Source: an uncultured Spirochaetaceae bacterium (lineage in GTDB: Bacteria; Spirochaetota; Spirochaetia; Treponematales; Treponemataceae). From it: a stretch of 64,000 nucleotides of DNA. Made by a program: the position numbers and the translations under genes. The notes below the pieces were generated by a model. It made no database searches, was not told the origin of the DNA, and saw nothing but the letters and a program-made list of their open reading frames with translations. Below, piece after piece: positions 1 to 64,000 of the stretch. The stretch is taken from assembly GCA_902789325.1 (NCBI GenBank), contig CADANN010000001.1, positions 38,024 through 102,023 of the forward strand. The letters run 5' to 3'. Within the stretch, counting starts at the first letter, position 1, and every line of letters begins with the position of its first letter.

Positions 1-1005
1 TTGTTGAAGAATAGTTTGCTTTTTATAAACAATGGAACGGGGCTATCTTTTATCAGACAGCCCCGTTTTTTTAACATTTTTTTAGTTTCGCTTATTTTTA
101 TCTTTGCCGCCCATGCTCAAGATGACGGCGTTAATAGAATTATCATCGAAAAAGAAAAGCTTCCGGTTATAGAAAGTCTTTCCCCTTCCCGCGCAAATAC
201 AGTATTAAAAGATTACAACAGCATAGTTGAATCAAACAGTAAACTTATTAGTGCAGGCCGTGAACCGGAATACATGTTTTTTCAATATAAAAACACAGAG
301 CACTTTACATTTCAGGCCTTAGCTGCCCGCTGCTGTATAACTCAGGAAACTCTTGCAACCCTTAATCAAATAGAAAACGCACAGGATGATATTAAGGGAC
401 AGACTTTGATTCTGCCGGTTGTAAGCGGACTTTTTATACCAATTGAACGAGGAATTAATTCTGTTGAGATACTTTTGCAGGAAAATTACAGTACTCAAAC
501 CTTAACAAAAAACACTATATATTATAATATTAATGGAAGGGACTATTTATTCTTGTGCGGAAAACGCTTTACACCTACTGAGCGCGCATACTTTCTTGAT
601 TCTGCACTTAGACTTCCTCTGGACAGCGATTCTTTCTGGGTATCATCTGAATTTGGAAAAAGAAAAAATCCGTTCTCTGGAGAAATGAAAAATCATAATG
701 GAATAGACCTTGCCGCCGCAGAAGGAACTCCAGTCTACGCAATTAAAGACGGAGCTGTTTATGCCGCAATTGAAAACGACGCTGAATTTGGTAACTATAT
801 TATTCTAAGTCACGACCAGGGAAAGATGACCAGCGTTTATGCTCATCTTTCAAAAATCAGACCGGAACGATATCAGTACGTAAAAAAAGGCGAAGTAATC
901 GGCTATGTAGGCCAGACGGGAATGGCAACTGGACCACATCTGCATTTTGAAATCCGTCAGGGTGGAAAAGCTGAAGACCCGAGAGCACGTTTGAATATAG
1001 AATGA
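1..1005 (+). CDS. LysM-domain / M23-family murein metallopeptidase (start at or just before window edge)
   Basis: ORF track. Hydrophobic signal-like N-terminus, LysM-like segment (FTFQALAARCCITQETLATLNQI), and M23 motifs HNGIDLAA and GPHLHFEIR. Confidence 0.85.
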   Translation: MLKNSLLFINNGTGLSFIRQPRFFNIFLVSLIFIFAAHAQDDGVNRIIIEKEKLPVIESLSPSRANTVLKDYNSIVESNSKLISAGREPEYMFFQYKNTEHFTFQALAARCCITQETLATLNQIENAQDDIKGQTLILPVVSGLFIPIERGINSVEILLQENYSTQTLTKNTIYYNINGRDYLFLCGKRFTPTERAYFLDSALRLPLDSDSFWVSSEFGKRKNPFSGEMKNHNGIDLAAAEGTPVYAIKDGAVYAAIENDAEFGNYIILSHDQGKMTSVYAHLSKIRPERYQYVKKGEVIGYVGQTGMATGPHLHFEIRQGGKAEDPRARLNIE

Positions 1006-2012
1006 AAAAGATAGATTGTGCATTGAATGCGAAAAAAGCTTTAGTTTCTCTTTTAATGTTCTGCGGAATCAGCGGATTTAAATTGCTGTCTGCAGAAAGC
1101 TTTAGAGTAAGTAAAGTTCACGAAGTTTCGGTAGCACAATCCTCTGAATCTGAAGCAGTTGCAAAACTTGGAATCAACGAAGCACTTGCAATTGCACTTC
1201 CCGCTGATCAGACTTTCATAGAAGGACTGGAGCTTAAATTTGATATTCCGGAAGCAGTTGCCTCATGGATGGATTCAGTAGCCTGCTCGGTTTATGGAAA
1301 CATCAGTCCAACTCCAAAGGCTTCACAGATTGACTACAGCGGAACAAGAGCTTATGTTAGAACGCTTCCTGGTAAGCTTTCGTGGGTACTTCAGATTCCT
1401 CTTAAAGCTGAAAATTCAATTAAATCAAATAATTATACGACAAAGGTTGATTCAGTAATCACTCCTTCAAAAAACATCATCTTTATCCGTCTTCAGCCTG
1501 TTATGAAGGGAGTACCTGAAGAAACTCTTAATTCAGTTGTTCCAATTACTGTAAAACCTATTCTCACAAACAAGGGACAGATTGCCTTTAATCTTGTTCC
1601 GCCAGAAGACAAGCTTGAGCCATGCACTATTTTTATTGATGACAAGATGACTACACTTTCTGCAAACGACAAGATTCTTCTGGATACTGGTGTTCATAAT
1701 ATTTCAATTATTTCTGAATTTTACCGCAATGAAGTTCGTACTGTCCGCGTAGACAAGGCTAAGACAACAGAGCTTACAGTTGTAATGAAAAGTCTCGAAC
1801 CTACCCTTTTGATTACCGCCCCAGAAGGCACAGAAGTGCTTTTGGATGATGTAAAATGCACAACACTGGGCAAGGAATTTGTAATCACAGAGGGTGAACA
1901 TAAAATCAAGTTCACAATTGGGGACTATGAGATTGTACGTTCTATTTCTGCGATTAAGGGCAAAACTTATACCGCAAACTTCTCTCTCGACCTCGATATT
2001 TCAGAAAACTAA
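1002..2012 (+). CDS. secreted hypothetical protein (signal peptide, beta-rich PEGA-like C-terminus)
   Basis: ATGA start/stop overlap with the M23 gene. N-terminal hydrophobic segment. No catalytic motif recognised. Confidence 0.55.
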   Translation: MKKIDCALNAKKALVSLLMFCGISGFKLLSAESFRVSKVHEVSVAQSSESEAVAKLGINEALAIALPADQTFIEGLELKFDIPEAVASWMDSVACSVYGNISPTPKASQIDYSGTRAYVRTLPGKLSWVLQIPLKAENSIKSNNYTTKVDSVITPSKNIIFIRLQPVMKGVPEETLNSVVPITVKPILTNKGQIAFNLVPPEDKLEPCTIFIDDKMTTLSANDKILLDTGVHNISIISEFYRNEVRTVRVDKAKTTELTVVMKSLEPTLLITAPEGTEVLLDDVKCTTLGKEFVITEGEHKIKFTIGDYEIVRSISAIKGKTYTANFSLDLDISEN

Positions 2013-2117
2013 AAATATTTTTTATTTCGATTAAAGATTTCGGGGGGTGAGGTCGATAATAAATATATCGGGAACATTTTCCCCTCCCACCCATGTTCCC
2101 GATTGCCTGATGGGCAT

Positions 2118-2144
2118 GGCTCGGATTCATTCCGAGCCTTTTTT
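2118..2144 (+). terminator. intrinsic terminator after 1002..2012
   Basis: GGCTCGGA-TTCAT-TCCGAGCC followed by TTTTTT. Confidence 0.7.
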
Positions 2145-2166
2145 ATTTTAAATTCACAATTCTTAT

Positions 2167-2329
2167 CTTTGAAAAACAAGAAAAAAGCGGGTCCCAGCGA
2201 CGGGAAAACTGAAAAAGCAATCTCCCAGGGTCCCATGCTTCTTGATTTTGTTTCACAAAATCTCGGCGCAACCCTGGGGCCCTCTTTTTCATTTTCCCTG
2301 CGTCCCACTTTTTTTCTTGTTTTTCAAAG
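2167..2329. repeat. 163-nt imperfect palindrome / long hairpin (candidate structured RNA or MITE-like element)
   Basis: The outer 20 nt, CTTTGAAAAACAAGAAAAAA (2167-2186), are perfectly complementary to 2310-2329. Inner paired blocks are GGGAAAA-TGAAAAAG, CCCAGGGT/ACCCTGG and GATTTTGT/ACAAAATC, with the apex near 2252. Confidence 0.6.
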
Positions 2330-2434
2330 CATTTTCCCGTGTTGTAAAAAAAGTCTCGGTATTCTTTTGGACTTTTCAAGGTTATGAGCCGTTATCTTGT
2401 TCAAGCCTTGTTTTTCTACTATAATAAGTAGGAT

Positions 2435-4975
2435 ATGATGAAAATTAAGAAATCTGGAATTGTTATCATCTCGCTGTTTTTTCTGGGTTCTATTGTCCTG
2501 GGTGCCTTTTTGGGATGGTCTGTTTCTGAAACCCGTAACATTATTAATTCTGAATATATAACTGATTTTGATACTGCTCTGCCTACTAAGCTGCTTGATA
2601 TAAATGGTGAAGTAATTACTGAATTTGCTTCTGACGAAAAACGCGAAATCATTGCTTATAACAAGCTGCCACAACAGATGATTGATGCCTTGATTACCCG
2701 CGAGGATAATGTTTTCTTCTCTCATAATGGTTTTAATCTTAAGGCTATTATGCGTGGTGTTGTTGGTATTCTTACCGGCCGTTCACTTGGTGGTGGTTCT
2801 ACCCTCACACAGCAGATTGCAGGTACTCTTTACTGCGACCGTTCAGATAAATCTGTCGTACGAAAACTCAAAGAGCTCTGGTGGGCCATTCAGATGGAAC
2901 GCCGCTATTCTAAAAACGAAATCCTTGAACTTTATCTTAATAAAATCTATTTTGGTGGTGGTACTTACGGAGTTAATGCCGCTTCAAAATATTACTTTGG
3001 ACACGGTGCTACAGAAATCACTCCGGCAGAAGCTGCAATTCTTGTAATTCAGCTTTCGAATCCGGCTTTCTATAATCCTTTTGATCATCCTAACCGTGCT
3101 ATGGACCGTCAGAAATACGTCTTGACTTCTATGGTTGACGCAGGATTCCTTACTCAGGAAGAAGCTGACGAATCTTTTGAAAACTACTGGGCTAACTTTG
3201 ACTACACACGAACTTCAACTTCTGCATACATGATGCGCGATGACAAGGCTCCATGGTTTTCTGAATATGTTCGCCGCGAACTTTCTGGCATGATTTATGG
3301 ATCTGATGATATTTATACTTCAGGCTTTACAGTAAACACAACACTTAACCTTGCTCATCAGCAGATTGCTCAGCAGGTTATGGAGAAATATATTGCCCAG
3401 GCAAACTCAAGATATAAAAAGGAACATTCTTCAAAAACAGGTGTTGCAACAAATGTCTACGTTCCAATGACAGAAATGCTTGCCCTGCTTTTTGATATTC
3501 CTGAATTGAAGGTTAGCGAGCAGCGCACAGAAATTGTTGCAAATAACACTTATGTAAATCAAATAAATCCAGTTCTTGATGTAGTTTCTATGATGACTGG
3601 AACTGAAAAACTCAAGGTAAATATTGTAAACCGCGCAGTTGCAATTGCAAAGCAGAATGAAGAAAAAACAACTATTGAAGGAACAATGGTTGCTCTCGAT
3701 CACTCAAACGGCTATATCGACGCTCTGGTTGGTGGTAGTAAATTTGATTCTGATAATCAGTTTATCCGCGCAACTCAGGCAAAGGTTCAGCCGGGTTCTA
3801 CTTTCAAACCGCTTTATTATTCAGCTGCAATTGATTCCCGCAAGTTTACCCCTACAACTCAGATTTCCGACAGTATGGTTGTATTCCACACTGCAGACGG
3901 TAAACCATATATTCCATTGAACTTCCGTGGTGAATGGGAAGGAAACGTTTCTCTCTGGTATGCTCTTACCCGTTCTATGAACGTTCCATCTCTTAAGATT
4001 CTTGATGGAATCGGCTTTGAAGCGGCAATTGACCGCGCATCAAAACTGCTTGGTATTCCACAGAATGAACTTGAATCACGAAGCTTTGTTCCTGTTTATC
4101 CACTTGGTCTTGGTGTATGTTCAGTTCGTCCTATTGAAATGGCACGCGCATATGCTATATTTGCTAATGGTGGTAAAGAGATTACTCCAATGGCAATCCG
4201 CACTGTTGAAGATAAGAATGGAAATGTAATTTTGAATCCTGAACTTGATATCCGAAAGGAACAGGTTGCTAAGGGAGAAAAGATTCAGGTTATTTCTCCA
4301 CAGACTTCTTTTGTAATGATTAAGTTACTCGAACAGACTGTAAATAACGGTGGTACACTTGCCGCTCAGAAATGGCATTTTGATTACCGCGATGCAAACG
4401 GAAACCGCTATACAATGCCAGCCGGTGGTAAAACTGGTACCACACAGAACTGGGCTGATGCATGGACTTGTGGTATTACTCCATATTACGCAGCCGCATT
4501 CTGGTTTGGATTTGATAAGCCTGGTCAGTCTCTTGGTTTGAATATTACTGGTGCAACTCTTGCCGGTTTTGCCTGGGGTGAATATTTTGATAAGATTCAT
4601 GCAGATTTACCACTTAAAAACTGGATTAAACCTCTTGAAGGTGTAATTGAGTGTACAGTTTGTGCAGACAGTGGTATGATTCTTACAGAATCTTGTGAGC
4701 ACTCAACAACTCAGTGGTATCTTGAGGGAACTCAGCCTACAGAAATTTGTCCTATCCACTCAAGCACTTCTAACTCTGTAATTTCGATTATTCGTCTTGA
4801 AAAAGAGATGTATAAGTCGGGTCAGAGAATGAGTTTTGATTTTGACACTACCCCACTCAGTTTTGATTTGAGTGCGCCACTTGCTTCAGAATATGATTCT
4901 GACGAAGAAGATGAAGAAGAAGAGGAAACGGTAGATAGTACATCGAAATTCGATTACAGTTTCTTGATGGAGTAG
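2435..4975 (+). CDS. class A penicillin-binding protein (PBP1A; glycosyltransferase + transpeptidase)
   Basis: 846 aa. N-terminal TM helix, GT51 motifs (EDxxFxxHxG, GGSTLTQQ, RKxxE), transpeptidase motifs STFK and KTGT, and an acidic tail. Confidence 0.95.
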   Translation: MMKIKKSGIVIISLFFLGSIVLGAFLGWSVSETRNIINSEYITDFDTALPTKLLDINGEVITEFASDEKREIIAYNKLPQQMIDALITREDNVFFSHNGFNLKAIMRGVVGILTGRSLGGGSTLTQQIAGTLYCDRSDKSVVRKLKELWWAIQMERRYSKNEILELYLNKIYFGGGTYGVNAASKYYFGHGATEITPAEAAILVIQLSNPAFYNPFDHPNRAMDRQKYVLTSMVDAGFLTQEEADESFENYWANFDYTRTSTSAYMMRDDKAPWFSEYVRRELSGMIYGSDDIYTSGFTVNTTLNLAHQQIAQQVMEKYIAQANSRYKKEHSSKTGVATNVYVPMTEMLALLFDIPELKVSEQRTEIVANNTYVNQINPVLDVVSMMTGTEKLKVNIVNRAVAIAKQNEEKTTIEGTMVALDHSNGYIDALVGGSKFDSDNQFIRATQAKVQPGSTFKPLYYSAAIDSRKFTPTTQISDSMVVFHTADGKPYIPLNFRGEWEGNVSLWYALTRSMNVPSLKILDGIGFEAAIDRASKLLGIPQNELESRSFVPVYPLGLGVCSVRPIEMARAYAIFANGGKEITPMAIRTVEDKNGNVILNPELDIRKEQVAKGEKIQVISPQTSFVMIKLLEQTVNNGGTLAAQKWHFDYRDANGNRYTMPAGGKTGTTQNWADAWTCGITPYYAAAFWFGFDKPGQSLGLNITGATLAGFAWGEYFDKIHADLPLKNWIKPLEGVIECTVCADSGMILTESCEHSTTQWYLEGTQPTEICPIHSSTSNSVISIIRLEKEMYKSGQRMSFDFDTTPLSFDLSAPLASEYDSDEEDEEEEETVDSTSKFDYSFLME

Positions 4976-5100
4976 CCTAAAATCGAAAATCCGTTAAAAA
5001 CTGAGCTGCGACAGCGGGTCAGTTTAGGATTATCGAAAAAACGGCTCAAGCAGCGAGACTATGCGAGCTGCCTAACGGCGAAAAGAAATCGGAGGTTTTT

Positions 5101-5499
5101 ATGTTAGTTCAAATCAAAGATATCAAAATCAAAAAGCGGGTCCGAAAGGATCTGGGAAATCTTGAAAACCTCAAAGACAGTATGAAAATCTACGGCCTTA
5201 TGAATCCTATTACCCTCAACAGCCGTTACGAACTTATTGCTGGAGAACGCCGTCTCCAATCTGCAATTCAGCTTGGCTGGACCAGCATAAACGCAAACAT
5301 CATAGATAATCTTTCTGAAGTTGAACAACTGGAAATGGAAATCGAAGAAAATAATCAGCGAAAGGAATTTACAGACGCCGAATTGCTCGAAGGTTACAAG
5401 AGACTTCAGCGACTTCGAAATCCAAACTTCTTTTACAGAATCTATCTTTTCTTTAAGCGTCTTTTCCAGAAGATTGCAGACTTTTTTGCAAAAAAATGA
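5101..5499 (+). CDS. small ParB/sulfiredoxin-like N-terminal domain protein
   Basis: 132 aa with a ParB-box-like NPITL...LIAGERRLQSA motif. There is no full ParB HTH or dimerisation region. Confidence 0.6.
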   Translation: MLVQIKDIKIKKRVRKDLGNLENLKDSMKIYGLMNPITLNSRYELIAGERRLQSAIQLGWTSINANIIDNLSEVEQLEMEIEENNQRKEFTDAELLEGYKRLQRLRNPNFFYRIYLFFKRLFQKIADFFAKK

Positions 5500-6014
5500 A
5501 ACGTACAATAAAATTAGCACTTGTTGCATTCACTCTTCTTTTCTGTTTTACAACTAAAATCTTCGCACTTGGAGCTGGAGCACAGATTGGTGGTGTACCA
5601 GGTCTTTTAATCAATCAGGATGATATCAGCCTGGAAAATATGACTGCCAATGTAACCGGAACCTTAAGGATGGAACGTGTTCCACTTACAGTTGGAAGTG
5701 GCCTTGAGTTCGGTAAAATCTATTCTGATTCTGTTTTCGGCTTTTCTTTATTTGCAGATTATCGAACTATTGATGTTCAGTTGATGAATACCTGGAGCTT
5801 TTATTCCGGCTTTGGTGCAACTGTAAAGTTTTTGACCAATGATTTTGCAGACTGGAGCATTGCAACCGGAGCAAGATTTTTTGCCGGAATGAACTGGCTT
5901 TTTTACGACGGATACCTTGAGTTCTATGTTCAGCAGAATGTGGTTCCGACGTATTTAAACAGTGACTTTATACTTAGTTTGCCGCTTGAGACTGGCGTGC
6001 GAATGCACTTTTAA
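5496..6014 (+). CDS. putative small outer-membrane beta-barrel protein
   Basis: Signal peptide, alternating Gly/aromatic beta-strand pattern and C-terminal Phe. ATGA overlap with the ParB-like gene. Confidence 0.5.
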   Translation: MKRTIKLALVAFTLLFCFTTKIFALGAGAQIGGVPGLLINQDDISLENMTANVTGTLRMERVPLTVGSGLEFGKIYSDSVFGFSLFADYRTIDVQLMNTWSFYSGFGATVKFLTNDFADWSIATGARFFAGMNWLFYDGYLEFYVQQNVVPTYLNSDFILSLPLETGVRMHF

Positions 6015-6882
6015 TAAAGCCAATAGCAGCGTTTACTTCTTCTTCCAGCTTCCAAGGTGCGTTTAGTACCAGCATTCCACTACCATAAAGTCGCGGCGGA
6101 TTTTTGCCTTCACTTGCACGGAACTCGTCGAGACTCACTTCTTTGTGTTCTGCTTTATCAAAAACTTCCAGACGCAAATCTGCAATTTCTATATTTGAAT
6201 TGAGAGCGCGGGCACCTTCGGTAATTCTATCAAGCATTGCTTCAATTTCGCCCTCGCGGTGAACAAGCAACGGATACCACAACATTATAATTCCGTTAGT
6301 CCATTTTTTATGCACAGCACAGATTGTATCAGCGGCATCAATATAATCAGAAGTTTCTTCATAACTTGGATCGATAAGAACTGCTCCGCGTTTTGTAACA
6401 GGAGGAGTAAGGGCCGTAAGCATTTCCCATCCATTACGATTGTGGATTTTTATTGACGGTAAGTTTTTGTTTTCACAAGGCCTTTTCATATTCGCCCGCA
6501 GATTTTCAATTTCCTGTGGATGAAGCTCTGAAAGAATCAAAGTATCCTGAGAGCGCATAAAAGAACGTTCAATTTCTGGTGAGCCCGGATAACGAGAATC
6601 ATCAATATAAGTTTTTACAAAATCAAGATAAAATTTAAGAAGTAATGGCAACTGATTTTCATTACCACACTCCCCTTGCAAAGCCATAATTCCTCTTCCA
6701 GCTTCGCCAGTTTTTAGGCTGCGACCATCTGTTAAATCATAAAGACCACTTGCTGCATGAGTATCAAAAAAAGTATAAGGCTTTTCTTTTTTATTCAATG
6801 AATTCAAAACATGTATTAAAACACAGTGCTTGAGAATATCTGCATGATTGCCTGCATGAAAAATGTGCTGATATGAGAGCAT
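5974..6882 (-). CDS. rlmJ: 23S rRNA (adenine2030-N6)-methyltransferase
   Basis: The N-terminus MLSYQHIFHAGNHADILKH is typical of RlmJ. I trimmed the ORF-track start to the second Met. Confidence 0.85.
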   Translation of the reverse strand: MLSYQHIFHAGNHADILKHCVLIHVLNSLNKKEKPYTFFDTHAASGLYDLTDGRSLKTGEAGRGIMALQGECGNENQLPLLLKFYLDFVKTYIDDSRYPGSPEIERSFMRSQDTLILSELHPQEIENLRANMKRPCENKNLPSIKIHNRNGWEMLTALTPPVTKRGAVLIDPSYEETSDYIDAADTICAVHKKWTNGIIMLWYPLLVHREGEIEAMLDRITEGARALNSNIEIADLRLEVFDKAEHKEVSLDEFRASEGKNPPRLYGSGMLVLNAPWKLEEEVNAAIGFIKSAFARQSQAAN

Positions 6883-6956
6883 GCTGCATAATATCACAAA
6901 TATTGAGAAAAAAGAAGAGAATAATTATAATTGCAAAAACAGGAAGGTAAATAGAA

Positions 6957-7850
6957 ATGATTATCAAAATTGAAAATGATGCATTTTCTGCAGAAATAAA
7001 CACAAAAGGTGCAGAACTCCAGAATCTTATCAGAAAAAATGATGGAATGGATGTTATCTGGCATGGAGATAAATCTGTATGGGGAAATCATGCGCCTCTT
7101 CTTTTTCCATACGTAGCGCGCTGTCTTGGCGGCTATTTTATGATTGAAGGAACAAAATGTGAATATACCCGCAATCACGGTTTTGCGCGTGACCTTGAAC
7201 ACAAGCTTATTAAGCAGACAGCAGACAGTGCAGTTTTTGAACTTACTCAAAGCGAAGACACACTTTACAGATTCCCATATGCATTCAGCTTTATTACAGA
7301 ATACAAGCTGTCAGATAAAGGCATTAACTGGAAAATTACAGTAAAGAACACTGGTGATAAAGCATTCCGTTTTGGAACAGGAACTCATGCAGCATTTGAC
7401 TTCAATGGAGGCGCTGCAGAAGATTTTGTTGTTGAGTTTGAAAAGAAAACTCCATTAACTGCTGTTGTCACAAATCCAGACTGCTATCTTGCAGCAGATG
7501 AAAACGGTAAAGCACCATATACAAAAGCTTACGGTGAAAAAGAAACTGGCTTTGTTCCAGTAACTTCTGAAGGCTTTGGAAACGGACACTTATTCCTGAA
7601 TAATGATTCAGAATGGGTTGGCCTCAAAAACAAAAAGACCGGCTCAATTATAAAAATCCAGACAAAGGGCTTCCCATATGTAATGATATGGCAGAATACA
7701 GCAGGCGCTCCTCAGTTTGTTTGTATTGAACCATGGCACGGACTTCCTGATGCAGAAAACACAGATCATCTCTGGCAGAACAAAGCTGGAATGAATGATC
7801 TGCCCGCAGGAAAAGAATTCAGCTGCGAGCAGAATATCTGGGTAGATTAA
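6957..7850 (+). CDS. aldose 1-epimerase (galactose mutarotase-like) family protein
   Basis: 297 aa. Mutarotase-fold signature: HGFAR, multiple conserved His/Glu, EPW...P near the C-terminus. Confidence 0.75.
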   Translation: MIIKIENDAFSAEINTKGAELQNLIRKNDGMDVIWHGDKSVWGNHAPLLFPYVARCLGGYFMIEGTKCEYTRNHGFARDLEHKLIKQTADSAVFELTQSEDTLYRFPYAFSFITEYKLSDKGINWKITVKNTGDKAFRFGTGTHAAFDFNGGAAEDFVVEFEKKTPLTAVVTNPDCYLAADENGKAPYTKAYGEKETGFVPVTSEGFGNGHLFLNNDSEWVGLKNKKTGSIIKIQTKGFPYVMIWQNTAGAPQFVCIEPWHGLPDAENTDHLWQNKAGMNDLPAGKEFSCEQNIWVD

Positions 7851-7864
7851 ACTTCGGACCTGAC

Positions 7865-10450
7865 TTATTTTGTAAAAATCAATTTGCCGTCAGCAGAGCG
7901 GACTTTTATTGTGTCACCGTCTAAGACAGTGCCGGCTAAGAGTTCGCGGGCAAGTGTATTTTCTACATAATTCTGGATAGCTCGCTTTACAGGGCGGGCA
8001 CCCATCGTAGGGTCGTAGCCTTTTTCACAAAGGAAATCCATTGCGCTCTGGTCAAAGTCCAGAGTGATTTTGCGGTCTGCAAGACGGGCTTGAACACGTT
8101 CCAGCTGCAACTTGATAATAGAAGCAATGTGCTCTTTTCCGAGCTGCTGAAACATAACAATTTCGTCTATACGATTGAGGAACTCTGGACGGAAAGTCTG
8201 GCGAAGCATTACGTTTAACTGATCACGCAAGCCTGCCTGTTTTTCCGGCGTATCTGCCTCAAGAATCAAATCACTTCCAAGATTACTTGTCATAATGATG
8301 ATAGTGTTTTTAAAGTCTACAACACGGCCCTGCCCGTCTGTAAGTCGACCATCATCAAGAACCTGAAGCAGTACATTGAAAACATCCGGGTGAGCTTTTT
8401 CAACTTCATCAAAAAGAATTACACTGTATGGACGGCGGCGAACTGCTTCTGTAAGCTGTCCACCTTCATCATAACCAACGTATCCTGGAGGCGCTCCAAT
8501 AAGACGAGTGACGCTGAACTTTTCCATGTATTCCGACATATCAATTCGGGTAAGAGCCTTTTCATCATTGAAGAGGAAATCAGCAAGAGTTTTTGCAAGT
8601 TCTGTTTTACCAACACCTGTAGGACCAATGAACATAAAAGAACCGAGCGGTCGGTTCGGATCATTAAGTCCACTGCGGTTTCGGCGGATAGCATCGCTTA
8701 CAACATTTACTGCTTCATCCTGACCAACAACACGTTTATGAAGAACGTTTTCCAGTTCAAGATATTTCTGTTTTTCACCAGTCATCATCTTGGCTACAGG
8801 AATACCAGTCCAGGTTGAAACAACCTTTGCAATATCTTCTTCTGTAACAGACTGACGGAGCAAGGAATCGCGGCCGCCTTCTGCACGTTCCTTTTCAGCG
8901 GCAAGAGCGGCATCGAGTTCTTTCTGCAAAGCTGGAATTGTAGAATATTTTAATTCTGCTGCCTTTTCGAGATTTCCTTCGCGGGTAAATTTTTCTTCCT
9001 CAAAACGAGCTGATTCGAGCTGCTCTTTTACCTTGCGGGATTTATCGATACTTTCCTTTTCGTTCTGCCACTGAAGTTTCATAGCATCGCGGCGGGAAGT
9101 AATTTCTGAAAGTTCTTTTTCGAGTTTTGAGAGACGCTCTTTACTTGCTTCATCATCTTCCTTGCTCAAAGACTGCTTTTCAATCTGAAGCTGAAGCATC
9201 TTTCTTTCAACCTGATCCAATTCGGTAGGCTGACTTTCAATTTCCATTTTGAGACGGCTTGCAGCTTCATCAACAAGGTCAATTGCCTTATCCGGCATAA
9301 AGCGGGAAGTAATATATCTGTTAGATAAAGTTGCAGCGGCAACGAGAGCTTCATCTTCAATGCGGACACCGTGATGGATTTCATATTTTTCTCGAAGTCC
9401 ACGCAGAATGGCAATAGTATCTTCTACGCTTGGCTCGGCACAATAAACCTGCTGGAAGCGGCGTTCAAGAGCAGCATCTTTTTCAATATACTTGCGGTAT
9501 TCATCAAGAGTTGTGGCACCAATTGCACGGAGTTCACCGCGAGCAAGAGCAGGCTTTAAAAGATTGGAAGCATCCATACTGCCTTCGCTTGCACCAGCGC
9601 CAACAAGAGTATGAAGTTCATCAATAAAGAGAATAATCTGACCTTCACTCTTTGTTACTTCTGTAATAAGGGCTTTAAGGCGCTCTTCAAACTCACCTCG
9701 GAACTTTGCACCTGCAACAAGGGAGCCAAGATCCAGTGCGAGAAGTCGTTTGTTTTTTAGTGATTCAGGTACATCACCACTTGCAATTCGACGAGCAAGG
9801 CCTTCTACAATGGCGGTTTTACCAACACCAGGCTCACCAATAATTACAGGGTTATTTTTTGTACGACGGCAGAGAACTTGCATAACACGACGGATTTCTT
9901 CATCACGGCCAATTACCGGGTCAATTTTATCCTGACGGGCAGCGGCTGTTAAGTCACGGCAGTACTTTTCGAGGCTACGAGTTTTAGCTTCAGGATCGTT
10001 CGAGTCAACCGTCTGATTTCCACGAACAGATTTCAATGCCTCAACCACAGCCTTATGATTAATTCCACTACGTCGCAGTAAATCTCCCGTGCGGTCATCT
10101 GCCTCGCTCATAGCAAGCAGAAGGTGCTCCGTAGAAAGGTACTGGTCGTGCAAAGCACTCATCTCGTTTTCAGCTTTAGCAAGCACCTTCTGCATTGGGC
10201 CAGAAAAATAAACCTGAGCCGCGCCCGATACTTTTGGATTCGACGCAACGAGTTCTTTTACTTTCTTTATGAGTTCTATCGAAGGAACGCCAATACGTTC
10301 CACAATTGGAGACACAAGGCCATCCTGCTGCTCAAGGAGAGCTTCAAGGACATGCTCGGTTCCTATTTCTGAGTTATCGTTTTTGTTAGCGATTGAAGAA
10401 GCTTCCTGCAAAGCCTCTTGAGTTTTGATTGTAAAATTTTCGTAATTCAT
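7865..10450 (-). CDS. clpB: ATP-dependent chaperone/disaggregase ClpB
   Basis: Clp N domain, two AAA+ modules ([16 protein letters not shown]) and a long coiled-coil M domain. The start MNYENF follows a GAAGGTGA RBS. Confidence 0.97.
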
Positions 10451-10511
10451 AATCATCACCTTCAATTATAAAATAATAATGAAAGTGATGATTCGGCAAG
10501 TTTTTTGAAAA

Positions 10512-11687
10512 TTAGAATTCGCCCTCTTCTACATGACCAAACTCGCATAATACTTTTGCAAGAGTTGCGTGTTCAATCTGTTCGAGAGTATTTCCAATAT
10601 GACGATAGAGTTTTATTTCTCCAGTTCCGGTTCCTCCTTCGAGGAGATTAAGAACCTTTCGCTGGCCTTCTGCTAATTCAAGTGTGCGGTTATTAAGTTC
10701 ACGGATTTTACAGAAAATATCAATATCAATTACCCAGAGTTTGCTGTTAAGACTTACTGACCAGTGCAAAAGATTTTCTTCAGGATTCTCTGCTTCCGGC
10801 ATTTGAGAACAATCCCAGACTACAGAGAACTGGCGCTTTGAACCGTCGGCACAAAGTTCAATATCAATATCTTCAAATTTTCCGATGAATGAAACGCGAT
10901 CATCAAAAATACCAGTGATTGCAAAAGAAGAATCTAAGAGAGTTTTTCCTGAAATTACGCTTGTACAGGTTCCTGCAGAAACATGGAAATAAGGTTCCGG
11001 CATTGATTTTCCCCAGAAACGGTCTGTATAACCACGGCAACGGCGTGGATCAACTGCATAATCATTTCCATCAAAATGAATTGTACCAGAAAAAACAGTC
11101 TGCAAACCAAATGGGAACCATCTGAAGAGATCAGACTTAAAGCCTGTCTTATAATCTTTTTTTATGGTATAAGAAAGCTCCCATTTTGCATAACCTGAAT
11201 CACAAAGATATTCAGGATGAGCAGCACGGTCTTCTTCTGAAACATTCAGGAAGCCGCCGATTTTATTTTCATTAAAATATTTATTGTCTACGATGATTTC
11301 GAAAGGCTTGTTGTTGAACTTTACAGCCTTTACAGGATAGTAACCACAAAGCTGTTTTCCATCTGTTCCAAAAGCACCAACTCTGATTGCACAATAAGAA
11401 GGCTGAATAATATCTTCTGTACTCAAGGATTTTGCTGAATCAGTTCCTGCAAGCGCATACTGCAAATCTTCTGCAGAGATTTTTACACGTGGTTTAAAGC
11501 CAAGAAGCACTTCCTCCTGAGAATTCCAGGGATTGAGCATTTCGAATTCGATATAAAACATCTGTTCGGAACCGGTAACTGTATTTATAGCGTTAAAAAC
11601 AAAACGCCAGCAGTTTATGCCGAGCTTTTTTTTGGCTCCGTTCATTCCGAACTTATAATCATTAGATATCTTTGTACTTGACTTCAT
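10512..11687 (-). CDS. hypothetical protein (family not recognised with certainty)
   Basis: 391-aa ORF with good coding appearance. Only a vague resemblance to tocopherol-cyclase/CrtC-like beta proteins, which I cannot confirm. Confidence 0.4.
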   Translation of the reverse strand: MKSSTKISNDYKFGMNGAKKKLGINCWRFVFNAINTVTGSEQMFYIEFEMLNPWNSQEEVLLGFKPRVKISAEDLQYALAGTDSAKSLSTEDIIQPSYCAIRVGAFGTDGKQLCGYYPVKAVKFNNKPFEIIVDNKYFNENKIGGFLNVSEEDRAAHPEYLCDSGYAKWELSYTIKKDYKTGFKSDLFRWFPFGLQTVFSGTIHFDGNDYAVDPRRCRGYTDRFWGKSMPEPYFHVSAGTCTSVISGKTLLDSSFAITGIFDDRVSFIGKFEDIDIELCADGSKRQFSVVWDCSQMPEAENPEENLLHWSVSLNSKLWVIDIDIFCKIRELNNRTLELAEGQRKVLNLLEGGTGTGEIKLYRHIGNTLEQIEHATLAKVLCEFGHVEEGEF

Positions 11688-11842
11688 GTTTAAAAACCTT
11701 TCGACGAGTCTATATTATATTTTCGACATTTTGTAATAAAAGTTAATAAAAAAAAGCCGTCTGAAACCACATTAGTTCCAACGACAGCCTTTTTTATATT
11801 GAATCAAATACTTTTTAGCTATAATTTTGTGAAAGAACAGAA

Positions 11843-12061
11843 TTACTTAAAGAGTTTATCGATAGTCTTATCGAGCTCTTTCTGCTCCTCAGGAAAATTG
11901 TCGTTCAAGTACTCAAAGCACTCTACGGCAGCACGCTGAGCATGCTCATACCAGATTTCATAAAGTTCGCTTTTAAGTTCTCCGCCTGGGAAAGGAGCTC
12001 CCTGAACATCAGAAACTAAATCACGCAGCATCTTTATGCACTGTTTTGTTCTCTTATCCAT
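11843..12061 (-). CDS. small helical hypothetical protein
   Basis: 72-aa ORF at the end of the minus-strand operon. No motif recognised. Confidence 0.4.
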   Translation of the reverse strand: MDKRTKQCIKMLRDLVSDVQGAPFPGGELKSELYEIWYEHAQRAAVECFEYLNDNFPEEQKELDKTIDKLFK

Positions 12062-12102
12062 AAACTGTTTCTCCTTTCATATTATGGAATCAATTTAATT
12101 AA

Positions 12103-15100
12103 TTATAGCGGAAGTTTTATTATTTTTCCAGCAAATTCCTCTGATTTATCAGATTTATTACTGAACACAGCCTTTGAGCATTTTTTTACAGAAGCTTCAT
12201 AAAGCCTGTCTGCAGCCTTTTCTACATCATCTTCTGTAACTTCGAGAATATTATCTACCCTTTTCTGCTTAAAATCCTGTGGATTTGCGTAGAGCATTCC
12301 TTCAAAACTGCGGGCTCCGCGGTCTTTTGGACAAGCTGGAACAATTGCATTTCCGTATGAAGCAACGATTGTTTTTTCAACTTCTTCTTTAGGAATTGGA
12401 GTGCTGCATAATTCTTTAAGTGAATCAAGATATACTTTGATAGACTTAAATGGTGTTGGGTCACGATAAGTTGTCATTACAACTGATTTTTCAATACTGT
12501 CAACCCAGCAGTTAGCACCATATGCTCCGCCAGTTGTTCTGATTTTATCCCACAAGGTATGACTTGAAATCCAGGCTGTGAAAATATTCTCTGCAGCGGA
12601 TTCTTTTGTAAGATACTCAGAAGACGGAGTTATAGTGGCAGCATAACCAGTCTGTCCGGAAACCTTAATAAACTGAAGTTCAGCTGAAGCTGCATCATCT
12701 GCCTGCCAGATATAAGGCTTAAGTTCATCCATTGTATAATTATGAATTGGAAGAAGTTTTGTAATTCCAGTTTTTTGTGCAAAATTCTGGAGAAGAGGAC
12801 GGATTTTCTTGAGAGATTCCTCATCTGCGGTAATATGAATGATTCCGCCTGCTTTTATACACTCGCTGTACATATATGCAAAGGTCTTAAGAAGATTTTT
12901 TGCATCATGCTTTTTATAATTTGAAACAGTATGAAGCTGACTCACACCCCACATGATTTCATTGAGAGCAAGTGTCGGACTCCACATTGAGCGGGCTCGC
13001 TTCTGGGCATAATCGCGGCCATTTGAAATAAGGCTGTTTTTCTTTTCTGCTTTAAGCTCACCTATAAGAGTTTCAAGATGCTTATGATCATCAAAATCCA
13101 TAGTGGTGATGATTTCTGCAAGCATATTCAAAGCTTCTTCTGCCTTTTCGCTGAGAGCCTTACAGATCAAGCCAATCCAGTTACGGCCACAGAAGTTGTA
13201 GTCTTTATATTTTGCAGCTTCTGCAAGACATTCAGGTGCATCAGGAATTGAACCGCAAAGAGTTCTTCCCCATATATCTCCCATTATGCATGAAGATTCT
13301 GCCGTACAACGATCCCAGCCCTTACCATTCCAGCCAAGATTTGTAATTACATCTGCAAGGAATGGAACATGCTGTAAATATTCCGGCGCAAGATTATCAA
13401 AGGGGAACAAGACATCAATATAGAAAATTCCGTTTGTATCTTCCTTGCTGACAAATAGCGGGATTTCAGAATTGTCGGCCCCTTTTACAAACTCAAGGCT
13501 TGTATGAGGAATGTCGATTTTTCTGTCGAGTTCGCTGATTTTTGTTGTAGGAATACATGCAGTTTCTTCTGCAGTTTCGATATGCTGCTGATATGTGTGA
13601 AGTTCGTCAAGCTCTTTTTTTAGCTGCTCGCGGTCTATATCTTTTCCGAGTTTTTCTATAAGGGCAGCTTCTGCTTCTTCGCGTTCCTTAAAATATTTAT
13701 CAGAAGGTTCTGATATAAAACGTACCTTAACAGCATCAGGGTCAAGGAAATATTTTTTGATAAGTTTTTTAGTATAATCCGGATCTTCACGAAGAGCCTT
13801 TTTTACCTTTTCAAATGAAGTAATAGGACTAAGCTGACTTGCACAGGAATCCCCATTGCACCAGCCTTTAAGAGCTTTTTCCATGAGCTGAATTGAGAAT
13901 GGTCCCCAGTAACGATTTACCTCGCGGAGTGCAAAATCAATTCCCATAACTGCAGAATCGATATCTTCCTGAGAAACTCCATTTTCATAGATATCATTGA
14001 GAGTTTTTTCTACAAGGTCGAATACCTTTTCTTCATCACCTTTTTGAACACCCCAGAGACCTGCTGTATAGAACTCTTCCTTGAACTGGCCGAAGCTCTG
14101 GAACTGAACATCATCTCCAAGTTTTGAATCTTTGAGAGCACGAGCAATAGGAGAACTGTCGTTTCCACAAAGAGCCTCACTCAAAAAGTATTTTTCCATA
14201 TCAGCTTTACCTGCATACCAGTTGAGGGTAACAAGGCTTCCGGTTGAGCCGGTTTCAGGTGCATAAGTTTTTATTTCAGTTGATTCTTTTAAGAACTCAA
14301 GTTTCTGAAGTTCGCGGACTTCATCTTTAATAAGAGGAGTTTTTGAAGTTGTATCAATATTGCTGATTACTCCACCTTCGCGACAGTCATATTTTTTTAC
14401 AAGCCGGCTGATAAATCTTTCATCAATAAAATCGAGCTGCTGATCTGTTGGAATATCCCCATAAAGGAAAAGAAGACAGTTATCTGGGCTATAGAACTTC
14501 TGATGAAAATCGAGGAAGTCCTGATATGTAAGTTCAGGAATATGAAGCGGATCTCCACCTGAATCAAAAGCAGGATAGCTGTTCGGGAACATTGCACCTA
14601 TAAGGTCGCTGAAGGCAATTGGCTGGAAAGAAGAATAATTTCCCTTCATCTCGTTGTAAACAACGCCCTGGATGCTGAGTTTTCCGTTTTCATCCATTTC
14701 TACACGATGACCTTCCTGAGTAAAGGTTTCGCGGTCAAGTTTTGGGAAGAAAACAGCATCGCCGTAAACGTCCATCATATTAAAGTAGTCTGCACGAACA
14801 ACAGATGCTCCAGGATAAACTGTTTTATCCGGATAAGTGAATGCATTCAAAAAAGTATTAAGACTTGTTGAAGCAAGTGTAATGAACGGCTCCTTGAGCG
14901 GATATTTTTCACTGCCGCAGAGAACCGAATGCTCCATAATGTGAGCTACACCACGCGAAGTTTTATCGAGAGTGCGGAAAGCGTAGGCAAAGAGATTTTC
15001 CTTGTCGTCTTTGATGATGTGGTAAACTTCGAGTCCAGTTATTTTGTGGCGAAGGTAAACACCTTTTGCCTTGTAATCTTTTAACTCATCAATTGAAAGT

Positions 15101-15156
15101 AAAACAAAATCCTTATAACTTTTTCCAATATTTGTTGTGTCTGTAAAATTAAACAT
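12103..15156 (-). CDS. M16C (PreP/insulinase-like) zinc metallopeptidase
   Basis: 1017 aa with the inverted zinc motif HIMEHSVLCGS (HxxEH). Confidence 0.9.
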   Translation of the reverse strand: MFNFTDTTNIGKSYKDFVLLSIDELKDYKAKGVYLRHKITGLEVYHIIKDDKENLFAYAFRTLDKTSRGVAHIMEHSVLCGSEKYPLKEPFITLASTSLNTFLNAFTYPDKTVYPGASVVRADYFNMMDVYGDAVFFPKLDRETFTQEGHRVEMDENGKLSIQGVVYNEMKGNYSSFQPIAFSDLIGAMFPNSYPAFDSGGDPLHIPELTYQDFLDFHQKFYSPDNCLLFLYGDIPTDQQLDFIDERFISRLVKKYDCREGGVISNIDTTSKTPLIKDEVRELQKLEFLKESTEIKTYAPETGSTGSLVTLNWYAGKADMEKYFLSEALCGNDSSPIARALKDSKLGDDVQFQSFGQFKEEFYTAGLWGVQKGDEEKVFDLVEKTLNDIYENGVSQEDIDSAVMGIDFALREVNRYWGPFSIQLMEKALKGWCNGDSCASQLSPITSFEKVKKALREDPDYTKKLIKKYFLDPDAVKVRFISEPSDKYFKEREEAEAALIEKLGKDIDREQLKKELDELHTYQQHIETAEETACIPTTKISELDRKIDIPHTSLEFVKGADNSEIPLFVSKEDTNGIFYIDVLFPFDNLAPEYLQHVPFLADVITNLGWNGKGWDRCTAESSCIMGDIWGRTLCGSIPDAPECLAEAAKYKDYNFCGRNWIGLICKALSEKAEEALNMLAEIITTMDFDDHKHLETLIGELKAEKKNSLISNGRDYAQKRARSMWSPTLALNEIMWGVSQLHTVSNYKKHDAKNLLKTFAYMYSECIKAGGIIHITADEESLKKIRPLLQNFAQKTGITKLLPIHNYTMDELKPYIWQADDAASAELQFIKVSGQTGYAATITPSSEYLTKESAAENIFTAWISSHTLWDKIRTTGGAYGANCWVDSIEKSVVMTTYRDPTPFKSIKVYLDSLKELCSTPIPKEEVEKTIVASYGNAIVPACPKDRGARSFEGMLYANPQDFKQKRVDNILEVTEDDVEKAADRLYEASVKKCSKAVFSNKSDKSEEFAGKIIKLPL

Positions 15157-16345
15157 AAACGTCGTCGTTCCTGTCTTGTATAATTAAGTGTCCCTCTTCG
15201 TATGCGCGTCGGAGTTTGCTGAAGAACTCGGACGTTATGCGCTCGCAGTCTGAGCGGCGCATTGGTTTTAAGATGTCTTCCTGTGCGCGAACTTCAGCGC
15301 GGCGGCCAGCAGAAATGTTGCTTAAGATTTTTTCGCGGAAATCATCAGGCTTAGCTGCAATAAGGAAGGCAATATCTACCTCTGTCATTTCGCGAAGTTT
15401 TTCCTGAACAAAACGATCGTCGGATTTTACAACATCGTCCATTGTAAAAAGACGACTGCGCAGGTCCTGTCCCAAATCTGGATCATCTTCGCTAAGGTAG
15501 GTAAGAATATCATTTTCGGCCCCGACATCCATCTTCTTAAGAATCTGGGCAAGTGCGTTGCGGCCATCAATATTTTCAGCTTTTTCAACAGTTTGATTAA
15601 GAGATTTTTCGTGCATAGCCTGATCTACACGGCGAAGTACATCCGGGCTGACAGGCTCCATTTTTGCAAGACGCATTACAACTTCCTTTTTTTCTTCGGG
15701 AGTCATAAGGTTAATGATTTTTGCAGATTTTTTTGGATCAAGATGAGAAAGTACCATGCACTGAACACCAGGATTTTCATCTTTGATTAAAAGATAGATT
15801 CGTTCATTGTCTGCGTCGCGAAGATAGTTGAAAGGAACCTTACCTTCAAGCGGCATAGCTCTTTTCAAAAGCTCGTCCGCACGTTTTTTACCGTAAGCCT
15901 TTTCGAGCATTTCGCGGGCAGTTTCAACACCGCCCTCCTCGCGCGCCTTATTCAAGAGGCCGTTAAATTCTTCAAGAATTACAGCCGCTTCTTCCTTGCT
16001 TACAGTACGGATAGAAGCAATTTCCGGAATTATTTTTTCAATCTGAGTTTCTGCAAGATGCGGAAGAATCTTAGCCGCTTCATCTTCGCCGATTAAAAGA
16101 AGAAACTTTGCAACACGTCGGTAAACAGAATCTTTTCCATCGGGAGTTGTCTGTTCAACAGGAACTTTAAGAAGTCCGCCTGTTTTCAAAAACGAAACAG
16201 ACTCTTCGAGTTCCTGAGATGAAGAAGGCTTATTTTGTGTAAGATCTTTTGCCTTTATATCTTCAGCGTTGTCTGCGGTGCTGTCATTTTTATTATTTGT
16301 TTTTCCAACACCGTAGGCTTTAGCACGGAAATCATTTTTATTCAT
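15149..16345 (-). CDS. fliG: FliG-family flagellar switch paralogue with ~60-aa N-terminal extension (FliG1-like)
   Basis: 398 aa with FliG middle and C-terminal domains. It overlaps the M16 start by 8 nt and lies outside any flagellar operon. Confidence 0.8.
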   Translation of the reverse strand: MNKNDFRAKAYGVGKTNNKNDSTADNAEDIKAKDLTQNKPSSSQELEESVSFLKTGGLLKVPVEQTTPDGKDSVYRRVAKFLLLIGEDEAAKILPHLAETQIEKIIPEIASIRTVSKEEAAVILEEFNGLLNKAREEGGVETAREMLEKAYGKKRADELLKRAMPLEGKVPFNYLRDADNERIYLLIKDENPGVQCMVLSHLDPKKSAKIINLMTPEEKKEVVMRLAKMEPVSPDVLRRVDQAMHEKSLNQTVEKAENIDGRNALAQILKKMDVGAENDILTYLSEDDPDLGQDLRSRLFTMDDVVKSDDRFVQEKLREMTEVDIAFLIAAKPDDFREKILSNISAGRRAEVRAQEDILKPMRRSDCERITSEFFSKLRRAYEEGHLIIQDRNDDVYV

Positions 16346-16372
16346 ATAATGATTTTATCATTTAGAAGTGAT

Positions 16373-18139
16373 TTACGCAAACACTCCCTGTACCATTTTC
16401 GCATAATGACCGCCAAGCTTTATCAACTCATCGTGGTTGCCGCGCTCAACAATCTCACCGTGGTCAACAAAGAAAATCACGTCGGCATTGCGGATGGTAG
16501 AAAGGCGGTGCGCAATAATAAAGCTTGTGCGCCCCTTCAAAAGTTCCCCAAGTCCCTGTTGAAGCGCTTTTTCAGTATGAGTGTCGACAGACGAAGTTGC
16601 TTCATCAAGAATCAAAATACGAGGATCGCTAAGCAGAACGCGTGCAAAACTTATCAGCTGTTTTTGTCCCTGACTCAAACCACCACCGTTTGCGCTAAGA
16701 ACCTTGTTGTACCCTTCCGGGAAAGCCGAAATAAATTCGTGAGCCTGTACTGCCTTGGCAGCTGCCATACACTCTTCGTCAGTGGCATCAAGTCTTCCGT
16801 AGCGGATGTTTTCCATAATGGTTCCGCTGAAAAGGAAGCTGTCCTGAAGCATTACACCAACCTGCTTACGGATAGATTTAATCTGGAGTTCCTGAATATC
16901 GATTCCATCTATCAAAATCTTACCCTTTTCTGCATTATAGAAACGGCTCAAAAGATTTACGATAGTTGTTTTTCCAGCCCCTGTTGGACCAACGATTGCA
17001 ACTGTCATACCAGGAGTAATTGTAAAATCTACATCCTTTAAGATAGGGTTACCCGGCTCATAGCTGAAATCAACATGATCAAACTGAACGTGTCCGCGAA
17101 TTGGAGGAAGTTCGCGTGCACCAGGTTTGTCTGTAATATCATCATTTTCGTCCAGCAATTCAAAAATGCGTTCAATATAAGCGCCGGTTGTTACCATAGA
17201 ATTGTAAAAGTTTCCAAGATTCTGAATTGGCTGCCAGAAACGCCAGATATAACCGGCAAAGGCAACAAGAGTACCAATTGTTACAGTTTCACCAAGCCAA
17301 TTGATACCAGCAAGGTAAACCAGCGTTACACCCAAAGTAGAAAGAATATCTACAGAAGGCCAGATAATATTGTTGATGTTTACGGCATGAATCCAGACCT
17401 TTTTGCACTTGCGGCAAAGTTCGTCAAAGATTCCCTGATTTACTTCTTCACGGGCAAAGCTCTGTGTTACCTTCATTCCATTTAAGCTTTCAGAAAGATA
17501 AGCTGTAAGATTTGAACGTTTGTAGCTTTCCTGCTTCCAGGCTTCGTGCTGCTTTTTCTTCATTGAAAAAAGAATGATAAAAAGAACCGGCAGTACAGCC
17601 ATACAAACTAACGTTAGTTTTACATCAATTGCAATCATAAAACCGATGATTACAAGCAAAGTAAACAAATCTGAAATCAGCTGAATGATTCCGTTAGAAA
17701 GCAAATCTGAAAGCGAGTTTACATAGTTTACAACGCGGATAAGAATCTTTCCGTGCGGACGGCTGTCAAAGTAACTGAACGGCAGTGACTGCAATTTTGT
17801 AAATACATCGCGACGAATGTTTACAATAATCTTTTGCGCTACGCGAGTCATAATTTTTAGTTTTTCTGCAAGAAGAATTCTTACAAAAAAGGTTGAAAAA
17901 AGCAGTATCGCAGAAATTATAACTAACAAACGATAGTTAGCCGTTGGAATTGCCTTATCAATTGCCATACGTGTTAAGTATGGACTACAAAGAGAGATTG
18001 CAGAAGACACCAGCATAATTACACAAGAAAGCACCATCCAGGCAGTGTAAGGCTTAATCCATTTTGAAAGTCTCATTACAACATGAGGATTAAATTTCTG
18101 TTCTATTTCTTCATCAGTATCAAATCTATTTCTTGCCAT
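16373..18139 (-). CDS. ABC exporter, fused permease/ATPase (heterodimer partner B)
   Basis: Six-TM domain, Walker A GPTGAGKTT, signature LSQGQKQ and Walker B ILILDEATS. Confidence 0.92.
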   Translation of the reverse strand: MARNRFDTDEEIEQKFNPHVVMRLSKWIKPYTAWMVLSCVIMLVSSAISLCSPYLTRMAIDKAIPTANYRLLVIISAILLFSTFFVRILLAEKLKIMTRVAQKIIVNIRRDVFTKLQSLPFSYFDSRPHGKILIRVVNYVNSLSDLLSNGIIQLISDLFTLLVIIGFMIAIDVKLTLVCMAVLPVLFIILFSMKKKQHEAWKQESYKRSNLTAYLSESLNGMKVTQSFAREEVNQGIFDELCRKCKKVWIHAVNINNIIWPSVDILSTLGVTLVYLAGINWLGETVTIGTLVAFAGYIWRFWQPIQNLGNFYNSMVTTGAYIERIFELLDENDDITDKPGARELPPIRGHVQFDHVDFSYEPGNPILKDVDFTITPGMTVAIVGPTGAGKTTIVNLLSRFYNAEKGKILIDGIDIQELQIKSIRKQVGVMLQDSFLFSGTIMENIRYGRLDATDEECMAAAKAVQAHEFISAFPEGYNKVLSANGGGLSQGQKQLISFARVLLSDPRILILDEATSSVDTHTEKALQQGLGELLKGRTSFIIAHRLSTIRNADVIFFVDHGEIVERGNHDELIKLGGHYAKMVQGVFA

Positions 18140-18141
18140 AA

Positions 18142-19869
18142 TTATCCTCTCTGTTCAAGCCATACTTCGCGATAATAACCGTCGTGGCTGATCAATTCTT
18201 CGTGGCTTCCCTTATCCACAATCTTTCCATCCTGAATAACAAGAATTACATCGCAGTTTTCAAATGATGAAACTCTGTGACTGATGATAAAAGCTGTATG
18301 GCCTTCACTGCGGCTCTTAATTGACTTGCGGATTTTATATTCCGTGTCGTTATCTACAGCACTGGTTGTATCATCAAGAATCATAACTTTAGGATCTGCA
18401 AGGAAAAGGCGCGCAAGGGCAATTCGCTGTTTCTGACCACCACTAAGTCCAACTCCGCGCTCACCTACAATTGTGTCGTAGCCGTCTGTCAGGTCGCCGA
18501 TAAATTCCTTTACTCTGGCCAGTTCAGCCGCAGCTTCTACTTCTTCAAACGAAGCATCTTGTTTTGCAAAGGCAATATTTCCTTCAACTGTATCGCTGAA
18601 CAAAAAGGCTTCCTGCATTGTTATCCCCACATTACGGCGCAGTTCCTGCAGGTTGTAGTCTTTTACATTTTTACCGTCAATCAAAACTTCACCAGAATCT
18701 GCATCGTAGTAGCGGCACATAAGATTTGCAATTGTAGACTTACCGCTTCCGGTAGGTCCAAGAATGCCGACCGTAGTTCCCGGCTCAATTACAAAGCTCA
18801 TATTTCTGATTACAGGAGTTTCGTTATAGGCAAAGGAAACATTACGGAACTCTACTCTACCTTGAATTGAAGTTACATCAGCTGATTCTGATTCTGGATT
18901 CTTTATCTTACTTTCAGCCTTCTGCAATTCAAAAAGTCTGTCTGCAGAAGCCCCGAAATTCTGAGTATTATCAACGAGCATACCAAACATATTGATTGGC
19001 TGAATGAAGGCCCACATCAAACCGTTGAACGTAACCAGCTGACCAATTGTCATTTCTTCCTGAATTACAAGATATCCACCAAACAAAATCAAAATAACAG
19101 GAAGTACCTGGCACAATGCATCGATCCATGGCAAAAACTTTACGCGCATATCAGCATTTGCAACAGAAACATCGCGGTAGCTTTCATTTTCTTTATCGAA
19201 TCTTTCTGTTTCATAACCTTCGCGAACAAAGGCTTTTACAACACGGTTTCCTTCGATATTTTCGCCAACACGGGTATTCAAAACTGCAAACTGGTCACGA
19301 ACCTTCATATGAGCCGGACGAATATGAATCTTAAACTTATGGACAAGAAAAAGAACCGGCGGCGCAATAACCATAAACGCAAGAGTCAATTTCCAGTTGA
19401 TTGAAGCCAGTGTAATGATTGAAAAAATATATATAAGACTGTTCTCAAGAATCTGATACACTACCCAGGCTACAAAGTGACGAACCTTGTCCAGATCAGA
19501 AGTAAGAAGAGTCATAACGTTTCCGCTTGGCGCATTATCATACCAGCTGAAATCAAGCTTTTGAATATGAGCATACAAATCTTCCCTCATCTTCAAAATT
19601 ACATTCTGTGAACAATGCTCAAAAATTACCTGATAGCTATAGCGGAAGATAGATTTACCAACTACAACACAAAGCATGATTGTAATGAGTTTGAATAAAA
19701 GCTCATGCTGCCCGCCCTTAATTACTTTGTCTACGATGTTTCCGGTTACAATCGGATTCACCATATTCATAGCAGCTACACATACGCTTAGAAAAAGTCC
19801 TGCAGCCATTCCAAAACGATAACGGCGTACATAAGACCACACCCATGAAAAAGCAGTCTTTTCTTTCAT
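18142..19869 (-). CDS. ABC exporter, fused permease/ATPase (heterodimer partner A)
   Basis: Walker A GPTGSGKST, signature LSGGQKQR and Walker B MILDDTTS. The start MKEKTAF follows a GAGGA RBS. Confidence 0.92.
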   Translation of the reverse strand: MKEKTAFSWVWSYVRRYRFGMAAGLFLSVCVAAMNMVNPIVTGNIVDKVIKGGQHELLFKLITIMLCVVVGKSIFRYSYQVIFEHCSQNVILKMREDLYAHIQKLDFSWYDNAPSGNVMTLLTSDLDKVRHFVAWVVYQILENSLIYIFSIITLASINWKLTLAFMVIAPPVLFLVHKFKIHIRPAHMKVRDQFAVLNTRVGENIEGNRVVKAFVREGYETERFDKENESYRDVSVANADMRVKFLPWIDALCQVLPVILILFGGYLVIQEEMTIGQLVTFNGLMWAFIQPINMFGMLVDNTQNFGASADRLFELQKAESKIKNPESESADVTSIQGRVEFRNVSFAYNETPVIRNMSFVIEPGTTVGILGPTGSGKSTIANLMCRYYDADSGEVLIDGKNVKDYNLQELRRNVGITMQEAFLFSDTVEGNIAFAKQDASFEEVEAAAELARVKEFIGDLTDGYDTIVGERGVGLSGGQKQRIALARLFLADPKVMILDDTTSAVDNDTEYKIRKSIKSRSEGHTAFIISHRVSSFENCDVILVIQDGKIVDKGSHEELISHDGYYREVWLEQRG

Positions 19870-19994
19870 CAATAATCCTCGAAATGTAAAAAAATTGAAC
19901 ATTTCTTTATAAGTAATTTTACTCTAGCATTACTTTTATTTCCGTGGTATAAGAAAAGGTGTAAATTATTGTACATTTCTCTACGGGAGATATT

Positions 19995-20867
19995 ATGGAC
20001 GATCTTTTTGAAGAAAGCGACAGCCTCAATGCACCTTTTCAGGCCTTTTCGGGCGACTGGAAATATGTAAAACCTCACTGGCATTATTTTACAGAAATGG
20101 TATATCTGGTTAGCGGTGTTCTATATGCTGAAGTAGACGGAAAGCAATTTACCATGAATCCGGGCGATATGATTATCTTCCATCCGAAACAGATTCATGC
20201 CTTTCTGGATTATCCTGTAAAGGAAGAATATCCCGACAAGCCATTTTTCTATGTAATCAAATTTGATGACATGATTCTCTCAAATACCACTCCGGGTTCT
20301 CCAAAGCTGCCAAAGCTTCTCGACAAAGCTAATTCTGATGCCGGAGCAACAAATCTTCTTACGGCACGCGATTTGCGTTTTAATCCTGTAAAAATGTATT
20401 TTGAATACTGTATGTGGGAAACAAAAAACCGTCAGTTCGGCTACGATATTAAGGTTGCTTCAATGATAAGCCTTATTATTACCGAGATTATAAGAATCTG
20501 GCTGCGTCACGGCTTTCAGTTTTCTACAAAAACAACTTTTGATCAGTTTTCTACAAAGGATTTTTCTGTACTCGAATATATTGATAAACACTCTTCAGAA
20601 AATATCAGCGTAGAAGATCTGGCTTCGAAATGCGGAATGTGCTATTCAAATTTCGCAAAGCAGTTTAAAGCTCAGTTTGGAAAAACCTGTAAGGAATACA
20701 TTGAATTCATAAGAATCTGTAAAGCAGACACTCTCCTGCTCTACACCGACAAAACCCTCGACTACATCAGCCAGGAAACAGGCTTTACAGATGCCAGTCA
20801 CTTTATCCGCACTTACAAAAAAGTCAGAGGAATAACTCCTAAACAAAGAAGAAATTCACAGATATAA
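19995..20867 (+). CDS. AraC-family transcriptional regulator with N-terminal cupin
   Basis: Cupin-like N-terminal half and a C-terminal double HTH (ISQETGFTDASHFIRTYKK). Confidence 0.9.
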   Translation: MDDLFEESDSLNAPFQAFSGDWKYVKPHWHYFTEMVYLVSGVLYAEVDGKQFTMNPGDMIIFHPKQIHAFLDYPVKEEYPDKPFFYVIKFDDMILSNTTPGSPKLPKLLDKANSDAGATNLLTARDLRFNPVKMYFEYCMWETKNRQFGYDIKVASMISLIITEIIRIWLRHGFQFSTKTTFDQFSTKDFSVLEYIDKHSSENISVEDLASKCGMCYSNFAKQFKAQFGKTCKEYIEFIRICKADTLLLYTDKTLDYISQETGFTDASHFIRTYKKVRGITPKQRRNSQI

Positions 20868-20873
20868 AAAAAA

Positions 20874-20907
20874 GGCAGGCATCCAACAAGAGAAATGAAT
20901 GCCTGCC
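20874..20907. terminator. bidirectional terminator between convergent genes
   Basis: GGCAGGCAT...ATGCCTGCC, flanked by an A-run on one side and a weak T-run on the other. Confidence 0.65.
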
Positions 20908-20939
20908 TGAAATCAGTTTATAAAATGGAGTGTTTTTAT

Positions 20940-22643
20940 TTACTGTTTCTTATAGATTTCGTTTGTAAGAGCTACAATCTTGTCTACATTAAGATTCTTA
21001 CAGCTTGAAACATATTCGTTCCAATCCTTATTGATATCTTTCTGGCCAGTTACAAACTTGAGTGTCCATGCATTGATGTTATCAATAAGTGGAACTGCCC
21101 AGAGGTTCAACTGTTCACGTTCATCTTCTGTTGGTTTAGCTTTTGGATCTACAGTTGCTACAGTCTTATATTTTCCATAGCGAGCATACAAATCCTGTAC
21201 TTCTGGAGTGAATGCATCTGTTGATTCTTCTGTTGAGTGACCATAGAAGTAGTTACCACCAGCATAACCCCACTTAAGACGGATATCAATAAAGTCATCT
21301 GGACCAGGAAGTCCAAGACCACCACACTTAAAGCCGTCCTTAAGCTTCTTAATCTTTGCACCGTTAGAAGCAGTACCCCATTCCCATGTCTTTCCTTCTG
21401 GACCCCACTTACAAAGTGAGTAAGCTTCCTTAGAATAGAACATCCAGTCAACAAAGCGCATAAGTTTAATGAATCCTTCTTTTCCGAGTTCATCAAGAGC
21501 CTTCTGAGAAATCATAACACCACATTCAAGACGTGAAGTTTCTGCAAGGTTCTTGTTTGTTCCAGATGGATAAGCAGTTACGTAGCATTTTGCGCTGTCG
21601 CCGAGAATCTTCTGAACACCAGCAATATCGTTTGCCATCTGTGAGCGGTTTGTAGACATAATTACAGTCTTTCCGCTGTAGAACTTGTTGTGAGCAACAT
21701 CATCAGCCTGTGTAAATGTTTCTGGATCAAGAAGACCATCTTTTACAAAGCTGTTAGCAACTGTAACAAGTTTCTTAAAATCATCACTAATAGAAGATGA
21801 GTAGAATTCTTTCTTGTTCCAGTCATATTTAATACCACCGTTTGAACCTTCAATAGCCCATCCAGAAAGAACATTGTAAGAAGCACCCATCAACTTAAGA
21901 AGGTTACCACCCTGTCCTTTTCCAGATTCACCACACCAGAGGTCAGACCAGATGTAGTCAGAGTCTTTGCAAAGGCCATTTGCAACCATGTATTTCTTTA
22001 CACCTACGAGAACATCGTGAAGGCTTTCCCATGTCCAGTCTTTTTCGAGTTCGCGGATATTGTAGCCAGCTGCTTCGAAAATGTCTTCACGAACCATGAT
22101 TGTATAGTCCTGAAGAGCAGCCTGATGCATACCTGGGAGACGATAGAATTTTCCATCGCTCTGGCGGATTGTATCAAGATCTGGATCCATGTTGTATTTC
22201 TTTACGAAAGCAGAGAAGTTAGGCATGTACTGAACATAATCAGATACAGGAACTACACCGCCTCCAGAAACATACTGGTTTTCATCATAAATCTTTGGAA
22301 TGATGTATGTTGGATTTCCAGAGTTGATTGCAAGGTTTACCTTCTGACCATAATCTCCAGAGTCATAAGATGTGATGTCGAGATGAACATTTGTTACATC
22401 CTCGATATCCTTGAATACACCTTCAGTCTTCCATGTATCCTGCATTGCATACCATGAAGCATCACTGAAAGAAATTGAATAAGTTACTTTTTCATCAGAG
22501 TGGAAAGTCTTTTCCTCTCCGAATGTGTAACCTTTAGCCTCAGCAGATGCAGCTCCGCCTTTTGCTGCAGTTTTGCCAGAACAAGCCGTAAACAAAGCAG
22601 CAGCACATGTGATTGCAACAGCAATAGTCGCAATTTTTTTCAT
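20940..22643 (-). CDS. extracellular solute-binding lipoprotein of a carbohydrate ABC importer
   Basis: 567 aa, lipobox LFTAC, large family-1 (LplA-like) SBP. Confidence 0.85.
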   Translation of the reverse strand: MKKIATIAVAITCAAALFTACSGKTAAKGGAASAEAKGYTFGEEKTFHSDEKVTYSISFSDASWYAMQDTWKTEGVFKDIEDVTNVHLDITSYDSGDYGQKVNLAINSGNPTYIIPKIYDENQYVSGGGVVPVSDYVQYMPNFSAFVKKYNMDPDLDTIRQSDGKFYRLPGMHQAALQDYTIMVREDIFEAAGYNIRELEKDWTWESLHDVLVGVKKYMVANGLCKDSDYIWSDLWCGESGKGQGGNLLKLMGASYNVLSGWAIEGSNGGIKYDWNKKEFYSSSISDDFKKLVTVANSFVKDGLLDPETFTQADDVAHNKFYSGKTVIMSTNRSQMANDIAGVQKILGDSAKCYVTAYPSGTNKNLAETSRLECGVMISQKALDELGKEGFIKLMRFVDWMFYSKEAYSLCKWGPEGKTWEWGTASNGAKIKKLKDGFKCGGLGLPGPDDFIDIRLKWGYAGGNYFYGHSTEESTDAFTPEVQDLYARYGKYKTVATVDPKAKPTEDEREQLNLWAVPLIDNINAWTLKFVTGQKDINKDWNEYVSSCKNLNVDKIVALTNEIYKKQ

Positions 22644-22681
22644 AGTTTTATCCTCCTTATTGATAAAAACTTTTTCTTAAA

Positions 22682-23575
22682 TTACTCTTTTACACCACCA
22701 AGCATCATACCCTCTACGTAGTACTTCGAGATGAATGGGTATATACAGATAATTGGCAGAGCCATAAGAACCATAGAACAAGACTTAATATTTGCGGCAA
22801 TCTGCATTTTTTCTGCAGTAGCCTCTCCAGGATCAGCAGATGTAGATGCACCAGAAATAATAGTCTTAAGATAATAAGCAACCGGCCACATTTCTTTCTT
22901 ATCAAGATAAAGGAATGCGTTGTACCAGTTGTTCCAGTATCCAACAGCATTGAACAAAATCATGGTTGCAATAATTGGCATTGAAAGAGGAAGAACGATG
23001 CGGATAAAAATACCGATAGGAGAAAGTCCATCAAGTTCACCTGCTTCTTCCAGTTCATGCGGAGTTTCTGCAAAGAATGATTTCATCAAAATGATGTAAT
23101 ATGTACTGAGCATTGACGGAATGATAAAGCCAGCAACGCGGTTAATAAGATGAAGCTTCATCATAAGAACGTAGTTTGGAATTAAACCGCCACCAAAATA
23201 CATTGTAAAGATTACAAACTTTGTAAGAACCTTATAGCCTTTCAACTCTTTTTTAGAAAGAGGATAAGCCATACAGCAGCTGAATACAAGAGAAAGAATT
23301 GTTCCCAAAACCGAATAAACTACAGTGTTCTTATAAGCATGCAAGAACTCACCTTTAGCAAGTACAGACTTATAAGTTTGAACATTAAAGCCGATTGGCC
23401 AGAGAGTTACTTTTCCCAAAGTAATTGCTTCTTCTGAAGAAAAAGACTGTGCTACAAGATACAGGAACGGATAAAGAGTTACCGCACATACAAAAATCAT
23501 AATTACGGTATTAAACCATTTGAATACGAGATAGCCTGTTGTTTCTCTTACTTTTACGCCAGTTGTTTCAGACAT
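22682..23575 (-). CDS. carbohydrate ABC transporter permease
   Basis: Six TM helices and an EAA loop (ELEEAGELDG). Start placed after an AAGGAGG RBS. Confidence 0.9.
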   Translation of the reverse strand: MSETTGVKVRETTGYLVFKWFNTVIMIFVCAVTLYPFLYLVAQSFSSEEAITLGKVTLWPIGFNVQTYKSVLAKGEFLHAYKNTVVYSVLGTILSLVFSCCMAYPLSKKELKGYKVLTKFVIFTMYFGGGLIPNYVLMMKLHLINRVAGFIIPSMLSTYYIILMKSFFAETPHELEEAGELDGLSPIGIFIRIVLPLSMPIIATMILFNAVGYWNNWYNAFLYLDKKEMWPVAYYLKTIISGASTSADPGEATAEKMQIAANIKSCSMVLMALPIICIYPFISKYYVEGMMLGGVKE

Positions 23576-23595
23576 TTTTCTATTCCTCCTTACCC

Positions 23596-24558
23596 TTACC
23601 ACAATCCTGAGCCAGAAACTTTCTTTGAAACCTTATTTGCAACAGTAAGCAAAGTAAGATTCAACAAAGCTTCAAATAAACCTACAGCAGTTGCATAGCT
23701 GTAGTTACCAGAACCAAGACCCATTCGGAATACGAAGGTAGAAATAATATCAGCTGTCTCATATGTCATTGGGTTATACAAAAGGAATACCTTTTCGAAA
23801 GCACCACCAGAACCAACAAGACCACCAATATCAAGAATAAGCAAAGTAGTAATTGTAGGAAGAATACAAGGAATTGTTACGTGCCATACGCGCTGGAAAT
23901 GATTTGCTCCATCAACTTCAGCAGCTTCATACAAAGAAGGATTGATACCCGCAATAGCAGCAAGATAGAGAATTGTACCCCATCCCAAAGCCTGCCATAC
24001 ACCCGAAATTACGAAAATCGGGTTGAAGTACTGAGGGAATGCAATGAATGAAATTTTATCTCCACCAAAATGAGCAATCAACTGATTGAGAGGACCACTT
24101 GTAGAAACAAGCTCACGAATCATACCAGTTACAATTACCATAGAAATAAAGTGTGGAAGGTAAGAAACAGTCTGTACAAACTTCTTCCACCAAAGTGCTT
24201 TAATTTCATTTAAAAGAAGTGCAAAAATCAGAGTTAATGGGAATCGTACCAGAAGATAAGAAATGTTAAGTACGAGAGTGTTTCTGAATGCACGCCAGAA
24301 TGTTTTATCACCAATAAACTGCTTAAAATATTTTAATCCACTCCACTTTTGACCAAAAAGACTTCCACCTGCACGATAACGACGGAACGCAATAATGTTT
24401 CCGGCCATAGGAATATAGCGGAAGATGATGTAATAGAGAATAGGAATCAAAAGCAGTGCATAGAACTGCCAGTACTTGCGAATATACTTCTTGAAATTCT
24501 GTGATTTTGCGGCAGAATTCAAGTCAGTAACCTGATTTTTTTGTGTTTTCTTGAACAT
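23596..24558 (-). CDS. carbohydrate ABC transporter permease (LplB-like)
   Basis: Membrane protein with an EAA loop (YEAAEVDGAN). Confidence 0.9.
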   Translation of the reverse strand: MFKKTQKNQVTDLNSAAKSQNFKKYIRKYWQFYALLLIPILYYIIFRYIPMAGNIIAFRRYRAGGSLFGQKWSGLKYFKQFIGDKTFWRAFRNTLVLNISYLLVRFPLTLIFALLLNEIKALWWKKFVQTVSYLPHFISMVIVTGMIRELVSTSGPLNQLIAHFGGDKISFIAFPQYFNPIFVISGVWQALGWGTILYLAAIAGINPSLYEAAEVDGANHFQRVWHVTIPCILPTITTLLILDIGGLVGSGGAFEKVFLLYNPMTYETADIISTFVFRMGLGSGNYSYATAVGLFEALLNLTLLTVANKVSKKVSGSGLW

Positions 24559-24599
24559 TTTATTACCTGTTTTTAAGATTGTATGCTATAATTTAATCG

Positions 24600-24627
24600 C
24601 AAGCGTACTTGCATACTAGTACGCTTG
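24600..24627. promoter_or_regulatory. candidate GntR operator (inverted repeat containing ATACTAGTA)
   Basis: CAAGCGTAC (24600-08) and GTACGCTTG (24619-27) lie in the divergent region between the sugar ABC operon and the GntR gene. The core ATACTAGTA is at 24613-21. Confidence 0.45.
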
Positions 24628-24737
24628 TACATTTAGTATAATATATCATAATGCATAAATGTCAAGAAAAATATCTGTTTTATAAGAAAAAACTAGTATT
24701 GACGGGTTATTACTTAAACTCTAATATGAGAGGATAT

Positions 24738-25412
24738 ATGAAAAATACTGCAAAACGTGAAAAAGAAACGAACAGAGAGTATGCTCTTCGTGTTATCAGA
24801 GAAAACATTGTAAAACTTGAACTTGCCCCTGGAAGTATGATAAGTGAGCAGGATATTGCAAATGAGTTGAATCTTTCCAGAACTCCAGTCCACGAAGCCA
24901 TGCAGGAGCTTTCTTCAACAAAGATAATCGAGATTCTCCCACAGCGAGGCAGTCATGTAAGTCTGATTGATATGGATCTTGTTGATGAGGCTATCTTTGT
25001 TAGAGCAACTATAGAATCTGCAATTACAGAAATGTGCTGTAAACAGGCAACAGAACAGGATATTCAAGAGCTGGAAGAAAACGTTACTCTTCAGCAATTT
25101 TATTTTGAAAAGAATAATCTTGATAAAATCATGGAACTGGATAATGACTTCCATGAAAAAATGTACCGCATTACAAAAAAAATGCAGTGCCACTACATGA
25201 TAAGATTAATCAGCATTCATTATGACAGAATTCGAGAGCTTCACCTTCACTCTTTTAATCCAGAATTAATAATTAATGAACACCAGGATATTCTCAATGC
25301 AATAAAAAACAGGGATGCAAAGGCTGCAAAAGAAGCAGTTAGCAAACATCTTTCACGAAAACACACTCAGGAAGATGAAATAAAGAAGATATTCCCACAG
25401 TATTTTGCGTAA
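24738..25412 (+). CDS. GntR-family (FadR/FCD subfamily) transcriptional regulator
   Basis: Winged HTH (LNLSRTPVHEAMQEL) plus a helical FCD domain. The start was trimmed to MKNTAK, which follows the promoter TTGACG-17-TAATAT (24699-24727) and a GAGAGGA RBS. Confidence 0.88.
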   Translation: MKNTAKREKETNREYALRVIRENIVKLELAPGSMISEQDIANELNLSRTPVHEAMQELSSTKIIEILPQRGSHVSLIDMDLVDEAIFVRATIESAITEMCCKQATEQDIQELEENVTLQQFYFEKNNLDKIMELDNDFHEKMYRITKKMQCHYMIRLISIHYDRIRELHLHSFNPELIINEHQDILNAIKNRDAKAAKEAVSKHLSRKHTQEDEIKKIFPQYFA

Positions 25413-25435
25413 AAAAAAATATTTAAAAATAAAAT

Positions 25436-25470
25436 TTGACATCTGCATTTTTTACAAATATACTAGTATA
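25436..25470 (+). promoter_or_regulatory. TRAP operon promoter with overlapping palindromic operator
   Basis: TTGACA (25436-41), 17-nt spacer, TATACT (25459-64). The 12-bp perfect palindrome TATACTAGTATA (25459-70) overlaps the -10. Confidence 0.55.
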
Positions 25471-25513
25471 CAAGTTAGGGGAAATCCCTTATGAAAAATA
25501 TTAGGAGTAAAAA

Positions 25514-26515
25514 ATGAAAAAACTATTAAAAATTTCAAGTGCAGTAACAATCGCATTAATTCTTTTGTTATCATCATGTTCAAAAAAATCTGAATCATCA
25601 GACAAAAAGATTCCAGTAACCTTCGCCGGAACAGAAGCCGCAACTACAGGTCAGAGCCGTATGATGCAGGCTGTTGCAGACAGACTCAATGCAACAGGCC
25701 GTTTTAGCGCTACAGTTCAGGTAGCAGGTGCTTTATCTGGTGATACAGATGCTCTGGTAACACAGGCAAAACTCGGTGTAAGCCTTGTTGTTCCTAGTGA
25801 CCCTGGACGTCTTGCAAGCCAGTTCAAAATCCCAGATCTGAACATTCTTATGGCTCCATATATTCTTACAGATCCAGCTTCTTTGAAAAAGCTTCCAGAT
25901 ACAAAGCTCTTTAAAGAATGGCAGGCTGAATTGGAAAAACAGGGCATTGTATATATCACAAACATGTATAACGGTTTCCGCTGCTTCTATACAACAAAGC
26001 CAGTAGCTCACGTATCTGATTTGTCTGGACTTCGCATCCGCGGATTTGGTAACTCAATTGGAAACAATCTTGCAAAGTATTTTGGTTTTGCTAATATCGG
26101 TATTTCATGGGGCGAAGTATTCCCTGGAATTCAGCAGAAAACTCTCGATGGTTGTGAAGTTCAGGTTGCAACCGCAGATGGTTCACGCCTTTATGAAGTT
26201 GTAAAGAACATTGCCATGACAAAGCACTATATGCTTCAGTCTGCATTCGTTTGTTCAGCAAACTTCTACAACAGCCTTTCTCCAAGCGACAGAGAAATCT
26301 TTGTAAAAACAATGCGCGAAGCTGCTCTTGAATATGGCGAAATCATCAGAAACGAAGAAGCCGGATATTATGACAACATGAAAGCTCATGGAGTTACAAT
26401 TACAGATGTAGATATTGCAGAATTCCAGAAAGCTATTGAACCTTTATATACAAATAATGATTTAGGATTTTCAGCAGGTTTAAAAGACAGACTTTTCAAA
26501 GAGTTGAGTGAATAA
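25514..26515 (+). CDS. dctP: TRAP transporter substrate-binding protein
   Basis: Lipoprotein signal (LLLSSC), DctP-family length and gene context. Confidence 0.88.
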   Translation: MKKLLKISSAVTIALILLLSSCSKKSESSDKKIPVTFAGTEAATTGQSRMMQAVADRLNATGRFSATVQVAGALSGDTDALVTQAKLGVSLVVPSDPGRLASQFKIPDLNILMAPYILTDPASLKKLPDTKLFKEWQAELEKQGIVYITNMYNGFRCFYTTKPVAHVSDLSGLRIRGFGNSIGNNLAKYFGFANIGISWGEVFPGIQQKTLDGCEVQVATADGSRLYEVVKNIAMTKHYMLQSAFVCSANFYNSLSPSDREIFVKTMREAALEYGEIIRNEEAGYYDNMKAHGVTITDVDIAEFQKAIEPLYTNNDLGFSAGLKDRLFKELSE

Positions 26516-26532
26516 ATTATTTGTAATTAATA

Positions 26533-26568
26533 AGAGGGTGCATCATTTTTGACGCATCCTCTTTTTTT
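26533..26568 (+). terminator. intercistronic hairpin/partial terminator between dctP and dctQ
   Basis: AGAGGGTGCATC-ATTTTT-GACGCATCCTCT followed by TTTTTT. Confidence 0.55.
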
Positions 26569-26581
26569 AAAGGTGCTATTT

Positions 26582-27073
26582 ATGAAAAAAATTTTAAAAT
26601 ATTTAGATCTGGCAGAAAAAGCCGTTTGTGGAGGCGGATTTGTTCTTCTTGTTCTGCTGGTTTTTATGTCTGCTATATTACGTTTCTTAAGAATATCAAT
26701 GTCCTGGAATATTGACCTGGCAATGCTTCTTCTGGCCTGGACCAGTTTTTTGGGTGCTGATATTGCCTGGAGATCTGGCCAATTGATAGGAATTGATATT
26801 TTGACCAGACATTTACCTCCTGTAGTTCAAAAGATTTTGTCACTGATTATTTATGTAATAATTTTCTTTTTGACATGTGTAATTTGTGTATATGGTGCAC
26901 GCCTTGTCTGGGTAGAAAGATTAAGAACATATCAGTCTATACCTATTCCCTACTCTGTAGTTACTTTGAGCCTTGTTGTTGCAACTTTTTCAATGGCTCT
27001 TTCTACAATCGGAAAAATCAAAAAAGTAATTCTTTCATTTAAAGAAGAAAAATCTGTGGAGGTATCAGAATGA
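26582..27073 (+). CDS. dctQ: TRAP transporter small permease
   Basis: Four TM helices. Start trimmed to MKKILKY, downstream of the hairpin. Confidence 0.85.
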   Translation: MKKILKYLDLAEKAVCGGGFVLLVLLVFMSAILRFLRISMSWNIDLAMLLLAWTSFLGADIAWRSGQLIGIDILTRHLPPVVQKILSLIIYVIIFFLTCVICVYGARLVWVERLRTYQSIPIPYSVVTLSLVVATFSMALSTIGKIKKVILSFKEEKSVEVSE

Positions 27074-28359
27074 CACTTCTACTTTTATGTTTTGTTTTAT
27101 TCCTTATTTTGGGAATGCCTATTGCCTATGTAATTGGACTTGCCGGTTTTGCTTACTTTTTGAGCCAGCCTGTATTGCCTTTTGAAGCTGCTACGCAGAT
27201 GGTTGTTTTACAGAGTCAGTCCTTCGCATTCCTGGCTGTTCCTTTTTTTATTTTTGCAGGAAACTTAATGAATGTTTCCGGAATTACAGAACAGCTTTTG
27301 AGTCTGGCCCGCCTTTTGACTCGCAGAATGTACGGTGGAACTGCTCAGATTTCTGTAGTTATGTCCACAATGATGGGTGGAGTTTCAGGTTCAGCAACTG
27401 CCGATGCTGCTATGGAAACAAGAATTCTTGGGCCGGAAATGCAGGCACGTGGTTACACAAAAGGCTACATCACTTCTGTAAATTGTCTTACAGCACTCAT
27501 AACCGCAACAATTCCTCCAAGCCTTGGTTTGATTATTTTTGGATTTGTAGGTGAAGTTTCTATTGGCCGACTTTTTGCTGCCGGTATTATTCCAGGCATT
27601 TTGATGATGATTTTCCTGATGGCTACAGTTTCTATTACAAGCCGCATAAGAAAATTTGACCCGCCAATGCATAATGCCACAAGACTAACAATTAAAGAAT
27701 TATTGCAGAATCTAAAAGTTTCTGTATGGGCACTTTTGTTCCCAATTATTTTGATTGTTGGAATTAGATTTGGTTTGTTCACCCCGTCAGAATCTGGAGC
27801 ATTTGCTGTAATTTATGCACTTATCGTCGGAAAGTTTGTTTATAAAAAACTCAATTGGGATAACTTCAAGGAAGCTCTTATTACCAGTGTAAAGGACACC
27901 GGTGCCATCATGCTGATAATTGCAATGTCAGGTCCTTTCAGCTATGCAATTACCTGGGTAAAACTCCCTGCAGTCCTTTCTAACTTTATTTTTGGAATTA
28001 CAGAAAATCCTCAGCTTTTGACTTTGTTAATGCTTGGCTTTCTCTTTATTTCAGGAATGTTTGTAGACAGTAACGTAAACTTCCTTCTTCTGACACCTAT
28101 TTTCCTTCCAATGGTAACAAGTGTTGGAATGGATCCAGTTCACTTTGGAGTTCTTATGGCTACAATCGTTACCCTGGGGGTTATGACGCCTCCTGTAGGT
28201 TCTGCATTGTACACAGTATGTGGAATAATAAACTGTCCTCCAGAAGAATACACAAAAGAAAGTATTCCTTTCTTTATTGCAATTTTGCTTGAGCTTGCAA
28301 TACTTGTATTCTGTCCAAAGCTGGTACTATTTATTCCAAATCTGATTTTTGGGGCTTAA
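27070..28359 (+). CDS. dctM: TRAP transporter large permease
   Basis: 429-aa polytopic membrane protein. ATGA overlap with dctQ. Confidence 0.9.
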   Translation: MTLLLLCFVLFLILGMPIAYVIGLAGFAYFLSQPVLPFEAATQMVVLQSQSFAFLAVPFFIFAGNLMNVSGITEQLLSLARLLTRRMYGGTAQISVVMSTMMGGVSGSATADAAMETRILGPEMQARGYTKGYITSVNCLTALITATIPPSLGLIIFGFVGEVSIGRLFAAGIIPGILMMIFLMATVSITSRIRKFDPPMHNATRLTIKELLQNLKVSVWALLFPIILIVGIRFGLFTPSESGAFAVIYALIVGKFVYKKLNWDNFKEALITSVKDTGAIMLIIAMSGPFSYAITWVKLPAVLSNFIFGITENPQLLTLLMLGFLFISGMFVDSNVNFLLLTPIFLPMVTSVGMDPVHFGVLMATIVTLGVMTPPVGSALYTVCGIINCPPEEYTKESIPFFIAILLELAILVFCPKLVLFIPNLIFGA

Positions 28360-28398
28360 AAAAAATTATAAAAATTTAAAAAAATATGATATTTGTTA

Positions 28399-28425
28399 TT
28401 GACATAAAATGCAGTTTCGTATAAT
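28399..28425 (+). promoter_or_regulatory. sigma70-type promoter for tRNA-Asp
   Basis: TTGACA (28399-404) with TATAAT (28420-25) or TAATAT (28422-27), about 15 nt upstream of the tRNA. Confidence 0.6.
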
Positions 28426-28439
28426 ATAACAAACATCAC

Positions 28440-28513
28440 GCGGGCGTAGCGAAGCTGGTTATCGCGCTGGCCTGTCACGCCGGAGATCGCGGGTTCGAGC
28501 CCCGCCGCTCGCG
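28440..28513 (+). tRNA. tRNA-Asp (anticodon GTC)
   Basis: Hand-folded cloverleaf. Acceptor GCGGGCG/CGCTCGC (one G-U), D stem GCGA/TCGC, anticodon loop CTGTCAC, T arm GCGGG-TTCGAGC-CCCGC. No encoded CCA. Confidence 0.93.
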
Positions 28514-28515
28514 CT

Positions 28516-28544
28516 AAGCCTTCCGTTCATCGGAAGGCTTTTTT
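28516..28544 (+). terminator. intrinsic terminator after tRNA-Asp
   Basis: AAGCCTTCCG-TTCAT-CGGAAGGCTT followed by TTTT. Confidence 0.7.
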
Positions 28545-28609
28545 ATTTCCTATTCGGGACGATGATGTCGCTTCCAGCGACATTCTCCGAGTTCTGACAA
28601 TTTTCTTTA

Positions 28610-28682
28610 CGGGTATTAGCGCAGCTGGTAGCGCGTGTCGTTCGGGACGATAAGGTCGCTGGTTCGAATCCAGTATACCCGA
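28610..28682 (+). tRNA. tRNA-Pro (anticodon CGG)
   Basis: Hand-folded cloverleaf. Acceptor CGGGTAT/ATACCCG, D stem GCGC/GCGC, anticodon loop TTCGGGA, T arm GCTGG-TTCGAAT-CCAGT. Confidence 0.93.
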
Positions 28683-28779
28683 TTTCTTTTTACTATTTTC
28701 CTTTAGTACAAACAAAGCGAAATTTCACATATCTTTAAGATTCAAGTATATAAATATTAATTACAAAGCAACTAAGCTT

Positions 28780-28830
28780 ATGACAGTCCCATTGTAAATC
28801 GATGACAGAACCAGAGTCATGTGTTATAAT
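28780..28830 (+). promoter_or_regulatory. candidate toxin-antitoxin promoter with direct repeats ATGACAG x2
   Basis: ATGACAG at 28780-86 and 28802-08; the second is in the -35 position. TATAAT at 28825-30. Confidence 0.4.
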
Positions 28831-28860
28831 AATTTTAGAAATTATCCAGGAGGTATAGAA

Positions 28861-29106
28861 ATGCCAAAACCAGTTGCTGACCTTTATGACACATTAACTC
28901 TAACTGCACAACAGGAAGCTTACGATTTTATGATGTATCTTTTACAAAAGCAGCAGAATCTCTCTGAAACAATGCAAAAAGACGTAAGAAAACAAAAAAG
29001 AATGGCAGCTCTTTCCGAATTTGCTGGAAGCATGAAAGACACCTGGAAAGATATAGATGCTCTTGAATATCAGAAAAAACTAAGAGAGGAAAGAACAATT
29101 GGCTAA
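28861..29106 (+). CDS. putative antitoxin (VapB-like partner of the PIN toxin)
   Basis: 81 aa. AGGAGG RBS, 8-nt overlap with the downstream PIN gene, small charged protein. Confidence 0.6.
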   Translation: MPKPVADLYDTLTLTAQQEAYDFMMYLLQKQQNLSETMQKDVRKQKRMAALSEFAGSMKDTWKDIDALEYQKKLREERTIG

Positions 29107-29515
29107 AAAAGTTTTTATAGATACAAATCCTATAATTTACCTTGTAAGCCAGCAAGAGCCATTTTACAGCAAGGTTGTAAAATTTATGTCTGACTGCATT
29201 GCAGATGATGCTGAATTTTACACATCAACCATTACTGATGCAGAGTTCCTTGTAAAGCCTTTTGAGATTGAAGATAAAGAGCAGATTGAAAAATATAGAA
29301 ATCTTCTTAATTCTCTAGAATTTTTGAAATGTTTTATAAACGATCAAGTTGGCGAAAAAGCTGCAAAATTGAGAGCTAAATATCCAGATATAAAACTTGG
29401 AGATGCATTACAGATGGCAGCAAGTATTGATTGTAATTGCGATACCTTCCTTACTAATGATAAACAACTAAAACAAGTCAATGAAGCTAAGGTCTTATAT
29501 ATTGGTGATTTGTAA
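29099..29515 (+). CDS. vapC: PIN-domain ribonuclease toxin (VapC-like)
   Basis: N-terminal FIDTNPIIYL (first PIN acidic residue) and later D/E residues (TDAE, TNDKQ). 138 aa. Confidence 0.8.
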   Translation: MAKKVFIDTNPIIYLVSQQEPFYSKVVKFMSDCIADDAEFYTSTITDAEFLVKPFEIEDKEQIEKYRNLLNSLEFLKCFINDQVGEKAAKLRAKYPDIKLGDALQMAASIDCNCDTFLTNDKQLKQVNEAKVLYIGDL

Positions 29516-29548
29516 GAGGTTTTATTAATATAAATTAGAATTCTATTT

Positions 29549-30097
29549 ATGTCAGAAAGAAATAATCCTATAAAAGTACTGAATGCTTTTTCCAGAAAAT
29601 TCGCAAAGATGAGTAATGATGATTTAGATGCTCAACCGGCACCAGTTTCGAAAGATAAAAAACTTCAGGATGAAATTAATAGCAGAGAAGAAGAACGAGA
29701 AACTTATTTACGCCGTCGATTTGAGGATTATGCAAATCCACGCACTCAAGATATTGAAGAGGATGAAGATAATCTGATAAAGGCTTATGAGTTCTTTTGC
29801 AAGCTTACAGAATTCTGTGAGAACGAAAAATCTGAAAATCAAAATACAAAACTACGCTCAATGGAACTTTCTTCTCCTCTTTGCCGAAAAGCTGATTACA
29901 CGCTTGGAGACGATATAGCATTTTTGAAACTCTGGTTTTTGCAAAAAAATCCGGACAGCAATTTTGTACCAGAATTTACCCGCGCAGACAATGGACAGTT
30001 TTATCTGAACTTTACTGCACGAGAACTCTGGAGCCCTACTTCACTTGAAAAAGAGATTTTGCGTACTTTGGAAAATTCCGAAGAGGAAAATGATTAA
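29549..30097 (+). CDS. acidic hypothetical protein
   Basis: 182-aa ORF with no motif recognised. Its 3' end overlaps the 3' end of purF by 4 nt. Confidence 0.45.
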   Translation: MSERNNPIKVLNAFSRKFAKMSNDDLDAQPAPVSKDKKLQDEINSREEERETYLRRRFEDYANPRTQDIEEDEDNLIKAYEFFCKLTEFCENEKSENQNTKLRSMELSSPLCRKADYTLGDDIAFLKLWFLQKNPDSNFVPEFTRADNGQFYLNFTARELWSPTSLEKEILRTLENSEEEND

Positions 30098-31509
30098 ACC
30101 GGATAATCTCCGCTGAAGCAGCCTCTGCAGAAAGCATTACTGCCCAAAGCTTTGAGCATTCCTTCAAGACTTATAAATGCAAGCGAGTCTGCACCAATTT
30201 CCTTACGGATTTCTTCGAGTTCATGAGTACTTGAAATCAACTCACCCTTACTTGGCGTATCGATTCCAAGATAACAAGGGAACTTTACTGGTGGCGAGCT
30301 TACACGGAAGTGAACTTCTTTAGCCCCTGCCCTTCTTAAAATCTGAACAAGACGGCGGCTTGTGGTTCCACGAACAATTGAATCATCTATAACAACAACC
30401 CGTTTACCACTCAAGTCACTGCCAATGGCATTCAGTTTTACGAATACCATATTCTCACGTTCTTTCTGAGTAGGAGCAATAAAGGTTCGGCCAATATATT
30501 TGTTTTTGACTATTCCAGTTACATAAGGTATGCCGCTTTCTTTTGCATATCCGATTGCCGCACCAATTCCACTATCTGGAACGCCTATTACAACATCAGC
30601 ATCAACTTTACTTTCCTGTGCAAGCATTGCTCCCATTTTGTAACGGGCTTCCTGAACAGGGATTCCATCAATTACACTGTCCGGGCGGGCAAAATAAACA
30701 TATTCGAAAATGCAGGTTCTCTTTGCAACCGCAGGTTCAGTAGACGAACTACCGTTAGTTAGGATACTTCGCATTCCATTTTTATCAACAACTACAACTT
30801 CACCAGGCGCAACATCTCTTACAAATTTTCCATTTACGGAATCAATTGCGCAAGATTCAGAAGTGATTATATAACTACCAGAGCCTTCATTAATCTCGCC
30901 GATACAAAGAGGACGGATTCCATTAGGGTCTCGTACTGCAATCAAAACATCCTGTGTCATAATACAAAGTGCGAAAGAACCTTTTATTGCTTTTACAGCC
31001 TCAACAACTGCTTCTATGAAAAGCTCCATATCATGACCAGAGTGTCCAGGCTTTCCACCTTTTTCTATATACTTGCGAACAATTAATTTTAAGATTACTT
31101 CACTATCACTAGACGAACTGAATGTACTTCCTGAATCTTCCAGAAGAGAACGGAGTTCCGTGTGATTTACCAGCTGACCATTATGTGCAAGAGCGATTGA
31201 ACCAAACTTATAGGTATTCAAAAACGGCTGTGCATTTTCTATTGTGCGACCGCCGGCAGTGGCATAGCGAACATGACCAACTGCAACAGATCCTTCAAGC
31301 TTGGCAATATCATCACTCTTAAAAACTTCGCCCACAAGGCCCATTCCCTTGTGAAGCTTTATTTTTCCCTCAGCATCTCCGTTACTAACAGCAATTCCCG
31401 CACTCTCCTGTCCGCGGTGCTGAAGACTTGTAAGCGCGTAGTAAGCAAGCTGAGCCGCACTCTGCGCGCCGTAAATGCCAACAACTCCACATTCGTCATG
31501 CAGTCCCAT
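30094..31509 (-). CDS. purF: amidophosphoribosyltransferase
   Basis: N-terminal MGLHDECGVVGIYG (Ntn Cys) and PRTase motif VVVIDDSIVRGTT. The start abuts the gltD stop (TAAATG). Confidence 0.96.
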   Translation of the reverse strand: MGLHDECGVVGIYGAQSAAQLAYYALTSLQHRGQESAGIAVSNGDAEGKIKLHKGMGLVGEVFKSDDIAKLEGSVAVGHVRYATAGGRTIENAQPFLNTYKFGSIALAHNGQLVNHTELRSLLEDSGSTFSSSSDSEVILKLIVRKYIEKGGKPGHSGHDMELFIEAVVEAVKAIKGSFALCIMTQDVLIAVRDPNGIRPLCIGEINEGSGSYIITSESCAIDSVNGKFVRDVAPGEVVVVDKNGMRSILTNGSSSTEPAVAKRTCIFEYVYFARPDSVIDGIPVQEARYKMGAMLAQESKVDADVVIGVPDSGIGAAIGYAKESGIPYVTGIVKNKYIGRTFIAPTQKERENMVFVKLNAIGSDLSGKRVVVIDDSIVRGTTSRRLVQILRRAGAKEVHFRVSSPPVKFPCYLGIDTPSKGELISSTHELEEIRKEIGADSLAFISLEGMLKALGSNAFCRGCFSGDYPV

Positions 31510-33072
31510 TTAGTTGGCCTCGCTTAAAAGGAAGTTATCAATCTGGCGCGCACATTCACGGCCTTCTGCAATTGCCCACACAACCAGTGACTGACCGCGA
31601 TGCATATCACCAGCGGTAAATACCTTTGTAACATTTGTAGCATATCCGTTTGGACTTGCTAACTCTGGAGTTGCATCTCCTACAGAAGCAACAGTTCCAC
31701 GAGGACCAAGTTCTGTTCCAAATTCCTGAGCAGTATATTCTTCACAACCGGTGAAGCCAGCAGCAACGAGAAGCAAATCACAAGGCAATGTTTTTTCTGT
31801 TCCTTCGCGTTCTACAAGCTGACGTTTTCCATCAATCATTTTGAATTCAACTTCTACAGTGCGTACAGCAGTTATATGTCCATTTTCTTTTATTACTTCT
31901 TTTACAGTTGTTTCGTAAACTCTAGGGTCATGGCCAAATTTTGCAAGGCTTTCTTCTGCACCATAATCTACCTTGAGCACTTTAGGCCACTGTGGCCATG
32001 GATTATTAGCAGCACGCTCTACAGGTGGACAAGGCATCATTTCTATCTGTGTTACAGATTTACAACCCAAACGAATTGCAGAACCACAGCAGTCGTTTCC
32101 TGTATCACCACCACCTACAATTACAACATCTTTTCCTTCTACTTCAATTCCAAAATCCTGAACAAGCATCTGATCAATCTGCTTATTTGCAGGAGCAATA
32201 CCAATTTCTTCAAGAGCATTACTTGTTGCAATAACACTCTTTGTAACTGCTTTCAAAAAGTCTACAGCAAACATTACCCCTTTTGCATCAACTCCAGGAG
32301 CAGTAAGGGCACGCGCTTTTTTTGCACCGCAGCACAAAGCGATTGCATCAAAATCTTTCAGAATCTGAGAAGCAGCATAACTGCGACCTACATCAGCATT
32401 GAAAATAAATTCAACACCCTCTTCCTTCATAAGCTCAATACGGCGATCAACAATCTTTTTGTCCAGCTTCATATTTGGAATACCGTACATCAAAAGTCCG
32501 CCGGCCTTATCTTCGCGCTCAAAAACAGTAACGCTGTGTCCGCGGCGGTTGAGCCAATCAGCTGCTGCAAGACCAGCTGGCCCCGCACCAATTACAGCAA
32601 CTTTTTTACCACTTCGCTGAGCAGGAACTTCTGGCTTCATATAACCAGTTTCAAAAGCTTTTTCGATTATAAAGAGTTCATTATCGTGAACGGTTACAGC
32701 GCCATCCCCTACAACAGGACTTCCACAGTTACAAGCCTTTTCACAAAGAGCAGGACAAACACGACCAGTAAATTCAGGAAAAGAAGATGTCTTCAAAAGT
32801 CTCCAGGCAGCCATATCAAACTGTCCGTTATAAAGAGCATCGTTCCACTCAGGAATATAGTTATGAAGCGGACAACCCGTTACCATTCCAGCAAGTTTAA
32901 TTGCACTCTGGCACATTGGAACACCGCAGTTCATACAACGTGCAGCCTGTTCACGGCGAGCCTTTTCATCAAGCTTTGGATGAAACTCTTTAAAGTTACA
33001 TATTCGCTCAAGAGCCGGAACGTTTCCATTTTCAACTCTCTGATAATCCATGAATCCTGTTGGTTTTGCCAT
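31510..33072 (-). CDS. gltD: glutamate synthase (NADPH) small subunit
   Basis: Cys clusters for Fe-S, then GAGPAG and GGGDTG dinucleotide folds. Start trimmed to MAKPTGF because the ORF-track extension runs into the leader T-tract. Confidence 0.93.
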   Translation of the reverse strand: MAKPTGFMDYQRVENGNVPALERICNFKEFHPKLDEKARREQAARCMNCGVPMCQSAIKLAGMVTGCPLHNYIPEWNDALYNGQFDMAAWRLLKTSSFPEFTGRVCPALCEKACNCGSPVVGDGAVTVHDNELFIIEKAFETGYMKPEVPAQRSGKKVAVIGAGPAGLAAADWLNRRGHSVTVFEREDKAGGLLMYGIPNMKLDKKIVDRRIELMKEEGVEFIFNADVGRSYAASQILKDFDAIALCCGAKKARALTAPGVDAKGVMFAVDFLKAVTKSVIATSNALEEIGIAPANKQIDQMLVQDFGIEVEGKDVVIVGGGDTGNDCCGSAIRLGCKSVTQIEMMPCPPVERAANNPWPQWPKVLKVDYGAEESLAKFGHDPRVYETTVKEVIKENGHITAVRTVEVEFKMIDGKRQLVEREGTEKTLPCDLLLVAAGFTGCEEYTAQEFGTELGPRGTVASVGDATPELASPNGYATNVTKVFTAGDMHRGQSLVVWAIAEGRECARQIDNFLLSEAN

Positions 33073-33199
33073 TTTTTTCCTCGCAAAAAACAAAAAGGCG
33101 CCGTAAGAAGAATCCGAAATTTTCAGACTCTTTTTACGGCGCCTTTGCCTTTAAACTAAATTGTTTCTATATTATCGCAAAATGACATATTGTTGTCAA
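33073..33199 (-). promoter_or_regulatory. gltD-purF leader: sigma70 promoter + GGCAAAGG-box terminator hairpin
   Basis: On the minus strand: TTGACA (33199-194), 17-nt spacer, GATAAT (33176-171), box AAGGCAAAGG, hairpin arms at 33146-33134 and 33106-33094, then TTGTTTTTT. A GAGG RBS and the ATG at 33072 follow. Confidence 0.7.
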
Positions 33200-33237
33200 G
33201 TTGCGATAATCTGGAAATTCAGCGTCACACTCTAAAA

Positions 33238-35646
33238 CTATTTAGTTTCTGGTGTGTGCCACTTCCAGTTTACTACCTCTGGTAAATCTTCACCGAGTTC
33301 TGAGATGTGCTGCTTGTGAGCAACGAGAGTATCATTCATCTTCTGAACGAGGTGGCTAGATTTGTTTCCAAGCTGTGGCAAGTACTGCAATGCAGCCTTT
33401 ACGAGGTCGAAGCGGTCAATCTTGTTCTGTACGCGCATGTCGAACGGAGTTGTGATTGTACCTTCTTCGTGGTATCCATAAACGTGGAGGTTGCGGTTTT
33501 CACGAAGATATGTGAGCTCGTGTACCAGCTTTGGATATCCATGGAATGCGAAAATGATTGGCTTGTCCTTTGTGAACAAAGCATTGTATTCGCTTTCGCT
33601 GAGTCCGTGTGGATGCTGATGATCGCTCTGGAGTTTCATCAAGTCTACAACGTTTACAAAGCGGATCTTGAGTTCTGGAAGATTATCGCGAAGGATTGTT
33701 GTAGCAGCAAGTGCTTCAAGAGTTGGTGTATCACCACAACAAGCCATTACGAGATCTGGTTCCTGACCATCATCGTTAGAAGCCCAGTCCCAGATACCAA
33801 TACCCTGAGTACAGTGTTTAACTGCCTGATCCATTGTAAGCCACTGGCAGCTTGGGTGCTTAGAAGCAACAATTACGTTTACGTAGTTCTTGCTCTTAAT
33901 ACAGTGGTCGAATGTAGAAAGAAGACAGTTTGTATCAGGCGGCAAGTACATACGTACAACGTCAGCCTTTTTGTTAGAAATATGATCGAGGAATCCTGGA
34001 TCCTGGTGTGTGAATCCGTTGTGGTCCTGCTGCCATACGTTTGATGTAAGGATGAGGTTCAAAGATGCGATTGGTGCACGCCACTTGAGCTGTGAGCAAA
34101 CCTTGAGCCATTTTGCATGCTGAGAAGCCATTGAGTCGATGATACGAATGAATGCTTCGTAGCTTGCGAAGAATCCGTGACGACCTGTAAGGAGGTAACC
34201 TTCGAGCCAACCTTCACACATATGCTCAGAAAGGTATGAGTCCATGATACGTCCGTTGTGAGCGAGCTTATCATCTGTTGGAAGGATTTCTGCGTTGAAG
34301 TCGCGGTTTGTAGCTTCGAATGCAGCATAAAGTCTGTTAGACATAGACTCATCTGGTCCGAAGATACGGAAGTTCTTGTTGTCTTCGTTGAGCTTAAGAA
34401 CATCGCGGATATAGTTTCCGAGCTCTTTCATATCCTGTGCTTTTACGCTACCAGGAGTTTTAACTTCGAGAGCATATTTTTTGAAGTCAGGTGTGCGGAG
34501 GTCCTTAAGAAGGTTACCACCGTTTGCATGTGGGTTAGCAGAAATTCTGTGTTCACCCTTTGGAGCGATAGCCTGGATTTCAGCCTTGAGGCGGTAGTTC
34601 TCATCAAAGAGTTCTTCCGGCTTGTAAGACTTGAGCCATGCTTCGAGTTCCTTCATGTGTTTTGCTTCATTTGGATCTGGCTTTGTGAGGTCGATAGGAA
34701 CCTGGTGTGCACGGAATGAGTTTTCAATTGGAAGGCCGTCGTCGTTGAACTTTGGACCTGTCCATCCCTTTGGAGTGCGGAGAACGATCATAGGCCAGAA
34801 TGGGCGCTCTGTTTTTCCGTTTACACGAGCATCGCGCTGAATCTTCTGAATCTTTTCAATACACTTATCAACAGCAGCAGCCATTGCGTGGTGTACTTCC
34901 ATGTGGTCTGTATCTGGAGTTGCTTCAACAAAGATTGGATCCCAACCACAACCGTGGAAGAAGCTCTTTACTTCGTCCTTAGAAATACGTGCAAATATAG
35001 TTGGGTTAGAAATCTTATATCCGTTGAGGTGGAGGATTGGAAGAACTGCACCGTCTGTTACAGGATTAAGGAATTTGTTTGAGTGCCATGCTGTAGCCAA
35101 TGGACCAGTTTCTGCTTCACCATCACCTACGATACAAGTTGTAATGAGGTTAGGATTATCAAATACAGAACCGAATGCGTGAGCGATAGAATAACCAAGC
35201 TCACCACCTTCGTTGATAGAACCTGGAGTTTCTGGAGCAACGTGGCTTGAGATTCCGCCTGGGAATGAGAACTGCTTGCAAAGACGGCTCATACCTTCTT
35301 CATCAAGACTTACGTTTGGATAAACCTCTGAATAGTAACCTTCAAGATAAGAGTTAGCTACGAAGAAGTTTCCTCCATGTCCTGGACCTGAAATAAGAAT
35401 CATGTCGAGATTGTATTTTGTGATAGCTCGGTTCAAGTGAGTATACACAAAGTTCTGGCCTGGAACTGTACCCCAGTGACCAACGATTTTTGTTTTTACC
35501 TGATCGCGTGTTAAAGGCTTTCTCAAAAGAGGATTCTCTTTCATGTAAAGCTGGGCAGCTGCAAGATAGTTAGTTGCACGCCAGTACTGATCAAGTCGGT
35601 TGAAGTATTCTTCTGAATCTTCAATGCGTTTTGCCTTTTTTGACAT
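33238..35646 (-). CDS. xfp: xylulose-5-P/fructose-6-P phosphoketolase
   Basis: 802 aa. Typical N-terminus ([14 protein letters not shown]...HWGTxPG) and a ThDP motif region GDGEAETG. Confidence 0.95.
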
Positions 35647-35746
35647 ATAAAACTCCTGAGTAGGTTTACCCGTGGGCTTTCCTACAAAAAATTACGATAG
35701 GAGTTTACTGGTATGCAAGTTTTATTGCAATAGGATTTTAGGGCTT

Positions 35747-35798
35747 TAACGCAAATTTTACCCATTTTTATTTATAAAAGGGGGTAAAATTTGCGTTA
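35747..35798. promoter_or_regulatory. 17-bp perfect inverted repeat upstream of the xfp promoter
   Basis: TAACGCAAATTTTACCC (35747-63) and GGGTAAAATTTGCGTTA (35782-98) with an 18-nt spacer. On the minus strand the xfp promoter TTGCAA-17-TAAACT lies at 35730-35702. Confidence 0.55.
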
Positions 35799-35919
35799 TA
35801 AGGTATTTATATTTTGTTATAAATCAACTTTTTCCCCTTTTTGATTCTTTAAAAGGGGTGATTTTAATTTATAAGCCATTTTCGAACTCAAAATAAAGTT
35901 TCAAATGGCTTATAAAGCA

Positions 35920-38900
35920 CTATGCAGTGCACTTACGGAATGCAGCAAGAACTGCATCTTCATGATTTGCAATTGTTTTTTCCTGCTCAACGATTTCCTT
36001 CATGATACGAAGGTAGTCATTAGGGATGATTTTCTTGAATTTTGTTTTCATATTATCCCAATCAGCAAGAATTGCTTTTGCACGCTCACTGCCAGTTTCT
36101 TTTGCATGCTGTTCGATGAGTGCGTAGAGATGATTTTCATCAGTTGTGCCACTAAGGGTTGTTGTCTCATCATCAAGAGCATACATTTTTACCAGTTCGT
36201 GATTCATGCGTTTATAAAGATCATGATTTTCATCAAGAACATAGGCTACACCACCGCTCATACCGGCACAGAGATTCTTTCCGGTTCCTCCAAGAATTAC
36301 AGCTGTACCACCAGTCATATATTCAAGACCATGATCACCACAACCTTCGGCTACAACAGTTGCACCAGAGTTTCGAACACAGAAACGTTCACCGGCTACA
36401 CCATTAATAAATGCAGTTCCGCTGGTTGCTCCAAACAATGCTACGTTACCTACGATTATATTTCCGTCAGCTTTACCTTCGAACTCTGCAGGCTTTTTGA
36501 TTACAAGCTTTCCGCCACTCAAACCTTTACCGAATGCGTCGTTTGCATCTCCAGTAAGGCGCAATGTAAGTCCCTTTGGAATAAAAGCACCAAAGCTCTG
36601 GCCTGCACCACCTTTGAAGTTTACGCAGTAAGTGTCATCAGAAAGTGTATTTCCGAATTTTTTCTGAATTTCAGAGCCGAGTATTGTACCAACAGTTCGG
36701 TCTGTAGACTGGATGTCGATTAAATCACCAGTTTTCTTATTTTCAAAATCCGGAACAAGTTTTGTAAGATCAATGCGTTTTTCAAGCTCAAAGTCAAAAA
36801 GTGAACGGTCAGCTTTCCAATCGCCGCCAGCTTCTGCATTAGCAAGAACACGGCTCATATCAACCAGCCCTGCTCTCTTGAAGCCCTGCTTATCCTTAAG
36901 CTTGAGCAAATCAGTTCTACCACAGAGCTCTTCTACAGTACGAACTCCAAGTTTTGCCATAATCTCACGCATTTCCTGAGCAATGAACTTCATAAAATTG
37001 ATTACGTATTCAGGCTTTCCAGGGAATTTTGCGCGAAGCTTTTCGTTCTGAGTTGCAACACCAAATGGACAGGTATCCAGCTGACATACACGCATCATAG
37101 AACAGCCCATAGCAATAAGAGGAGCAGTAGCAAAACCGAATTCTTCTGCACCAAGAAGAGCTGCAATTACGACATCACGACCACTCATAAGCTTACCATC
37201 AGTTTCAATTACAACACGACCACGAAGTCCATTCTGAATCAGAGTCTGGTGAGTTTCAGCAAGACCAAGCTCCCAAGGTAAACCAGCATGATGGATTGAA
37301 CTGATTGGAGCCGCACCTGTACCACCGTCGTGACCAGAAATCAAAATTACCTGAGCACCAGCTTTTGCAACACCAGCGGCAATTGTTCCAACGCCGGCTT
37401 CACTTACAAGCTTTACACTGATACGTGCTGCACGGTTTGCATTTTTCAAATCGTAAATCAGCTGAGCCAAATCTTCGATAGAATAGATATCATGATGAGG
37501 TGGAGGCGAAATCAAAGCAACACCAGGGGTTGCATATCTTGTTTTTGCAATCCAAGGATAAACCTTTTTACCAGGCAAATGTCCACCTTCACCAGGCTTA
37601 GCCCCCTGTGCCATCTTAATCTGGATTTCGCGGGCACTCAAAAGATATTCTTCTGTAACACCAAAACGTCCAGAAGCAACCTGTTTAATTGCAGAGTTAT
37701 ATTCTGTTCCAAGACGCTCCGGTTTTTCTCCACCTTCTCCACTGTTGCTTTTTCCGTGAATGGCATTCATTGCAGCGGCCATACATTTATGAGCCTCTTC
37801 ACTGATTGAACCATAACTCATGGCACCAGTCTTAAAGCGTTTTACAATCTCGTCTACACTTTCAACTTCATCAATTGAAATACCTTCACCGGCTTTTTCA
37901 AAATCAAAATCGAGCATTGCACGAAGAGTATGTGGATGAGAGTTATCGTCAACTAACGCAGTGTATTCCTTAAAGCGAGTGTAATCTCCATTGCGGGTTG
38001 CCTGCTGCAAAGCCACAATAGTCTCTGGATTATAAAGATGGCTTTCTGCCTGAGGGCCACGACGGAATTTATGCTTACCGAAAGAATCCAGATGCTGGTT
38101 TACAGTAAGGCCAGCAGGATCAAAGCCCTGATCGTGATGATAGCGAACGTCTTCTTCTATTTCTTTAAGACCTACCCCTCCAACACGGCTGACTGTATTT
38201 GTAAAATATTTTTCAACTACGTCACCGGCAATTCCAACTGCTTCAAAAATCTGAGCACTCTGGTAAGACTGAATTGTTGAGATACCCATTTTTGCAGCAA
38301 TCTTTACAATACCATTTATAATTGCCTTATTATAATCATCAATTGCTGTGTGATAATCTTTATCAAGAATTTTCTGATCAATAAGTTCTGCAATTGCTTC
38401 GTGTGCAAGATAAGGGTTGATTGCACGGGCACCATAACCAAGACACATTGCAGCCTGATGAACATCTCGAACTTCTGCAGTCTCAAGAATAATAGAAATT
38501 GCAGTACGCTTTTTTGTTCGGATTAAATACTGTTCAACAGCACTGGTTGCAAGGATAGCAGGAATTGCAGCGTGAGTTTCATCTACACCGCGGTCACTAA
38601 GAATGATGATGTTGTATCCATCGACATAAGCAGCATCGATTTGTGCAAAGAGTTTTTCAAGTGCAGTTTTCAACAGACTGTCACCCCGAACTTGTTTCGG
38701 GGTCTCATTTGTAGATGCTGAAACAAGTTCAGCATGACTATCTTTATTCAAATCAAATAAAATTGAAATTGTTTTTGTCTTAAGTCCCGGCTGATTCAAA
38801 GTACTGATTTTCATCAAATCTGTACCAGTCAAAATCGGATTATTAATTTCAAGAACACGACAGTTCTTTGCCTCCGGCTGCAAAAGGTTACCATCCTTTC

Positions 38901-40506
38901 CAACATAAACAGTAGTGTCAGTAACAACCTTCTCACGAAGACTATCAATAGGAGGGTTTGTAACCTGAGCAAAAAGCTGCTTGAAGTAAGAGAAAAGCGA
39001 CGGATGTTTTTCACTCATTACAGCAAGCGGAGTATCAACACCCATACTTGCAGTAGGTTCTACACCGTTACGAGCCATAGGCAGAATCATTTCATTTACA
39101 TCTTCATAATTCCAGCCGAAAGCACGGTACATGATATTTCTTTCATCCTGAGTAAATACAGGAATCTTTTTGTTTGGAATCTTCAGATCAGCAAGGTGAA
39201 TAAGATTCATATCAAGCCATTCACCATAAGGATAAAGTGAAGCATATTCTTTTTTACATTCTTCATCAGAAATGATTTTTTTCTGAACAGTATCTACAAG
39301 AAGGATTCTTCCCGGCTGCAAACGTGATTTAATTTTTATATTTTCTTCTGGAATATCAAGAACACCAACTTCACTGCTCAAAATAAGCATATTGTCTTTT
39401 GTGATGTAATAGCGGCTTGGACGAAGACCATTACGATCAAGAGTTGCACCAAGCAAATCACCATCACTAAACAGAATTGCAGCAGGACCATCCCAGCTTT
39501 CCATCATAGTTGCCCAGTAATGATAAAAATCTTTTTTATTCTGAGGCATATTATCATCGTGTTTCCAAGGTTCAGGAATACACATCATTACAGCAAGAGG
39601 AAGAGGAACGCCGTTCATAACCAGGAACTCGAGAGTATTATCGAGCATTGCAGAGTCAGAACCAGTAGTATCTACTGCAGGAAGGATTTTCTGCATCTGA
39701 GTTTTATCAAGTTTGGTAGAACTAACAGTTTCTTCTCGAGCAAGCATACGGTCAACGTTTCCACGGATTGTATTGATTTCTCCGTTATGCGCAATAAAGC
39801 GGTTTGGATGAGCACGCTGCCAGCTAGGCTGAGTATTTGTAGAAAAGCGGGAATGAACAAGAGCAAGAGCCGATTCATAATCAGCAGACTGTAAATCGCT
39901 GTAAAAAGTGCGGAGCTCATGAACAAGGAACATACCTTTGTAAACAATTGTACGGCTGCTCAAAGAACAAACATATGTTTTATGTTCGCTGTCCTGTTTT
40001 TCAAACTCGCGTCTGGCAATATAAAGTCTGCGGTCGAAATCAATTCCCTTCTCACATTCAGAAGGACGCGCAATAAAGGCCTGCCAGATATTAGGCATAC
40101 AGTCACGCGCCTTTTTACCAAGCACTTCAGCATTTACAGGAACTTTACGCCAGCCAAGGAACTTCAATCCTTCTGCAGAACAGCATTTTTCAAAACGAGC
40201 TTTTTCAGAAGCACAAACAGTATCGTCTCCAGGAAAGAAAAACTGACCAATACCGTAATCGCGTTCACCAAGCGAACCAATCAAATCCTGCACAGCCTGC
40301 TTATAAAACTTGTGACAAATCTGAACAAGAATACCTACACCATCTCCAGTTTCACCGCTGGCATCTTTACCTGCACGGTGTTCAAGTTTTTCAACGATAC
40401 TCAAGGCATTATCAACAATTTTGTGCGTTTTAGAACCGTCAATATTTACTACCGCACCAATACCGCAAGCATCATGTTCAAATGCTGGTTCATACAATGT
40501 TTTCAT
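35920..40506 (-). CDS. gltB: glutamate synthase large subunit
   Basis: 1528 aa. N-terminal Ntn Cys (FEHDACGIG), FMN/3Fe-4S central domains and a C-terminal GXGXG beta-helix domain. Confidence 0.97.
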   Translation of the reverse strand: MKTLYEPAFEHDACGIGAVVNIDGSKTHKIVDNALSIVEKLEHRAGKDASGETGDGVGILVQICHKFYKQAVQDLIGSLGERDYGIGQFFFPGDDTVCASEKARFEKCCSAEGLKFLGWRKVPVNAEVLGKKARDCMPNIWQAFIARPSECEKGIDFDRRLYIARREFEKQDSEHKTYVCSLSSRTIVYKGMFLVHELRTFYSDLQSADYESALALVHSRFSTNTQPSWQRAHPNRFIAHNGEINTIRGNVDRMLAREETVSSTKLDKTQMQKILPAVDTTGSDSAMLDNTLEFLVMNGVPLPLAVMMCIPEPWKHDDNMPQNKKDFYHYWATMMESWDGPAAILFSDGDLLGATLDRNGLRPSRYYITKDNMLILSSEVGVLDIPEENIKIKSRLQPGRILLVDTVQKKIISDEECKKEYASLYPYGEWLDMNLIHLADLKIPNKKIPVFTQDERNIMYRAFGWNYEDVNEMILPMARNGVEPTASMGVDTPLAVMSEKHPSLFSYFKQLFAQVTNPPIDSLREKVVTDTTVYVGKDGNLLQPEAKNCRVLEINNPILTGTDLMKISTLNQPGLKTKTISILFDLNKDSHAELVSASTNETPKQVRGDSLLKTALEKLFAQIDAAYVDGYNIIILSDRGVDETHAAIPAILATSAVEQYLIRTKKRTAISIILETAEVRDVHQAAMCLGYGARAINPYLAHEAIAELIDQKILDKDYHTAIDDYNKAIINGIVKIAAKMGISTIQSYQSAQIFEAVGIAGDVVEKYFTNTVSRVGGVGLKEIEEDVRYHHDQGFDPAGLTVNQHLDSFGKHKFRRGPQAESHLYNPETIVALQQATRNGDYTRFKEYTALVDDNSHPHTLRAMLDFDFEKAGEGISIDEVESVDEIVKRFKTGAMSYGSISEEAHKCMAAAMNAIHGKSNSGEGGEKPERLGTEYNSAIKQVASGRFGVTEEYLLSAREIQIKMAQGAKPGEGGHLPGKKVYPWIAKTRYATPGVALISPPPHHDIYSIEDLAQLIYDLKNANRAARISVKLVSEAGVGTIAAGVAKAGAQVILISGHDGGTGAAPISSIHHAGLPWELGLAETHQTLIQNGLRGRVVIETDGKLMSGRDVVIAALLGAEEFGFATAPLIAMGCSMMRVCQLDTCPFGVATQNEKLRAKFPGKPEYVINFMKFIAQEMREIMAKLGVRTVEELCGRTDLLKLKDKQGFKRAGLVDMSRVLANAEAGGDWKADRSLFDFELEKRIDLTKLVPDFENKKTGDLIDIQSTDRTVGTILGSEIQKKFGNTLSDDTYCVNFKGGAGQSFGAFIPKGLTLRLTGDANDAFGKGLSGGKLVIKKPAEFEGKADGNIIVGNVALFGATSGTAFINGVAGERFCVRNSGATVVAEGCGDHGLEYMTGGTAVILGGTGKNLCAGMSGGVAYVLDENHDLYKRMNHELVKMYALDDETTTLSGTTDENHLYALIEQHAKETGSERAKAILADWDNMKTKFKKIIPNDYLRIMKEIVEQEKTIANHEDAVLAAFRKCTA
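38680..38738. repeat. 59-nt double-hairpin repeat element inside gltB (copy A, complete)
   Basis: GTCA-CCCCGAA-CTTGT-TTCGGGG-TCTCATTTGTAG-ATGCTGAA-ACAAG-TTCAGCAT-GAC. It is translated in frame as SHAELVSASTNETPKQVRGD. Confidence 0.8.
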
Positions 40507-40713
40507 CTAACGTTCCTTATCATCCACCATAAAAAAAAGCCGCGGACACAATTACGCACCAAACGTAAAAGTTACCGCGGCCTCTTTGCCGGCTTAGAGA
40601 TTTTCACAAAACAAAAAAGGCCGTAGACACAATCTCATACCCATATGAAATTATATCTACGACCTCTTTGCCGTAATTTAAGTAATACTACAAAAATGCA
40701 GTGTTACTGTCAA
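40507..40713 (-). promoter_or_regulatory. gltB leader: sigma70 promoter + two tandem GGCAAAGAGG-box terminator hairpins
   Basis: On the minus strand: TTGACA (40713-708), 17-nt spacer, TAGTAT (40690-685).
- Hairpin 1: box ACGGCAAAGAGG (40674-663), arms 40664-56 and 40627-19, then T6.
- Hairpin 2: box CCGGCAAAGAGG (40592-581), arms 40581-75 and 40545-39, then T8.
The flanking gene is divergent, so these hairpins cannot terminate an upstream gene. Confidence 0.75.
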
Positions 40714-40781
40714 GAAAAACAAATAATTATTTTAATGAAAATCAAAAAAACGTGTAGTATAATTAAAAAAGAGGAAAAAAG

Positions 40782-41333
40782 ATGACAAAACAGGATTACA
40801 TAAAATTATTCAGCCAGATAAAACCCGGATTTTTTGAAAGAGACTATGTCAAAAACAGAGAAGACGAAGATATTTTCGATGAAATGATTCTTTGCCTTAA
40901 AGATTTTGATCCGGCAAAATATGTAAAACAATTTGGTTCTGAAGTTAGTTTTGACTATTTCAAAGGCGATATAAATGAACTCAAAGCACAGATTAAAAAA
41001 GTGGATGAATCATGGCCTCAATGGTTCAATGAAAACCAGACACTTTTCTGCGGCTACATTGACGGTAAAGTTGCCTGCTTTTGTATGATAGAAGATTTTG
41101 GCACTTACGAAATTGATGGTAAGCAGGCTCGAGTTGGAGGTCCAGGCTGTGTTGGAACCGTACCAGAATTCCGCAATAAAGGATTAGGCCTCACAATGGT
41201 AAACAAGGCCACCCAGATTGCAAAAGAACTCGGCTACGATTACAGCTATATCCATTACACAGGCGTACCTGGCTGGTATGCTAAGCTCGGCTATGAGACA
41301 ATTTTCAGATGGAATAAGCACGGAATTCTTTAG
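40782..41333 (+). CDS. GNAT-family N-acetyltransferase
   Basis: Acetyl-CoA motif A: VGTVPEFRNKGLGLTMV. Confidence 0.8.
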   Translation: MTKQDYIKLFSQIKPGFFERDYVKNREDEDIFDEMILCLKDFDPAKYVKQFGSEVSFDYFKGDINELKAQIKKVDESWPQWFNENQTLFCGYIDGKVACFCMIEDFGTYEIDGKQARVGGPGCVGTVPEFRNKGLGLTMVNKATQIAKELGYDYSYIHYTGVPGWYAKLGYETIFRWNKHGIL

Positions 41334-41356
41334 GTTCTGCTGAAGCTGCGCTTTTA

Positions 41357-42910
41357 TTATCCATTCAATATTTTTGCTGCCTCGTTTTCCCCATTTGATG
41401 TTGAATAAAAATAAGGTGTTTCAGCATCAAATTCGCCGGCACAGGTATCAACCATTTTGAAGGATATCGGAGGATACAACATTCCGCTGTTACTTTTTTC
41501 AGCCTTTGTAATATTTTCCAGCTTGCACAGGAACCACTCGTCAATTTTTGTAATTTCGTGAATCTGTTCAACTGAATAAAGTCCGCGTTTAAGGGCCTGA
41601 TAAATTGCAAATATTCTCTGATCGGTGCACTGTCCTACCCGTTCGCGTATTTTCTCATCACCTTCTTTTTCAAAGGCAGGAAGATTCAAATCTTTTACAC
41701 CAACTTCAAGTCCTCGGGCAGCCTTAAGAATTGCTTCTTCAAAGTTCTGGCCAATTGCCATAACTTCACCAGTTGCCTTCATCTGTGTACCAAGCTTACG
41801 TGCAGCATAAACAAATTTATCGAACGGGAACTTTGGCATTTTTACAACTACATAGTCGAGAACAGGTTCAAAGCAGGCTTTTGTCTTCTTTGTTACAAAG
41901 TTTGGAATTTCATCCAGAGTAAAGCCAACTGCTATGAGGGCTGCAACCTTTGCGATTGGATAGCCGGTTGCTTTTGAAGCGAGCGCTGAAGAACGCGAAA
42001 CACGAGGGTTTACCTCAATTACCGCATATTCAAAGCTGTCTGGATTAAGTGCAAACTGACAGTTACAGCCACCTTCAATTTCGAGGGCGCTGATGATATT
42101 GAGTGCGGCACTTCGCAGCATCTGATATTCTTTATCTGCAAGAGTCACAGTTGGTGCAATTACGATTGAGTCACCAGTATGAACACCAACAGGATCAAAG
42201 TTTTCCATAGAACAGACAGTAATTACGTTAGCATTGCTGTCCCGCATTACTTCAAACTCAACTTCTTTCCATCCGCTGATACATTTTTCTACAAGTATCT
42301 GATGAATTGGCGAACGATGAAGTCCGTTATGAGCAATTTCGTCCAGTTCGCGGTCGTTATTTACAATACCACCACCTGTTCCACCAAGGGTAAAGGCCGG
42401 ACGGATAATTGCAGGAAAGCCGATTTCGTTATGAACAAAATCAGCAGCATCTTCGTAAGTAGTTACAACTTTTGAAGGAATACAAGGCTCTCCTATTGCT
42501 TCCATTGTATCTTTGAACATCTGGCGGTCTTCTGCCTTGTCGATTGTTTCAGGGCGTGCACCAAGCAGCTGAACATTATGGCTCGCAAGAAAGCCGGATT
42601 TTGCAAGCTCCATACTGAGGGTCAATCCCGTCTGACCGCCAAGTGTTGAAAGCAGGCTGTCTGGTTTTTCTTTTTCGATGATTCTTTCAAGAGTTCGCAG
42701 AGTAAGCGGTTCCATGTAAATCTCATCTGCCATTTCGTGGTCAGTCATTAAAGTTGCCGGATTTGAGTTTACAAGACAAACTTCAAGTCCAAGAGATTTC
42801 AGAGCCTTACATGCCTGATTTCCGGCATAGTCAAATTCCGCTGCCTGTCCAATTACAATCGGACCGGAACCAATAATCATTACTTTGTGAATATTTTTAT
42901 TGAGAGGCAC
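41357..42910 (-). CDS. carB: carbamoyl-phosphate synthase large subunit, N-terminal half only
   Basis: 517 aa. It begins [25 protein letters not shown] and ends at ...[20 protein letters not shown], the junction between the two homologous CarB halves. A stop follows, and then a convergent GNAT gene. Confidence 0.9.
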
Positions 42911-42911
42911 T

Positions 42912-44042
42912 TTATTTTTCCTCCATCATTTTTAAGAATCTGTCGAATAAAAAGTTTGTATCGTGCGGGCCACCGCAAGCTTCCGGATGGAACTGTACGC
43001 TGAAGGCTGGAATATCTGTATAATCTACACCTTCAACTGTTCCGTCGTTTACATTAAAGAAACTCATTTTTGCAAAGGACGGCAAAGAGGTGTTTTCTAC
43101 TGCATAACCATGATTCTGACTTGTAATGTAAACACGATTTGTTGCTGTATCTTTTACCGGATGATTTCCACCGCGGTGTCCGTATTTTAATTTGCTGGTT
43201 TTTGCACCACGTGCAAGAGCGAGCATCTGATGTCCAAGACAGATTCCAAAGATTGGAATTTTTCCGTACTCGCACAATTTTCTAATTTCTTCTATAACAC
43301 CAACATTGTCTGCAGGGTCTCCAGGGCCGTTACTGAGCATAACTCCATCGGGATTTTGTTTGATTACTTGTTCTGCAGTGGAATTATATGGAACGACTGT
43401 AACACGACAGCCACGTTTTTCGAGCTCGCGCTGAATATTTAATTTTGCGCCAAAGTCATAAAGGATGACGTGGGGGGCGTTGCGGGGGCTCTCCCCTGCA
43501 GAAGGGGGTGTGGCGAAGACCGCTTGCGGGCTGAGCCCAGGGGGAAGGCTTTCCCCCTCACTATGCTGGACACTTTCAACAGCTTTTTCTATTTTATAAT
43601 TTTTGATTTCTTCAAGCAGTTTGTCGGAAACTTCCTGGCATTCTCCGCTAACAATCATGCCGTTCATTACGCCAGATTCGCGAAGTCGTTTTGTAAGGGC
43701 GCGGGTATCAATTCCACAGATTCCAACAACCCCCTGCTCTTTCAAAAAATCATTCAACGAACCAGCACAGCGGAAATTAGAAGGCGCCTCACACAGCTCA
43801 CGAACTATATAACCGCGCACCCAGGATTTTTTACTTTCAAAATCCTCTGGCATTACACCATAGTTTCCAATTAATGGAAAAGTCTGTGTAACTATCTGCC
43901 CGTAATAACTTGGATCTGTAAGGGTTTCAATGTAGCCGGTCATTCCTGTAGTAAAAACTGTTTCACCGATTGTAGTGCCTACCGCTCCAATTGAAGTTCC
44001 TTCAAAAACCGTCCCGTCTGCGAGAATTAACCAAGCCTTCAT
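42912..44042 (-). CDS. carA: carbamoyl-phosphate synthase small (glutaminase) subunit
   Basis: 376 aa with the triad motif GICLGHQ...HPE. Contains a GC-rich linker segment (see findings). Confidence 0.95.
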
Positions 44043-44172
44043 TTTGACTCCTATGTCAGGCCTCTATGGCCAAAAAAAAAAGACGCTCATTCCATTTGAA
44101 GACAATAAGTCTATAAATCGAATGAACGTCTTTGTTCTTTAATGTTATACAGTGTTTACAAATTGTGGTCAA
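44043..44172 (-). promoter_or_regulatory. carAB leader: sigma70 promoter + A-tract/terminator hairpin
   Basis: On the minus strand: TTGACC (44172-167), 17-nt spacer, TATAAC (44149-144). Then AGAACAAAGACGTTCATTC...GAATGAGCGTCTTT (arms 44133-120 and 44092-079) plus T10, followed by an AGGAG RBS. Confidence 0.65.
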
Positions 44173-44270
44173 TACGTTTTACTTCTTTTAGTAGTATTAA
44201 TTAGTACTACTATTGACACTTTTTTTAGTTATTGGTAAAACAAAAAAAATTGTCATAGGAGGCTGCAAAA

Positions 44271-45128
44271 ATGATATTCACAAAAATGCAGGGGTGTGGT
44301 AACGATTATGTTTATGTTGACTGCACCAACGGACTGCAAATAAAGGATGAAGCACTTGCTGCTCAAAAAGTTTCGGACCGTCATTTTGGAATTGGCAGCG
44401 ATGGATTAATTTTAATTAAAAAGGGCCATCTTGCAGATTTTGAAATGGTTATGTACAACGCAGATGGAAGCCGCAGTCAGATGTGCGGAAACGGCATTCG
44501 CTGTGTTGCAAAATATGTATATGATAAAAAATTAACTAACGGTCGTGAGTTCACAATTGAATCTATGGGCGCTGTAAAACACATCACAATTACAAGTGGT
44601 GAACCAGGAGATAAAGTCTGCTATGCACGCGTAGATATGGGAAAACCAATTTTGCAGGCAGAAAAGATTCCAGTTCTAACCACAGGTTCGAAAGTAATTA
44701 TGCATCCACTTAATGTTGCTGGCACAGAATATAAAATCACCTGTGTTTCTATGGGAAACCCTCACGCAGTTGTTTTCCTCGACAAAAAGCCTGCTGAATT
44801 CGACGTTTGCGGCATCGGGCCTTCTTTTGAACACAACGAGTTCTTCCCAGAACGAACAAATACCGAATTTGCTTACGTTGCAGACCGTCGTACAATTTTT
44901 ATGCGAGTCTGGGAACGTGGAACCGGTGAAACTTTAGCCTGCGGAACCGGAACTTGTGCAACTGTAGTTGCCGCAATTCTAAACGGCCTTGTAGATGCAG
45001 GAGAAAAAATCACAGTACATCTGCTTGGTGGAGATCTGGAAATTGAATGGAGCGGCAATGAGGCCGACAGTGTATTCATGACCGGCCCTGCCACCACAGT
45101 ATTCGAAGGAGAAATTGAAGGAGTATAA
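44271..45128 (+). CDS. dapF: diaminopimelate epimerase
   Basis: N-terminal FTKMQGCGNDYVYVD and the two catalytic Cys motifs (MCGNG and ACGTG). Confidence 0.95.
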   Translation: MIFTKMQGCGNDYVYVDCTNGLQIKDEALAAQKVSDRHFGIGSDGLILIKKGHLADFEMVMYNADGSRSQMCGNGIRCVAKYVYDKKLTNGREFTIESMGAVKHITITSGEPGDKVCYARVDMGKPILQAEKIPVLTTGSKVIMHPLNVAGTEYKITCVSMGNPHAVVFLDKKPAEFDVCGIGPSFEHNEFFPERTNTEFAYVADRRTIFMRVWERGTGETLACGTGTCATVVAAILNGLVDAGEKITVHLLGGDLEIEWSGNEADSVFMTGPATTVFEGEIEGV

Positions 45129-45134
45129 ACTGCT

Positions 45135-46334
45135 ATGAAAATCAACAAAAACTTTCTTGACTTAGAGGAGTCCTACCTCTTTTCAACCGTTAACAAAAAG
45201 ACCCGTGAATTTGCTGCGGCTCATCCCGAAGCAGATATCATAAAACTTTCTATTGGTGATGTTACCCGCCCGCTCTGCCCTGCCGTAATCGATGCAATGC
45301 ATAAAGCAGTTGATGAAATGGCAGATGAAAAGACCTTCCGCGGATATCCGCCAGAACAGGGCTACGATTTTGTTCGTCAGGCAATTCTGGAACACGATTA
45401 TTTGAATCGAGGAATCGAATTGAAGCTTGATGAAATATTCCTTTCTGATGGCGCAAAGTCAGACTGCGGAAACATCGGTGATATCTTTGCAACTGATAAT
45501 ACGGTTGCAATCTGCGATCCTGTTTACCCGGTTTATATCGACACAAATATCATGAATGGTCGCAAAGATAAAATCATCATTCTGCCTTGTAGTGCTGAAA
45601 CTAACTTCCTGCCGGAATTACCAGCTCTAGGTTCTGCAGTGCCAGATATTATTTATCTTTGTTTCCCAAATAATCCGACAGGAACAGTTGCTTCAAAAGA
45701 ATATCTGAAAAAATGGGTTGATTACGCAAATGCTAATCACAGCCTGATTTTATATGATTCAGCTTACGAAGCATTTATTACCGACGGCAAATATCCAAAA
45801 TCAATTTATGAGATTGAAGGAGCAAAGTCTTGTGCCATTGAACTTCGTTCCTTCTCAAAAACTGCAGGTTTCACAGGTCTTCGCTGTGGATACACTGTAG
45901 TTCCTCATGATCTTGTTTTTGATGGAACAGAATTAAATAAACTCTGGTTCCGCCGCCAGTCTACAAAGTTTAACGGCGTTTCTTACGTTACTCAGCGCGC
46001 CGCAGAAGCCGTTTATTCAGATCAAGGACAAAAGCAGATTCAGGATAATCTTTCATTCTATCGTGAAAATGCAAAGATTATTTTTGAAGGAGTAAAAGCT
46101 GCAGGATTCAAAGCCTTTGGTGGAGAATATTCACCTTATGTATGGCTCCAGATTCCTGAAGGCTTTACAAGCTGGTCTTTCTTTGATGAACTCCTGGAAA
46201 AATGCAATGTTGTAGGAACTCCAGGAAGCGGATTCGGAAAGATGGGCGAAGGTTATTTGCGACTAACAGGCTTTGGAAGCCGCGAACGAACCTTAGAAGC
46301 AGTAGAGAGAATTAAAAAAATTTTTTCTAAATAG
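45135..46334 (+). CDS. dapL: LL-diaminopimelate aminotransferase
   Basis: 399-aa PLP aminotransferase ([12 protein letters not shown]). The DapL-type N-terminus and its position next to dapF support the call. Confidence 0.8.
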
Positions 46335-46552
46335 TTGACAAAAATATTTAGAAATTGTATAAAACAAATAACAAACGACAATGAGGTCGCAGAACAGGGG
46401 TTTCTGCGACCTTTTTTGTTTTAAAATCATTCCGACTGCCGTTGGCATGTTCGGAGAAACTAACAATCGGCAAAGGCGCTGCGTTTTCATTTTGATGTAC
46501 ACAGAATGAAAGTGCGGCGTTTTTTTTGTCGGTTATATATAAGGATAATAAA
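46335..46552 (+). promoter_or_regulatory. type III GS leader: sigma70 promoter + two tandem box/terminator hairpins
   Basis: TTGACA (46335-40), 17-nt spacer, TATAAA (46358-63).
- Hairpin 1: ACGACAATGAGG box, arms GGTCGCAGAA (46385-94) and TTCTGCGACC (46402-11), then T6.
- Hairpin 2: TCGGCAAAGG box (46468-76), arms 46477-91 and 46505-19, then T8.
RBS AAGGA, ATG at 46553. Confidence 0.75.
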
Positions 46553-48658
46553 ATGGACGAAGTTACACAGATTTTTGGTGAAAACGTTTTTAATGAAACG
46601 GTTATGAAGGCTCGACTGCCAAAAGAAACTTTTAAGCAGTTGATGAAGACAATTGAAGGCGGCGAAAAACTCGACGCTTCTGTTGCTACTGTTGTTGCTA
46701 ACGCAATGAAAGATTGGGCTGTCGAAAAAGGTGCAACTCATTATACACACTGGTTCCAGCCATTAACTGGAATTACTGCAGAAAAACATGATAGCTTTAT
46801 CAGCCCTCTTGATGGCGGAAAAGTAATCATGGAGTTCAGCGGAAAAGAACTTGTTCAGGGTGAACCTGATGCTTCAAGCTTCCCAAGCGGTGGTATTCGT
46901 GCAACATTCGAAGCACGCGGTTATACAGCATGGGACCCAACAAGCTACGCATTTATTAAAGACGGAACACTTTGTATTCCAACTGCATTCTGTTCATACA
47001 CAGGAGAAGCTCTTGATAAAAAGACTCCACTCCTCCGCTCTATGCAGGCAATCAGCAAGCAGGCTGTTCGTGTTTTGAAATTATTTGAAGGCAACGAAGC
47101 CGTAACCTCTGTAAAGACAACAGTTGGTCCAGAACAGGAATACTTCCTCGTAGACAAATCAGTTTATGACAAGCGCGAAGACTTGATTTACACAGGCCGC
47201 ACATTGTTTGGTGCAAAAGCTCCAAAAGGCCAGGAACTCGAGGATCACTACTTTGGTATGATTAAACCTCGTGTACAGGAATTCATGAAGGATTTGAACA
47301 AAGAACTCTGGAAGCTTGGAATCCTCGCAAAAACAGAACATAACGAAGTTGCTCCAGCTCAGCATGAGTTGGCTCCAATCTTCTCAACAACAAACATTGC
47401 CTGCGACCACAACCAGCTTACAATGGAAATGATGAGAAAGATTGCTTCTAAACACGGAATGGTTTGTCTTCTTCACGAAAAACCATTTGCAGGTGTAAAC
47501 GGAAGCGGTAAACATAACAACTGGTCAATTTCAACAAATACAGGTAAAAACCTTCTTGATCCAGGTGCTACACCAGATCAGAACGCACAGTTCCTTTTGT
47601 TCTTGTGTGCAATCATTAAGGCAGTTGATGAGTATCAGGATTTGCTCCGTATCTCTGTAGCAAGTGCCGGAAACGACCACCGTCTTGGAGCAAACGAAGC
47701 GCCTCCAGCAATCATCTCAATCTTCCTTGGTGATGAATTGAGCGAGATTCTTGAATGCATTGAACAGGGCAAACCATATGGTAAGCACGAAAAAGAAAAG
47801 ATGCAGATTGGTGTTACAGTTCTTCCAGATTTCAACAAGGATACAACAGACCGTAACCGTACTTCACCATTCGCATTTACTGGAAACAAGTTCGAATTCC
47901 GTATGCTTGGTTCAAACGAATCAATTGCCTGCGCTAACGTATTCTTGAACACAGTAGTTGCAGAAGAGTTGTCTCAGTTTGCAGACATTCTTGAAAAATC
48001 AAAGGACTTCAAGGGCGACCTTCATGATTTGATTTTGAAAACAATCAAAGAGCACAAGAGAATCATTTTCAACGGAAACGGATATGATGATTCTTGGGTT
48101 AAAGAAGCTGAAAAACGCGGACTTTACAACCTCAAATCTACACCAGAAGCTCTTCCACACATTCTTGATGAAAAGAACGTTAAAGTATTCGAAAAGTTTG
48201 GTGTATACAGCAAGGTTGAACTCGAAAGCCGCTACGAAATTCACAACGAGAACTATTCAAAGATTATCAACATCGAAGCAGAAACAATGCTCGAAATGGC
48301 AAACAAGTTCATTCTTCCAGCCGCAAGCAAATATGCAACTTCACTTGCAGGAACAATCGGCTTGAAGAAAGCAAGTGGTGATGTAGACGCAACTTACGAA
48401 ACAGAAACACTCAGCAAGGTTTCATCACTCACAAGCAGCATCTACAAAAAGACTGCAGCTCTCGAAAAAGCAGTACTCGATGCAAAAGAACTTGGCGCAA
48501 GCGGTGTTCCATCAGGCAAAATCTCACTCTTCTACCGCGAAAGCGTATTTGCCGCAATGGGCGAACTCCGCGCAGTAGTTGATGAACTCGAAGTAATCAC
48601 ACCAAAAGAATTGTGGCCATTCCCAAGCTACGGTGACTTGCTCTACAGCGTACGCTAA
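46553..48658 (+). CDS. glnN: glutamine synthetase type III
   Basis: About 700 aa, which is the GSIII length. Motifs [19 protein letters not shown] and [10 protein letters not shown]. Start trimmed to MDEVTQ because the ORF-track start lies in the leader T-tract. Confidence 0.93.
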
Positions 48659-48696
48659 AAAAACGTCATTACTGACATTTTAAGTTTTGACCTAAG

Positions 48697-48735
48697 TCTC
48701 CTCTAGTTATATAATAGAAACTAGAGGAGATTTTT
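48697..48735 (+). terminator. terminator hairpin after glnN that also contains the RBS of the next gene
   Basis: TCTCCTCTAGTT (48697-708) and AACTAGAGGAGA (48719-30) followed by TTTTT. The ATG of the next gene is at 48739. Confidence 0.7.
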
Positions 48736-48738
48736 CTT

Positions 48739-50646
48739 ATGAAAAAAACTATTAAATCAAAAATGTTTATTGGAGCAATGATGATTGGCTTTTCATTATT
48801 GCTAACTGGATGTCCACAACCTGCGAGTGGTGGTGGAGAAAATTATGATGAACCATTACCTGAAATTAATGATATTCTTTTCGGTGATCCTGATTGGGAT
48901 ATAACTTATAATAGTATATCAGGAGTGATTGATTATGATCCTGTATTAGCAAGATATCCACAGTATGGTGATGCTCTTGTAAATACACATGGCAAAATAA
49001 TTAGAATAGCAACTCATATAGAAGAAGGAGGTAAATATTATTATTCTACCGATTCATCAATGACTATTAATGATATTACTGTTACAGAAGAATCTGCTCT
49101 TTCATTTGATTATAGATGCGATTTACTTAATTGGACAAATGGAACAGAAACATACGTCAATTATTTTGTGGTATACATTGATAATGAAGAATTACCTGTT
49201 TTTACACAAACTGGCTCAGGTCAAATGTGGCAAAACACTTCTTTGATCCTTTCACCTGGCTCTCATACAGTTAAGTTTTGTACTGTTCTTGATGAAAGTA
49301 AATACCGTGCAGAAGGTCTTTCAAATGCAGTATATTTAGATAATATCACACTTGCCCCAAATAAAATTGCTTCTGTAGATATCTATCCAAAAGGATTGCA
49401 GGAAACTTATGTAAATGGAGACACAATTCAGTTTACTGCAAAAGCTCTTCGTTCCGATGGCTCAGTAATTCCAGGAGAAACTGTAACATGGACAGCAACA
49501 GGCGGTTCAATTGACAGCAACGGTTTATTTACACCAGGAAGCTCAACAGGAAACGTTTCTGTTACAGCAACTATTAATGGAAAATCAGCTTCAAATACAA
49601 CAGTAAAAGTTCATGGTTCAAGTTACCTCACAGATCCTGTAACAATTAATGGACATACATTTACTGGAAAAATAACAAAGATTGATAATACTGCATTTAC
49701 TGATACTAATAATATAACATTTGTTTCCCCTACTCCTAGATACAGTAACTTCTATGCAGATGGTTTCTTTGTTTTGAAAGGAACTGCAACTGGCACAAAT
49801 CCTGTTTTATTCATGAGAAAACGAGGTGACGGATATTTAATTAACAACGAATACAATCCAAAGTATCCTTATCAGTCAACAATTGTTTTACCATCAGGAG
49901 ATTTTGAACAGAGAATCTGGTTACGATGGGGAGACGGAATTTACGATATTTGGATTGAAGAAGGTGAAGTTACATATAATGAAAGTTATGATGGTTATGA
50001 AGGAGCATGGGTTACCTGGCATCTTCCTCGTAACGCAGGAGAATCTACATACTTTTATGTAGTAAATCAATCTAACTTCAAATATTCTACAGAAGACTGT
50101 GCTTTCCTTATGCCTTCAGACAATTGTCAATGTGATGATTTCCTTATTACAAATGCATTTAATGCAGTAATGGCAGAATTACCAGATGATGCAACACTCG
50201 GTATGAAGCTCCAGGCATTATATGACTGGGAAGCTCGAAGAAGTCATTATGATTATGTAAGTTTTACAACCACCTCTACCACAAAACGAAAGCGTCAGGA
50301 TGCTGTTCATGTTCTAAAATATGAAATGGCTGTATGTGAAGGTTATGCTGATCTTTACACAGCCTTTGCACGTCTTTTAGGAGTAAAGTCTGCATACCAA
50401 TCTTCAGAAAACCTATGTCATGCATGGACAGAACTTTATTATAAAGGAAAGTGGAAAATGGTAGATATTACCTGGGATGATCCATCTGCGAATATGTCTA
50501 CAGACAAAAATCCAACCGCAGAAAACTACTGGTATTTCTTAATCGATCCTGACGATGCTAGTCATGCGAAACGAGACAGCGAAGGCTATACTATCGAGCC
50601 ATATCAATACGATAGAGTAACAGACTACAGTCGTTCTGCGAATTAA
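48739..50646 (+). CDS. lipoprotein with Big_2-like Ig domain and transglutaminase-like cysteine-protease core
   Basis: Lipobox LLLTGC, an Ig-like repeat (TVTWTATGGSIDSNGLFTP) and a transglutaminase triad context (CEGYADLY...HAWTELYY...VDITWDD). Confidence 0.75.
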   Translation: MKKTIKSKMFIGAMMIGFSLLLTGCPQPASGGGENYDEPLPEINDILFGDPDWDITYNSISGVIDYDPVLARYPQYGDALVNTHGKIIRIATHIEEGGKYYYSTDSSMTINDITVTEESALSFDYRCDLLNWTNGTETYVNYFVVYIDNEELPVFTQTGSGQMWQNTSLILSPGSHTVKFCTVLDESKYRAEGLSNAVYLDNITLAPNKIASVDIYPKGLQETYVNGDTIQFTAKALRSDGSVIPGETVTWTATGGSIDSNGLFTPGSSTGNVSVTATINGKSASNTTVKVHGSSYLTDPVTINGHTFTGKITKIDNTAFTDTNNITFVSPTPRYSNFYADGFFVLKGTATGTNPVLFMRKRGDGYLINNEYNPKYPYQSTIVLPSGDFEQRIWLRWGDGIYDIWIEEGEVTYNESYDGYEGAWVTWHLPRNAGESTYFYVVNQSNFKYSTEDCAFLMPSDNCQCDDFLITNAFNAVMAELPDDATLGMKLQALYDWEARRSHYDYVSFTTTSTTKRKRQDAVHVLKYEMAVCEGYADLYTAFARLLGVKSAYQSSENLCHAWTELYYKGKWKMVDITWDDPSANMSTDKNPTAENYWYFLIDPDDASHAKRDSEGYTIEPYQYDRVTDYSRSAN

Positions 50647-50679
50647 TAAAAATATTTCTTACGAAATTTAAAAACTGTA

Positions 50680-50931
50680 TTGACAACTTTTTTTAATTTC
50701 GGTATAAAGAAAAACATCTAAGGCAAAGAGGTCGTAGGAATAATCCTTCGACCTCTTTTCTTTTTTAACAAACATGGCAATGGCGCTGCGTATACTACGT
50801 TTCTAACTAACGTTAGTTATCCGCAGCGTTTATTTTTTACGGCGATGATGTCGGGCATTTGTGCACAATGTCTGAAATTGTCGCCGTTATTTTTTTAATG
50901 TGATTTTCGAACTTACACAGGAGGTATACAG
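50680..50931 (+). promoter_or_regulatory. amtB leader: sigma70 promoter + three tandem terminator hairpins
   Basis: TTGACA (50680-85), 17-nt spacer, TATAAA (50703-08).
- Hairpin 1: AAGGCAAAGAGGTCG, arms 50725-34 and 50749-58, then T-run.
- Hairpin 2: ATGGCAATGGCGCTGCG (50774-90) pairing with CGCAGCG (50822-28), then TTTATTTTTT.
- Hairpin 3: ACGGCGA (50839-45) pairing with TCGCCGT (50881-87), then TATTTTTTT.
RBS AGGAGG, ATG at 50932. Confidence 0.75.
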
Positions 50932-52602
50932 ATGAGTGAAGTTTGGAGTGTATGGTTTTTAATCGGCGCTGCACTTGTATTCTTTATGCAGTGCGGTTTT
51001 GCAATGGTTGAAACAGGTTTTACAAGAGCGAAGAATGCGGGAAACATCATTATGAAAAACCTGATGGATTTCTGTATCGGAACTCCTATGTTTATGCTTC
51101 TCGGCTTTGGTTTAATGATGAGCGAGAACTATTTCTTTGGTGTAATTGGTAAACCAAATATGCAGTTGTTTACAAACTTTGCTGAAGGCGACTGGTCAGC
51201 ATTCGTTTTCAATCTTGTATTCTGTGCAACAGCTGCTACAATCGTATCTGGTTCTATGGCAGAACGAACTAAGTTCTCTGCTTACTGTATCTACTCTGCT
51301 GTAATTTCTGCAGTTGTTTACCCTATCGAAGCTGGTTGGGTTTGGAACTCACAGGGCTGGCTCGTTCAGCTTGGTTTCGTAGACTTCGCTGGTGGTGCTG
51401 CAATTCACTCAGTAGGAGGGACCGCTGCATTGATTGGTGCAATCTTCCTTGGTCCTCGTATTGGAAAGTATGATTACGATAAGGACGGAAAGGTAACAAA
51501 GGTACACGCTATTCCTGGTCACTCTTTGACACTCGGTGCTCTCGGAACTTTCATCCTCTGGTTCGGATGGTACGGCTTCAACGGAGCTGCTTGTACACAG
51601 CTTCTTGGAGTTGGAGGTCTTGCTGCAGTATTCACAACAACAACAATTGCCCCTGCAGTTGCTGCTGTTACTACAATGATTTTTACCTGGGTAAAGAACG
51701 GTAAGCCTGATGTTTCTATGACACTCAACGCTTCACTTGCTGGTCTTGTTGCTATTACTCCTACATGTGCCACAGTTGATGCACTTGGTGCAAGCATCAT
51801 CGGTATCGTTTCAGGTATTATCGTTGTAGTAGTTGTTGAATTCCTTGATATGAAGCTCCACATTGATGACCCGGTTGGTGCTGTTGCAGTTCACCTTGCA
51901 AACGGTATCTGGGGTACATTAAGTGATGGTTTATTCAACGTTGAAAACGGTGTATTCTACGGTGGCGGTGTAAAGCACCTTGGAGTACAGTGTCTTGGTG
52001 AGTTCACAATTGTTGCATGGACAACAGTTTGTATGATTATCACATTCAGCCTTATCAAGAAACTCCATGGACTTCGTGCAAGCCGTGAAGAAGAAATCAT
52101 CGGTCTTGATAAGCTCGAGCACGGAATTGATTCAAGCTACGCAGGATTCATCATGGCTCCACAGGTTCTTGGCGGAGACAGCCCTGCATCAGGAGAAAGC
52201 GTTCCTGTTGAAAAGGCAGTTCCAGTTGCAAAGGCAACAGCTCGTCCAGATGCAAAGTTCCATATGGTTACAATCATTACACGCCAGAGCAAGTTCGACG
52301 AGCTCAAGGCTGCAATGAACGACATCAACGTAACAGGTATGACAGTTACAAACGTACTTGGTTGCGGCCAGCAGCACGGAAACGTTCAGAAGTATCGTGG
52401 TGTTGAAATGGATATGACATTGCTTCCTAAGATTAAGGTTGATATCGTAGTAAGCGAAGTTCCAGTTGATCTTGTTGTAACAGCCGCTAAGGAAGTTCTT
52501 TACACAGGCCACATCGGCGACGGAAAGATTTTCGTATACGATGTTCAGAATGTTGTAAAGGTTCGTACCGGAGAGGAAGGATACGAAGCTTTGCAGGATT
52601 AG
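50932..52602 (+). CDS. amtB: ammonium transporter fused to a C-terminal PII (GlnK/GlnB) domain
   Basis: Residues 1 to ~400 are an Amt/MEP polytopic domain (AGGAAIHSVGG, WFGWYGFN). A Pro/Ala/Ser linker follows. The last ~115 aa are PII-like (FHMVTIITR...T-loop GQQHGNVQKYRG...GDGKIFVYDV). Confidence 0.9.
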   Translation: MSEVWSVWFLIGAALVFFMQCGFAMVETGFTRAKNAGNIIMKNLMDFCIGTPMFMLLGFGLMMSENYFFGVIGKPNMQLFTNFAEGDWSAFVFNLVFCATAATIVSGSMAERTKFSAYCIYSAVISAVVYPIEAGWVWNSQGWLVQLGFVDFAGGAAIHSVGGTAALIGAIFLGPRIGKYDYDKDGKVTKVHAIPGHSLTLGALGTFILWFGWYGFNGAACTQLLGVGGLAAVFTTTTIAPAVAAVTTMIFTWVKNGKPDVSMTLNASLAGLVAITPTCATVDALGASIIGIVSGIIVVVVVEFLDMKLHIDDPVGAVAVHLANGIWGTLSDGLFNVENGVFYGGGVKHLGVQCLGEFTIVAWTTVCMIITFSLIKKLHGLRASREEEIIGLDKLEHGIDSSYAGFIMAPQVLGGDSPASGESVPVEKAVPVAKATARPDAKFHMVTIITRQSKFDELKAAMNDINVTGMTVTNVLGCGQQHGNVQKYRGVEMDMTLLPKIKVDIVVSEVPVDLVVTAAKEVLYTGHIGDGKIFVYDVQNVVKVRTGEEGYEALQD

Positions 52603-52644
52603 GCTAACTAACGTTATGTTGTTTTCTATTTACTCATAATATTT

Positions 52645-52669
52645 GCCCGGTGAAAGCCGGGCGTTTTTT
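52645..52669 (+). terminator. intrinsic terminator after amtB-PII
   Basis: GCCCGG-TGAAAG-CCGGGC followed by GTTTTTT. Confidence 0.75.
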
Positions 52670-52809
52670 ATATATTCGGTTTCAGACCAGTTAGGAATGT
52701 TTGTTTAAAATAAATATAATAAGTTGTTATATTTAAAACAGATAAAAGGACATAAATGAGTTGAATTGGTAAAATAGTTAAAAGAAATTTCAAAAAACAT
52801 AGGAGAAAA

Positions 52810-54135
52810 ATGTTTATGAAAAAAATGAAATTGATTGCCGTAGCGGCAATGATGGTACTGGCGTCAGCTTTTACAGGCTGTAATAATTCAGTTGGAACAG
52901 AACCTGCAAATGAAACTCAAAAACAAAATGAGATGGCATTTGTTATACAGCTTCCAAAAGCAACCAAAGCAAGAGTTGCATATTATGAACAATCTGATGC
53001 AACCTCTTACAAAGTACAGCTTTTGAAATCTGGTACAGTTCTTAAGACTGAAACTGGCAATCCAGGCGACAAAATCAGACTTACAGTAGCAGAAGAAGGC
53101 TCTTACTCAATTAAGGTAACAGCCTATAAAGACACTACAATAATTGCAGAAGGTTTGTCATCAGTTTCAATCAGCCTTGCAGATGGCGATGTAAAGGTAA
53201 ATGTAAAACTGATTCCAAATGCAAAAGAAGTTGGTATTGATGTTGAGATTGAATGGGGAAGTGGAGCAGAAACACCTGTTTTATCAGCTAACTTTGTAAA
53301 GGTAGAAGGTTCTACGGTTGTAGGAGGTACAAAGTTTGCTTATTCAGGAGACTTTGATAATAATGATTATTATAAAGGTGTATTCCGCGAAGGCCGTACA
53401 GTAACTATAGATAGTTTTTACATGTGCGACCATGAGGTAACTCAGGCAGAATATGTAAGTATAATGGGAACTAATCCTAGTTATTTTAACAATAATGCAG
53501 CAGATGGTGAAGTTCAGGAGAACCTGCCTGTAGAATATGTAAACTGGTATGACGCAATTGTATATTGTAATAAAAGAAGTATTGCAGAAAAGCTTACACC
53601 TTGCTATTCAATTAGTGGCAGTACGAATCCGGAAGACTGGGGTGTTGTTCCTTCAAGCAATGATTCAACATGGGATGCAGTAACCTGTAATTTCAAGGCA
53701 AATGGATATCGTTTACCAACAGAAGCAGAATGGGAATATGCTGCACTTGGGGGAAAAAATGGTGTAACAGCAGATGATCCAACAGATTACGCAGGAACAA
53801 ACGACATATCAGAACTTGGTGAATATGCTTGGTATACATCAAATAGTGGAAATAAAACACATGAGGTGAGAAAGAAATTATCAAATGCTCTAGGCCTTTA
53901 TGATATGTCTGGAAATGTATTGGAATGGTGCTGGGATTGGTATGATAATGAAAATACTCCAAGCATAATATCTTCAACACCTGCAACTGGCGTGTCGTCT
54001 GGTTCCGACCGCGTTTTTCGTGGTGGTAGCGGGGGCGATGATGCCGAGTACTGCTCTGTTGCGGGCCGGTACAACTTCGTCCCGAATGCCTTCTTCGTCG
54101 GTTTGGGCTTCCGCGTGGTTCGCTCCGCTCAGTAA
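52810..54135 (+). CDS. lipoprotein with C-terminal FGE-sulfatase (SUMF1-like) domain
   Basis: Lipobox AFTGC. FGE-domain motifs: MCDHEVTQAEY, VNWYDA, GYRLPTEAEWEYA, GNVLEWCWDW and RGGS...GFRVVRS. Confidence 0.8.
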   Translation: MFMKKMKLIAVAAMMVLASAFTGCNNSVGTEPANETQKQNEMAFVIQLPKATKARVAYYEQSDATSYKVQLLKSGTVLKTETGNPGDKIRLTVAEEGSYSIKVTAYKDTTIIAEGLSSVSISLADGDVKVNVKLIPNAKEVGIDVEIEWGSGAETPVLSANFVKVEGSTVVGGTKFAYSGDFDNNDYYKGVFREGRTVTIDSFYMCDHEVTQAEYVSIMGTNPSYFNNNAADGEVQENLPVEYVNWYDAIVYCNKRSIAEKLTPCYSISGSTNPEDWGVVPSSNDSTWDAVTCNFKANGYRLPTEAEWEYAALGGKNGVTADDPTDYAGTNDISELGEYAWYTSNSGNKTHEVRKKLSNALGLYDMSGNVLEWCWDWYDNENTPSIISSTPATGVSSGSDRVFRGGSGGDDAEYCSVAGRYNFVPNAFFVGLGFRVVRSAQ

Positions 54136-54215
54136 TCCCCTTAGCAAAAGGAAAGTTCGTTTGGAAAGCAAGGAAGCAGGCGGTAGCCAGCGACCGGCTT
54201 TTCCAAACGTGTAAG

Positions 54216-54243
54216 TCCGCGCGAGAGCGCGGATTTTTTTTTC
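54216..54243 (+). terminator. intrinsic terminator after the FGE-domain gene
   Basis: TCCGCGC-GAGA-GCGCGGA followed by T10. Confidence 0.8.
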
Positions 54244-54289
54244 TCTATCAATGAATTCATAATATTCTGGAGGTTCCCGCGTAGTTTTA

Positions 54290-54724
54290 TTAATTAATTG
54301 ATTGAATTATAAAACAGGCAACCAATCCTATACTCATAAAAGGAATAAAAGCAAAAGGCTTTTTACCGAACTTTTTATTTATAACGATTAAAGCAACTAC
54401 ATCTTCAATTATAAAACAAAAAGGAATTAACCGAGGAATCAAAAATAATCCCTGAAAAAATCCGAACCATACGTCAGCAGGGCCCAACTTGTTTTTTGTT
54501 ATTTTTCTGACGGCAAAATAAAAAGTGCCACAAATCATACTCGAGATAATATAAATCCACATTCCTTCACGAGCAAAAATCAGATGACAGATTAAGGCCG
54601 CAAAAATTGATACCCATTGAAAATGAATGCTGACTTCCAGTTTTTTTATATCTTGGATTGAAAGAATCAAAGAAAACAACAATATAATAGAAAAAGACGT
54701 TATTGAATATAATGTAATGTTCAT
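54290..54724 (-). CDS. small polytopic membrane protein, prepilin-peptidase (A24)-like
   Basis: 144 aa with 4-5 TM helices and a conserved-looking Asp in SIQDIKKLEV. The assignment is tentative. Confidence 0.45.
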   Translation of the reverse strand: MNITLYSITSFSIILLFSLILSIQDIKKLEVSIHFQWVSIFAALICHLIFAREGMWIYIISSMICGTFYFAVRKITKNKLGPADVWFGFFQGLFLIPRLIPFCFIIEDVVALIVINKKFGKKPFAFIPFMSIGLVACFIIQSIN

Positions 54725-54779
54725 AAGAAAAGTATAAAATACTGTTCGTTAATGGTCAAATTTATGTTACACTACCCCT

Positions 54780-56516
54780 ATGGACTACACAAAACATCCG
54801 CTTAAGATTTTCTTCTCGTATTACAAACCTCATGTGGGCCTCTTCATTGCCGATATGATCTGCGCATTTTTTATGGCCGCTATAGATGTTGCATTTCCAA
54901 TGTTCACCCGTTATGCATTAAACACACTGATTCCCAATCATCAGCTTCGAACATTTTTAATTCTTGTAGTAATTCTTTTTGCAGGATTTTGTCTTCATAA
55001 AGCCTGCAACTGGTTTGTAGCCTACTGGGGACACGTTTTCGGAAACCGAGTTGAGCAGGATATGAGGCGAGATGTTTTTGATCACCTTGAAAAGTTACCC
55101 TTCAGTTTTTACGACACAAACCGAACCGGTAAAATCATGTCGCGTGCAACCACAGATCTTTTTGAAATCACAGAACTTGCACACCATGGTCCAGAAGATT
55201 TTTCAATCGCAATGCTGAATCTCATTGGTTCCTTTGTACTTCTTCTTACAATCAGATGGGAACTTGCGATAATTGTTTTTATCATGCTGCCTCTGATTTT
55301 CTTCATAGTATATACTTCGCGAAAAAATCTTACTCAGGCTTCTACAAAAGTAAAAGAAACAACTGCCGAAGTAAACGCAGGTCTTGAATCCAGCATTTCG
55401 GGAATCCGCGTAACAAAAGGCTTTTGCAACGAAGATTTTGAACGAGAACGCTTCGCCGTTTACAACAAACAGTACAGTGCCGCAAAACAGGGCCGCTTCC
55501 GCTATATGGCAAGTTTTTTCTCAAACATCGAATTCTGTAATAATCTTCTTTCACTTCTTACTATTGCAGTTGGTGGATATTTTATCATGCAGGGAAAAAT
55601 GACACTCCCAGATTTAGTTGCCGCTAACTTATTTGTTGCAAGTTTTGTAGGACCAATTAAACGTTTAAACGGATTTGTAGAACAGTTTGCAACCGGTATG
55701 GCAGGCTTCAACAGATTTATTGAACTTATGAACACAGCGACTGAACCAGCCGATGCTCCGAATGCAGTAGAAATTCTTTCTGCCCGTGGAAACATCAGCT
55801 TTAAGAATGTTGATTTTTCTTATACTCCAGACTTCCCTATTTTGCAGAATGTAAATCTCGAAATTCATTCCGGAGAAAAATTTGCGCTCGTTGGTGCAAG
55901 TGGAGGTGGAAAAACAACAATCTGTAATCTTATTCCACGCTTTTATGAAATTACCGGTGGCTCAATCAGCCTCGATGGAATTGATATTCATCAGATAAAA
56001 AAACAATCCCTCCGTACTCAGATTGGCATTGTACAGCAGGATGTTTTCCTTTTTGCCGGAACTATCCGCGAAAATATTGCATACGGAAAACCGAACGCTA
56101 CACAGGAAGAAATTGAGCTTGCAGCTCGTCGTGCCGAAATCCACGAAGACATCATGAAAATGCCTAACGGCTACGACTCCGTGGTGGGCGAGCGCGGTAT
56201 TAAGCTCAGTGGCGGACAAAAACAGCGCGTCTCAATCGCCCGCTGCTTCCTCAAAAATCCCCCAATCTTAATACTCGACGAAGCGACATCCGCCTTAGAC
56301 ACCGCGACCGAGATCAAGATACAGCACGCATTCGATGAACTTTCCCGAGGTCGCACTACTCTTGTAATTGCACACCGTCTTTCCACCATCAAAAATGCCG
56401 ACAAAATTGCCGTGGTAAATGACCACGGCATAGTAGAACTCGGCACACACGATGAGCTTATGGCAAAACACGGTGAATACTACAAGCTACAGAGCGCTCA
56501 GGTTACCGTGCAGTAA
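54780..56516 (+). CDS. ABC exporter, fused permease/ATPase (MsbA/multidrug-like)
   Basis: Walker A GASGGGKTT, signature LSGGQKQR and Walker B ILILDEATS. Confidence 0.92.
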   Translation: MDYTKHPLKIFFSYYKPHVGLFIADMICAFFMAAIDVAFPMFTRYALNTLIPNHQLRTFLILVVILFAGFCLHKACNWFVAYWGHVFGNRVEQDMRRDVFDHLEKLPFSFYDTNRTGKIMSRATTDLFEITELAHHGPEDFSIAMLNLIGSFVLLLTIRWELAIIVFIMLPLIFFIVYTSRKNLTQASTKVKETTAEVNAGLESSISGIRVTKGFCNEDFERERFAVYNKQYSAAKQGRFRYMASFFSNIEFCNNLLSLLTIAVGGYFIMQGKMTLPDLVAANLFVASFVGPIKRLNGFVEQFATGMAGFNRFIELMNTATEPADAPNAVEILSARGNISFKNVDFSYTPDFPILQNVNLEIHSGEKFALVGASGGGKTTICNLIPRFYEITGGSISLDGIDIHQIKKQSLRTQIGIVQQDVFLFAGTIRENIAYGKPNATQEEIELAARRAEIHEDIMKMPNGYDSVVGERGIKLSGGQKQRVSIARCFLKNPPILILDEATSALDTATEIKIQHAFDELSRGRTTLVIAHRLSTIKNADKIAVVNDHGIVELGTHDELMAKHGEYYKLQSAQVTVQ

Positions 56517-56527
56517 GCAGTAAAACT

Positions 56528-56572
56528 GTCATTCCGAACTTGTTTCGGAATCTAAATCAAGTTCAGCATGAC
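56528..56572. repeat. double-hairpin repeat element, copy C (second hairpin half-deleted)
   Basis: GTC-ATTCCGAA-CTTGT-TTCGGAAT-CTAAATC-AAGTTCAGCATGAC. It overlaps the last 3 codons and the stop of the minus-strand gene. Confidence 0.75.
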
Positions 56573-57876
56573 TCAACCACACGGATTGCAAAAGTGTCAT
56601 CGGCAATGCAAACTTCGCCGCGTGCAACAATTTTGCCTGAGCGGATAATCTGTGCAAACTCTCCGGCCCTCTGTTTCAAAATAACATAAGAGCCCTGATG
56701 CAGGCCTGCAACTTCTTCTTTTGAAAGGTAAGCGCTTCCAAGCTGAATCGAAATATAATCTTTTTCATCGTAGATGATTTCATTCAACTGAGGATTTTCA
56801 GCAATTCTCATTCCAAAAAGTTCATCAATTGCAACAGTTTTACCAGTGTGAATTACACGGTTCTCATAAACAAGATTTAGTCCTTCATTTTCCTTTTTAT
56901 CCAGAATTAAAATCAAGCCCGGTTCAAGAGAAACATTTTCCGGACGGAATCTTCCAAGTTCAATAAAAACATTGTCCGGCTGCTGATGACTTTTTATATT
57001 TGAAAGATTCTGAAATCTTATTTTTCCACCAACAGTTCCTGCATTTCCGCCGTCACCAAAAAAGCCGCCCATAACCATTTCTTCAAGAAGAGTGTCACTA
57101 AACTGAAGATTTATCCAGCCTTCCTGACCGGCAACATTTCCCTTAAGAGCAAGCAGCAGCATCATGCAATTGTCTTCCTGCCGAGTCGTATTGGAATTTC
57201 CTGCAGCCACAGCTTTTCCCAGCTCAAACTTTTCGTCAGAAACCTTCCCGTCTGTGCGCCGACAGATTTCTTCCTTAAGCATTCCTGTTACAGTTTTTAC
57301 AAAATAATTCTTAAAAACATCAATATCAAATTCAGTAATGGCCTCGTATTTCGTGCAATCCTGTTTGAGCAGTGCCTTTGCAATCAGAGCATCTGCTTCA
57401 ATAGTAAAACCTGCATTCGAATAATCAAAATCATAGAAAAAACATTTCTGCGGAATCGAATGTAAAAACTCGGAATTAATCATCTGATCCACAAGTGACA
57501 CAGAAAAATCACAGCGCTCATTCATCATGGCAGTAAATTCATGATTTATAAGACGGCAGATATCCTCGCCCAGAATCCAAAGCTCCCGCTGCATATAACG
57601 CGGATAACGGTCTGGCTGGCGGAAGTTATACTCCTTAATTTTCTTTCCGCTCACATCCTGACTCACAGGCAATTCGCCGTTCATAATCGACTCAACTTCA
57701 ACTCCAAATACTTCGGCAAGTTTAGGAAGTACTGTCACATCCGGGCAACCTTCACCACGCTCCCACTTTGAAACAGCTTTGTCGGTTACATTACATTGTT
57801 CTGCAAGTTCCTTTTGAGTAAGTCCCTTTCGATTTCGTAATTCATAAATCAAAAATCCAGTTTTTTCTGCATTCAT
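56563..57876 (-). CDS. XRE-type HTH fused to FliM-like middle domain and FliN/SpoA-like C-terminal domain
   Basis: - HTH: LRNRKGLTQKELAEQCNVTDKAVSKWERGE.
- FliM-like segment: IKEYNFRQPDRYPRYMQRELWILGEDICRLINHEFTAMM...
- FliN-like end: GSYVILKQRAGEFAQIIRSGKIVARGEVCIADDTFAIRVVE.
The start follows an AAGGAG RBS. Confidence 0.75.
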   Translation of the reverse strand: MNAEKTGFLIYELRNRKGLTQKELAEQCNVTDKAVSKWERGEGCPDVTVLPKLAEVFGVEVESIMNGELPVSQDVSGKKIKEYNFRQPDRYPRYMQRELWILGEDICRLINHEFTAMMNERCDFSVSLVDQMINSEFLHSIPQKCFFYDFDYSNAGFTIEADALIAKALLKQDCTKYEAITEFDIDVFKNYFVKTVTGMLKEEICRRTDGKVSDEKFELGKAVAAGNSNTTRQEDNCMMLLLALKGNVAGQEGWINLQFSDTLLEEMVMGGFFGDGGNAGTVGGKIRFQNLSNIKSHQQPDNVFIELGRFRPENVSLEPGLILILDKKENEGLNLVYENRVIHTGKTVAIDELFGMRIAENPQLNEIIYDEKDYISIQLGSAYLSKEEVAGLHQGSYVILKQRAGEFAQIIRSGKIVARGEVCIADDTFAIRVVESC

Positions 57877-57962
57877 AATAATTCTCCTTAGCAGTTTCCC
57901 GCTTACATTCAAAATCGTAACACGGAAGCTGCAGTCTGTAACCCGACGTGTAGTTTAACAGA

Positions 57963-57986
57963 GTAGAATTCTAAGTAGAGTTCTAC
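57963..57986. promoter_or_regulatory. tandem palindromic half-sites upstream of the HTH-FliM/N gene (operator candidate)
   Basis: GTAGAATTCTA-A-GTAGAGTTCTAC. TAGAATTCTA is a perfect 10-bp palindrome. The site lies about 90-110 bp upstream of the start codon. Confidence 0.35.
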
Positions 57987-58172
57987 TGAAAAACAACTGA
58001 TTTTACAGTCAATTCTTCAAATTTCTACACACAACTCTACTTAAGCATAACATGAATACTGTAACTTTCAATAAAAAAATCAGTTATTTAGATGATTTTA
58101 AGTGACATTATTATTTTTTTTATATTCTACAAAGGTCTAAATAAGATTTAATAACATAAGATTCAAAAACTA

Positions 58173-58456
58173 TTGCAAATCAACGTTTAAAACGATAATA
58201 TAGTAGAAACGACAAAGAGGTCGTAGATAAAATCCTTGAAAACAACAGGGGTTCTGTCTACGACCTCTTTTTTTTATTTGTGAAAAGGAGGAAAAGGACC
58301 GTCCAAAATCAATTTGGAAGATTCTAAAAAGTTGCTCCACGTATTCGCAACTTTTTTTAACGAATCTTCGATAGACCGCATGAACATTTTCGGGTTGAAA
58401 CCTAAAATTGCTTCACAGCGGTTCAGCAATTTTTTTACGGTTTCTTCGATAAGAGT
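58173..58456 (+). promoter_or_regulatory. asnB-carB'-pyrG-glnA leader: sigma70 promoter + three tandem terminator hairpins
   Basis: TTGCAA (58173-78), 17-nt spacer, TAATAT (58196-201).
- Hairpin 1: ACGACAAAGAGGTCGTAGA, arms 58214-27 and 58257-70, then T8.
- Hairpin 2: AAAAAGTTGC (58326-35) and GCAACTTTTT (58347-56).
- Hairpin 3: AAAATTGCT (58404-12) and AGCAATTTT (58425-33), then TTT.
ATG at 58457. The upstream gene is divergent. Confidence 0.75.
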
Positions 58457-60247
58457 ATGTGTGGTTTTGTAGGATGCTTTGATTTGAACTCAGGTAGCGC
58501 GCCTATTGCAGAAGGCTTGAAAGAAGAACTTCGTGCGCAGGTTCTGGAGATGTCTAAGAAAATTCGTCACCGTGGTCCAGACTGGAGCGGTGTTTATACC
58601 GGTAATAATGCTATTTTAAGCCATGAACGTCTTTCAATCGTAGACCCACTTTCAGGAAAACAGCCTTTGGTCAGCGATGATGAAAAAATCATTCTTGCCG
58701 CAAACGGTGAAATCTACAATCACAAGGAAATCCGAGCAAAGTTTGATGGTTCATATAAGTTCAGAACTGGAAGTGACTGCGAAGTTATTATTCCTCTTTA
58801 TAAAAAATACCGCAAATCTGGCGATTTCACAAAGATGATTGAAGAGCTTTCGGGTATCTTCGCATTCGCACTTTATGACAGCGAACACGACACATATCTG
58901 ATTGCCCGCGACGAAATCGGTGTTATTCCACTATATCAGGGCTGGGACAAAGCAGGCCGCTATTATGTTGCAAGCGAACTCAAAGCTCTCGAAGGCGACT
59001 GCCAGACAATTGAAGAATTCCCTAATGGAAGTTATTTATACAGCGGCCGTCATGCTGAACTTGTTTCAGCATCAACTGATGAGACCCCGAAACCAATCCG
59101 CTGGTATCACCGCAACTGGGAATCATATGAAAGCGTAAAATCAGCCCCAAAAGCAACCGACGAAAAAGGCGAAGTAATCAACCCAAGCGTAATCGAAAAA
59201 GTACGTAACGGACTCGAAACTGCAGTAAAAGCCCAGTTGATGTCAGACGTTCCTTACGGCGTACTTCTTTCCGGCGGTCTCGACTCATCAATCATCGCAG
59301 CAATCACACAAAAATACAGCAAAAAACGTATTGAAACAGACAGCAAGGAAGCAGCCTGGTGGCCACAGCTCCACTCATTCGCAGTTGGACTTGAAGGTTC
59401 TCCAGACCTTATCGCTGCTCAAAAGGCCGCAGACTATATCGGAACCGTTCACCATGAAGTACACTTTACAATTCAGGAAGCACTCGATGCTCTCCCTGAT
59501 GTAATTTACCACATCGAAACTTACGACATCACAACAGTTCGTGCCTCTACCCCTATGTATCTGCTTGCGCGTGTAATCAAATCTATGGGAATCAAGATGG
59601 TTCTTTCGGGCGAAGGAAGTGACGAGCTCTTTGGTGGTTACCTTTACTTCCACAAGGCTCCAAATGCACAGGAGTTCCATGAAGAACTTGTACGTAAAAT
59701 GAGTAAACTTCATCTTTACGACTGTCTCCGTGCAAACAAATCTCTTATGGCATGGGGTGTTGAAGGCCGCGTTCCATTCCTTGATAAAGACTTTATCGAC
59801 ATCGCAATGGGCCTCAACCCAAGTGATAAAATGAACATCAAATTACCAGATGGTAAACAGAGAATGGAAAAATGGATTCTCCGTAAAGCCTTTGAAGATC
59901 TTCTTCCAGAAAGCATTGCATGGCGCCAGAAGGAACAGTTCTCAGATGGTGTAGGCTATAACTGGATTGATACCCTCAAAAAGATGACAGAAGAAAAGGT
60001 AAGCGACGCAGAATTTGCACGCCGCGAAAACCGCTTCCCTGTAAATCCTCCAAAAACAAAAGAGGAATATTACTACCGCGAAATCTACAGCCGCCTCTTC
60101 CCAAGCGACAGTGCAGCACGTTGTGTTCCACACGAAGCCGGAGTTGCATGTTCAACAGCAAAAGCCCTCGAATGGGATGCAGCATGGAAGACTATGGATG
60201 AACCGAGCGGACGCGCAATTGCAGGAGTTCACGATAATGCCTACTAA
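58457..60247 (+). CDS. asnB: asparagine synthase (glutamine-hydrolysing)
   Basis: N-terminal MCGFVG (Ntn Cys) and PP-loop SDVPYGVLLSGGLDSS. 596 aa. Confidence 0.96.
   Translation: MCGFVGCFDLNSGSAPIAEGLKEELRAQVLEMSKKIRHRGPDWSGVYTGNNAILSHERLSIVDPLSGKQPLVSDDEKIILAANGEIYNHKEIRAKFDGSYKFRTGSDCEVIIPLYKKYRKSGDFTKMIEELSGIFAFALYDSEHDTYLIARDEIGVIPLYQGWDKAGRYYVASELKALEGDCQTIEEFPNGSYLYSGRHAELVSASTDETPKPIRWYHRNWESYESVKSAPKATDEKGEVINPSVIEKVRNGLETAVKAQLMSDVPYGVLLSGGLDSSIIAAITQKYSKKRIETDSKEAAWWPQLHSFAVGLEGSPDLIAAQKAADYIGTVHHEVHFTIQEALDALPDVIYHIETYDITTVRASTPMYLLARVIKSMGIKMVLSGEGSDELFGGYLYFHKAPNAQEFHEELVRKMSKLHLYDCLRANKSLMAWGVEGRVPFLDKDFIDIAMGLNPSDKMNIKLPDGKQRMEKWILRKAFEDLLPESIAWRQKEQFSDGVGYNWIDTLKKMTEEKVSDAEFARRENRFPVNPPKTKEEYYYREIYSRLFPSDSAARCVPHEAGVACSTAKALEWDAAWKTMDEPSGRAIAGVHDNAY
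59049..59093. repeat. double-hairpin repeat element inside asnB (copy B, 3'-truncated)
   Basis: GTC-ATGCTGAA-CTTGT-TTCAGCAT-CAACTGATGAG-ACCCCGAA-AC. It is translated in frame as RHAELVSASTDETPK. Confidence 0.8.
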
Positions 60248-61826
60248 TGATTCTGCAAAATCAAAAGGAACAATCGTAGTTCTTGGTTCAGGCCCAATCC
60301 GAATCGGTCAGGGAATTGAGTTCGACTACGCGAGCGTTCAGTGTGTACGCGCCCTCAAAAAACTTGGGTATGAAGTTGCAATCATCAACAACAACCCGGA
60401 AACTGTAAGTACCGACTTTGATACTGCAGACCGTCTTTATTTTGAACCACTCACTCCACCAGATGTTATGAACGTAATCAACGATGAAAAACCTCTTGGT
60501 GTAGTAGTTGCATTTGGCGGTGGAACAGCAATTAAACTTGCAAAATATCTGGACAGTCAGGGAGTACGTATTCTCGGAACTTCTGCAGATGCAATCGACC
60601 TTGCCGAAGACCGTGAACGTTTTGAAGAACTCTGCGACCGCCTCAACATTAAGCGCCCTCGCGGACTTACAGTGTTTACAGAAGTAGAAGCCCTCGAATC
60701 TGCTGCAAAAATCACCTACCCTGTTCTCATGCGACCAAGCTACGTACTTGGCGGTCAGAACATGATTGTTGCCCGCAACAATGCAGATGTAAAAGAATAC
60801 ATGAAAATCATTCTGCGTCAGGGAATTGAAAATCCGGTTCTTATCGACAAATATATGGAAGGAACTGAGCTCGAAGTAGACTGTATCTGCGACGGCGAAA
60901 ATGTTTTGATTCCTGGAATTATGGAACACGTTGAGCGCACTGGTATTCACTCAGGTGACTCAATTGCAGTTTATCCAGGTCAGTTCACTCCAGAAATTGA
61001 AGAAAAAATCGTTCGTCAGTCTACAGACCTTGCACTTGCACTTGGAACAAAAGGTCTTGTAAATATTCAGTATCTTATTTACGACAATGATCTTTATATT
61101 ATCGAAGCAAATCCACGTTCAAGCCGTACCGTTCCTTACCTTAGTAAGGTTTCTGGTGTACCAATGATTGACCTTGCAACCCGCGCCATGCTCGGAGAAA
61201 AAGTTCGTGAACTTGGTTATGGAACAGGTCTTTACCGTAAACCAGATTATTGTGCCGTAAAAGTTCCAGTATTCAGTTTTGAAAAACTGATGGATGTGGA
61301 TACACATCTTGGCCCGGAAATGAAATCAACTGGTGAAGTTCTTGGCATTGCCCCTACCCGCGAAGAAGCACTCTTTAAAGGAATGGTTGCTGCAGGATGG
61401 AAGATGATTAAAGAAGGCGGCATTCTGTTCTCAGTTCGTGAATCTGACCTTCCGGAACTTCCAGCCCTTGCAAAAAAGTTTTATGATCTTGGCTTTACTC
61501 TTTATGCAACAAGCGGAAATGCCTCAACAATTGAACGCAGTGGTATGCCCGTAACCCACGTTGCAAAAGTTCACGAAAATTACAATGACAATGTAATGAC
61601 TCTTCTGGAAAGCGGAAAAGTTGTTTACGTAGTTTCTACATCTGCAAAAGGACGCGATCCTGTAGCCGAAAGCGTAAAGCTTCGCCGTCTTGCTGTAGAA
61701 CGAGATATTGATTGTCTTACAGCCTTGGACACTGCTAACGCACTCGCAGACTGTCTTGCAAGTCCATACACATTAGATAACGTAAGCGTAGTTGATATCA
61801 ATCACGATTTAAGAATTCATAACTAA
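60237..61826 (+). CDS. carB: carbamoyl-phosphate synthase large subunit, C-terminal half (second ATP-grasp + MGS-like allosteric domain)
   Basis: It starts MPTNDSAKSKGTIVVLGSGPIRIGQGIEFDYASVQ, matching the second CarB repeat, and ends with an MGS-like domain (ILFSVRESD...LYATSGNA). The ATG at 60237 overlaps the asnB stop by 11 nt. The upstream part of the ORF-track ORF overlaps asnB and is discounted. Confidence 0.9.
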   Translation: MPTNDSAKSKGTIVVLGSGPIRIGQGIEFDYASVQCVRALKKLGYEVAIINNNPETVSTDFDTADRLYFEPLTPPDVMNVINDEKPLGVVVAFGGGTAIKLAKYLDSQGVRILGTSADAIDLAEDRERFEELCDRLNIKRPRGLTVFTEVEALESAAKITYPVLMRPSYVLGGQNMIVARNNADVKEYMKIILRQGIENPVLIDKYMEGTELEVDCICDGENVLIPGIMEHVERTGIHSGDSIAVYPGQFTPEIEEKIVRQSTDLALALGTKGLVNIQYLIYDNDLYIIEANPRSSRTVPYLSKVSGVPMIDLATRAMLGEKVRELGYGTGLYRKPDYCAVKVPVFSFEKLMDVDTHLGPEMKSTGEVLGIAPTREEALFKGMVAAGWKMIKEGGILFSVRESDLPELPALAKKFYDLGFTLYATSGNASTIERSGMPVTHVAKVHENYNDNVMTLLESGKVVYVVSTSAKGRDPVAESVKLRRLAVERDIDCLTALDTANALADCLASPYTLDNVSVVDINHDLRIHN

Positions 61827-61841
61827 GATGGGAGAAAAGAT

Positions 61842-63437
61842 ATGAGTAAATTTATTTTTGTAACAGGAGGTGTTGTATCCGGCCTTGGTAAAGGAATTAC
61901 AGCAGCCTCACTCGGACGCCTTTTAAAATGCAGAGGCCTTAAAGTTGCATCACAGAAGCTTGACCCATATATGAACGTAGACCCGGGTACAATGAGCCCT
62001 TTCCAGCACGGAGAAGTTTTTGTTACAGATGATGGTGCAGAAACAGACCTTGACCTTGGACATTACGAACGTTTTATAGACGAAAACCTCACAAAATATT
62101 CTAACATGACAAGTGGGCGTGTTTACTGGAATGTTTTAAACAAGGAACGCCAGGGAGAATATCTTGGACAGACCGTTCAGATTATTCCTCATGTAACAAA
62201 TGAAATTAAAGATTTTATTCTTAAAAATGCAGAAGTTTCTCAGGCTGATGTAAGTATTGTAGAAGTTGGTGGTACAATTGGTGATATTGAAAGCCAGCCT
62301 TTCCTTGAAGCAATCCGTCAGCTTGCAATTGAAGTTGGTCGCCGCAACTGTCTCTTTATTCACGTTTGTCTTGTACCTTATATCAGTGGTTCAGATGAAT
62401 TTAAATCAAAGCCAACACAGCACTCTGTGAAGGAGCTCATGGCAGTTGGTATTCACCCGGATATTATCGTAGCCCGCTGCGATGAAGAAATCCCTCTTGA
62501 TATCCGCAAGAAAATCAGCTTGTTCTGTAACGTTGGTGAAGACTGTGTAATCAACAATACAACCTGTAAGAGTCTTTATGAAGTACCACTCATGCTTCAT
62601 GCTCAGAATATGGATGATGTTGTTTGCCGCGACCTTGGCATTGAAAATACAAGAAAAGATTATCCTGAACTTGCTGCATGGTCAAAGATGGTAGAAACCA
62701 TTCATGCACGTCAGGGAGAAATTCAAATTGCACTTGTTGGTAAATACGTAAAACTTCACGACTCATATTTGAGTATTGTTGAATCCCTCAACCATGCAAG
62801 CTTCGTAGTTGGTAAAAACGTAAAAATCAAATGGGTAGATTCAGATACAGTAACTGACGCTACTGCTCCAGAAGTTTTCAAAGACTGTGCTGGAATCATT
62901 TTGCCAGGCGGATTCGGACACCGCGGAGTTGAAGGCATGGTTTGCTCATGCCGCTATGCCCGAACTCACAAAATGCCATATTTTGGAATCTGTCTTGGTA
63001 TGCAGATTGCAGTAATTGAATTTGCAAGAAGTGTCCTTGGTTATGCAGATGCAAACAGCCGCGAGTTCGATGAACTTTGCGAACATCCAGTAATTGACCT
63101 TATGAAAAATCAGGAAGGTGTAATCAAGGGCGGTACAATGCGTCTTGGATCTTACCCTTGTAAGGTAGCTTCTGGAACTACACTCGAAAAAGCCTATGGT
63201 GCAAGCCTCATCAACGAACGCCATCGCCACCGCTATGAGTTCAATAATGATTACCGTACAAAGATGACAGAAGCCGGACTAACAATCAGCGGAACATCGC
63301 CAGATGATACCCTTGTTGAAGCAGTAGAAATTAAAGGCCAGTTCCATGTCGGCGTTCAGTTCCATCCAGAATTTAAGAGCCGACCAAACAATGCAGGGCC
63401 ACTCTTTGTAGAATTCTTGCGCGCCTGCGAAAAGTAA
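61842..63437 (+). CDS. pyrG: CTP synthase
   Basis: N-terminal KFIFVTGGVVSGLGKG and the glutaminase motifs GICLGMQ and HRHRYE. Confidence 0.97.
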   Translation: MSKFIFVTGGVVSGLGKGITAASLGRLLKCRGLKVASQKLDPYMNVDPGTMSPFQHGEVFVTDDGAETDLDLGHYERFIDENLTKYSNMTSGRVYWNVLNKERQGEYLGQTVQIIPHVTNEIKDFILKNAEVSQADVSIVEVGGTIGDIESQPFLEAIRQLAIEVGRRNCLFIHVCLVPYISGSDEFKSKPTQHSVKELMAVGIHPDIIVARCDEEIPLDIRKKISLFCNVGEDCVINNTTCKSLYEVPLMLHAQNMDDVVCRDLGIENTRKDYPELAAWSKMVETIHARQGEIQIALVGKYVKLHDSYLSIVESLNHASFVVGKNVKIKWVDSDTVTDATAPEVFKDCAGIILPGGFGHRGVEGMVCSCRYARTHKMPYFGICLGMQIAVIEFARSVLGYADANSREFDELCEHPVIDLMKNQEGVIKGGTMRLGSYPCKVASGTTLEKAYGASLINERHRHRYEFNNDYRTKMTEAGLTISGTSPDDTLVEAVEIKGQFHVGVQFHPEFKSRPNNAGPLFVEFLRACEK

Positions 63438-63464
63438 TATATAGTGAAATTAAAAGAGGTGATT

Positions 63465-64000
63465 ATGTACACAAAAGAAGAAGTATTAGATTTTATTCAG
63501 GAAGAAGACGTTAAGTTCATTCGTCTTGCATTTTTTGACCTTACAGGAAAACAGAAAAATATTTCTATAATGCCAAGCGAACTGGAACGTGCCTTCGAAC
63601 ATGGAATTCCATTTGATGCTTCTGCTATCGAAGGTTTTGAAGGTCCTCAAAAATCTGAGTTATACCTCTTACCAGATCCTTCTACCCTCGCAATCATTCC
63701 ATGGCGCCCTGCAACAGGAAAGGTTGTTAGAATGTTCTGTAATATTCTAACCCCTGATGGAACTCCATATTCAAAAGACAGCCGTACAATTTTGCAGAAT
63801 GCCTGCCGCAAGCTCAAAGAAGAATGTGGTATTGAAATGATGGTTGGAACTGAAGTTGAATTCTATCTCTTTAAGTTAGATGAAAAAGGAGAACCAACCA
63901 CTGAAACTTTTGATAAAGCAGGCTATATGGATATTGCCCCGGAAGACCACGGAGAAAATATCCGCCGAGAAATCTGTTTTACTCTTGAACAGATGGGAAT
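63465..64000 (+). CDS. glnA: glutamine synthetase type I (5' part; runs off window end)
   Basis: Absent from the ORF track because there is no stop in the window. I translated it by hand: MYTKEEVLDFIQEEDVKFIRLAFFDLTGKQKNISI...GTEVEFYLF, the GSI beta-grasp and first catalytic motifs. A GAGGTG RBS lies 5 nt upstream. Confidence 0.88.
   Translation, partial: MYTKEEVLDFIQEEDVKFIRLAFFDLTGKQKNISIMPSELERAFEHGIPFDASAIEGFEGPQKSELYLLPDPSTLAIIPWRPATGKVVRMFCNILTPDGTPYSKDSRTILQNACRKLKEECGIEMMVGTEVEFYLFKLDEKGEPTTETFDKAGYMDIAPEDHGENIRREICFTLEQMG

Follow-up and report, generated by a model that had tools for sequence, protein, structure and literature searches.

Six operons of glutamine and nitrogen metabolism lie in the 64-kb stretch of DNA from a spirochaete, a Treponema, analysed here (the window), and each has at least one strong terminator ahead of its genes. 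We find that each leader probably attenuates transcription under the control of an ANTAR-type protein. Devices of this kind are already known from ANTAR nitrogen regulons; the variant here has one hexaloop hairpin per terminator, not the textbook two.

Six leaders with a common layout

A first-pass annotation had proposed a shared leader at gltD-purF, gltB, carA-carB, glnN, amtB-PII and the asnB operon, and all leaders and boxes were found where it had placed them; Pfam confirms the gene identities. The six leaders hold nine units in which a promoter is followed by a conserved box and a strong intrinsic terminator. Near-consensus sigma70 promoters with a 17-nt spacer were read directly from the sequence at all six, as was the carA copy of the box. 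The boxes overlap the 5′ arms of terminator hairpins (−21 to −38 kcal/mol), each with a T-run behind it.

Three leaders are on the minus strand. The gltD-purF promoter (TTGACA-17-GATAAT, 33171..33199) precedes the mini-hairpin GGC[AAAGGC]GCC (33138..33150; loop in brackets), the best covariance-model match in the window at 22.4 bits, and a terminator with T-run (33085..33146; −38 kcal/mol for the unit). Behind the gltB promoter (TTGACA-17-TAGTAT, 40685..40713) are gltB-1, TTACGGC[AAAGAG]GTCGTAG (40657..40676, 18.9 bits; terminator 40608..40669), and gltB-2, CGGC[AAAGAG]GCCG (40578..40591, 15.0 bits; terminator 40531..40587). The carA-carB(N) promoter (TTGACC-17-TATAAC, 44144..44172) is followed by GAAC[AAAGAC]GTTC (box copy GAACAAAGACGTTC, 44124..44137), which had been taken for a weaker copy but is the third-best model match (19.7 bits). 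Its terminator (44072..44133) belongs to a long GTTCATTC...GAATGAGC subtype found again in contig L001, ahead of pyrG and of a 261-aa ORF, and a related terminator fronts the split-GOGAT operon in Clostridia.

The other three are on the plus strand. The glnN promoter (TTGACA-17-TATAAA, 46335..46363) leads into glnN-1, CGAC[AATGAG]GTCG (46376..46389, 16.1 bits; terminator 46383..46422), and glnN-2, CGGC[AAAGGC]GCTG (46468..46481, 16.3 bits; terminator 46472..46527). After the amtB-PII promoter (TTGACA-17-TATAAA, 50680..50708) come amtB-1, GGC[AAAGAG]GTC (50722..50733, 14.9 bits; terminator 50725..50766), and the weakest copy, amtB-2, TGGC[AATGGC]GCTG (50775..50788, 10.6 bits; terminator 50782..50838). 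A third terminator, amtB-3 (50839..50896), is a putative regulated unit with the degenerate box CGGC[GATGAT]GTCG, in which loop position 1 is G, not A. The asnB operon has the promoter TTGCAA-17-TAATAT (58173..58201) and one unit, asnB-1, ACGAC[AAAGAG]GTCGT (58209..58224, 20.1 bits; terminator 58214..58275); the last gene of this asnB-carB(C)-pyrG operon visible in the window is the 5′ part of glnA (type I glutamine synthetase, 63465..64000). The tandem arrangement claimed earlier holds in that several leaders have multiple terminators, second copies lying 55–90 nt 3′ of the first and each fused to its own terminator, but it does not extend to a box at every one: besides the degenerate amtB-3, the second and third hairpin/T-run elements of the asnB leader are without any box.

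A mini-hairpin overlaps the terminator

Each box is itself a mini-hairpin: a stem of 3–7 bp, closed by a C-G pair, carries the hexaloop AAWGRS. In nine of nine window units the 3′ arm of this hairpin falls within the terminator; together with the last loop bases, that arm constitutes the terminator 5′ arm, which would make the box an antiterminator. The GGC that had been placed outside the helix pairs, in this alternative hairpin, with the GYC of that arm.

The stem is supported across 69 leaders from the window and its relatives. Stem cells are paired in 82% of cases (59.6% in shuffles), and the covariation score is 0.669, as against 0.241 for shuffles and 0.08–0.19 for slid registers. Pair 4, not required when the leaders were selected, is formed in 63 of the 69 (CG 23, AU 18, GC 16), and G-U pairs carry many stems (16 GU at pair 2). 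When box-plus-terminator sites upstream of nitrogen genes were counted without any stem requirement, 64 of 78 had 3 bp or more of stem, against a chance expectation of about 14%.

What ANTAR proteins recognize is an A in the first and a G in the fourth position of the loop. One published site, the EutV 13-mer AGCAANGRRGCUY, extends over the beginning of terminators (PMC3369931); another is CAGGCAANGGCGCC, conserved in the leader RNA to which GnfR bound in vitro (PMC2995071). The window box matches both, and by its sequence fits a recognizable ANTAR recognition hairpin, although the first-pass annotation had seen no known class in it.

A candidate ANTAR regulator

The window itself contains no ANTAR gene. 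On L081, a conspecific metagenome contig 96.6% identical to the window, a 189-aa ANTAR-domain gene (3679-4248) follows pyrG-glnA immediately 3′ of glnA. There the asnB operon extends past the window's last position by about 750 bp, the distance at which the ANTAR gene would sit; we infer the regulator gene of the window's regulon from this near-identical contig. A related Treponema contig, L082, carries the operon asnB-carA-carB-pyrG-glnA-ANTAR, and close homologues of the regulator are annotated "ANTAR protein [Treponema sp.]". Of 80 related loci, 22 encode a PF03861 protein no more than 10 kb from glnN. The glnA-ANTAR gene pair, known from Clostridium as glnA-nitR, recurs in 19 of 23 loci.

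The hairpin might instead be bound by a protein outside the ANTAR family, such as a factor linked to PII or a member of some other family of antiterminators, its ANTAR likeness being convergent. The missing window gene, the modest 22 of 80 and the leaders' lack of the upstream hexaloop hairpin P1 (present in only 1 of 69) speak for this reading. We nevertheless consider it unlikely: A1, G4, the C-G closing pair and the 13–14-nt consensus reproduce a pair of ANTAR sites that were defined independently of each other, motif-controlled operons of spirochaetes and Clostridia alike contain the ANTAR gene, and no other RNA-binding candidate gene recurs in these loci.

The element marks nitrogen genes across phyla

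In relatives, too, the element stands in nitrogen-gene leaders, with covarying stems. It occurs in about 60 leaders of Clostridia, Erysipelotrichales and spirochaetes, upstream of glnN, amtB-PII, GOGAT, asnB, pyrG and carB. Sorted by the gene that follows, and with the nine window units counted in, the scan gave glnN (34), amtB-PII (10), GOGAT (9), asnB (5), pyrG (3), and carB, carA and gltD (1 each). The ANTAR nitrogen regulon of Desulfotomaculum acetoxidans has 13 elements in 6 transcription units, with tandem attenuators; judged from sequence, the predicted regulon matches such published regulons in content, tandem attenuators included.

Each of the shared loop blocks ATTGTGTC, CAGGGGTT(T)CTG, AATCCTT and TTTGTGAAAA was found as described; they had been taken as a sign that the hairpins are more than generic terminators. 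In L082 the orthologous gltB and asnB leaders retain them, whereas the glnN-1 leader of L001 and the leaders of taxa further away lack them, so the blocks look inherited from a common ancestor, not required.

What is conserved across taxa also bears on whether the leaders could be protein-free riboswitches sensing a ligand such as glutamine. They do sit in the 5′UTR of genes linked to glutamine and have a terminator that could serve as expression platform, which would suit that idea, as would the long terminator loops with inner hairpins in some of them. Only about 16–20 nt are conserved, however, while terminator loops vary freely in length (6 to ~45 nt) and sequence, leaving no aptamer-sized core, and Rfam returned no family match to the leaders even at E up to 10, so that a riboswitch is highly improbable. 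Of the interpretations offered earlier, a common control device stands, with factor-dependent antitermination by an RNA-binding regulator best supported; no evidence was found for a PII link or ligand sensing.

Equally improbable is a DNA operator, bound by a repressor just 3′ of the promoter, with incidental terminators. The first copy does fall between about +1 and +25 and has some palindromic character (as in ACGAC-N6-GTCGT), but the many G-U pairs are not palindromic in DNA, the second copies are again terminator-fused, and the asymmetric loop is always sense-oriented in a box that always overlaps the terminator arm.

Within the window, GRCAAWGRSG has 11 matches, as many as none of 100 shuffles gave (1.7 expected), and eight of these matches lie in the named leaders. 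A covariance model trained solely on sequences from other organisms returned eight of the nine window hairpins as its top eight window hits, with E-values (0.003–0.28 per 128 kb searched) that are weak because the element is just 20 nt long. Although A-tract/T-tract terminators are common, it is scarcely credible that these are ordinary unregulated terminators of this genome's generic flavour, since the window's strong 3′-end terminators (2118, 28516, 52644, 54213 and, on the minus strand, 67) have no box, a box-plus-terminator scan of the 64 kb gave no further site beyond the leaders, and across phyla the element is restricted to nitrogen-gene leaders.

Proposed switch

Sequence and folding together show a default state in which transcription would start at a strong sigma-70-type promoter, the mini-hairpin would emerge within about 10–25 nt of RNA, and the RNA alone would fold into the very stable terminator and stop before the ribosome-binding site. 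When nitrogen or glutamine is scarce, an ANTAR-domain protein, the candidate being the NitR/GnfR-like 189-aa protein encoded 3′ of glnA at the asnB operon end, would bind the hexaloop hairpin and hold the terminator 5′ arm in it, allowing RNA polymerase to read through. The leaders would thus be single-hexaloop antiterminators starting almost at +1, and tandem units would multiply the tightness of the off state and sharpen the response. Positive autoregulation is predicted because the regulator gene sits within a controlled operon. That nitrogen limitation would turn the operons on, and what the signal would be, we infer solely from NitR and GnfR.

The regulator's receiver domain looks degenerate: the usual phospho-acceptor Asp is missing in most orthologues, and no kinase gene lies near the regulator. 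Because of this missing Asp, and because the gene is nearly always directly 3′ of type I GS, control by a partner protein, possibly GS, as in AmiC-AmiR or NasS-NasT, seems by analogy more likely than phosphorylation. Two observations go against the proposed switch: with boxless asnB hairpins and a degenerate amtB-3 box, box antitermination alone would not give full read-through in these two leaders, and the canonical P1 is absent here, whereas EutV requires it for antitermination in vivo and in vitro (PMC3369931).

Relation to known ANTAR systems

The eut leaders of Enterococcus faecalis, controlled by EutV/EutW (Ramesh et al. 2012, PMC3369931; Walshe et al. 2022, PMC8934654), resemble the window leaders in the A1/G4 hexaloop, the 13-mer over the terminator 5′ arm, several attenuators per regulon and an ANTAR effector, here a predicted one. 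In them, P1 lies 5–12 nt upstream, whereas here the transcript begins at, or a few nucleotides before, the single hairpin. EutV, moreover, is a response regulator that undergoes phosphorylation and has a cognate kinase, and its targets are ethanolamine genes, not nitrogen-assimilation genes.

In Geobacter sulfurreducens (Ueki and Lovley 2010, PMC2995071), CAGGCAANGGCGCC lies upstream of and overlaps the nifH, glnK and amtB leader terminators; it is close to the window gltD copy AAGGCAAAGGCGCC and similar to glnN-2 and amtB-2. GnfR binds RNA and blocks premature termination, as predicted here. It is, however, a genuine response regulator, which GnfK activates, with RpoN-dependent promoters (here sigma-70-like) and a regulon of nif genes in place of GS III, GOGAT, CPSase, AsnB and PyrG.

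NitR of C. saccharobutylicum is described, in PMC6316151, as an ANTAR antiterminator inducing GS/GOGAT genes on nitrogen limitation. As this paper and PMC4676874 present it (both citing Stutz et al. 2007), its gene lies directly 3′ of type I glnA, a pair also found on L081 and L082, and it too controls GS/GOGAT by antitermination; compared with the regulon so described, the spirochaete one is larger, adding amtB-PII, asnB, carAB and pyrG.

AmiC-AmiR (Pseudomonas aeruginosa) and NasS-NasT pair a partner-controlled ANTAR protein, its receiver-like N-terminal domain non-phosphorylatable, with an adjoining gene for a periplasmic-binding-protein-like sensor, where here the glutamine synthetase gene adjoins. 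The position that stacks on G4 is His both in AmiR (EAHQHL) and in the regulator here (EAHRYL).

Gene content and leader layout

Pfam searches of the window backed the gene content that the first-pass annotation had inferred. On the minus strand they mark purF (30094-31509), gltD (31510-33093), gltB (35920-40506), the N-terminal half of carB (41357-42910) and carA (42912-44042); on the plus strand they mark glnN, encoding a type III glutamine synthetase (GS; about 46553-48658), a gene for a 556-aa AmtB-PII fusion (50932-52602), asnB (58457-60247), the C-terminal half of carB (about 60250-61826) and pyrG (61842-63437). The 5' portion of a type I glnA follows on the plus strand, from 63465 to the window end. 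About 17 kb separates the two carB halves, which are on opposite strands, one beside carA and the other in the asnB operon; related Treponema contigs (L001 and L082) carry an intact single carB of 1045-1081 aa.

Reading of the upstream regions revealed one order of elements in six leaders, those of gltD-purF, gltB, carA-carB, glnN, amtB-PII and the asnB operon: near-consensus -35 and -10 elements with a 17-nt spacer, then a conserved box, a long GC-rich hairpin and a T-run. The leaders hold nine units of box and terminator (gltD, gltB-1 and -2, carA, glnN-1 and -2, amtB-1 and -2, and asnB-1), and the terminator folds in every one of them, at -21 to -38 kcal/mol (ViennaRNA). Across the window the box, GRCAAWGRSG, matches 11 times where 1.7 matches are expected, and eight of the 11 are in leaders; the carA box is a ninth variant outside these eight. 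The first-pass annotation was correct in describing a promoter-box-terminator leader shared by six operons, well above chance. For glnN, the mechanical open reading frame (ORF) call starts at TTG 46526, which falls in the second terminator's T-run; the likely start is ATG 46553, which agrees with the start in L001 and is preceded by a Shine-Dalgarno-like TAAGGAT at 46540-46546.

The box forms a hairpin that competes with the terminator

The GGC of the box had been described as lying outside the helix, which did not hold: it pairs with the GYC that follows the A-rich block on its 3' side and so makes the stem of a mini-hairpin, as in ACGAC[AAAGAG]GUCGU (asnB-1), CGGC[AAAGGC]GCUG (glnN-2) and GAAC[AAAGAC]GUUC (carA), with the loops in brackets. 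The mini-hairpin has a stem of 3-7 bp, a C-G closing pair and a hexaloop AAWGRS. In the nine window units the loop is AAAGAG, AATGAG, AAAGGC, AATGGC or AAAGAC, with A at position 1 (A1) and G at position 4 (G4) in all nine. The terminator draws its 5' arm from the mini-hairpin, whose 3' arm it uses together with loop positions 4-6, and this shared arm re-pairs ahead of the T-run in all units. Because the same bases serve both folds, mini-hairpin and terminator are mutually exclusive; the terminator is much the more stable of the two. Judged from sequence, the leader has the anatomy of a factor-stabilised antiterminator.

Two leaders contain further elements. The third amtB terminator (50839-50896) has a degenerate box, CGGC[GAUGAU]GUCG, with G at loop position 1 where A is otherwise conserved; this terminator may represent a unit in decay or an attenuator that acts constitutively. 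Two extra hairpin/T-run elements without a box (58326-58358 and 58404-58436) occur in the asnB leader (58290-58456), the first of them nested within a GAAGATTC...GAATCTTC inverted repeat; the stretch of about 170 nt that holds both is missing from the orthologous asnB leader of L082.

The leaders as predicted ANTAR targets

ANTAR-domain antiterminators recognise a hexaloop with A1 and G4 whose short stem overlaps a terminator. Both bases are required for EutV binding and induction, and the leaders match the published description of such targets in having a hairpin of at least 3 bp with an A1/G4 hexaloop and in its overlap with the 5' arm of the terminator (Ramesh et al. 2012, PMC3369931). Each unit also corresponds exactly to the minimal motif, one hexaloop hairpin contacted by an ANTAR dimer (Walshe et al. 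2022, PMC8934654). The window boxes GGCAAAGAGGUCG, GGCAAAGGCGCC and GGCAAUGGCGCU fit the EutV site AGCAANGRRGCUY and the GnfR site CAGGCAANGGCGCC; deviations from these sites are stem covariations, together with a C at loop position 6 in some copies.

Comparable regulons have been described elsewhere. In Geobacter, CAGGCAANGGCGCC lies upstream of and overlaps the leader terminators of nifH, glnK and amtB, and the ANTAR response regulator GnfR was shown to bind RNA of this sequence (Ueki and Lovley 2010, PMC2995071); the gltD box of the window, AAGGCAAAGGCGCC, is like it. Ramesh et al. (PMC3369931) reported ANTAR regulons that cover PII, transporters of ammonium, and the synthases of glutamate and glutamine, with numerous attenuators in tandem, and in Desulfotomaculum acetoxidans 13 attenuators in six transcription units. 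In Clostridium saccharobutylicum the gene for NitR follows glnA, and the protein is described as an antiterminator of the ANTAR type by which GS/GOGAT genes are induced when nitrogen is limiting (PMC6316151). The leaders here are likewise predicted to form an ANTAR (NitR/GnfR-like) nitrogen regulon. Factor-dependent antitermination, as proposed in the first-pass annotation, was right in kind, and the class that it had left unrecognised is probably this one; we infer all mechanistic steps beyond the sequence anatomy from homologous systems.

A search with the families of Rfam 15, including the glutamine riboswitch, the PyrR site and the T-box, gave no match to the leaders at the gathering score, and at E values up to 10 nothing relevant emerged between 33000 and 58500, the searches yielding two tRNAs and noise; this may help to explain why the element had seemed unfamiliar. 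PyrR-like binding, a CsrA site, boxB/N-type processive antitermination, a leader peptide and reiterative transcription were each dropped, either for lack of a sequence match (no GGA loop, no Rfam match) or because they do not fit the strict hairpin overlap at every terminator.

Conservation and covariation in relatives

Scanning species-representative genomes with the GS III protein gave 80 loci, the closest of which are Treponema metagenome-assembled genomes (MAGs) at 78-90% identity; the others are mainly from Clostridia (Oscillospiraceae, Lachnospiraceae and Ruminococcus), Erysipelotrichaceae, a Sphaerochaeta and a Spirochaetales MAG. A scanner was set to require three features: a stem of 3 bp or more, the loop AAWGNN, and a 3' arm re-pairing downstream before a T-run. 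In most of the 80 loci it located the element upstream of glnN, at a distance of 50-150 nt. With the window's nine units included, the genes downstream of the element are glnN (34), amtB-PII (10), large or split GOGAT (9), asnB (5), pyrG (3), and carB, carA and gltD (one each). The AmtB-PII fusion gene also follows the motif in many Clostridia loci.

When the stem requirement was dropped altogether, three or more stacked pairs were still present in 64 of the 78 sites that combine box and terminator ahead of nitrogen genes (about 14% expected). Among 69 aligned leaders, 82% of stem cells are paired, compared with 59.6% after shuffling, and the covariation score is 0.669, compared with 0.241 for shuffled sets and 0.08-0.19 for slid registers. 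A fourth pair, which the selection did not demand, is formed in 63 of these 69, with CG, AU and GC in similar numbers. A laxer set (box plus any downstream complement; 232 sites, pairing 0.6 versus 0.4) was dropped as noisy and replaced by context-restricted sets.

We then searched both strands of the 64-kb window with a covariance model trained only on the 60 non-window leaders. The top eight matches, at 22.4-14.9 bits, are eight of the nine leader hairpins; the best non-leader match scores 13.1 bits and amtB-2 scores 10.6 bits. This ranking, and the absence of the box from the strong gene-end terminators of the window, uphold the earlier view that the leaders are more than a generic terminator flavour, and conservation in relatives is borne out by the element upstream of glnN and by its covarying stem. 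The sequence blocks that had been noted as shared between terminator loops do exist: they recur in the orthologous gltB and asnB leaders of L082 and are absent from the L001 glnN-1 leader and from more distant taxa, and we read them as probable traces of shared descent, not functional parts.

In L082 the motif precedes asnB (once), gltB (two copies) and dapF (one copy). The dapF copy, ATGAC[AAAGAG]GTCAT at 18353-18372, belongs to the ANTAR hairpin-terminator leader of a dapF-aminotransferase operon. Such a leader is absent from the dapF promoter region of the window (44043-44270); therefore, regulon membership varies between close relatives.

A single hexaloop without P1

Canonical ANTAR targets consist of two hexaloop hairpins 5-12 nt apart, an upstream P1 and a downstream P2, and P1 is required for EutV action (Ramesh et al. 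2012, PMC3369931). The leaders here differ from this dual-hairpin target: a P1-like A..G.. hexaloop hairpin occurs within 40 nt upstream in one of the 69 leaders, against 8.6% expected from shuffles. From the end of the -10 box to loop position 1 is 10-26 nt (median 15), so the RNA begins at or just ahead of the hairpin. Terminator loops contain another hexaloop no more often than chance predicts (9 of 69 leaders, 6.2% expected); gltB-1 has one, UUUCAU[AUGGGU]AUGAGA, but it is not general, and an inner hexaloop was rejected as a general feature. The units are thus single-hexaloop antiterminators.

An ANTAR dimer contacts one hexaloop, which led to the minimal motif being redefined accordingly, and P1 has been argued to be necessary under the time constraint of transcription (Walshe et al. 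2022, PMC8934654). The terminator loops here are unusually long, their arms as much as about 45 nt apart, and could supply time for protein binding. In dozens of taxa, natural ANTAR antiterminators appear to consist of one hexaloop placed right at the start of the transcript. The current EutV model has an upstream P1 that is needed for timely loading of the protein, and dual-hairpin models used in target searches would miss such sites. The predicted ANTAR nitrogen regulon is newly seen in Treponema, and its P1-less, single-hexaloop leader design is common to many Clostridia.

A candidate regulator gene paired with glnA

A hidden Markov model (HMM) built from four ANTAR domains in the PDB (EutV, Rv1626, NasR and AmiR) detected ANTAR proteins, each about 190 aa long, at 22 of the 80 glnN loci, and no ANTAR gene within the window. 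Pfam confirmed PF03861 in the ANTAR proteins, with Response_reg scores weak or below the cut-off. In the Sphaerochaeta (L063) and the Spirochaetales MAG (L026), the gene ends a motif-led operon divergent from glnN, in the order GATase_2, Glu_synthase, Pyr_redox_2, GXGXG, GS type I and ANTAR, with pyrG then in L063. A related contig found with the window PyrG (L081; PyrG identical) has 96.6% DNA identity to window positions 61171-63999 and reads pyrG, glnA and a 189-aa ANTAR gene (L081 3679-4248); the window, which is cut inside glnA, would then stop about 750 bp short of the predicted regulator gene. The ANTAR gene was also found in L082-L084, and L082 has the order asnB-carA-carB-pyrG-glnA-ANTAR, convergent with gltB-gltD-purF. 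Homologues of the protein are abundant at 83-93% identity and carry the label 'ANTAR domain-containing protein [Treponema sp.]'. On L081, glnA is called as two ORFs of 191 and 232 aa (2392-3670); it is one 395-aa gene in L082-L084, and the split call reflects either a frameshift or an error of assembly, at a point past the end of the window.

In 19 of 23 loci, the ANTAR gene directly follows a gene for a type I GS (for example, L063 2807-4693, L026 4611-6410 and L081 2392-4248). These loci share with NitR both the ANTAR gene placed right after a type I GS gene and the GS/GOGAT targets. The phospho-acceptor position is occupied by Asn in most orthologues (INAPL) and the acidic DD pair is missing; L081 retains Asp (IIIADS). 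No kinase gene is adjacent to the ANTAR gene in the loci examined. Unlike EutV and GnfR, the regulator here thus mostly lacks the phospho-acceptor Asp and the acidic pair and has no kinase gene beside it; its G4-stacking residue is His, as in AmiR. The degenerate receiver, the absence of an adjacent kinase, this His and the conserved GS-ANTAR pair together suggest control by a protein partner (GS or another) and not by a kinase, on the model of AmiC-AmiR or NasS-NasT. The glnA-ANTAR pair and degenerate receiver would point to a pathway in which GS or glutamine controls an RNA-binding protein, a pathway that for NitR has been left 'not fully understood'. In a rumen-type Treponema, essentially all enzymes that make or use glutamine are predicted to be coordinated by one RNA-binding regulator, and both the regulon and a candidate gene for the regulator are named here.

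At least 60 further leaders from Clostridia, Erysipelotrichales and spirochaetes might, together with these, represent a distinct and overlooked ANTAR subclass, a composite reading that we put forward tentatively and consider rather unlikely to hold in all of its parts at once. One promoter-proximal hexaloop would suffice for co-transcriptional antitermination without a P1 'landing' hairpin, and long loops may buy time; an ANTAR protein with a pseudo-receiver would act as effector, its activity set by binding to the adjacent type I GS-like protein; and GS would be the sensor, with AmiC/AmiR-like sequestration reporting glutamine status. Were all of this true, searches with dual-hairpin models would have missed an entire regulon class.

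Other features of the window

A 449-aa protein encoded at 56563-57912 on the minus strand combines an XRE-type HTH_3 domain with FliM/FliN C-terminal flagellar switch domains, an unusual architecture. Two long inverted repeats, ACCCCTTTTAAAGAATCAAAAAGGGG and TAACGCAAATTTTACCC...GGGTAAAATTTGCGTTA, lie at 35700-35860, in the interval from the gltB end to the xfp start, and the first of these looks like a bidirectional terminator.

Follow-up and report, generated by a model that had tools for sequence, protein, structure and literature searches.

Several bacterial systems are relevant to the palindromic element analysed here. RAYTs, which are HUH/Y1 transposases, are thought to move GTAG-tagged REPs via single-stranded hairpins with no target duplication, and each species has its own REPIN sequences, which co-evolve with a RAYT passed on by vertical descent. 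Rickettsia palindromic elements (RPEs) have a history of proliferation, then erosion. The RPEs were described by Ogata et al. (2000), and RPE-4 and RPE-6 are assigned to the CGTC-tagged REPs, the superfamily of Di Nocera, De Gregorio and Rocco (2013, BMC Genomics 14:522, PMC3733652). As published there, the superfamily hairpin has an unpaired 5' tag, CGTC or often TGTC, an 8–9-bp stem that usually opens with the pairs A-T and T-A, a 4–5-nt loop and a 3-nt unpaired tail with the consensus CCA. The units are mostly arranged as head-to-head dimers and number tens to thousands per genome, mainly in intergenic DNA, near the 3' ends of convergent or co-directional genes; intragenic dimers encoding 20–30 amino acids have already been reported in several phyla. 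The classes are set by stem and loop: CGTC-2 combines an 8-bp stem with a 5-nt loop and is dominated by heterodimers, RPE-4 belongs to CGTC-4 (9-bp stem), and RPE-6 and dRS3 belong to CGTC-1 (4-nt loop for RPE-6). CGTC-2 is represented in Sphingomonadales, and the supplementary table includes a CGTC-2 unit in SUN_0512 of Sulfurovum sp. NBC37-1, translated as RHSELVSGS. In the published view CGTC REPs have no dedicated transposase, and the main text of the paper does not mention Treponema.

The gene gltB, encoding the glutamate synthase large subunit, occupies positions 35920–40506 on the minus strand of the window (the whole 64-kb stretch of DNA analysed). Its 1528-amino acid ORF aligns along its whole length with B. 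subtilis GltA (7mfm; 1583 bits), confirming the host enzyme named in an earlier note on this DNA. T. bryantii GltB is 89% identical to the window protein, and full-length proteins with 99% identity are found in metagenomes. The earlier note described a 59-nt palindromic element inside the gene, and the letters at 38680–38738 are exactly as quoted, but 59 is not a multiple of 3, and the inserted coding segment is 60 nt (38680–38739, minus strand). This segment of 20 codons, S590–D609, consists of two CGTC-2-type REP hairpins that form a head-to-head heterodimer; its junction is ambiguous by one base. It is translated as ...NKD-SHAELVSASTNETPKQVRGD-SLLK, the reading first proposed and borne out by the ORF translation, from which the tryptic peptide covering the insert is predicted to be DSHAELVSASTNETPK. 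In an AlphaFold model the pLDDT is 48–58 across the insert vs 82–91 in the flanks, and the insert lies between the strand 117–125 and the helix 143–168 (numbering of the folded fragment). The model places the insert in a predicted loop of the central domain, where a strand gives way to a helix, a permissive location that agrees with the loop position that had been expected.

The element at 38680–38738 consists of two inverted 24-nt hairpins, 11 nt apart, each built from GTC, an 8-bp stem and a CTTGT loop. Hairpin 1 (38715–38738, minus or coding strand) matches the pattern exactly as GTC-ATGCTGAA-CTTGT-TTCAGCAT, carries the tag aGTC and encodes (S)HAELVSAS; its sequence type is the commonest of the family, accounting for 50 of 164 hairpins in public genomes. 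The spacer (38704–38714), CTCATTTGTAG on the plus strand, encodes part of TNE. Hairpin 2 (38680–38703, plus strand) is inverted and also an exact match, GTC-ACCCCGAA-CTTGT-TTCGGGGT, with the tag tGTC; read on the coding strand it gives (T)PKQVRGD. Folded as single-stranded DNA, the element gives two hairpins (−15.7 kcal/mol, z −4.7); folded as RNA, it gives a single long one (−31.2 kcal/mol, z −6.1).

The half-unit pattern GTCAYNCYGAACTTGTTTCRGNRT has four exact matches in the window and none in 100 shuffles. These define three element loci, gltB, asnB and a convergent intergenic gap; beyond them the window contains no CGTC-type hairpins with other loops. Further copies in asnB and in an intergenic region had been reported, and both are present, but both are damaged. 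The second copy (56528–56572, plus strand), an internally deleted dimer, comprises an intact hairpin at 56528–56551 (GTCATTCCGAACTTGTTTCGGAAT), which matches the pattern exactly, and the outer 15 nt of its inverted partner (CAAGTTCAGCATGAC). It lies between convergent genes, its neighbours being an ABC transporter ending at 56516 and a protein with HTH and FliN-C domains, whose Pfam match stops at profile position 70 of 73, and it is not purely intergenic, as the two final codons and the stop (S-C-stop) of the minus-strand ORF 56563–57912 lie within it. The third copy (59049–59093, plus strand) is located in asnB (58457–60247, plus strand) and is translated as RHAELVSASTDETPK. It retains an intact hairpin at 59049–59072, followed by a spacer of 11 nt and then by 10 nt from the inner part of hairpin two (ACCCCGAAAC), fused to host codons, the outer half of the second hairpin being gone. 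Over 52 nt the asnB and gltB copies are 88% complementary, and the frame in which the element is read (HAELVSAS...ETPK) is the same in GltB and AsnB.

Judged by its sequence, the gltB element fits a CGTC-tagged REP dimer of family CGTC-2. The features in common with the published family are the (C/T)GTC tag, the 8-bp stem starting with A, the 5-nt loop, the short tail, the predominance of head-to-head heterodimers and the occasional in-frame intragenic unit. The loop is CTTGT in every window copy, and the stems ATGCTGAA/TTCAGCAT and ATTCCGAA/TTCGGAAT open with A-T and T-A, an exact fit to the superfamily. The Sulfurovum peptide is RHSELVSGS and the window peptides are RHAELVSAS and SHAELVSAS; back-translated, the Sulfurovum peptide corresponds to the same GTCATnCTGAACTTGTTTCAGnAT hairpin, in the same frame as the gltB copy. 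In contrast to the published family, the tails in the window are CTA or CTC rather than CCA (CTA, CTC, CTA and CAA for the window hairpins). One gltB arm has an AGTC tag, whereas the asnB copy has cGTC and the intergenic copy, like gltB hairpin 2, has tGTC. The second pair of stem ACCCCGAA/TTCGGGGT is C-G, a variant found in 25 of 170 family members, and the dimers are very short, 59 nt at gltB and 58–61 nt overall in other Treponema.

The family set comprised 170 hairpins in 120 genome loci. The variable stems, of at least six types, are perfectly complementary in 155 of the 170 hairpins, with covariation in three of the eight stem pairs and a covariation score that was reached by none of 500 shuffles. 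The proposal that the stems differ between copies and yet stay complementary thus holds both in the window and across the family. GTC is preceded by C in 88 hairpins, by T in 63, by A in 10 and by G in 9 (C or T in 151/170), and the stem is followed by CT in 102 of the 170 and by CC in 53. Of 68 dimers, 61 are heterodimers. Exact hairpin matches occur in many phyla, in loci with a GC content of 31–72%. The hosts include Sphingomonadales (in which the tail is CCA), Bacteroidota, Treponema, Melainabacteria, Ignavibacteria, Elusimicrobia, Nitrospirota and CPR groups, and the hairpin was also found on a single Nanoarchaeota-binned contig and on at least 120 contigs predicted to be viral. Among PLSDB plasmids, matches were found only in T. 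saccharophilum pTS1, where 17 hairpins lie within 50 kb, nearly all intergenic, and in a Novosphingobium megaplasmid. There was no blastn match to the element among INPHARED phages, an Rfam E-value scan of 38400–39000 gave chance-level matches only, and the literal hairpin and peptide strings were not found in the literature searched. With identical hairpins across many phyla, the element is not specific to the Treponema lineage.

Comparison with the Rickettsia RPEs, the analogy drawn in the earlier note, shows that the Treponema element is likewise a selfish palindrome inserted in frame in housekeeping enzymes, translated, at permissive sites and missing from orthologues, and that in both cases several repeat families are found per genome. 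The in-frame translated insertion therefore stands as a parallel in another lineage, but the kinship is closer than analogy: given that RPE-4 and RPE-6 belong to the same superfamily and that intragenic dimers are already published, the element is not a new kind of thing. It differs from the Rickettsia elements by the published stem and loop classes, CGTC-2 in Treponema vs CGTC-1 and CGTC-4 in Rickettsia, and is unrelated to the classic RPE-1 of ~150 bp. The hosts also differ, the Rickettsia genome being reduced and intracellular and the Treponema host a free-living gut or rumen spirochaete. In the REPIN-RAYT systems (GTAG doublets of Pseudomonas and E. coli), two inverted REP hairpins are similarly the presumed mobile unit, non-autonomous, in many copies per genome and with no target duplication. 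Unlike those, the Treponema element carries a (C/T/A)GTC tag in all copies instead of GTAG, was found with no RAYT, and has a hairpin sequence common to many phyla. Neisseria dRS3/NIME shares the superfamily layout (a GTCATTCC...GGAAT hairpin frame), the high copy number and the mostly intergenic location as published, whereas it belongs to a 4-nt loop class with a different loop sequence, forms clustered arrays and provides integration targets rather than in-frame coding insertions.

Comparison with orthologues indicates that the GltB peptide is a true insertion. An insertion of ~20 residues specific to the lineage had been predicted, and a gap is present at this position in all three types of solved GOGAT structure, in all 120 partial homologues retrieved with a 308-aa GltB fragment (≤536 aa, 51–74% identity) and in a Treponema MAG GltB at 73% identity (L064). 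A full-length GltB query retrieved Treponema proteins at 82–99% identity, many with the insert; others in this set have part of it deleted, keep only a scar or lack it altogether. The site is filled in GltB at 95–99% identity, the insert is partly deleted in P0248 (95%), only the scar GACGGTGAC is left in P0249 (93%), and P0251 (92%) and L064 have an empty site; the L064 gltB carries a single hairpin unit. In P0258 the insert is nested or duplicated, and in some close relatives the loop is occupied by unrelated repeats instead. At the asnB site, P0123 and P0134 have a full dimer, and Treponema AsnB proteins that are 91% and 89% identical have no insert. The allele alignments revealed no target-site duplication at the gltB or asnB junctions. 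The pattern of presence and absence among the GltB orthologues is consistent with one old insertion and later losses and with repeated insertions. The GltB proteins of related Treponema contain about seven insertion hot spots, probably permissive loops, colonised by at least five repeat families; these and the Treponema lineage are what is new here.

The occurrence of the same peptide in GltB and AsnB could in principle reflect protein-level homology, a conserved motif or a segment exchanged between the two enzymes rather than a DNA repeat, as both have an N-terminal class-II amidotransferase domain and read the peptide in the same frame. The two sites are not homologous, however, with the insert at residue 590 in the central domain of GltB and at residue 197 in AsnB, and the 88% identity is at the DNA level. 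Element DNA is also found in non-coding gaps and inside unrelated proteins (HsdM and a glycosyltransferase), and orthologues without it exist; the non-coding copies and the empty orthologous sites refute a shared amidotransferase motif, leaving this explanation practically untenable. A classical MITE, derived from an insertion sequence by deletion, mobilized by a DDE transposase that recognises its terminal inverted repeats and flanked by a target-site duplication, would account for the dimer termini, which form the inverted repeats GTCAysyGAAC ... GTTCrsrTGAC and extend 1–2 nt past GTCA in about 60% of dimers. The flanking direct repeat is, however, 0 nt in 60 of 68 dimers and 1 nt in the other 8, below chance, indicating no target-site duplication, and the gltB and asnB junctions agree; this largely refutes a MITE. 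Each of the terminal repeats is, moreover, a complete hairpin that is also found singly, with an inverted partner within 170 nt for 92 of the 170 hairpins and none in that range for 78, and L064 gltB carries a single unit. The spacers of the dimers are 10–97 nt long and unrelated in sequence, and ~2 Mb of flanking DNA revealed no parent insertion sequence, all of which makes a MITE very improbable.

A function selected by the host, for example as an mRNA stabiliser, a processing site or a gyrase/IHF-type DNA site, with the gltB copy retained for an effect of its strong RNA hairpin or of the added loop on GltB expression or activity, deserves somewhat more weight. The intergenic copy between convergent genes lies within 12 nt of one stop and overlaps the other, and placement near convergent 3' ends has been read as pointing to RNA-level function in the published account of the superfamily (PMC3733652). 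The gltB mRNA hairpin is very stable (−31.2 kcal/mol), the hairpin sequence is kept in genomes of 31–72% GC, and nitrogen-assimilation amidotransferases recur as hosts (gltB and asnB in the window, L064 and L085). These points are offset by the fate of the gltB copy in relatives, where it is deleted piecemeal (P0248, P0249), absent (P0251) or replaced in its loop by unrelated repeats. In each of the other two window copies, truncation has left one hairpin unable to form. The inserted loop has a low predicted confidence, the hairpins lack a following U-tract, and a host-selected function is on this evidence unlikely.

The reading we favour, at a probability of roughly 85%, is that a small non-autonomous CGTC-2 hairpin element, of a kind abundant in Treponema genomes, landed in a permissive GltB loop and is a tolerated passenger, most likely without a function of its own. 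An ancestor of a Treponema bryantii-related clade would have acquired one copy within the gltB coding sequence, between a strand and a helix of the central domain. The insert survived because 60 nt leave the reading frame intact and because no stop codon occurs in the frame that is read (HAELVSAS ... PKQVRGD); it is thus translated into an additional loop of 20 residues. Sister lineages show the copy eroding through internal deletions, and asnB and five other GltB loops in related Treponema have met the same fate. By analogy with the GTAG REPs, an enzyme acting in trans probably recognises the hairpins in single-stranded form and moves them by cut and paste, without duplicating the target. No RAYT gene flanked by element hairpins was found in the window or in ~2 Mb of related loci, and a crude scan for an HUH...Y..NP motif, run with no positive control and hence a weak negative, found none in 6096 ORFs (2574 + 3522) from ~2 Mb of element-bearing loci. 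It is possible, though we regard it as doubtful, that the CGTC-2 hairpin is a sequence-constrained mobile element that is spreading, or has recently spread, over more than 10 phyla by means of a widespread, still unrecognised non-RAYT enzyme. If so, the Treponema bryantii clade, with its repeatedly colonised GltB loops, would provide a natural test bed. The perfect stems could also reflect templated repair within the hairpin instead of selection for mobility.

Translated selfish palindromes in core enzymes, best known from Rickettsia, are thus found in free-living gut or rumen spirochaetes, and the Treponema element is tied by its sequence to a published REP superfamily. The natural alleles at one GltB and one AsnB loop (intact, nested, eroded, scar and empty) can be used to date insertions and offer a route to asking how CGTC REPs move. 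Class-II glutamine amidotransferases host two of the three window copies and two further cases, L064 gltB and the AsnB-like L085, a recurrence that could hint at something beyond neutrality. For annotation, the strings HAELVSAS, MLKQVQHD and VMLNLFQH in predicted proteins are repeat signatures and not conserved protein motifs.

The gltB gene of the window, read from the minus strand (35920..40506), encodes a glutamate synthase large subunit of 1528 amino acids that scores 1583 bits against B. subtilis GltA (7mfm); its inserted codons S590-D609 occupy exactly 38680-38739 and read as the peptide SHAELVSASTNETPKQVRGD. On the plus strand, positions 38680-38738 read GTCACCCCGAACTTGTTTCGGGGT-CTCATTTGTAG-ATGCTGAAACAAGTTCAGCATGAC. 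The element is made up of two mutually inverted units of 24 nt with 11 nt between them, each running from GTC through an 8-bp stem and the loop CTTGT (ACAAG on the other strand) into the return stem. The earlier note had described an in-frame element of 59 nt; its sequence, frame and host gene stand, but the DNA alignment of alleles gives an inserted coding segment of 60 nt, with a 1-base junction ambiguity and no target duplication. As single-stranded DNA the element is predicted to fold into two hairpins (-15.7 kcal/mol, z -4.7), and in the mRNA both arms would pair to give a single long hairpin (-31.2 kcal/mol, z -6.1). In an AlphaFold model of the GltB central-domain fragment the insert (fragment residues 130-149) is placed between a strand (117-125) and a helix (143-168), with pLDDT values of 48-58 across the insert compared with 82-91 on either side, and appears compatible with a flexible loop.

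Comparison with orthologues bears out the proposal of a lineage-specific insertion. All three solved GOGAT types show a gap at the position of the peptide, rather than the same peptide in unrelated enzymes; in B. subtilis GltA the gap is 21 residues, from one residue after the peptide start to one past its end. Likewise, 19-22 residues are missing there in 120 of 120 partial GltB homologues of 51-74% identity. The full-length GltB query retrieved 120 Treponema GltB sequences (P0241-P0360; 82-99% identical, that of T. bryantii 89%), among which the site is polymorphic. The insert is intact in P0241-P0247 (95-99%), P0252 (92%), and P0284 and P0285 (89%), slightly different in P0250, P0253, P0263, and P0267, and nested or duplicated in P0258; half of it is deleted in P0248 (95%), only the scar GACGGTGAC is left in P0249 (93%), and P0251 (92%) has no insert. 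The gltB of a Treponema MAG (locus L064, 73% amino acid identity) is empty at the window's insertion site and carries a single CGTC-2 hairpin elsewhere (5126-5149, read CHPELVSGS), near window GltB residue 1225.

Further copies in asnB and in an intergenic region, also reported in the earlier note, were confirmed, both of them truncated. The window contains four exact matches to the degenerate half-unit GTCAYNCYGAACTTGTTTCRGNRT; 100 shuffles gave none. The intergenic copy (56528-56572) keeps one hairpin intact and, of the partner, the outer 15 nt; its neighbors are an ABC-transporter gene and, convergent with it, an HTH/FliN-C gene. Because the end of this copy (56563-56572) supplies the last two codons, S-C, and the TGA stop of the HTH + FliN-C ORF (56563..57912), the 3' end of that gene is repeat-derived. 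The asnB copy (59049-59093) retains one whole hairpin, the spacer and, of the second hairpin, 10 nt, is read as RHAELVSASTDETPK, and is 88% complementary to the gltB copy across 52 nt. At the asnB insertion site E. coli AsnB shows a gap, and the homologues P0122 and P0124 (91 and 89% identity) are likewise empty; P0123 and P0134 hold a full dimer, and P0121 a different palindrome.

The window element is an in-frame CGTC-2 REP heterodimer; its kind is known, and the lineage and host gene are new. Di Nocera et al. 2013 (PMC3733652) describe CGTC-tagged REPs as hairpins tagged with CGTC or TGTC, with stems of 8-9 bp that begin with A-T, loops of 4-5 nt, and a short tail, arranged as head-to-head dimers with heterodimers prevailing in CGTC-2. 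Some units are intragenic, with dimers encoding 20-30 amino acids, and they have no associated transposase (PMC3733652). A supplementary table of that paper gives a CGTC-2 unit inside Sulfurovum SUN_0512, read RHSELVSGS; hairpin and frame are the same as in the window gltB. The likeness to Rickettsia RPE elements was well judged, as RPE-6 belongs, with Neisseria dRS3, to CGTC-1 and RPE-4 to CGTC-4 (PMC3733652). Treponema is absent by name from the main text of that source as available, and our literature search found no description of such insertions in Treponema.

When 185,579 species genomes were scanned for the half-unit, at least 120 loci matched. The matches listed include Sphingomonadales, many Bacteroidota, eight Treponema or Treponemataceae records, Melainabacteria/Gastranaerophilales, Ignavibacteria, Elusimicrobia, Nitrospirota, CPR groups, and one contig binned as Nanoarchaeota, with locus GC from 31 to 72%. 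Among them the hairpins have the published features of CGTC-tagged REPs: C or T precedes GTC in 151/170, an inverted partner lies within 170 nt for 92/170, and 61 of 68 dimers are heterodimers; no flanking direct repeats were found at these dimers. The claim that stems vary between copies yet stay complementary extends to these matches, whose variable stem bases (GCT/AGC, CCT/AGG, CCC/GGG, TCC/GGA, TCT/AGA, and GCC/GGC) pair perfectly in 155/170 hairpins, with covariation at three of eight stem pairs and a score that no shuffle reached. At least 120 IMG/VR predicted viral contigs (L130-L249) carry the pattern, with perfect stems in 144/152 hairpins and contig GC of 28 to 72% among the matches listed, and INPHARED phage genomes gave no match. 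The viral-contig copies could be prophage or host flanks, or a spreading vehicle. CGTC REP clusters are said to be rare, whereas in Ignavibacterium and Melioribacteraceae MAGs (L040, 1490-1677; L112, 147-870) dimers are arrayed in tandem, five to nine hairpins recurring regularly every ~82 or ~145 nt.

Read from its sequence, the commonest hairpin has three of six frames open (VMLNLFQH, HAELVSAS, and MLKQVQHD) and three closed by TGA. The convincing intragenic copies use open frames exclusively: HAELVSAS-type in window gltB and asnB, L064 gltB, L085 (AsnB-like, 934 aa), and L076 (HsdM methylase); KQVQxD-type in L055 and L014; and VMLNLFQH...KQVRDD in L103, a membrane glycosyltransferase. The hosts in L085, L076, L103, L055, and L014 are unrelated proteins from other phyla, L085 being another asparagine-synthase-family protein. 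About 23/174 hairpins lie in long open frames, an upper bound with several upstream of the likely true start. The element is sited at variable loops. GltB ranges from 1502 to 1648 aa across 121 sequences (P0241-P0360 and the window) because of ~7 indel hot spots, around query positions 92, 171-175, 587-611, 1226, 1254, 1258-62, and 1452, in which at least five families of repeat-derived peptides are lodged. CGTC-2 peptides occupy six of the ~7, in 25/121 sequences; further repeat-derived peptides at these sites are VVECSRSECIETT, VVSTGSTT/VVEPVETT, SNPCD, LPLAR...TPRNAP, and tandem SGKQLAV. At least two of these derive from a second palindrome family, GGTGGTT...AACCACC, read as VVECSRSECIETT or VVSTGSTT/VVEPVETT in the same permissive loops as CGTC-2. 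Copies lie in asnB of a 92%-identical Treponema (L123, ~900-960) and in gltB (L128, ~767-830), with none in the window. The T. saccharophilum plasmid pTS1 carries 17 CGTC-2-type hairpins in 50 kb, nearly one for each intergenic gap.

The finding is real and the earlier interpretation is supported: this is a repeated hairpin family with insertion polymorphism and no target duplication, and its copies are eroding via internal deletions. A host function, as an RNA stabilizer or in modulation of GltB, is disfavored, as the gltB copy decays piecemeal in close relatives and both other window copies are truncated. By analogy with RAYT/IS200-type HUH transposases, an enzyme acting in trans would move the hairpin as single-stranded DNA. 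No gene for a mobilizing enzyme was found in the window, nor did a crude search for motifs turn one up in ~2 Mb of element-bearing loci, 120 hairpin-carrying IMG/VR contigs among them. Templated repair inside the hairpins could keep the stems without selection. The unusually rich allele set in Treponema GltB and AsnB is worth pursuing, as is a near-identical hairpin in many phyla and viral contigs whose mobilizing enzyme is not known.

Elsewhere in the window, a phosphoketolase (XFP) gene (33238-35646) lies between gltB and a gltD-like gene (31510..33093); in the related Treponema loci L064, L126, and L127 a gltD-like gene directly follows gltB. Two genes on opposite strands, ~17 kb from each other (41357-44042 and 60111-61826), appear to encode the parts of a split carbamoyl-phosphate synthase large subunit, the N-terminal half adjoining carA and the C-terminal half bearing the MGS domain, and this apparent split would account for the inverted repeats I1 and I3 found by the repeat search.

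Follow-up and report, generated by a model that had tools for sequence, protein, structure and literature searches.

Serially repeated hexaloop hairpin-terminator units ahead of nitrogen-assimilation genes in a Treponemataceae genome: probable attenuators of the ANTAR/NitR kind

A window of 64,000 nucleotides (the whole stretch analysed) from contig CADANN010000001.1 of an uncultured Spirochaetaceae bacterium was found to contain nine to ten copies of a compact box-terminator unit. All copies were on the sense strand, and all were located in leaders of nitrogen genes, with at least six leaders represented. These units are probably protein-dependent, nitrogen-responsive transcription attenuators of an ANTAR/NitR-like type. 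The proposed mechanism is a familiar one, ANTAR/NitR antitermination of nitrogen genes; new are the host lineage and the single-hairpin, serially repeated architecture. A sequence-only reading of the gltB leader had described two tandem box-terminators. Beyond that reading, the box is a hexaloop hairpin which competes with the terminator, fits the ANTAR consensus, and is the hallmark of a regulon with six or more leaders.

Identification of units in the window

Units were searched for with a pattern scanner for C-[AG]ANGNN-G on a stem of 3 bp or more that leads into a hairpin and a T-run; the scanner thus required [AG] at loop position 1, A2, G4, and the closing C and G. Eight units were detected in the window, and none in shuffles of the window and of 37 loci (L001-L037). 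One or two further units were added by a relaxed scanner and inspection by eye. A covariance model trained on 15 units of the gltB and asnB types matched nine units in the window on the expected strand, with E-values from 5e-17 to 0.05. The features are compiled in Table 1. The unit ahead of asnB heads the gene string asnB-carB'-pyrG-glnA(-ANTAR).

The 11-mer CGGCAAAGAGG, present in both gltB units ahead of the terminator, occurs in four exact copies in the 64 kb, compared to 0.78 expected even if one mismatch is allowed. The exact copies at 29876 (minus strand) and 43080 (plus strand) were located in coding DNA without hairpin or terminator and were rejected as chance matches. The one-mismatch copies at 45053 and 56048 were coding as well.

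Table 1. Positions of leader elements and of gltB in the window, with structural details
Feature	Position	Strand	Details
gltB promoter-like site, predicted	40685..40713	-	sigma-70-like TTGACA-17-TAGTAT; equivalent promoter kept in L001-L004
gltB units, closing C	40670, 40588	-	
gltB unit 1 mini-hairpin (putative antiterminator)	40657..40676	-	TTACGGC / AAAGAG / GTCGTAG; dG -6.4 kcal/mol; covariation
gltB unit 1 hexaloop	40669-40664	-	closing pair C 40670 / G 40663
gltB unit 1 intrinsic terminator	40608..40669	-	core stem 40665-40618; U-tract 40617-40608; dG -33.7 kcal/mol
gltB unit 2 mini-hairpin (putative antiterminator)	40578..40591	-	CGGC / AAAGAG / GCCG; loop 40587-40582
gltB unit 2 intrinsic terminator	40531..40587	-	core stem GCCGCGG/CCGCGGC 40581-40539; U8 40538-40531; dG -31.2 kcal/mol
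gltB, glutamate synthase large subunit, 1528 aa	35920..40506	-	ATG 40506; RBS AAGGAA 40518-40513
glnN (GS type III) leader, two tandem units	46373..46527	+	closing C 46379 (loop AATGAG), 46471 (loop AAAGGC)
glnN promoter, predicted	TTGACA 46335 / TATAAA 46358	+	
amtB-PII leader, two clear units	50718..50896	+	closing C 50724 (loop AAAGAG), 50778 (loop AATGGC)
amtB-PII possible degenerate third unit	closing C 50843	+	loop GATGAT; by eye only; no covariance-model match
asnB leader unit	58207..58275	+	closing C 58213; ACGAC / AAAGAG / GTCGT, terminator, U8; 75.5 bits
carA leader unit	44072..44140	-	closing C 44134; GAAC / AAAGAC / GTTC, terminator, U10
gltD-like / purF-like operon leader unit	33087..33153	-	closing C 33147; loop AAAGGC; 47.3 bits

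Structure of the gltB leader

The gltB product contained the Pfam domains GATase_2, Glu_syn_central, Glu_synthase, and GXGXG, and the GltB homology scan, with a best match at 97% amino-acid identity, placed the organism among rumen or gut Treponema. The predicted -10 element ends 8 nt ahead of the mini-hairpin of unit 1. On the minus strand, unit 1 (40674-40612) reads ACGGCAAAGAGGTCGTAGA...TCTACGGCC followed by TTTTTT; it is made up of ACGGCAAAGAGG, a 22-bp hairpin with a 4-nt loop, and TTTTTTGTTTT. Unit 2 (40592-40531, minus strand) reads CCGGCAAAGAGGCCGCGG...CCGCGGC followed by T8, and consists of CCGGCAAAGAGG, a hairpin interrupted by two small internal loops, and the T8 run. The units were matched by the covariance model with 79.9 bits (unit 1) and 38.6 bits (unit 2, E = 5e-7). 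The leader of 186 nt had a folding energy of -75 kcal/mol, well below that of dinucleotide shuffles (z = -8.8).

The sequence-only reading had placed two terminators between the gltB promoter and the ribosome-binding site, and both were recovered as hairpin plus U-tract between the site at 40713-40685 and the start codon at 40506. As reported there, the GNAT gene at 40782 is divergent from gltB. The proposal of a selected RNA element rather than a random hairpin is borne out by the leader fold, by the scanner result (eight units versus none in shuffles), and by the covariation described below. Other details had to be revised. What had been taken as a 28-nt loop in unit 1 is paired throughout and extends the stem, which gives the 22-bp hairpin with its 4-nt loop. 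Conservation had been claimed for the box and for the 3' side of the loop; the 5' box is conserved across units and is taken as the functional part, but AATTGTGTC is not conserved in the orthologous leaders L002-L004. This latter sequence is common to both gltB units only in the present species and in L001, and represents merely the 3' strand of the stem. As a candidate second box it was rejected, with three copies in the window versus 0.9 expected and no retention in orthologues. The description of the two units as clearly paralogous was too strong: outside the box, unit 1 compares with unit 2 at z = 3.0 and with the asnB unit at z = 5.2. Since unit 1 is nearer to the asnB unit, the shared box is better explained by a common need for protein binding than by local duplication.

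A possible leader peptide, encoded by a 16-codon ORF within the unit-1 hairpin, was rejected, its ATG being missing from L001.

Downstream of gltB, two hairpins were observed at 35738-35870, CCCCTTTT...AAAAGGGG and CGCAAATTTTACCC...GGGTAAAATTTGCG. Since they look like 3' terminator(s) of gltB, the gene appears to be monocistronic. A phosphoketolase (XFP) gene (33238-35646, minus strand) is located between gltB and the gltD-like gene. The latter has its own unit and promoter in the window; in L082-L084, gltD-like and purF-like genes follow directly after gltB.

Competition between the box hairpin and the terminator

The box is not a linear motif but the apical part of a mini-hairpin, in which a C-G pair closes a hexaloop (AAAGAG in the gltB units). 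Across units the hexaloop follows the pattern A-A-N-G-R-N on a stem of 4-7 bp, the mini-hairpin being made of the first ~20 nt. The 3' arm of the mini-hairpin (GTCGTAG in unit 1, GCCG in unit 2) also forms the 5' side of the terminator stem; only one of the two structures can therefore exist at a time. The units have the make-up of Rho-independent terminators, i.e., a G+C-containing hairpin with the U-tract immediately after it. In the terminator fold, the hexaloop bases (AAAGAG) pair with the U-tract. Free energies of the mini-hairpins were -3 to -6.4 kcal/mol, compared to -31 to -34 kcal/mol for the terminators. An arrangement of this kind, with a weak antiterminator that depends on a factor to hold it closed, is typical of protein-dependent antitermination.

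Among 54 distinct units, G4 and A2 were present in all, and position 1 was A in 49 and G in five; position 6 was often C. The invariance of the closing C, A2, G4, and the closing G is partly given by construction, because the scanner required these bases. Independently of the scanner, gltB leaders which were retrieved by GltB homology alone carry the box.

Occurrence and covariation in other genomes

Leaders of gltB with one or two units were found in ~26 Treponema genomes, all retrieved solely by GltB protein homology; in the cultured relative Treponema ruminis RU1 (L024) there are two units. In two further Treponema genomes a unit precedes an asnB-gltB pair, and in Lachnospiraceae units are present ahead of gltB and amtB. 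An alignment of orthologous gltB upstream regions had been suggested in the sequence-only reading; in the leaders retrieved here, box and units recur across these Treponema genomes and the Lachnospiraceae. No units were found by the scanner in the GltB-homology loci from other phyla. The units in other Treponema contigs and in metagenome matches had the same nitrogen genes downstream. When metagenomes were scanned with the 14-mer CAAAGAGGTCGTAG, real units were present at only 5 of the 120 loci, all of them ahead of the same nitrogen genes; the remaining matches were mostly due to chance and came from unrelated metagenomes.

Covariation was analysed for the mini-hairpin pair of alignment columns 5 and 18, which had not been selected by the scanner. 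The pair was formed in 47 of the 54 distinct units by five types of base pairs (CG 23, AU 15, GC 4, UG 3, GU 2). The overall covariation score of the mini-hairpin arms was 0.61 versus 0.28 in shuffles, a value reached by none of 500 shuffles and compared to at most 0.22 in slid controls. Without any stem requirement, at least 3 bp were still formed in 21 of 23 hits for box plus terminator, so the ascertainment bias is small. The terminator had 24 consensus pairs, 14 of which showed compensatory changes across orthologues. Stem length (28-80 nt) and apical loop vary freely, and only ~8 nt are conserved. In 32 of 42 first units, a promoter predicted by consensus (TTGnnn-16/18-TAnnnT) ends a median of 8 nt ahead of the hairpin; the RNA would therefore begin with the hairpin.

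The GltB N-terminus (39307-40506) was 64-67% identical to proteins of Lachnospiraceae and Erysipelotrichaceae (L030-L037), and at most 51% identical to those of all other phyla among the matches returned. The nearness of this region to Firmicutes, together with the RNA units of Lachnospiraceae, hints that the nitrogen cluster and its control may have been laterally transferred between Firmicutes and rumen Treponema.

The ANTAR protein and its gene context

The window ends within the 5' part of glnA (GS type I; 63466..64000, plus strand). A contig of the same species (L081) was found via the PyrG protein of the window, and showed 96.6-97.7% DNA identity over an overlap of 2.9 kb. Directly after glnA, and just beyond the window end, this contig carries a gene for a 189-aa ANTAR protein. 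The Pfam ANTAR domain was detected with 56 bits (cutoff 27.3). Both by sequence and by predicted fold, the best PDB matches were Rv1626, EutV (including the RNA-bound form), and AmiR. Close homologues with 81-93% identity are annotated as "ANTAR domain-containing protein [Treponema sp.]". In a structure model of moderate confidence (pLDDT 70), a receiver-like beta-alpha fold is seen in the N-terminal half; no receiver domain was found there by Pfam. No kinase gene adjoined the ANTAR gene in the contigs examined.

The order asnB-carB'-pyrG-glnA-ANTAR is kept in five further contigs (L082-L086), which have units ahead of carA, asnB, amtB, and gltB. In every Treponema contig examined, the ANTAR gene was embedded in the regulated cluster. 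Neither a home-made HMM nor Pfam, the latter run on 39 ORFs of the window, detected an ANTAR gene inside the window; the HMM also found none in the regions flanking gltB at 80 loci. The 189-aa protein is presumed to be the trans-acting factor of the units. Judged from spacing only, the asnB...glnA-ANTAR string appears to be co-transcribed; if so, the regulator would be autoregulated, since its gene ends a string headed by a unit.

In L081 (2392-3670), glnA is present as two ORFs of 191 and 232 aa, compared to a single gene of 395-403 aa in L082-L086. The split is probably a frameshift or an assembly error.

Comparison with known antitermination systems

ANTAR targets are defined as two hexaloop hairpins which are 2-25 nt apart (PMC3369931; PMC8164766). 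Part of the ANTAR recognition element is the 13-nt sequence AGCAANGRRGCUY, which in the eut leaders reaches into the 5' part of the terminators. EutV and NasR require the closing pair as well as A1 and G4 in the hexaloop, and deletion of P1 or a change of the linker abolishes induction by EutV (PMC3369931). The unit core C-AANGRR-G corresponds to the GCAANGRRG part of the ANTAR P2 consensus AGCAANGRRGCUY; the flanking stem bases differ from it but pair.

With the targets of EutV (eut, Enterococcus), NasR (nasF), and AmiR (amiE) (Ramesh et al. 2012, PMC3369931), the units share the A1/G4 hexaloop, the C-G closing pair, and a hairpin whose 3' arm extends into the 5' half of an intrinsic terminator. 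An ANTAR gene within the regulated cluster, the theme of nitrogen metabolism, and multiple sites per genome are also common to these systems. In contrast to these targets, the units have one hairpin each, without P1 hairpin or linker. This hairpin is located ~8 nt past the predicted -10 element, at the 5' end of the RNA. Every hairpin has its own terminator, and two to three units stand in series. Further differences are the frequent C at loop position 6 and the spirochaete host. A candidate P1 hairpin 2-25 nt upstream was found in 1 of 48 units, compared to 1.9 expected from shuffled upstream sequence, and visual inspection of the terminator apex revealed no conserved A..G.. hexaloop. The units were therefore kept apart from canonical ANTAR-target RNAs, of which the P1 hairpin is a defining part. 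Most likely, they are a single-hairpin ANTAR variant with the same mode of action.

The second relevant system is NitR of Clostridium saccharobutylicum, described here as summarised in later papers: an ANTAR protein which is encoded after glnA and by which GS and GOGAT are induced through antitermination under nitrogen limitation (Stutz et al. 2007, summarised in PMC6316151, PMC4676874). In the present organism the ANTAR gene is likewise immediately 3' of glnA, and leader terminators precede GS and GOGAT genes. Judged by these summaries, the two systems would also share control of GS and GOGAT genes after initiation, nitrogen limitation as the presumed signal, and a receiver-like N-terminus without an adjoining kinase gene; the likeness to NitR is drawn from gene order and regulated genes. 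The phylum is different, and, relative to the summarised NitR system, the regulon here additionally comprises glnN, amtB-PII, asnB, carA, and pyrG. For the Clostridium system, an antisense RNA has also been described.

A protein-stabilised 5' hairpin overlapping a terminator is also found in the RAT antiterminators of BglG/LicT. These antiterminators differ from the units in the sequence and structure of the RAT element, and they work with unrelated proteins of the CAT/PRD type. The Rfam model bglG-cis-reg scored 18.5 bits in the gltB leader, versus a threshold of 80.

Alternative explanations

The same mini-hairpin switch might be read by a factor other than an ANTAR protein, either a trans-acting sRNA or an RNA-binding protein, for which GS, CsrA, or a partner of PII would be candidates. 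Such a factor would be in line with the lack of the P1 hairpin which characterised ANTAR proteins need, and with the presence of an AmtB-fused PII and two glutamine synthetases within the same regulon; binding of the units by the ANTAR protein is a prediction. Nevertheless, loop and closing pair fit the core of the ANTAR P2 consensus, and all Treponema contigs examined have the ANTAR gene inside the regulated cluster. For CsrA in particular, the loops are not of the GGA type. A non-ANTAR factor is considered unlikely.

The units could also be ordinary constitutive or bidirectional terminators, or a repeated palindrome, with the box as an A-rich strand pairing with the U-tract. The pairing of AAAGAG with the U-tract in the terminator fold would agree with this, as would the scoring of the reverse strand by the covariance model. 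A partner of a U-tract, however, needs neither an invariant G4 nor a C-G closing pair nor a covarying 5' arm. All units are on the sense strand, just 3' of predicted promoters and just 5' of nitrogen genes, and two constitutive terminators of -31 to -34 kcal/mol would silence gltB. There is also nothing to be terminated in the gltB leader, since the neighbouring GNAT gene is divergent. This explanation is very unlikely.

Metabolite-sensing riboswitches (e.g., for glutamine, glutamate, or 2-oxoglutarate) with an aptamer including box and hairpin would also be expected as leader terminators upstream of nitrogen genes, and some occur in tandem, but with ~8 conserved nucleotides and a freely varying stem and apical loop there is no room for a ligand pocket, and no Rfam family reached its threshold, so that this idea is hardly tenable. 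In a search with the families of Rfam 15 at gathering threshold (including the glutamine riboswitch, T-box, and bglG-cis-reg), no unit was matched, and two tRNAs were the only hits in the window. When the search of the gltB leader was extended to E 10, only sub-threshold terminator look-alikes were obtained, the best being trpB (30 bits versus 59).

Proposed mechanism

For the ANTAR/NitR-like attenuators, the following course of events is proposed. By default, as judged from folding, the nascent leader would form the very stable hairpin with its U-tract, and RNA polymerase would halt before gltB. In the alternative state, to which structure and covariation point, the weak mini-hairpin (4-7 bp) would take the 5' base of the terminator. 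Under nitrogen limitation, the ANTAR protein might bind the hexaloop as the hairpin emerges and clamp the mini-hairpin. The clamped mini-hairpin would then block the terminator base beside the U-tract, and the polymerase would read through. Induction when nitrogen is limiting is inferred as the direction of control by analogy to NitR. Two units in series, and perhaps three at amtB, would multiply the termination probabilities, which should result in low basal expression and a steeper response. The switch precedes gltB, glnN, amtB-PII, carA, the gltD-like gene, and the asnB...glnA-ANTAR string, which make up the regulon.

A wider proposal is put forward more tentatively. A glnA-linked ANTAR subfamily with a degenerate receiver may read a single 5'-terminal hexaloop hairpin in place of the dual-hairpin motif, with cooperativity obtained through two to three stacked attenuators. 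It may control essentially the whole ammonium-assimilation network of rumen/gut Treponema after initiation (GS I, GS III, GOGAT, AmtB-PII, AsnB, CarAB, PyrG, and itself), as a module that would be shared with Lachnospiraceae, possibly by lateral transfer.

Implications

The analysis provides a concrete, testable model of nitrogen-assimilation control in rumen/gut Treponema; no description of such nitrogen regulation in these organisms was found in the searchable literature. It also provides a compact motif that is likely to escape existing ANTAR search models, which demand two hairpins with a linker of 2-25 nt. If one hairpin suffices, the accepted recognition rule that a "dimer binds two adjacent hairpins" would have to be qualified, and ANTAR regulons in Clostridia and spirochaetes may be under-counted. 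With a 21-nt hairpin and a 189-aa protein, the system is small and suited to biochemistry.

Further features of the window

The asnB leader continues for ~190 nt beyond its box-terminator (58276-58456, plus strand). Two more elements of hairpin plus T7 without box were observed there, GTTGC-N11-GCAAC at ~58333-58361 and ATTGCT-N12-AGCAAT at ~58409-58438; they could be a second, different attenuator.

AmtB and P-II are fused in a single protein of 556 aa (50932-52602, plus strand). The large subunit of carbamoyl-phosphate synthase is split into two separate genes (41357-42910, minus strand, and 60111-61826, plus strand), with the N-terminal half after carA and the C-terminal half (MGS domain) between asnB and pyrG. 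The same split was observed in L082 and L084, in the order carA-carB_N-asnB-carB_C-pyrG-glnA-ANTAR. At 56563-57912 (minus strand), a protein of 449 aa combines an N-terminal HTH_3 domain with the C-ring domains FliM and FliN, which is an unusual fusion.

Follow-up and report, generated by a model that had tools for sequence, protein, structure and literature searches.

Tandem terminators and competing hexaloop hairpins in the amtB-PII leader of an uncultured Spirochaetaceae bacterium: a probable three-gate nitrogen attenuator under ANTAR control

The AmtB-PII fusion gene, which encodes a 556-aa protein with an ammonium transporter part and a PII part (Pfam Ammonium_transp 2.4e-115, P-II 2.3e-23), lies at 50932..52602 on the forward strand of a 64,000-nucleotide stretch of DNA from an uncultured Spirochaetaceae bacterium, the whole of which was analysed and is referred to below as the window. 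The protein shares 96 % identity with its counterpart in Treponema bryantii NK4A124 and 90-92 % with those in other rumen Treponema, and its next relatives after Treponema are found in Clostridia, at 60-70 % identity. An earlier note on this DNA, made from the sequence alone, had recognized an ammonium-transporter gene preceded by a TTGACA-17-TATAAA promoter and an AGGAGG ribosome-binding site, and all of these elements are indeed present. The sigma-70-type promoter of amtB-PII can be read at 50680..50708 of the forward strand (TTGACA at 50680-50685, a spacer of 17 nt, TATAAA at 50703-50708), and the translation signals, i.e. AGGAGG at 50919-50924 and the ATG start codon at 50932, at 50919..50934 of the same strand. 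Transcription is predicted to start at ~50714-50717, ~7 nt past TATAAA. The layout TTGAC-N17/18-TATAA is kept in the Treponema relatives L007, L008 and L009; furthermore, in contig L006 synteny with the upstream gene is lost just 5' of the -35 element, and the promoter and the leader are retained.

Between the promoter and the ribosome-binding site the earlier note had placed three hairpin-plus-T-run units, and folding of the region 50712-50935 confirmed them at those positions as three separate strong helices with a T-run after each. The leader as a whole has a z-score of -7.3 relative to dinucleotide shuffles, and 0/200 shuffles fold as well. All features of the leader described here are on the forward strand. 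In each of the three units a small hairpin with a hexaloop, hereafter the box hairpin, overlaps the 5' arm of an intrinsic terminator, as is expected of the RNA targets of ANTAR proteins. Box hairpin 1, a candidate antiterminator at 50722..50733, has the stem GGC/GTC and the hexaloop AAAGAG (50725-50730), and can be extended to 50718-50737 with one A-G mismatch. Terminator 1 (50725..50766) is formed by AAAGAGGTCG.AGGA and TCCT.CGACCTCTTT followed by TTTTCTTTTTT, with its stem at 50725-50758 and its T-run reaching 50766, and the first 9 nt of its 5' arm are the loop and 3' arm of box hairpin 1. Box hairpin 2 (50775..50788) has the stem TGGC/GCTG and the hexaloop AATGGC (50779-50784), and terminator 2 (50783..50838) consists of the outer stem GCGCTGCG / CGCAGCGT (50783-50790 paired with 50822-50829), an inner stem made by a palindrome and the trailing TTTATTTTTT, the T-run extending to 50838. 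Box hairpin 3 (50840..50853; stem CGGC/GTCG, hexaloop GATGAT at 50844-50849), which belongs to a subclass with G at loop position 1 (G1), is located entirely within the 5' arm of terminator 3 (50839..50896), which has the form ACGGCGATGAT...ATTGTCGCCGT followed by TATTTTTTT, with the stem at 50839-50887 and the T-run to 50896. A simple terminator scanner failed to detect the three amtB units for the sole reason that their loops or internal bulges are larger than it allows.

Since the loop and 3' arm of the box hairpin double as the start of the terminator 5' arm, the two structures are mutually exclusive. With the box sequestered, the computed stability falls from -22.4 to -2.5 kcal/mol for terminator 1, from -21.0 to -5.5 kcal/mol for terminator 2 and from -25.8 to -5.1 kcal/mol for terminator 3, i.e. 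16-21 kcal/mol is lost in every unit, and the residual structure (-2.5 to -5.5 kcal/mol) no longer abuts the T-run. The box hairpins by themselves, on the other hand, are worth only -1.7 to -2.5 kcal/mol (-1.7 kcal/mol for box hairpin 1), and therefore cannot outcompete the terminators unaided. As modelled, this layout is the anatomy of a protein-dependent antiterminator.

The same kind of unit heads other nitrogen genes in the window. Altogether 10 box-plus-terminator units were found, compared with 1.6 (maximum 5) in simulated sequence, and 10/10 lie on the coding strand immediately 5' of nitrogen-assimilation genes: three ahead of amtB-PII, two each ahead of gltB and glnN, and one each ahead of gltD, carA and asnB. 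On the forward strand, the leader of glnN (GSIII; 46376..46527) contains CGAC-AATGAG-GTCG and CGGC-AAAGGC-GCTG, and that of asnB (58209..58275) CGAC-AAAGAG-GTCG with a terminator of -30.5 kcal/mol. On the reverse strand, both loops of the gltB leader (40539..40676) are AAAGAG, the leader of carA and the N-terminal half of carB (44075..44137) contains GAAC-AAAGAC-GTTC plus a terminator, and the gltD leader (33090..33149) carries the box GGCAAAGGCGCC. The sequence matches through which the earlier note had linked unit 1 to the asnB and gltB leaders and unit 2 to the glnN leader proved to be exact: CAAAGAGGTCGTAG occurs without mismatch at 40657-40670(-), 50724-50737(+) and 58213-58226(+), in the gltB, amtB and asnB leaders, respectively, and GGCAAWGGCGCTGCGT at 46469 and 50776, in the glnN and amtB leaders. 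When up to 2 mismatches are tolerated, the window contains 6 matches to CAAAGAGGTCGTAG versus 0.31 expected. The tie between the four leaders that the note had drawn from these shared boxes holds at the level of structure as well, every box being a covarying hexaloop hairpin that competes with a terminator. In the promoter-proximal units the hairpin starts 4-14 nt past the -10 element, which puts it at the extreme 5' end of the transcript. When metagenomes were scanned with the 16-mer GRCAAAGAGGTCGTAG, most of the matches listed were due to chance, and at least about 11 loci were real units, located 5' of gltB, gltD, asnB and dapF; no ANTAR gene was found at these ~11 loci among the matches listed.

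To follow these units beyond the window, we compared 81 AmtB-PII leaders from Treponema and Clostridia. At least one unit is present in 65/81 of them (one unit in 41 leaders, two in 19 and three in 5). Matches to C-RANGNN-G are about twice as common in the 81 leaders as in flanking DNA, and 72 % of the matches in leaders have at least two further stem pairs, versus 15 % in the background. In this comparison 55 distinct boxes were picked by loop, closing pair and downstream terminator, with no stem criterion. Of the cells in these boxes 77.9 % are paired, as against 58 % in shuffles, and the covariation score is 0.611 versus 0.236 in shuffles (0/500 reach 0.611), with slid-partner controls at 0.168 or less. 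Pair 8-17 is GC in 24 boxes, AU in 17 and GU in 12, and six pair types occur at pair 7-18. The boxes thus form stems of at least 3 bp in which three pairs show 3-6 pair types each, closed by a conserved C-G pair, as is seen in ANTAR targets. The loop consensus is R-A-N-G-R-N, where G4 is invariant by selection and A1 is found in 46/55 boxes; a purine occupies position 5 in every box, although this position was unused in the selection. A1 and G4, the hallmarks of ANTAR hexaloops, are both present in unit 1 (AAAGAG) and unit 2 (AATGGC) of the amtB leader, while unit 3 (GATGAT) has G at position 1. The earlier note had called the box of unit 3 degenerate, which is not simply so: its loop type GAYGRN is conserved in five Treponema leaders and turns up in several Clostridia as well, and hence represents a subclass rather than mere decay. 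In addition, CGGCGATGRNGTCG of unit 3 is kept in L007-L010. The promoter is retained in the Treponema leaders, as are units 1 and 3; unit 2 occurs in T. bryantii and one other species. Motifs for CsrA, T-box, PyrR, TRAP and HutP were ruled out when the consensus of the loop and its flanks was inspected. A leader peptide was considered for unit 2 and for the asnB leader and rejected, as there is no ribosome-binding site and the conservation is at the level of nucleotides, not of the peptide.

The box has a counterpart that has been studied experimentally. GnfR, an ANTAR response regulator of Geobacter sulfurreducens, is phosphorylated by GnfK and binds RNA containing CAGGCAANGGCGCC, a sequence found ahead of terminators, and overlapping them, in the nifH, nifEN, glnK and amtB leaders of Geobacter; deletion of gnfR leads to premature termination of nifH transcripts (Ueki & Lovley 2010, PMC2995071). 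The GnfR box GGCAANGGCGCC is the same hairpin as that in the Treponema leaders, with the stem GGC/GCC and the hexaloop AANGGC, and the arrangement typical of GnfR targets, (CA)GGCAANGGCGCC overlapping a terminator in the leader of a nitrogen gene, is found here as well. The gltD box GGCAAAGGCGCC matches the GnfR consensus at 12/12 positions, and unit 2 of amtB (GGCAATGGCGCT) and unit 2 of glnN do so at 11/12; the units with AAAGAG loops differ from it at 3 positions, and the hairpin is kept. The two systems are also alike in having a regulator of ~190 aa (receiver-ANTAR in Geobacter) and in acting in leaders of nitrogen genes including glnK-amtB. On the other hand, the Treponema units are found in a spirochaete behind sigma-70-type promoters, whereas the Geobacter promoters are RpoN/GnfM-dependent; the genes downstream are amtB-PII, GSIII, GOGAT, asnB and carA instead of nif genes; up to three units are placed in series; and the putative Treponema regulator, described below, has a degenerate receiver-like half and no cognate kinase seen for it. 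Moreover, the reading of the box as a hairpin and its covariation are absent from PMC2995071.

According to Ramesh et al. (2012, PMC3369931), ANTAR substrates in general are characterized by hexaloops in which position 1 is A and position 4 is G, and which overlap terminators; the ANTAR regulons predicted there include genes for PII, ammonium transporters, glutamine synthase and glutamate synthase. The Treponema-type leaders agree with the substrates of EutV, NasR and AmiR in the A1/G4 hexaloops, the stems of 3 bp or more whose closing pair is conserved, the overlap with a terminator, the regulon-style spread over nitrogen genes and the presence of several elements per transcription unit. They differ from these substrates in that unit 3 of amtB has G in place of the critical A at loop position 1, and in their spacing. 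The canonical substrate consists of two hexaloop hairpins 5-12 nt apart, and a linker of 3 or 14 nt abolishes EutV-dependent induction (PMC3369931), whereas the leaders described here have one hairpin per terminator, 46-117 nt apart, with a complete terminator in between. A partner hexaloop hairpin within 40 nt was found upstream of 10/88 boxes and downstream of 10/88, versus 8.0 and 8.4 expected, so partners occur at chance level and the dual-hairpin arrangement is not seen. In the promoter-proximal units there is no space for an upstream partner, since these units start near the promoter. The exceptions to the single-hairpin pattern are a clostridial leader (L059), with two boxes 4 nt apart, and possibly unit 2 of amtB through its palindrome.

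This palindrome, TAACTAACGTTAGTTA, is the inner stem of terminator 2 and occupies 50804..50819 of the forward strand. The earlier note had drawn attention to a perfect 16-bp palindrome in the middle terminator, and perfect it is, but it is not a conserved feature. The exact palindrome was found only in the same-species contigs L001-L006, and its counterpart in T. bryantii NK4A124 is TAACTAACGATAGTTA. About 1.35 perfect 16-bp palindromes are expected by chance in a 64-kb window of this composition, and the palindrome alone is therefore unremarkable. By sequence comparison it is best described as an incidental inner stem, unconserved beyond the species. The RNA can fold either into a 6-bp stem with an ACGU loop, or into a 5-bp stem with the hexaloop AACGUU, in which A1 and G4 are present. 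The latter fold, TAACU-AACGUU-AGUUA, would allow unit 2, and perhaps other units, to be a canonical dual-hairpin substrate, in which the box is P1, the palindrome is P2 and an ANTAR dimer clamps both. The hairpin would stand 12 nt after box 2, inside the linker range of 5-12 nt of the EutV substrates, A1 and G4 are kept in T. bryantii NK4A124 as AACGAU, and L059 would offer a precedent for a double box. We nevertheless regard this reading as unlikely: in addition to the chance frequency of partners over the 88 boxes, the closing pair of the palindrome hairpin is U-A and not the invariant C-G, the 6-bp stem with the tetraloop is the more stable fold, an inner hairpin is missing from the other Treponema homologue of unit 2 (L010), and no partner accompanies units 1 and 3 or any single-unit leader. 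The role of P2 is the sole functional reading of the palindrome that we found, and a weak one.

Alternatively, the palindrome might act as DNA, i.e. as the operator of a dimeric factor (e.g. a LacI-like protein recognizing an AACGTT core) that would add a roadblock or repression. Near-copies of the palindrome with up to 3 mismatches occur 6 times in the window versus 0.36 expected, and another perfect palindrome (17605-17620) is among them, as is a copy at 52605-52620 directly after the amtB stop codon. Most of the near-copies, however, lie inside coding regions of unrelated genes, the exact palindrome is limited to one species and of a kind that chance alone supplies at the rate given above, and the other leaders of the regulon lack it, the inner stems that are also seen in other terminators of the window being unrelated in sequence. 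An operator is thus quite improbable, and a conserved operator is ruled out by the lack of conservation.

The candidate for the regulator lies just beyond the window. No ANTAR gene was found among the ORFs of the window with Pfam and a custom ANTAR HMM, nor at any Treponema AmtB locus. At its 3' end, however, the window breaks off inside glnA (GSI), the 5' part of which occupies 63465..64000 on the forward strand. Contig L207, a metagenome contig that encodes an identical PyrG and shows 96.6 % DNA identity to the last 2.1 kb of the window, contains glnA at 2392-3670 (with a frameshift) and, after 8 nt, an ANTAR gene at 3679-4248 that encodes 189 aa. Judging from this 96.6 % identical contig, the ANTAR gene would lie ~0.75-1.3 kb past the end of the window in the source genome, and the host would accordingly encode an ANTAR protein of its own. 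The 189-aa protein matches Pfam ANTAR at 3.4e-15, and its closest solved structures are Rv1626, AmiR, EutV and NasR, the PDB alignment to Rv1626 covering residues 59-186. Its N-terminal half has no match to Pfam Response_reg at E <= 0.01, and some clostridial homologues have weak matches below the cut-off. No kinase gene was seen near the Treponema ANTAR gene. In other genomes, an ANTAR gene (~190 aa) lies within 10 kb in 15/80 AmtB-PII loci, and in 12/15 of these clostridial ANTAR loci the pair ANTAR<-glnA is divergent from glnN->amtB-PII; the Treponema protein is 33-39 % identical to these clostridial proteins. A homology search with a clostridial ANTAR protein gave 60 relatives. The window has asnB, the carB C-terminal half, pyrG and glnA in close succession, and none of the gaps contains a convincing terminator, so the ANTAR gene is probably the last gene of an asnB-headed operon. 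As far as gene order tells, the likely operon is asnB - carB C-half - pyrG - glnA - (ANTAR gene), and the unit ahead of asnB would then make the regulator positively autoregulated.

This gene order recalls NitR, a Clostridium ANTAR antiterminator that is encoded after glnA and is described as an inducer of GS/GOGAT genes on nitrogen limitation (PMC6316151, PMC4676874). As in C. saccharobutylicum and C. acetobutylicum (Stutz et al. 2007, cited in these sources), the ANTAR gene of L207 is located directly 3' of glnA, and the function proposed for it, antitermination of GS/GOGAT genes on nitrogen limitation, is the one ascribed there to NitR; differences are the phylum and the position of the Treponema glnA and ANTAR genes, which appear to close an asnB-carB'-pyrG operon. 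To judge from the 60-72 % identity of AmtB-PII and GlnN to their clostridial counterparts, horizontal acquisition of the module is probable. We found nothing relevant on ANTAR proteins in Treponema in the literature searched.

Binding of the hairpins by something other than an ANTAR protein (CsrA, a PII-linked factor or another protein), or their direct sensing of a metabolite as a riboswitch, might be argued from the missing dual-hairpin arrangement and from the location of the ANTAR gene outside the window. Yet the box equals a site that is bound by GnfR in experiments, ANTAR genes are neighbours of these loci in Clostridia as well as in the near-identical contig from Treponema, and G4 and A2 are the sole invariant loop positions, so that the GGA motif of CsrA is not needed; a hairpin of 14 nt is, moreover, too small for a ligand pocket and matches no Rfam family. 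We consider this alternative very improbable. With Rfam (gathering scores; also E <= 10), only two tRNAs were detected in the window, and the best match in a leader reached 25 bits versus a gathering score of 50. Finally, it is hardly conceivable that the hairpins are constitutive terminators or insulators of the upstream transglutaminase-like gene (ORF 48739-50646, the stop codon of which precedes them by 76 nt) or serve leader-peptide control through a 10-codon ORF (50775-50807) that overlaps unit 2, because a conserved promoter separates that stop codon from unit 1, L006 keeps the promoter and leader although its upstream gene differs, the same units head the gltD, gltB, carA, glnN and asnB leaders of the window, and the small ORF lacks a ribosome-binding site and is missing from L007.

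Taken together, the amtB-PII leader is probably a three-gate attenuator that is controlled by an ANTAR antiterminator of the NitR/GnfR type and responds to nitrogen limitation. By default, each intrinsic terminator would form, and RNA polymerase would be stopped at one of the three. When nitrogen is limiting, the active ANTAR protein would bind the weak hexaloop hairpin of 3-4 bp as it emerges in the nascent transcript and stabilise it; the bound hairpin would withhold the first 9-14 nt of the terminator 5' arm, no terminator would form beside the T-run, and polymerase would read through. What the analysis demonstrates is the structures and their competition, the covariation of the hairpin, the enrichment in leaders of nitrogen genes, the match of the box to a published ANTAR site and the neighbouring ANTAR gene; binding by the ANTAR protein, the nitrogen signal and its route to the protein, the autoregulation through the operon and the kinetics are inferred. 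Read-through into amtB would require success at all three gates, and, as the leak would be the product of three small numbers, the basal leak should be very low and the response to the regulator steep. The tight OFF state which the earlier note had suggested, to be actively overridden under nitrogen limitation, is in this sense supported, through the competition between box and terminator, the match to the GnfR site and the ANTAR gene next to glnA, and remains an interpretation of them. The same ANTAR protein would coordinate gltD, gltB, carA, glnN and asnB and, via the asnB operon, would also control glnA and its own gene. The number of gates (3 for amtB; 2 for gltB and glnN; 1 for gltD, carA and asnB) would rank the thresholds of the genes, and the weaker-looking G1 loop of unit 3 may need more active regulator.

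A more general proposal can be put forward only tentatively. ANTAR proteins of the NitR/GnfR class may recognise a single hexaloop hairpin, often at the 5' end of the mRNA, and not a dual hairpin; the thresholds of their targets may be tuned by stacking one to three gates and by mixing high-affinity A1 with low-affinity G1 loops; and the degenerate receiver may sense nitrogen without a kinase, e.g. via glutamine synthetase or PII.

ANTAR antitermination of nitrogen genes, including amtB/glnK leaders, and the gene order glnA-nitR are already established, and the amtB leader adds an instance to this known kind of nitrogen switch; the mechanism itself is not new. According to the literature searched, this instance would extend ANTAR nitrogen antitermination to a new phylum. 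Of modest interest are its single-hairpin architecture and the three-gate array, which stands at the top of a natural one-to-three series. The ~90 covarying single-hairpin units argue against a universal dual-hairpin rule, and the natural series of one, two and three gates provides material for measuring the response of tandem attenuators. For rumen Treponema, for which no regulator of ammonium assimilation is described in the literature searched, a concrete model of nitrogen control is now at hand, based on a clostridial-type module of regulator, cis elements, amtB-PII, GSIII and GSI that is common to different phyla. In addition, the combination of C-RANGRN-G with a terminator, which lies outside the coverage of Rfam, offers an inexpensive way of predicting nitrogen regulons in anaerobes of the gut and rumen.

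The 16-bp perfect palindrome that forms the inner stem of the second terminator in the amtB-PII leader (50804-50819) has an excess of near-copies in the window, where six sites were found at three or fewer mismatches against 0.36 expected. These near-copies lie at 17605-17620, 17924-17939, 30746-30761, 44533-44548 and 52605-52620; the set includes another perfect 16-bp palindrome, AAACTAACGTTAGTTT, within an ABC-transporter ORF, and a near-copy immediately 3' of the amtB stop codon.

A second terminator-like repeat, YCTAAAA-[hairpin]-TTTTTTTAACGRNTYTTCGATA, is distinct from the ANTAR-type unit, i.e. the hexaloop hairpin that overlaps the 5' arm of an intrinsic terminator and is a putative antiterminator site. 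Two copies are located in the asnB leader, 3' of its ANTAR-type unit (58310-58455, plus strand), and one downstream of the PBP gene (4975-5060, minus strand). The repeat also occurs in Treponema-like asnB and amtB leaders of four other loci (L011, L169, L171 and L174), and its nucleotide sequence is conserved while the peptide is not; it may belong to a family of small intergenic repeats, or be an attenuator of another class.

The large subunit of carbamoyl-phosphate synthase is encoded by two half-genes on opposite strands, about 17 kb apart: the N-terminal half (41357-42910, minus strand) is grouped with carA downstream of an ANTAR-type unit, and the C-terminal half (60111-61826, plus strand) lies within the likely asnB-pyrG-glnA operon. 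Also encoded in the window is a 449-aa protein (56563-57912, minus strand) of unusual architecture, which combines an N-terminal XRE-type HTH_3 domain with the FliM and FliN domains of the C-ring.

The glnA (GSI) gene at 63465-64000 is cut off by the window end. On the near-identical metagenome contig L207 (positions 2392-4248), the ANTAR regulator gene comes next after glnA, and glnA itself is broken by a frameshift into parts of 191 and 232 aa, which could reflect an assembly error or a pseudogene. At another locus, L040 (3364-4863, minus strand), the C-terminal part of GlnA and an ANTAR domain share one stop-to-stop frame of 500 aa, which could be a true fusion of GS with ANTAR or could stem from a frameshift in sequencing.

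Among the relatives' leaders, the clostridial locus L059 carries two boxes separated by 4 nt (CATAGCAAAGAGGCTATG gcag AGTTCAATGAGGAACT), about 231-194 nt 5' of amtB-PII; judged by its sequence, this pair is a canonical ANTAR dual hairpin inside the same amtB-PII leader family. Three contigs labelled Bacteroidaceae, Parabacteroides or Bacteroides (L015, L022 and L066) bear clostridial-type AmtB-PII loci with an identical kind of leader hairpins, and are probably mis-binned MAG contigs.

AmtB-PII is a fusion encoded as a single 556-aa protein (50932-52602; homologous loci L007-L086), and such fusions are common across rumen and gut Clostridia. Because the Treponema AmtB-PII shares 60-70% identity with the clostridial fusions, GlnN is 63-72% identical between Treponema and Clostridia, and glnA is paired with the ANTAR gene, sequence comparison suggests that the nitrogen module was transferred horizontally as a whole, its cis elements included.
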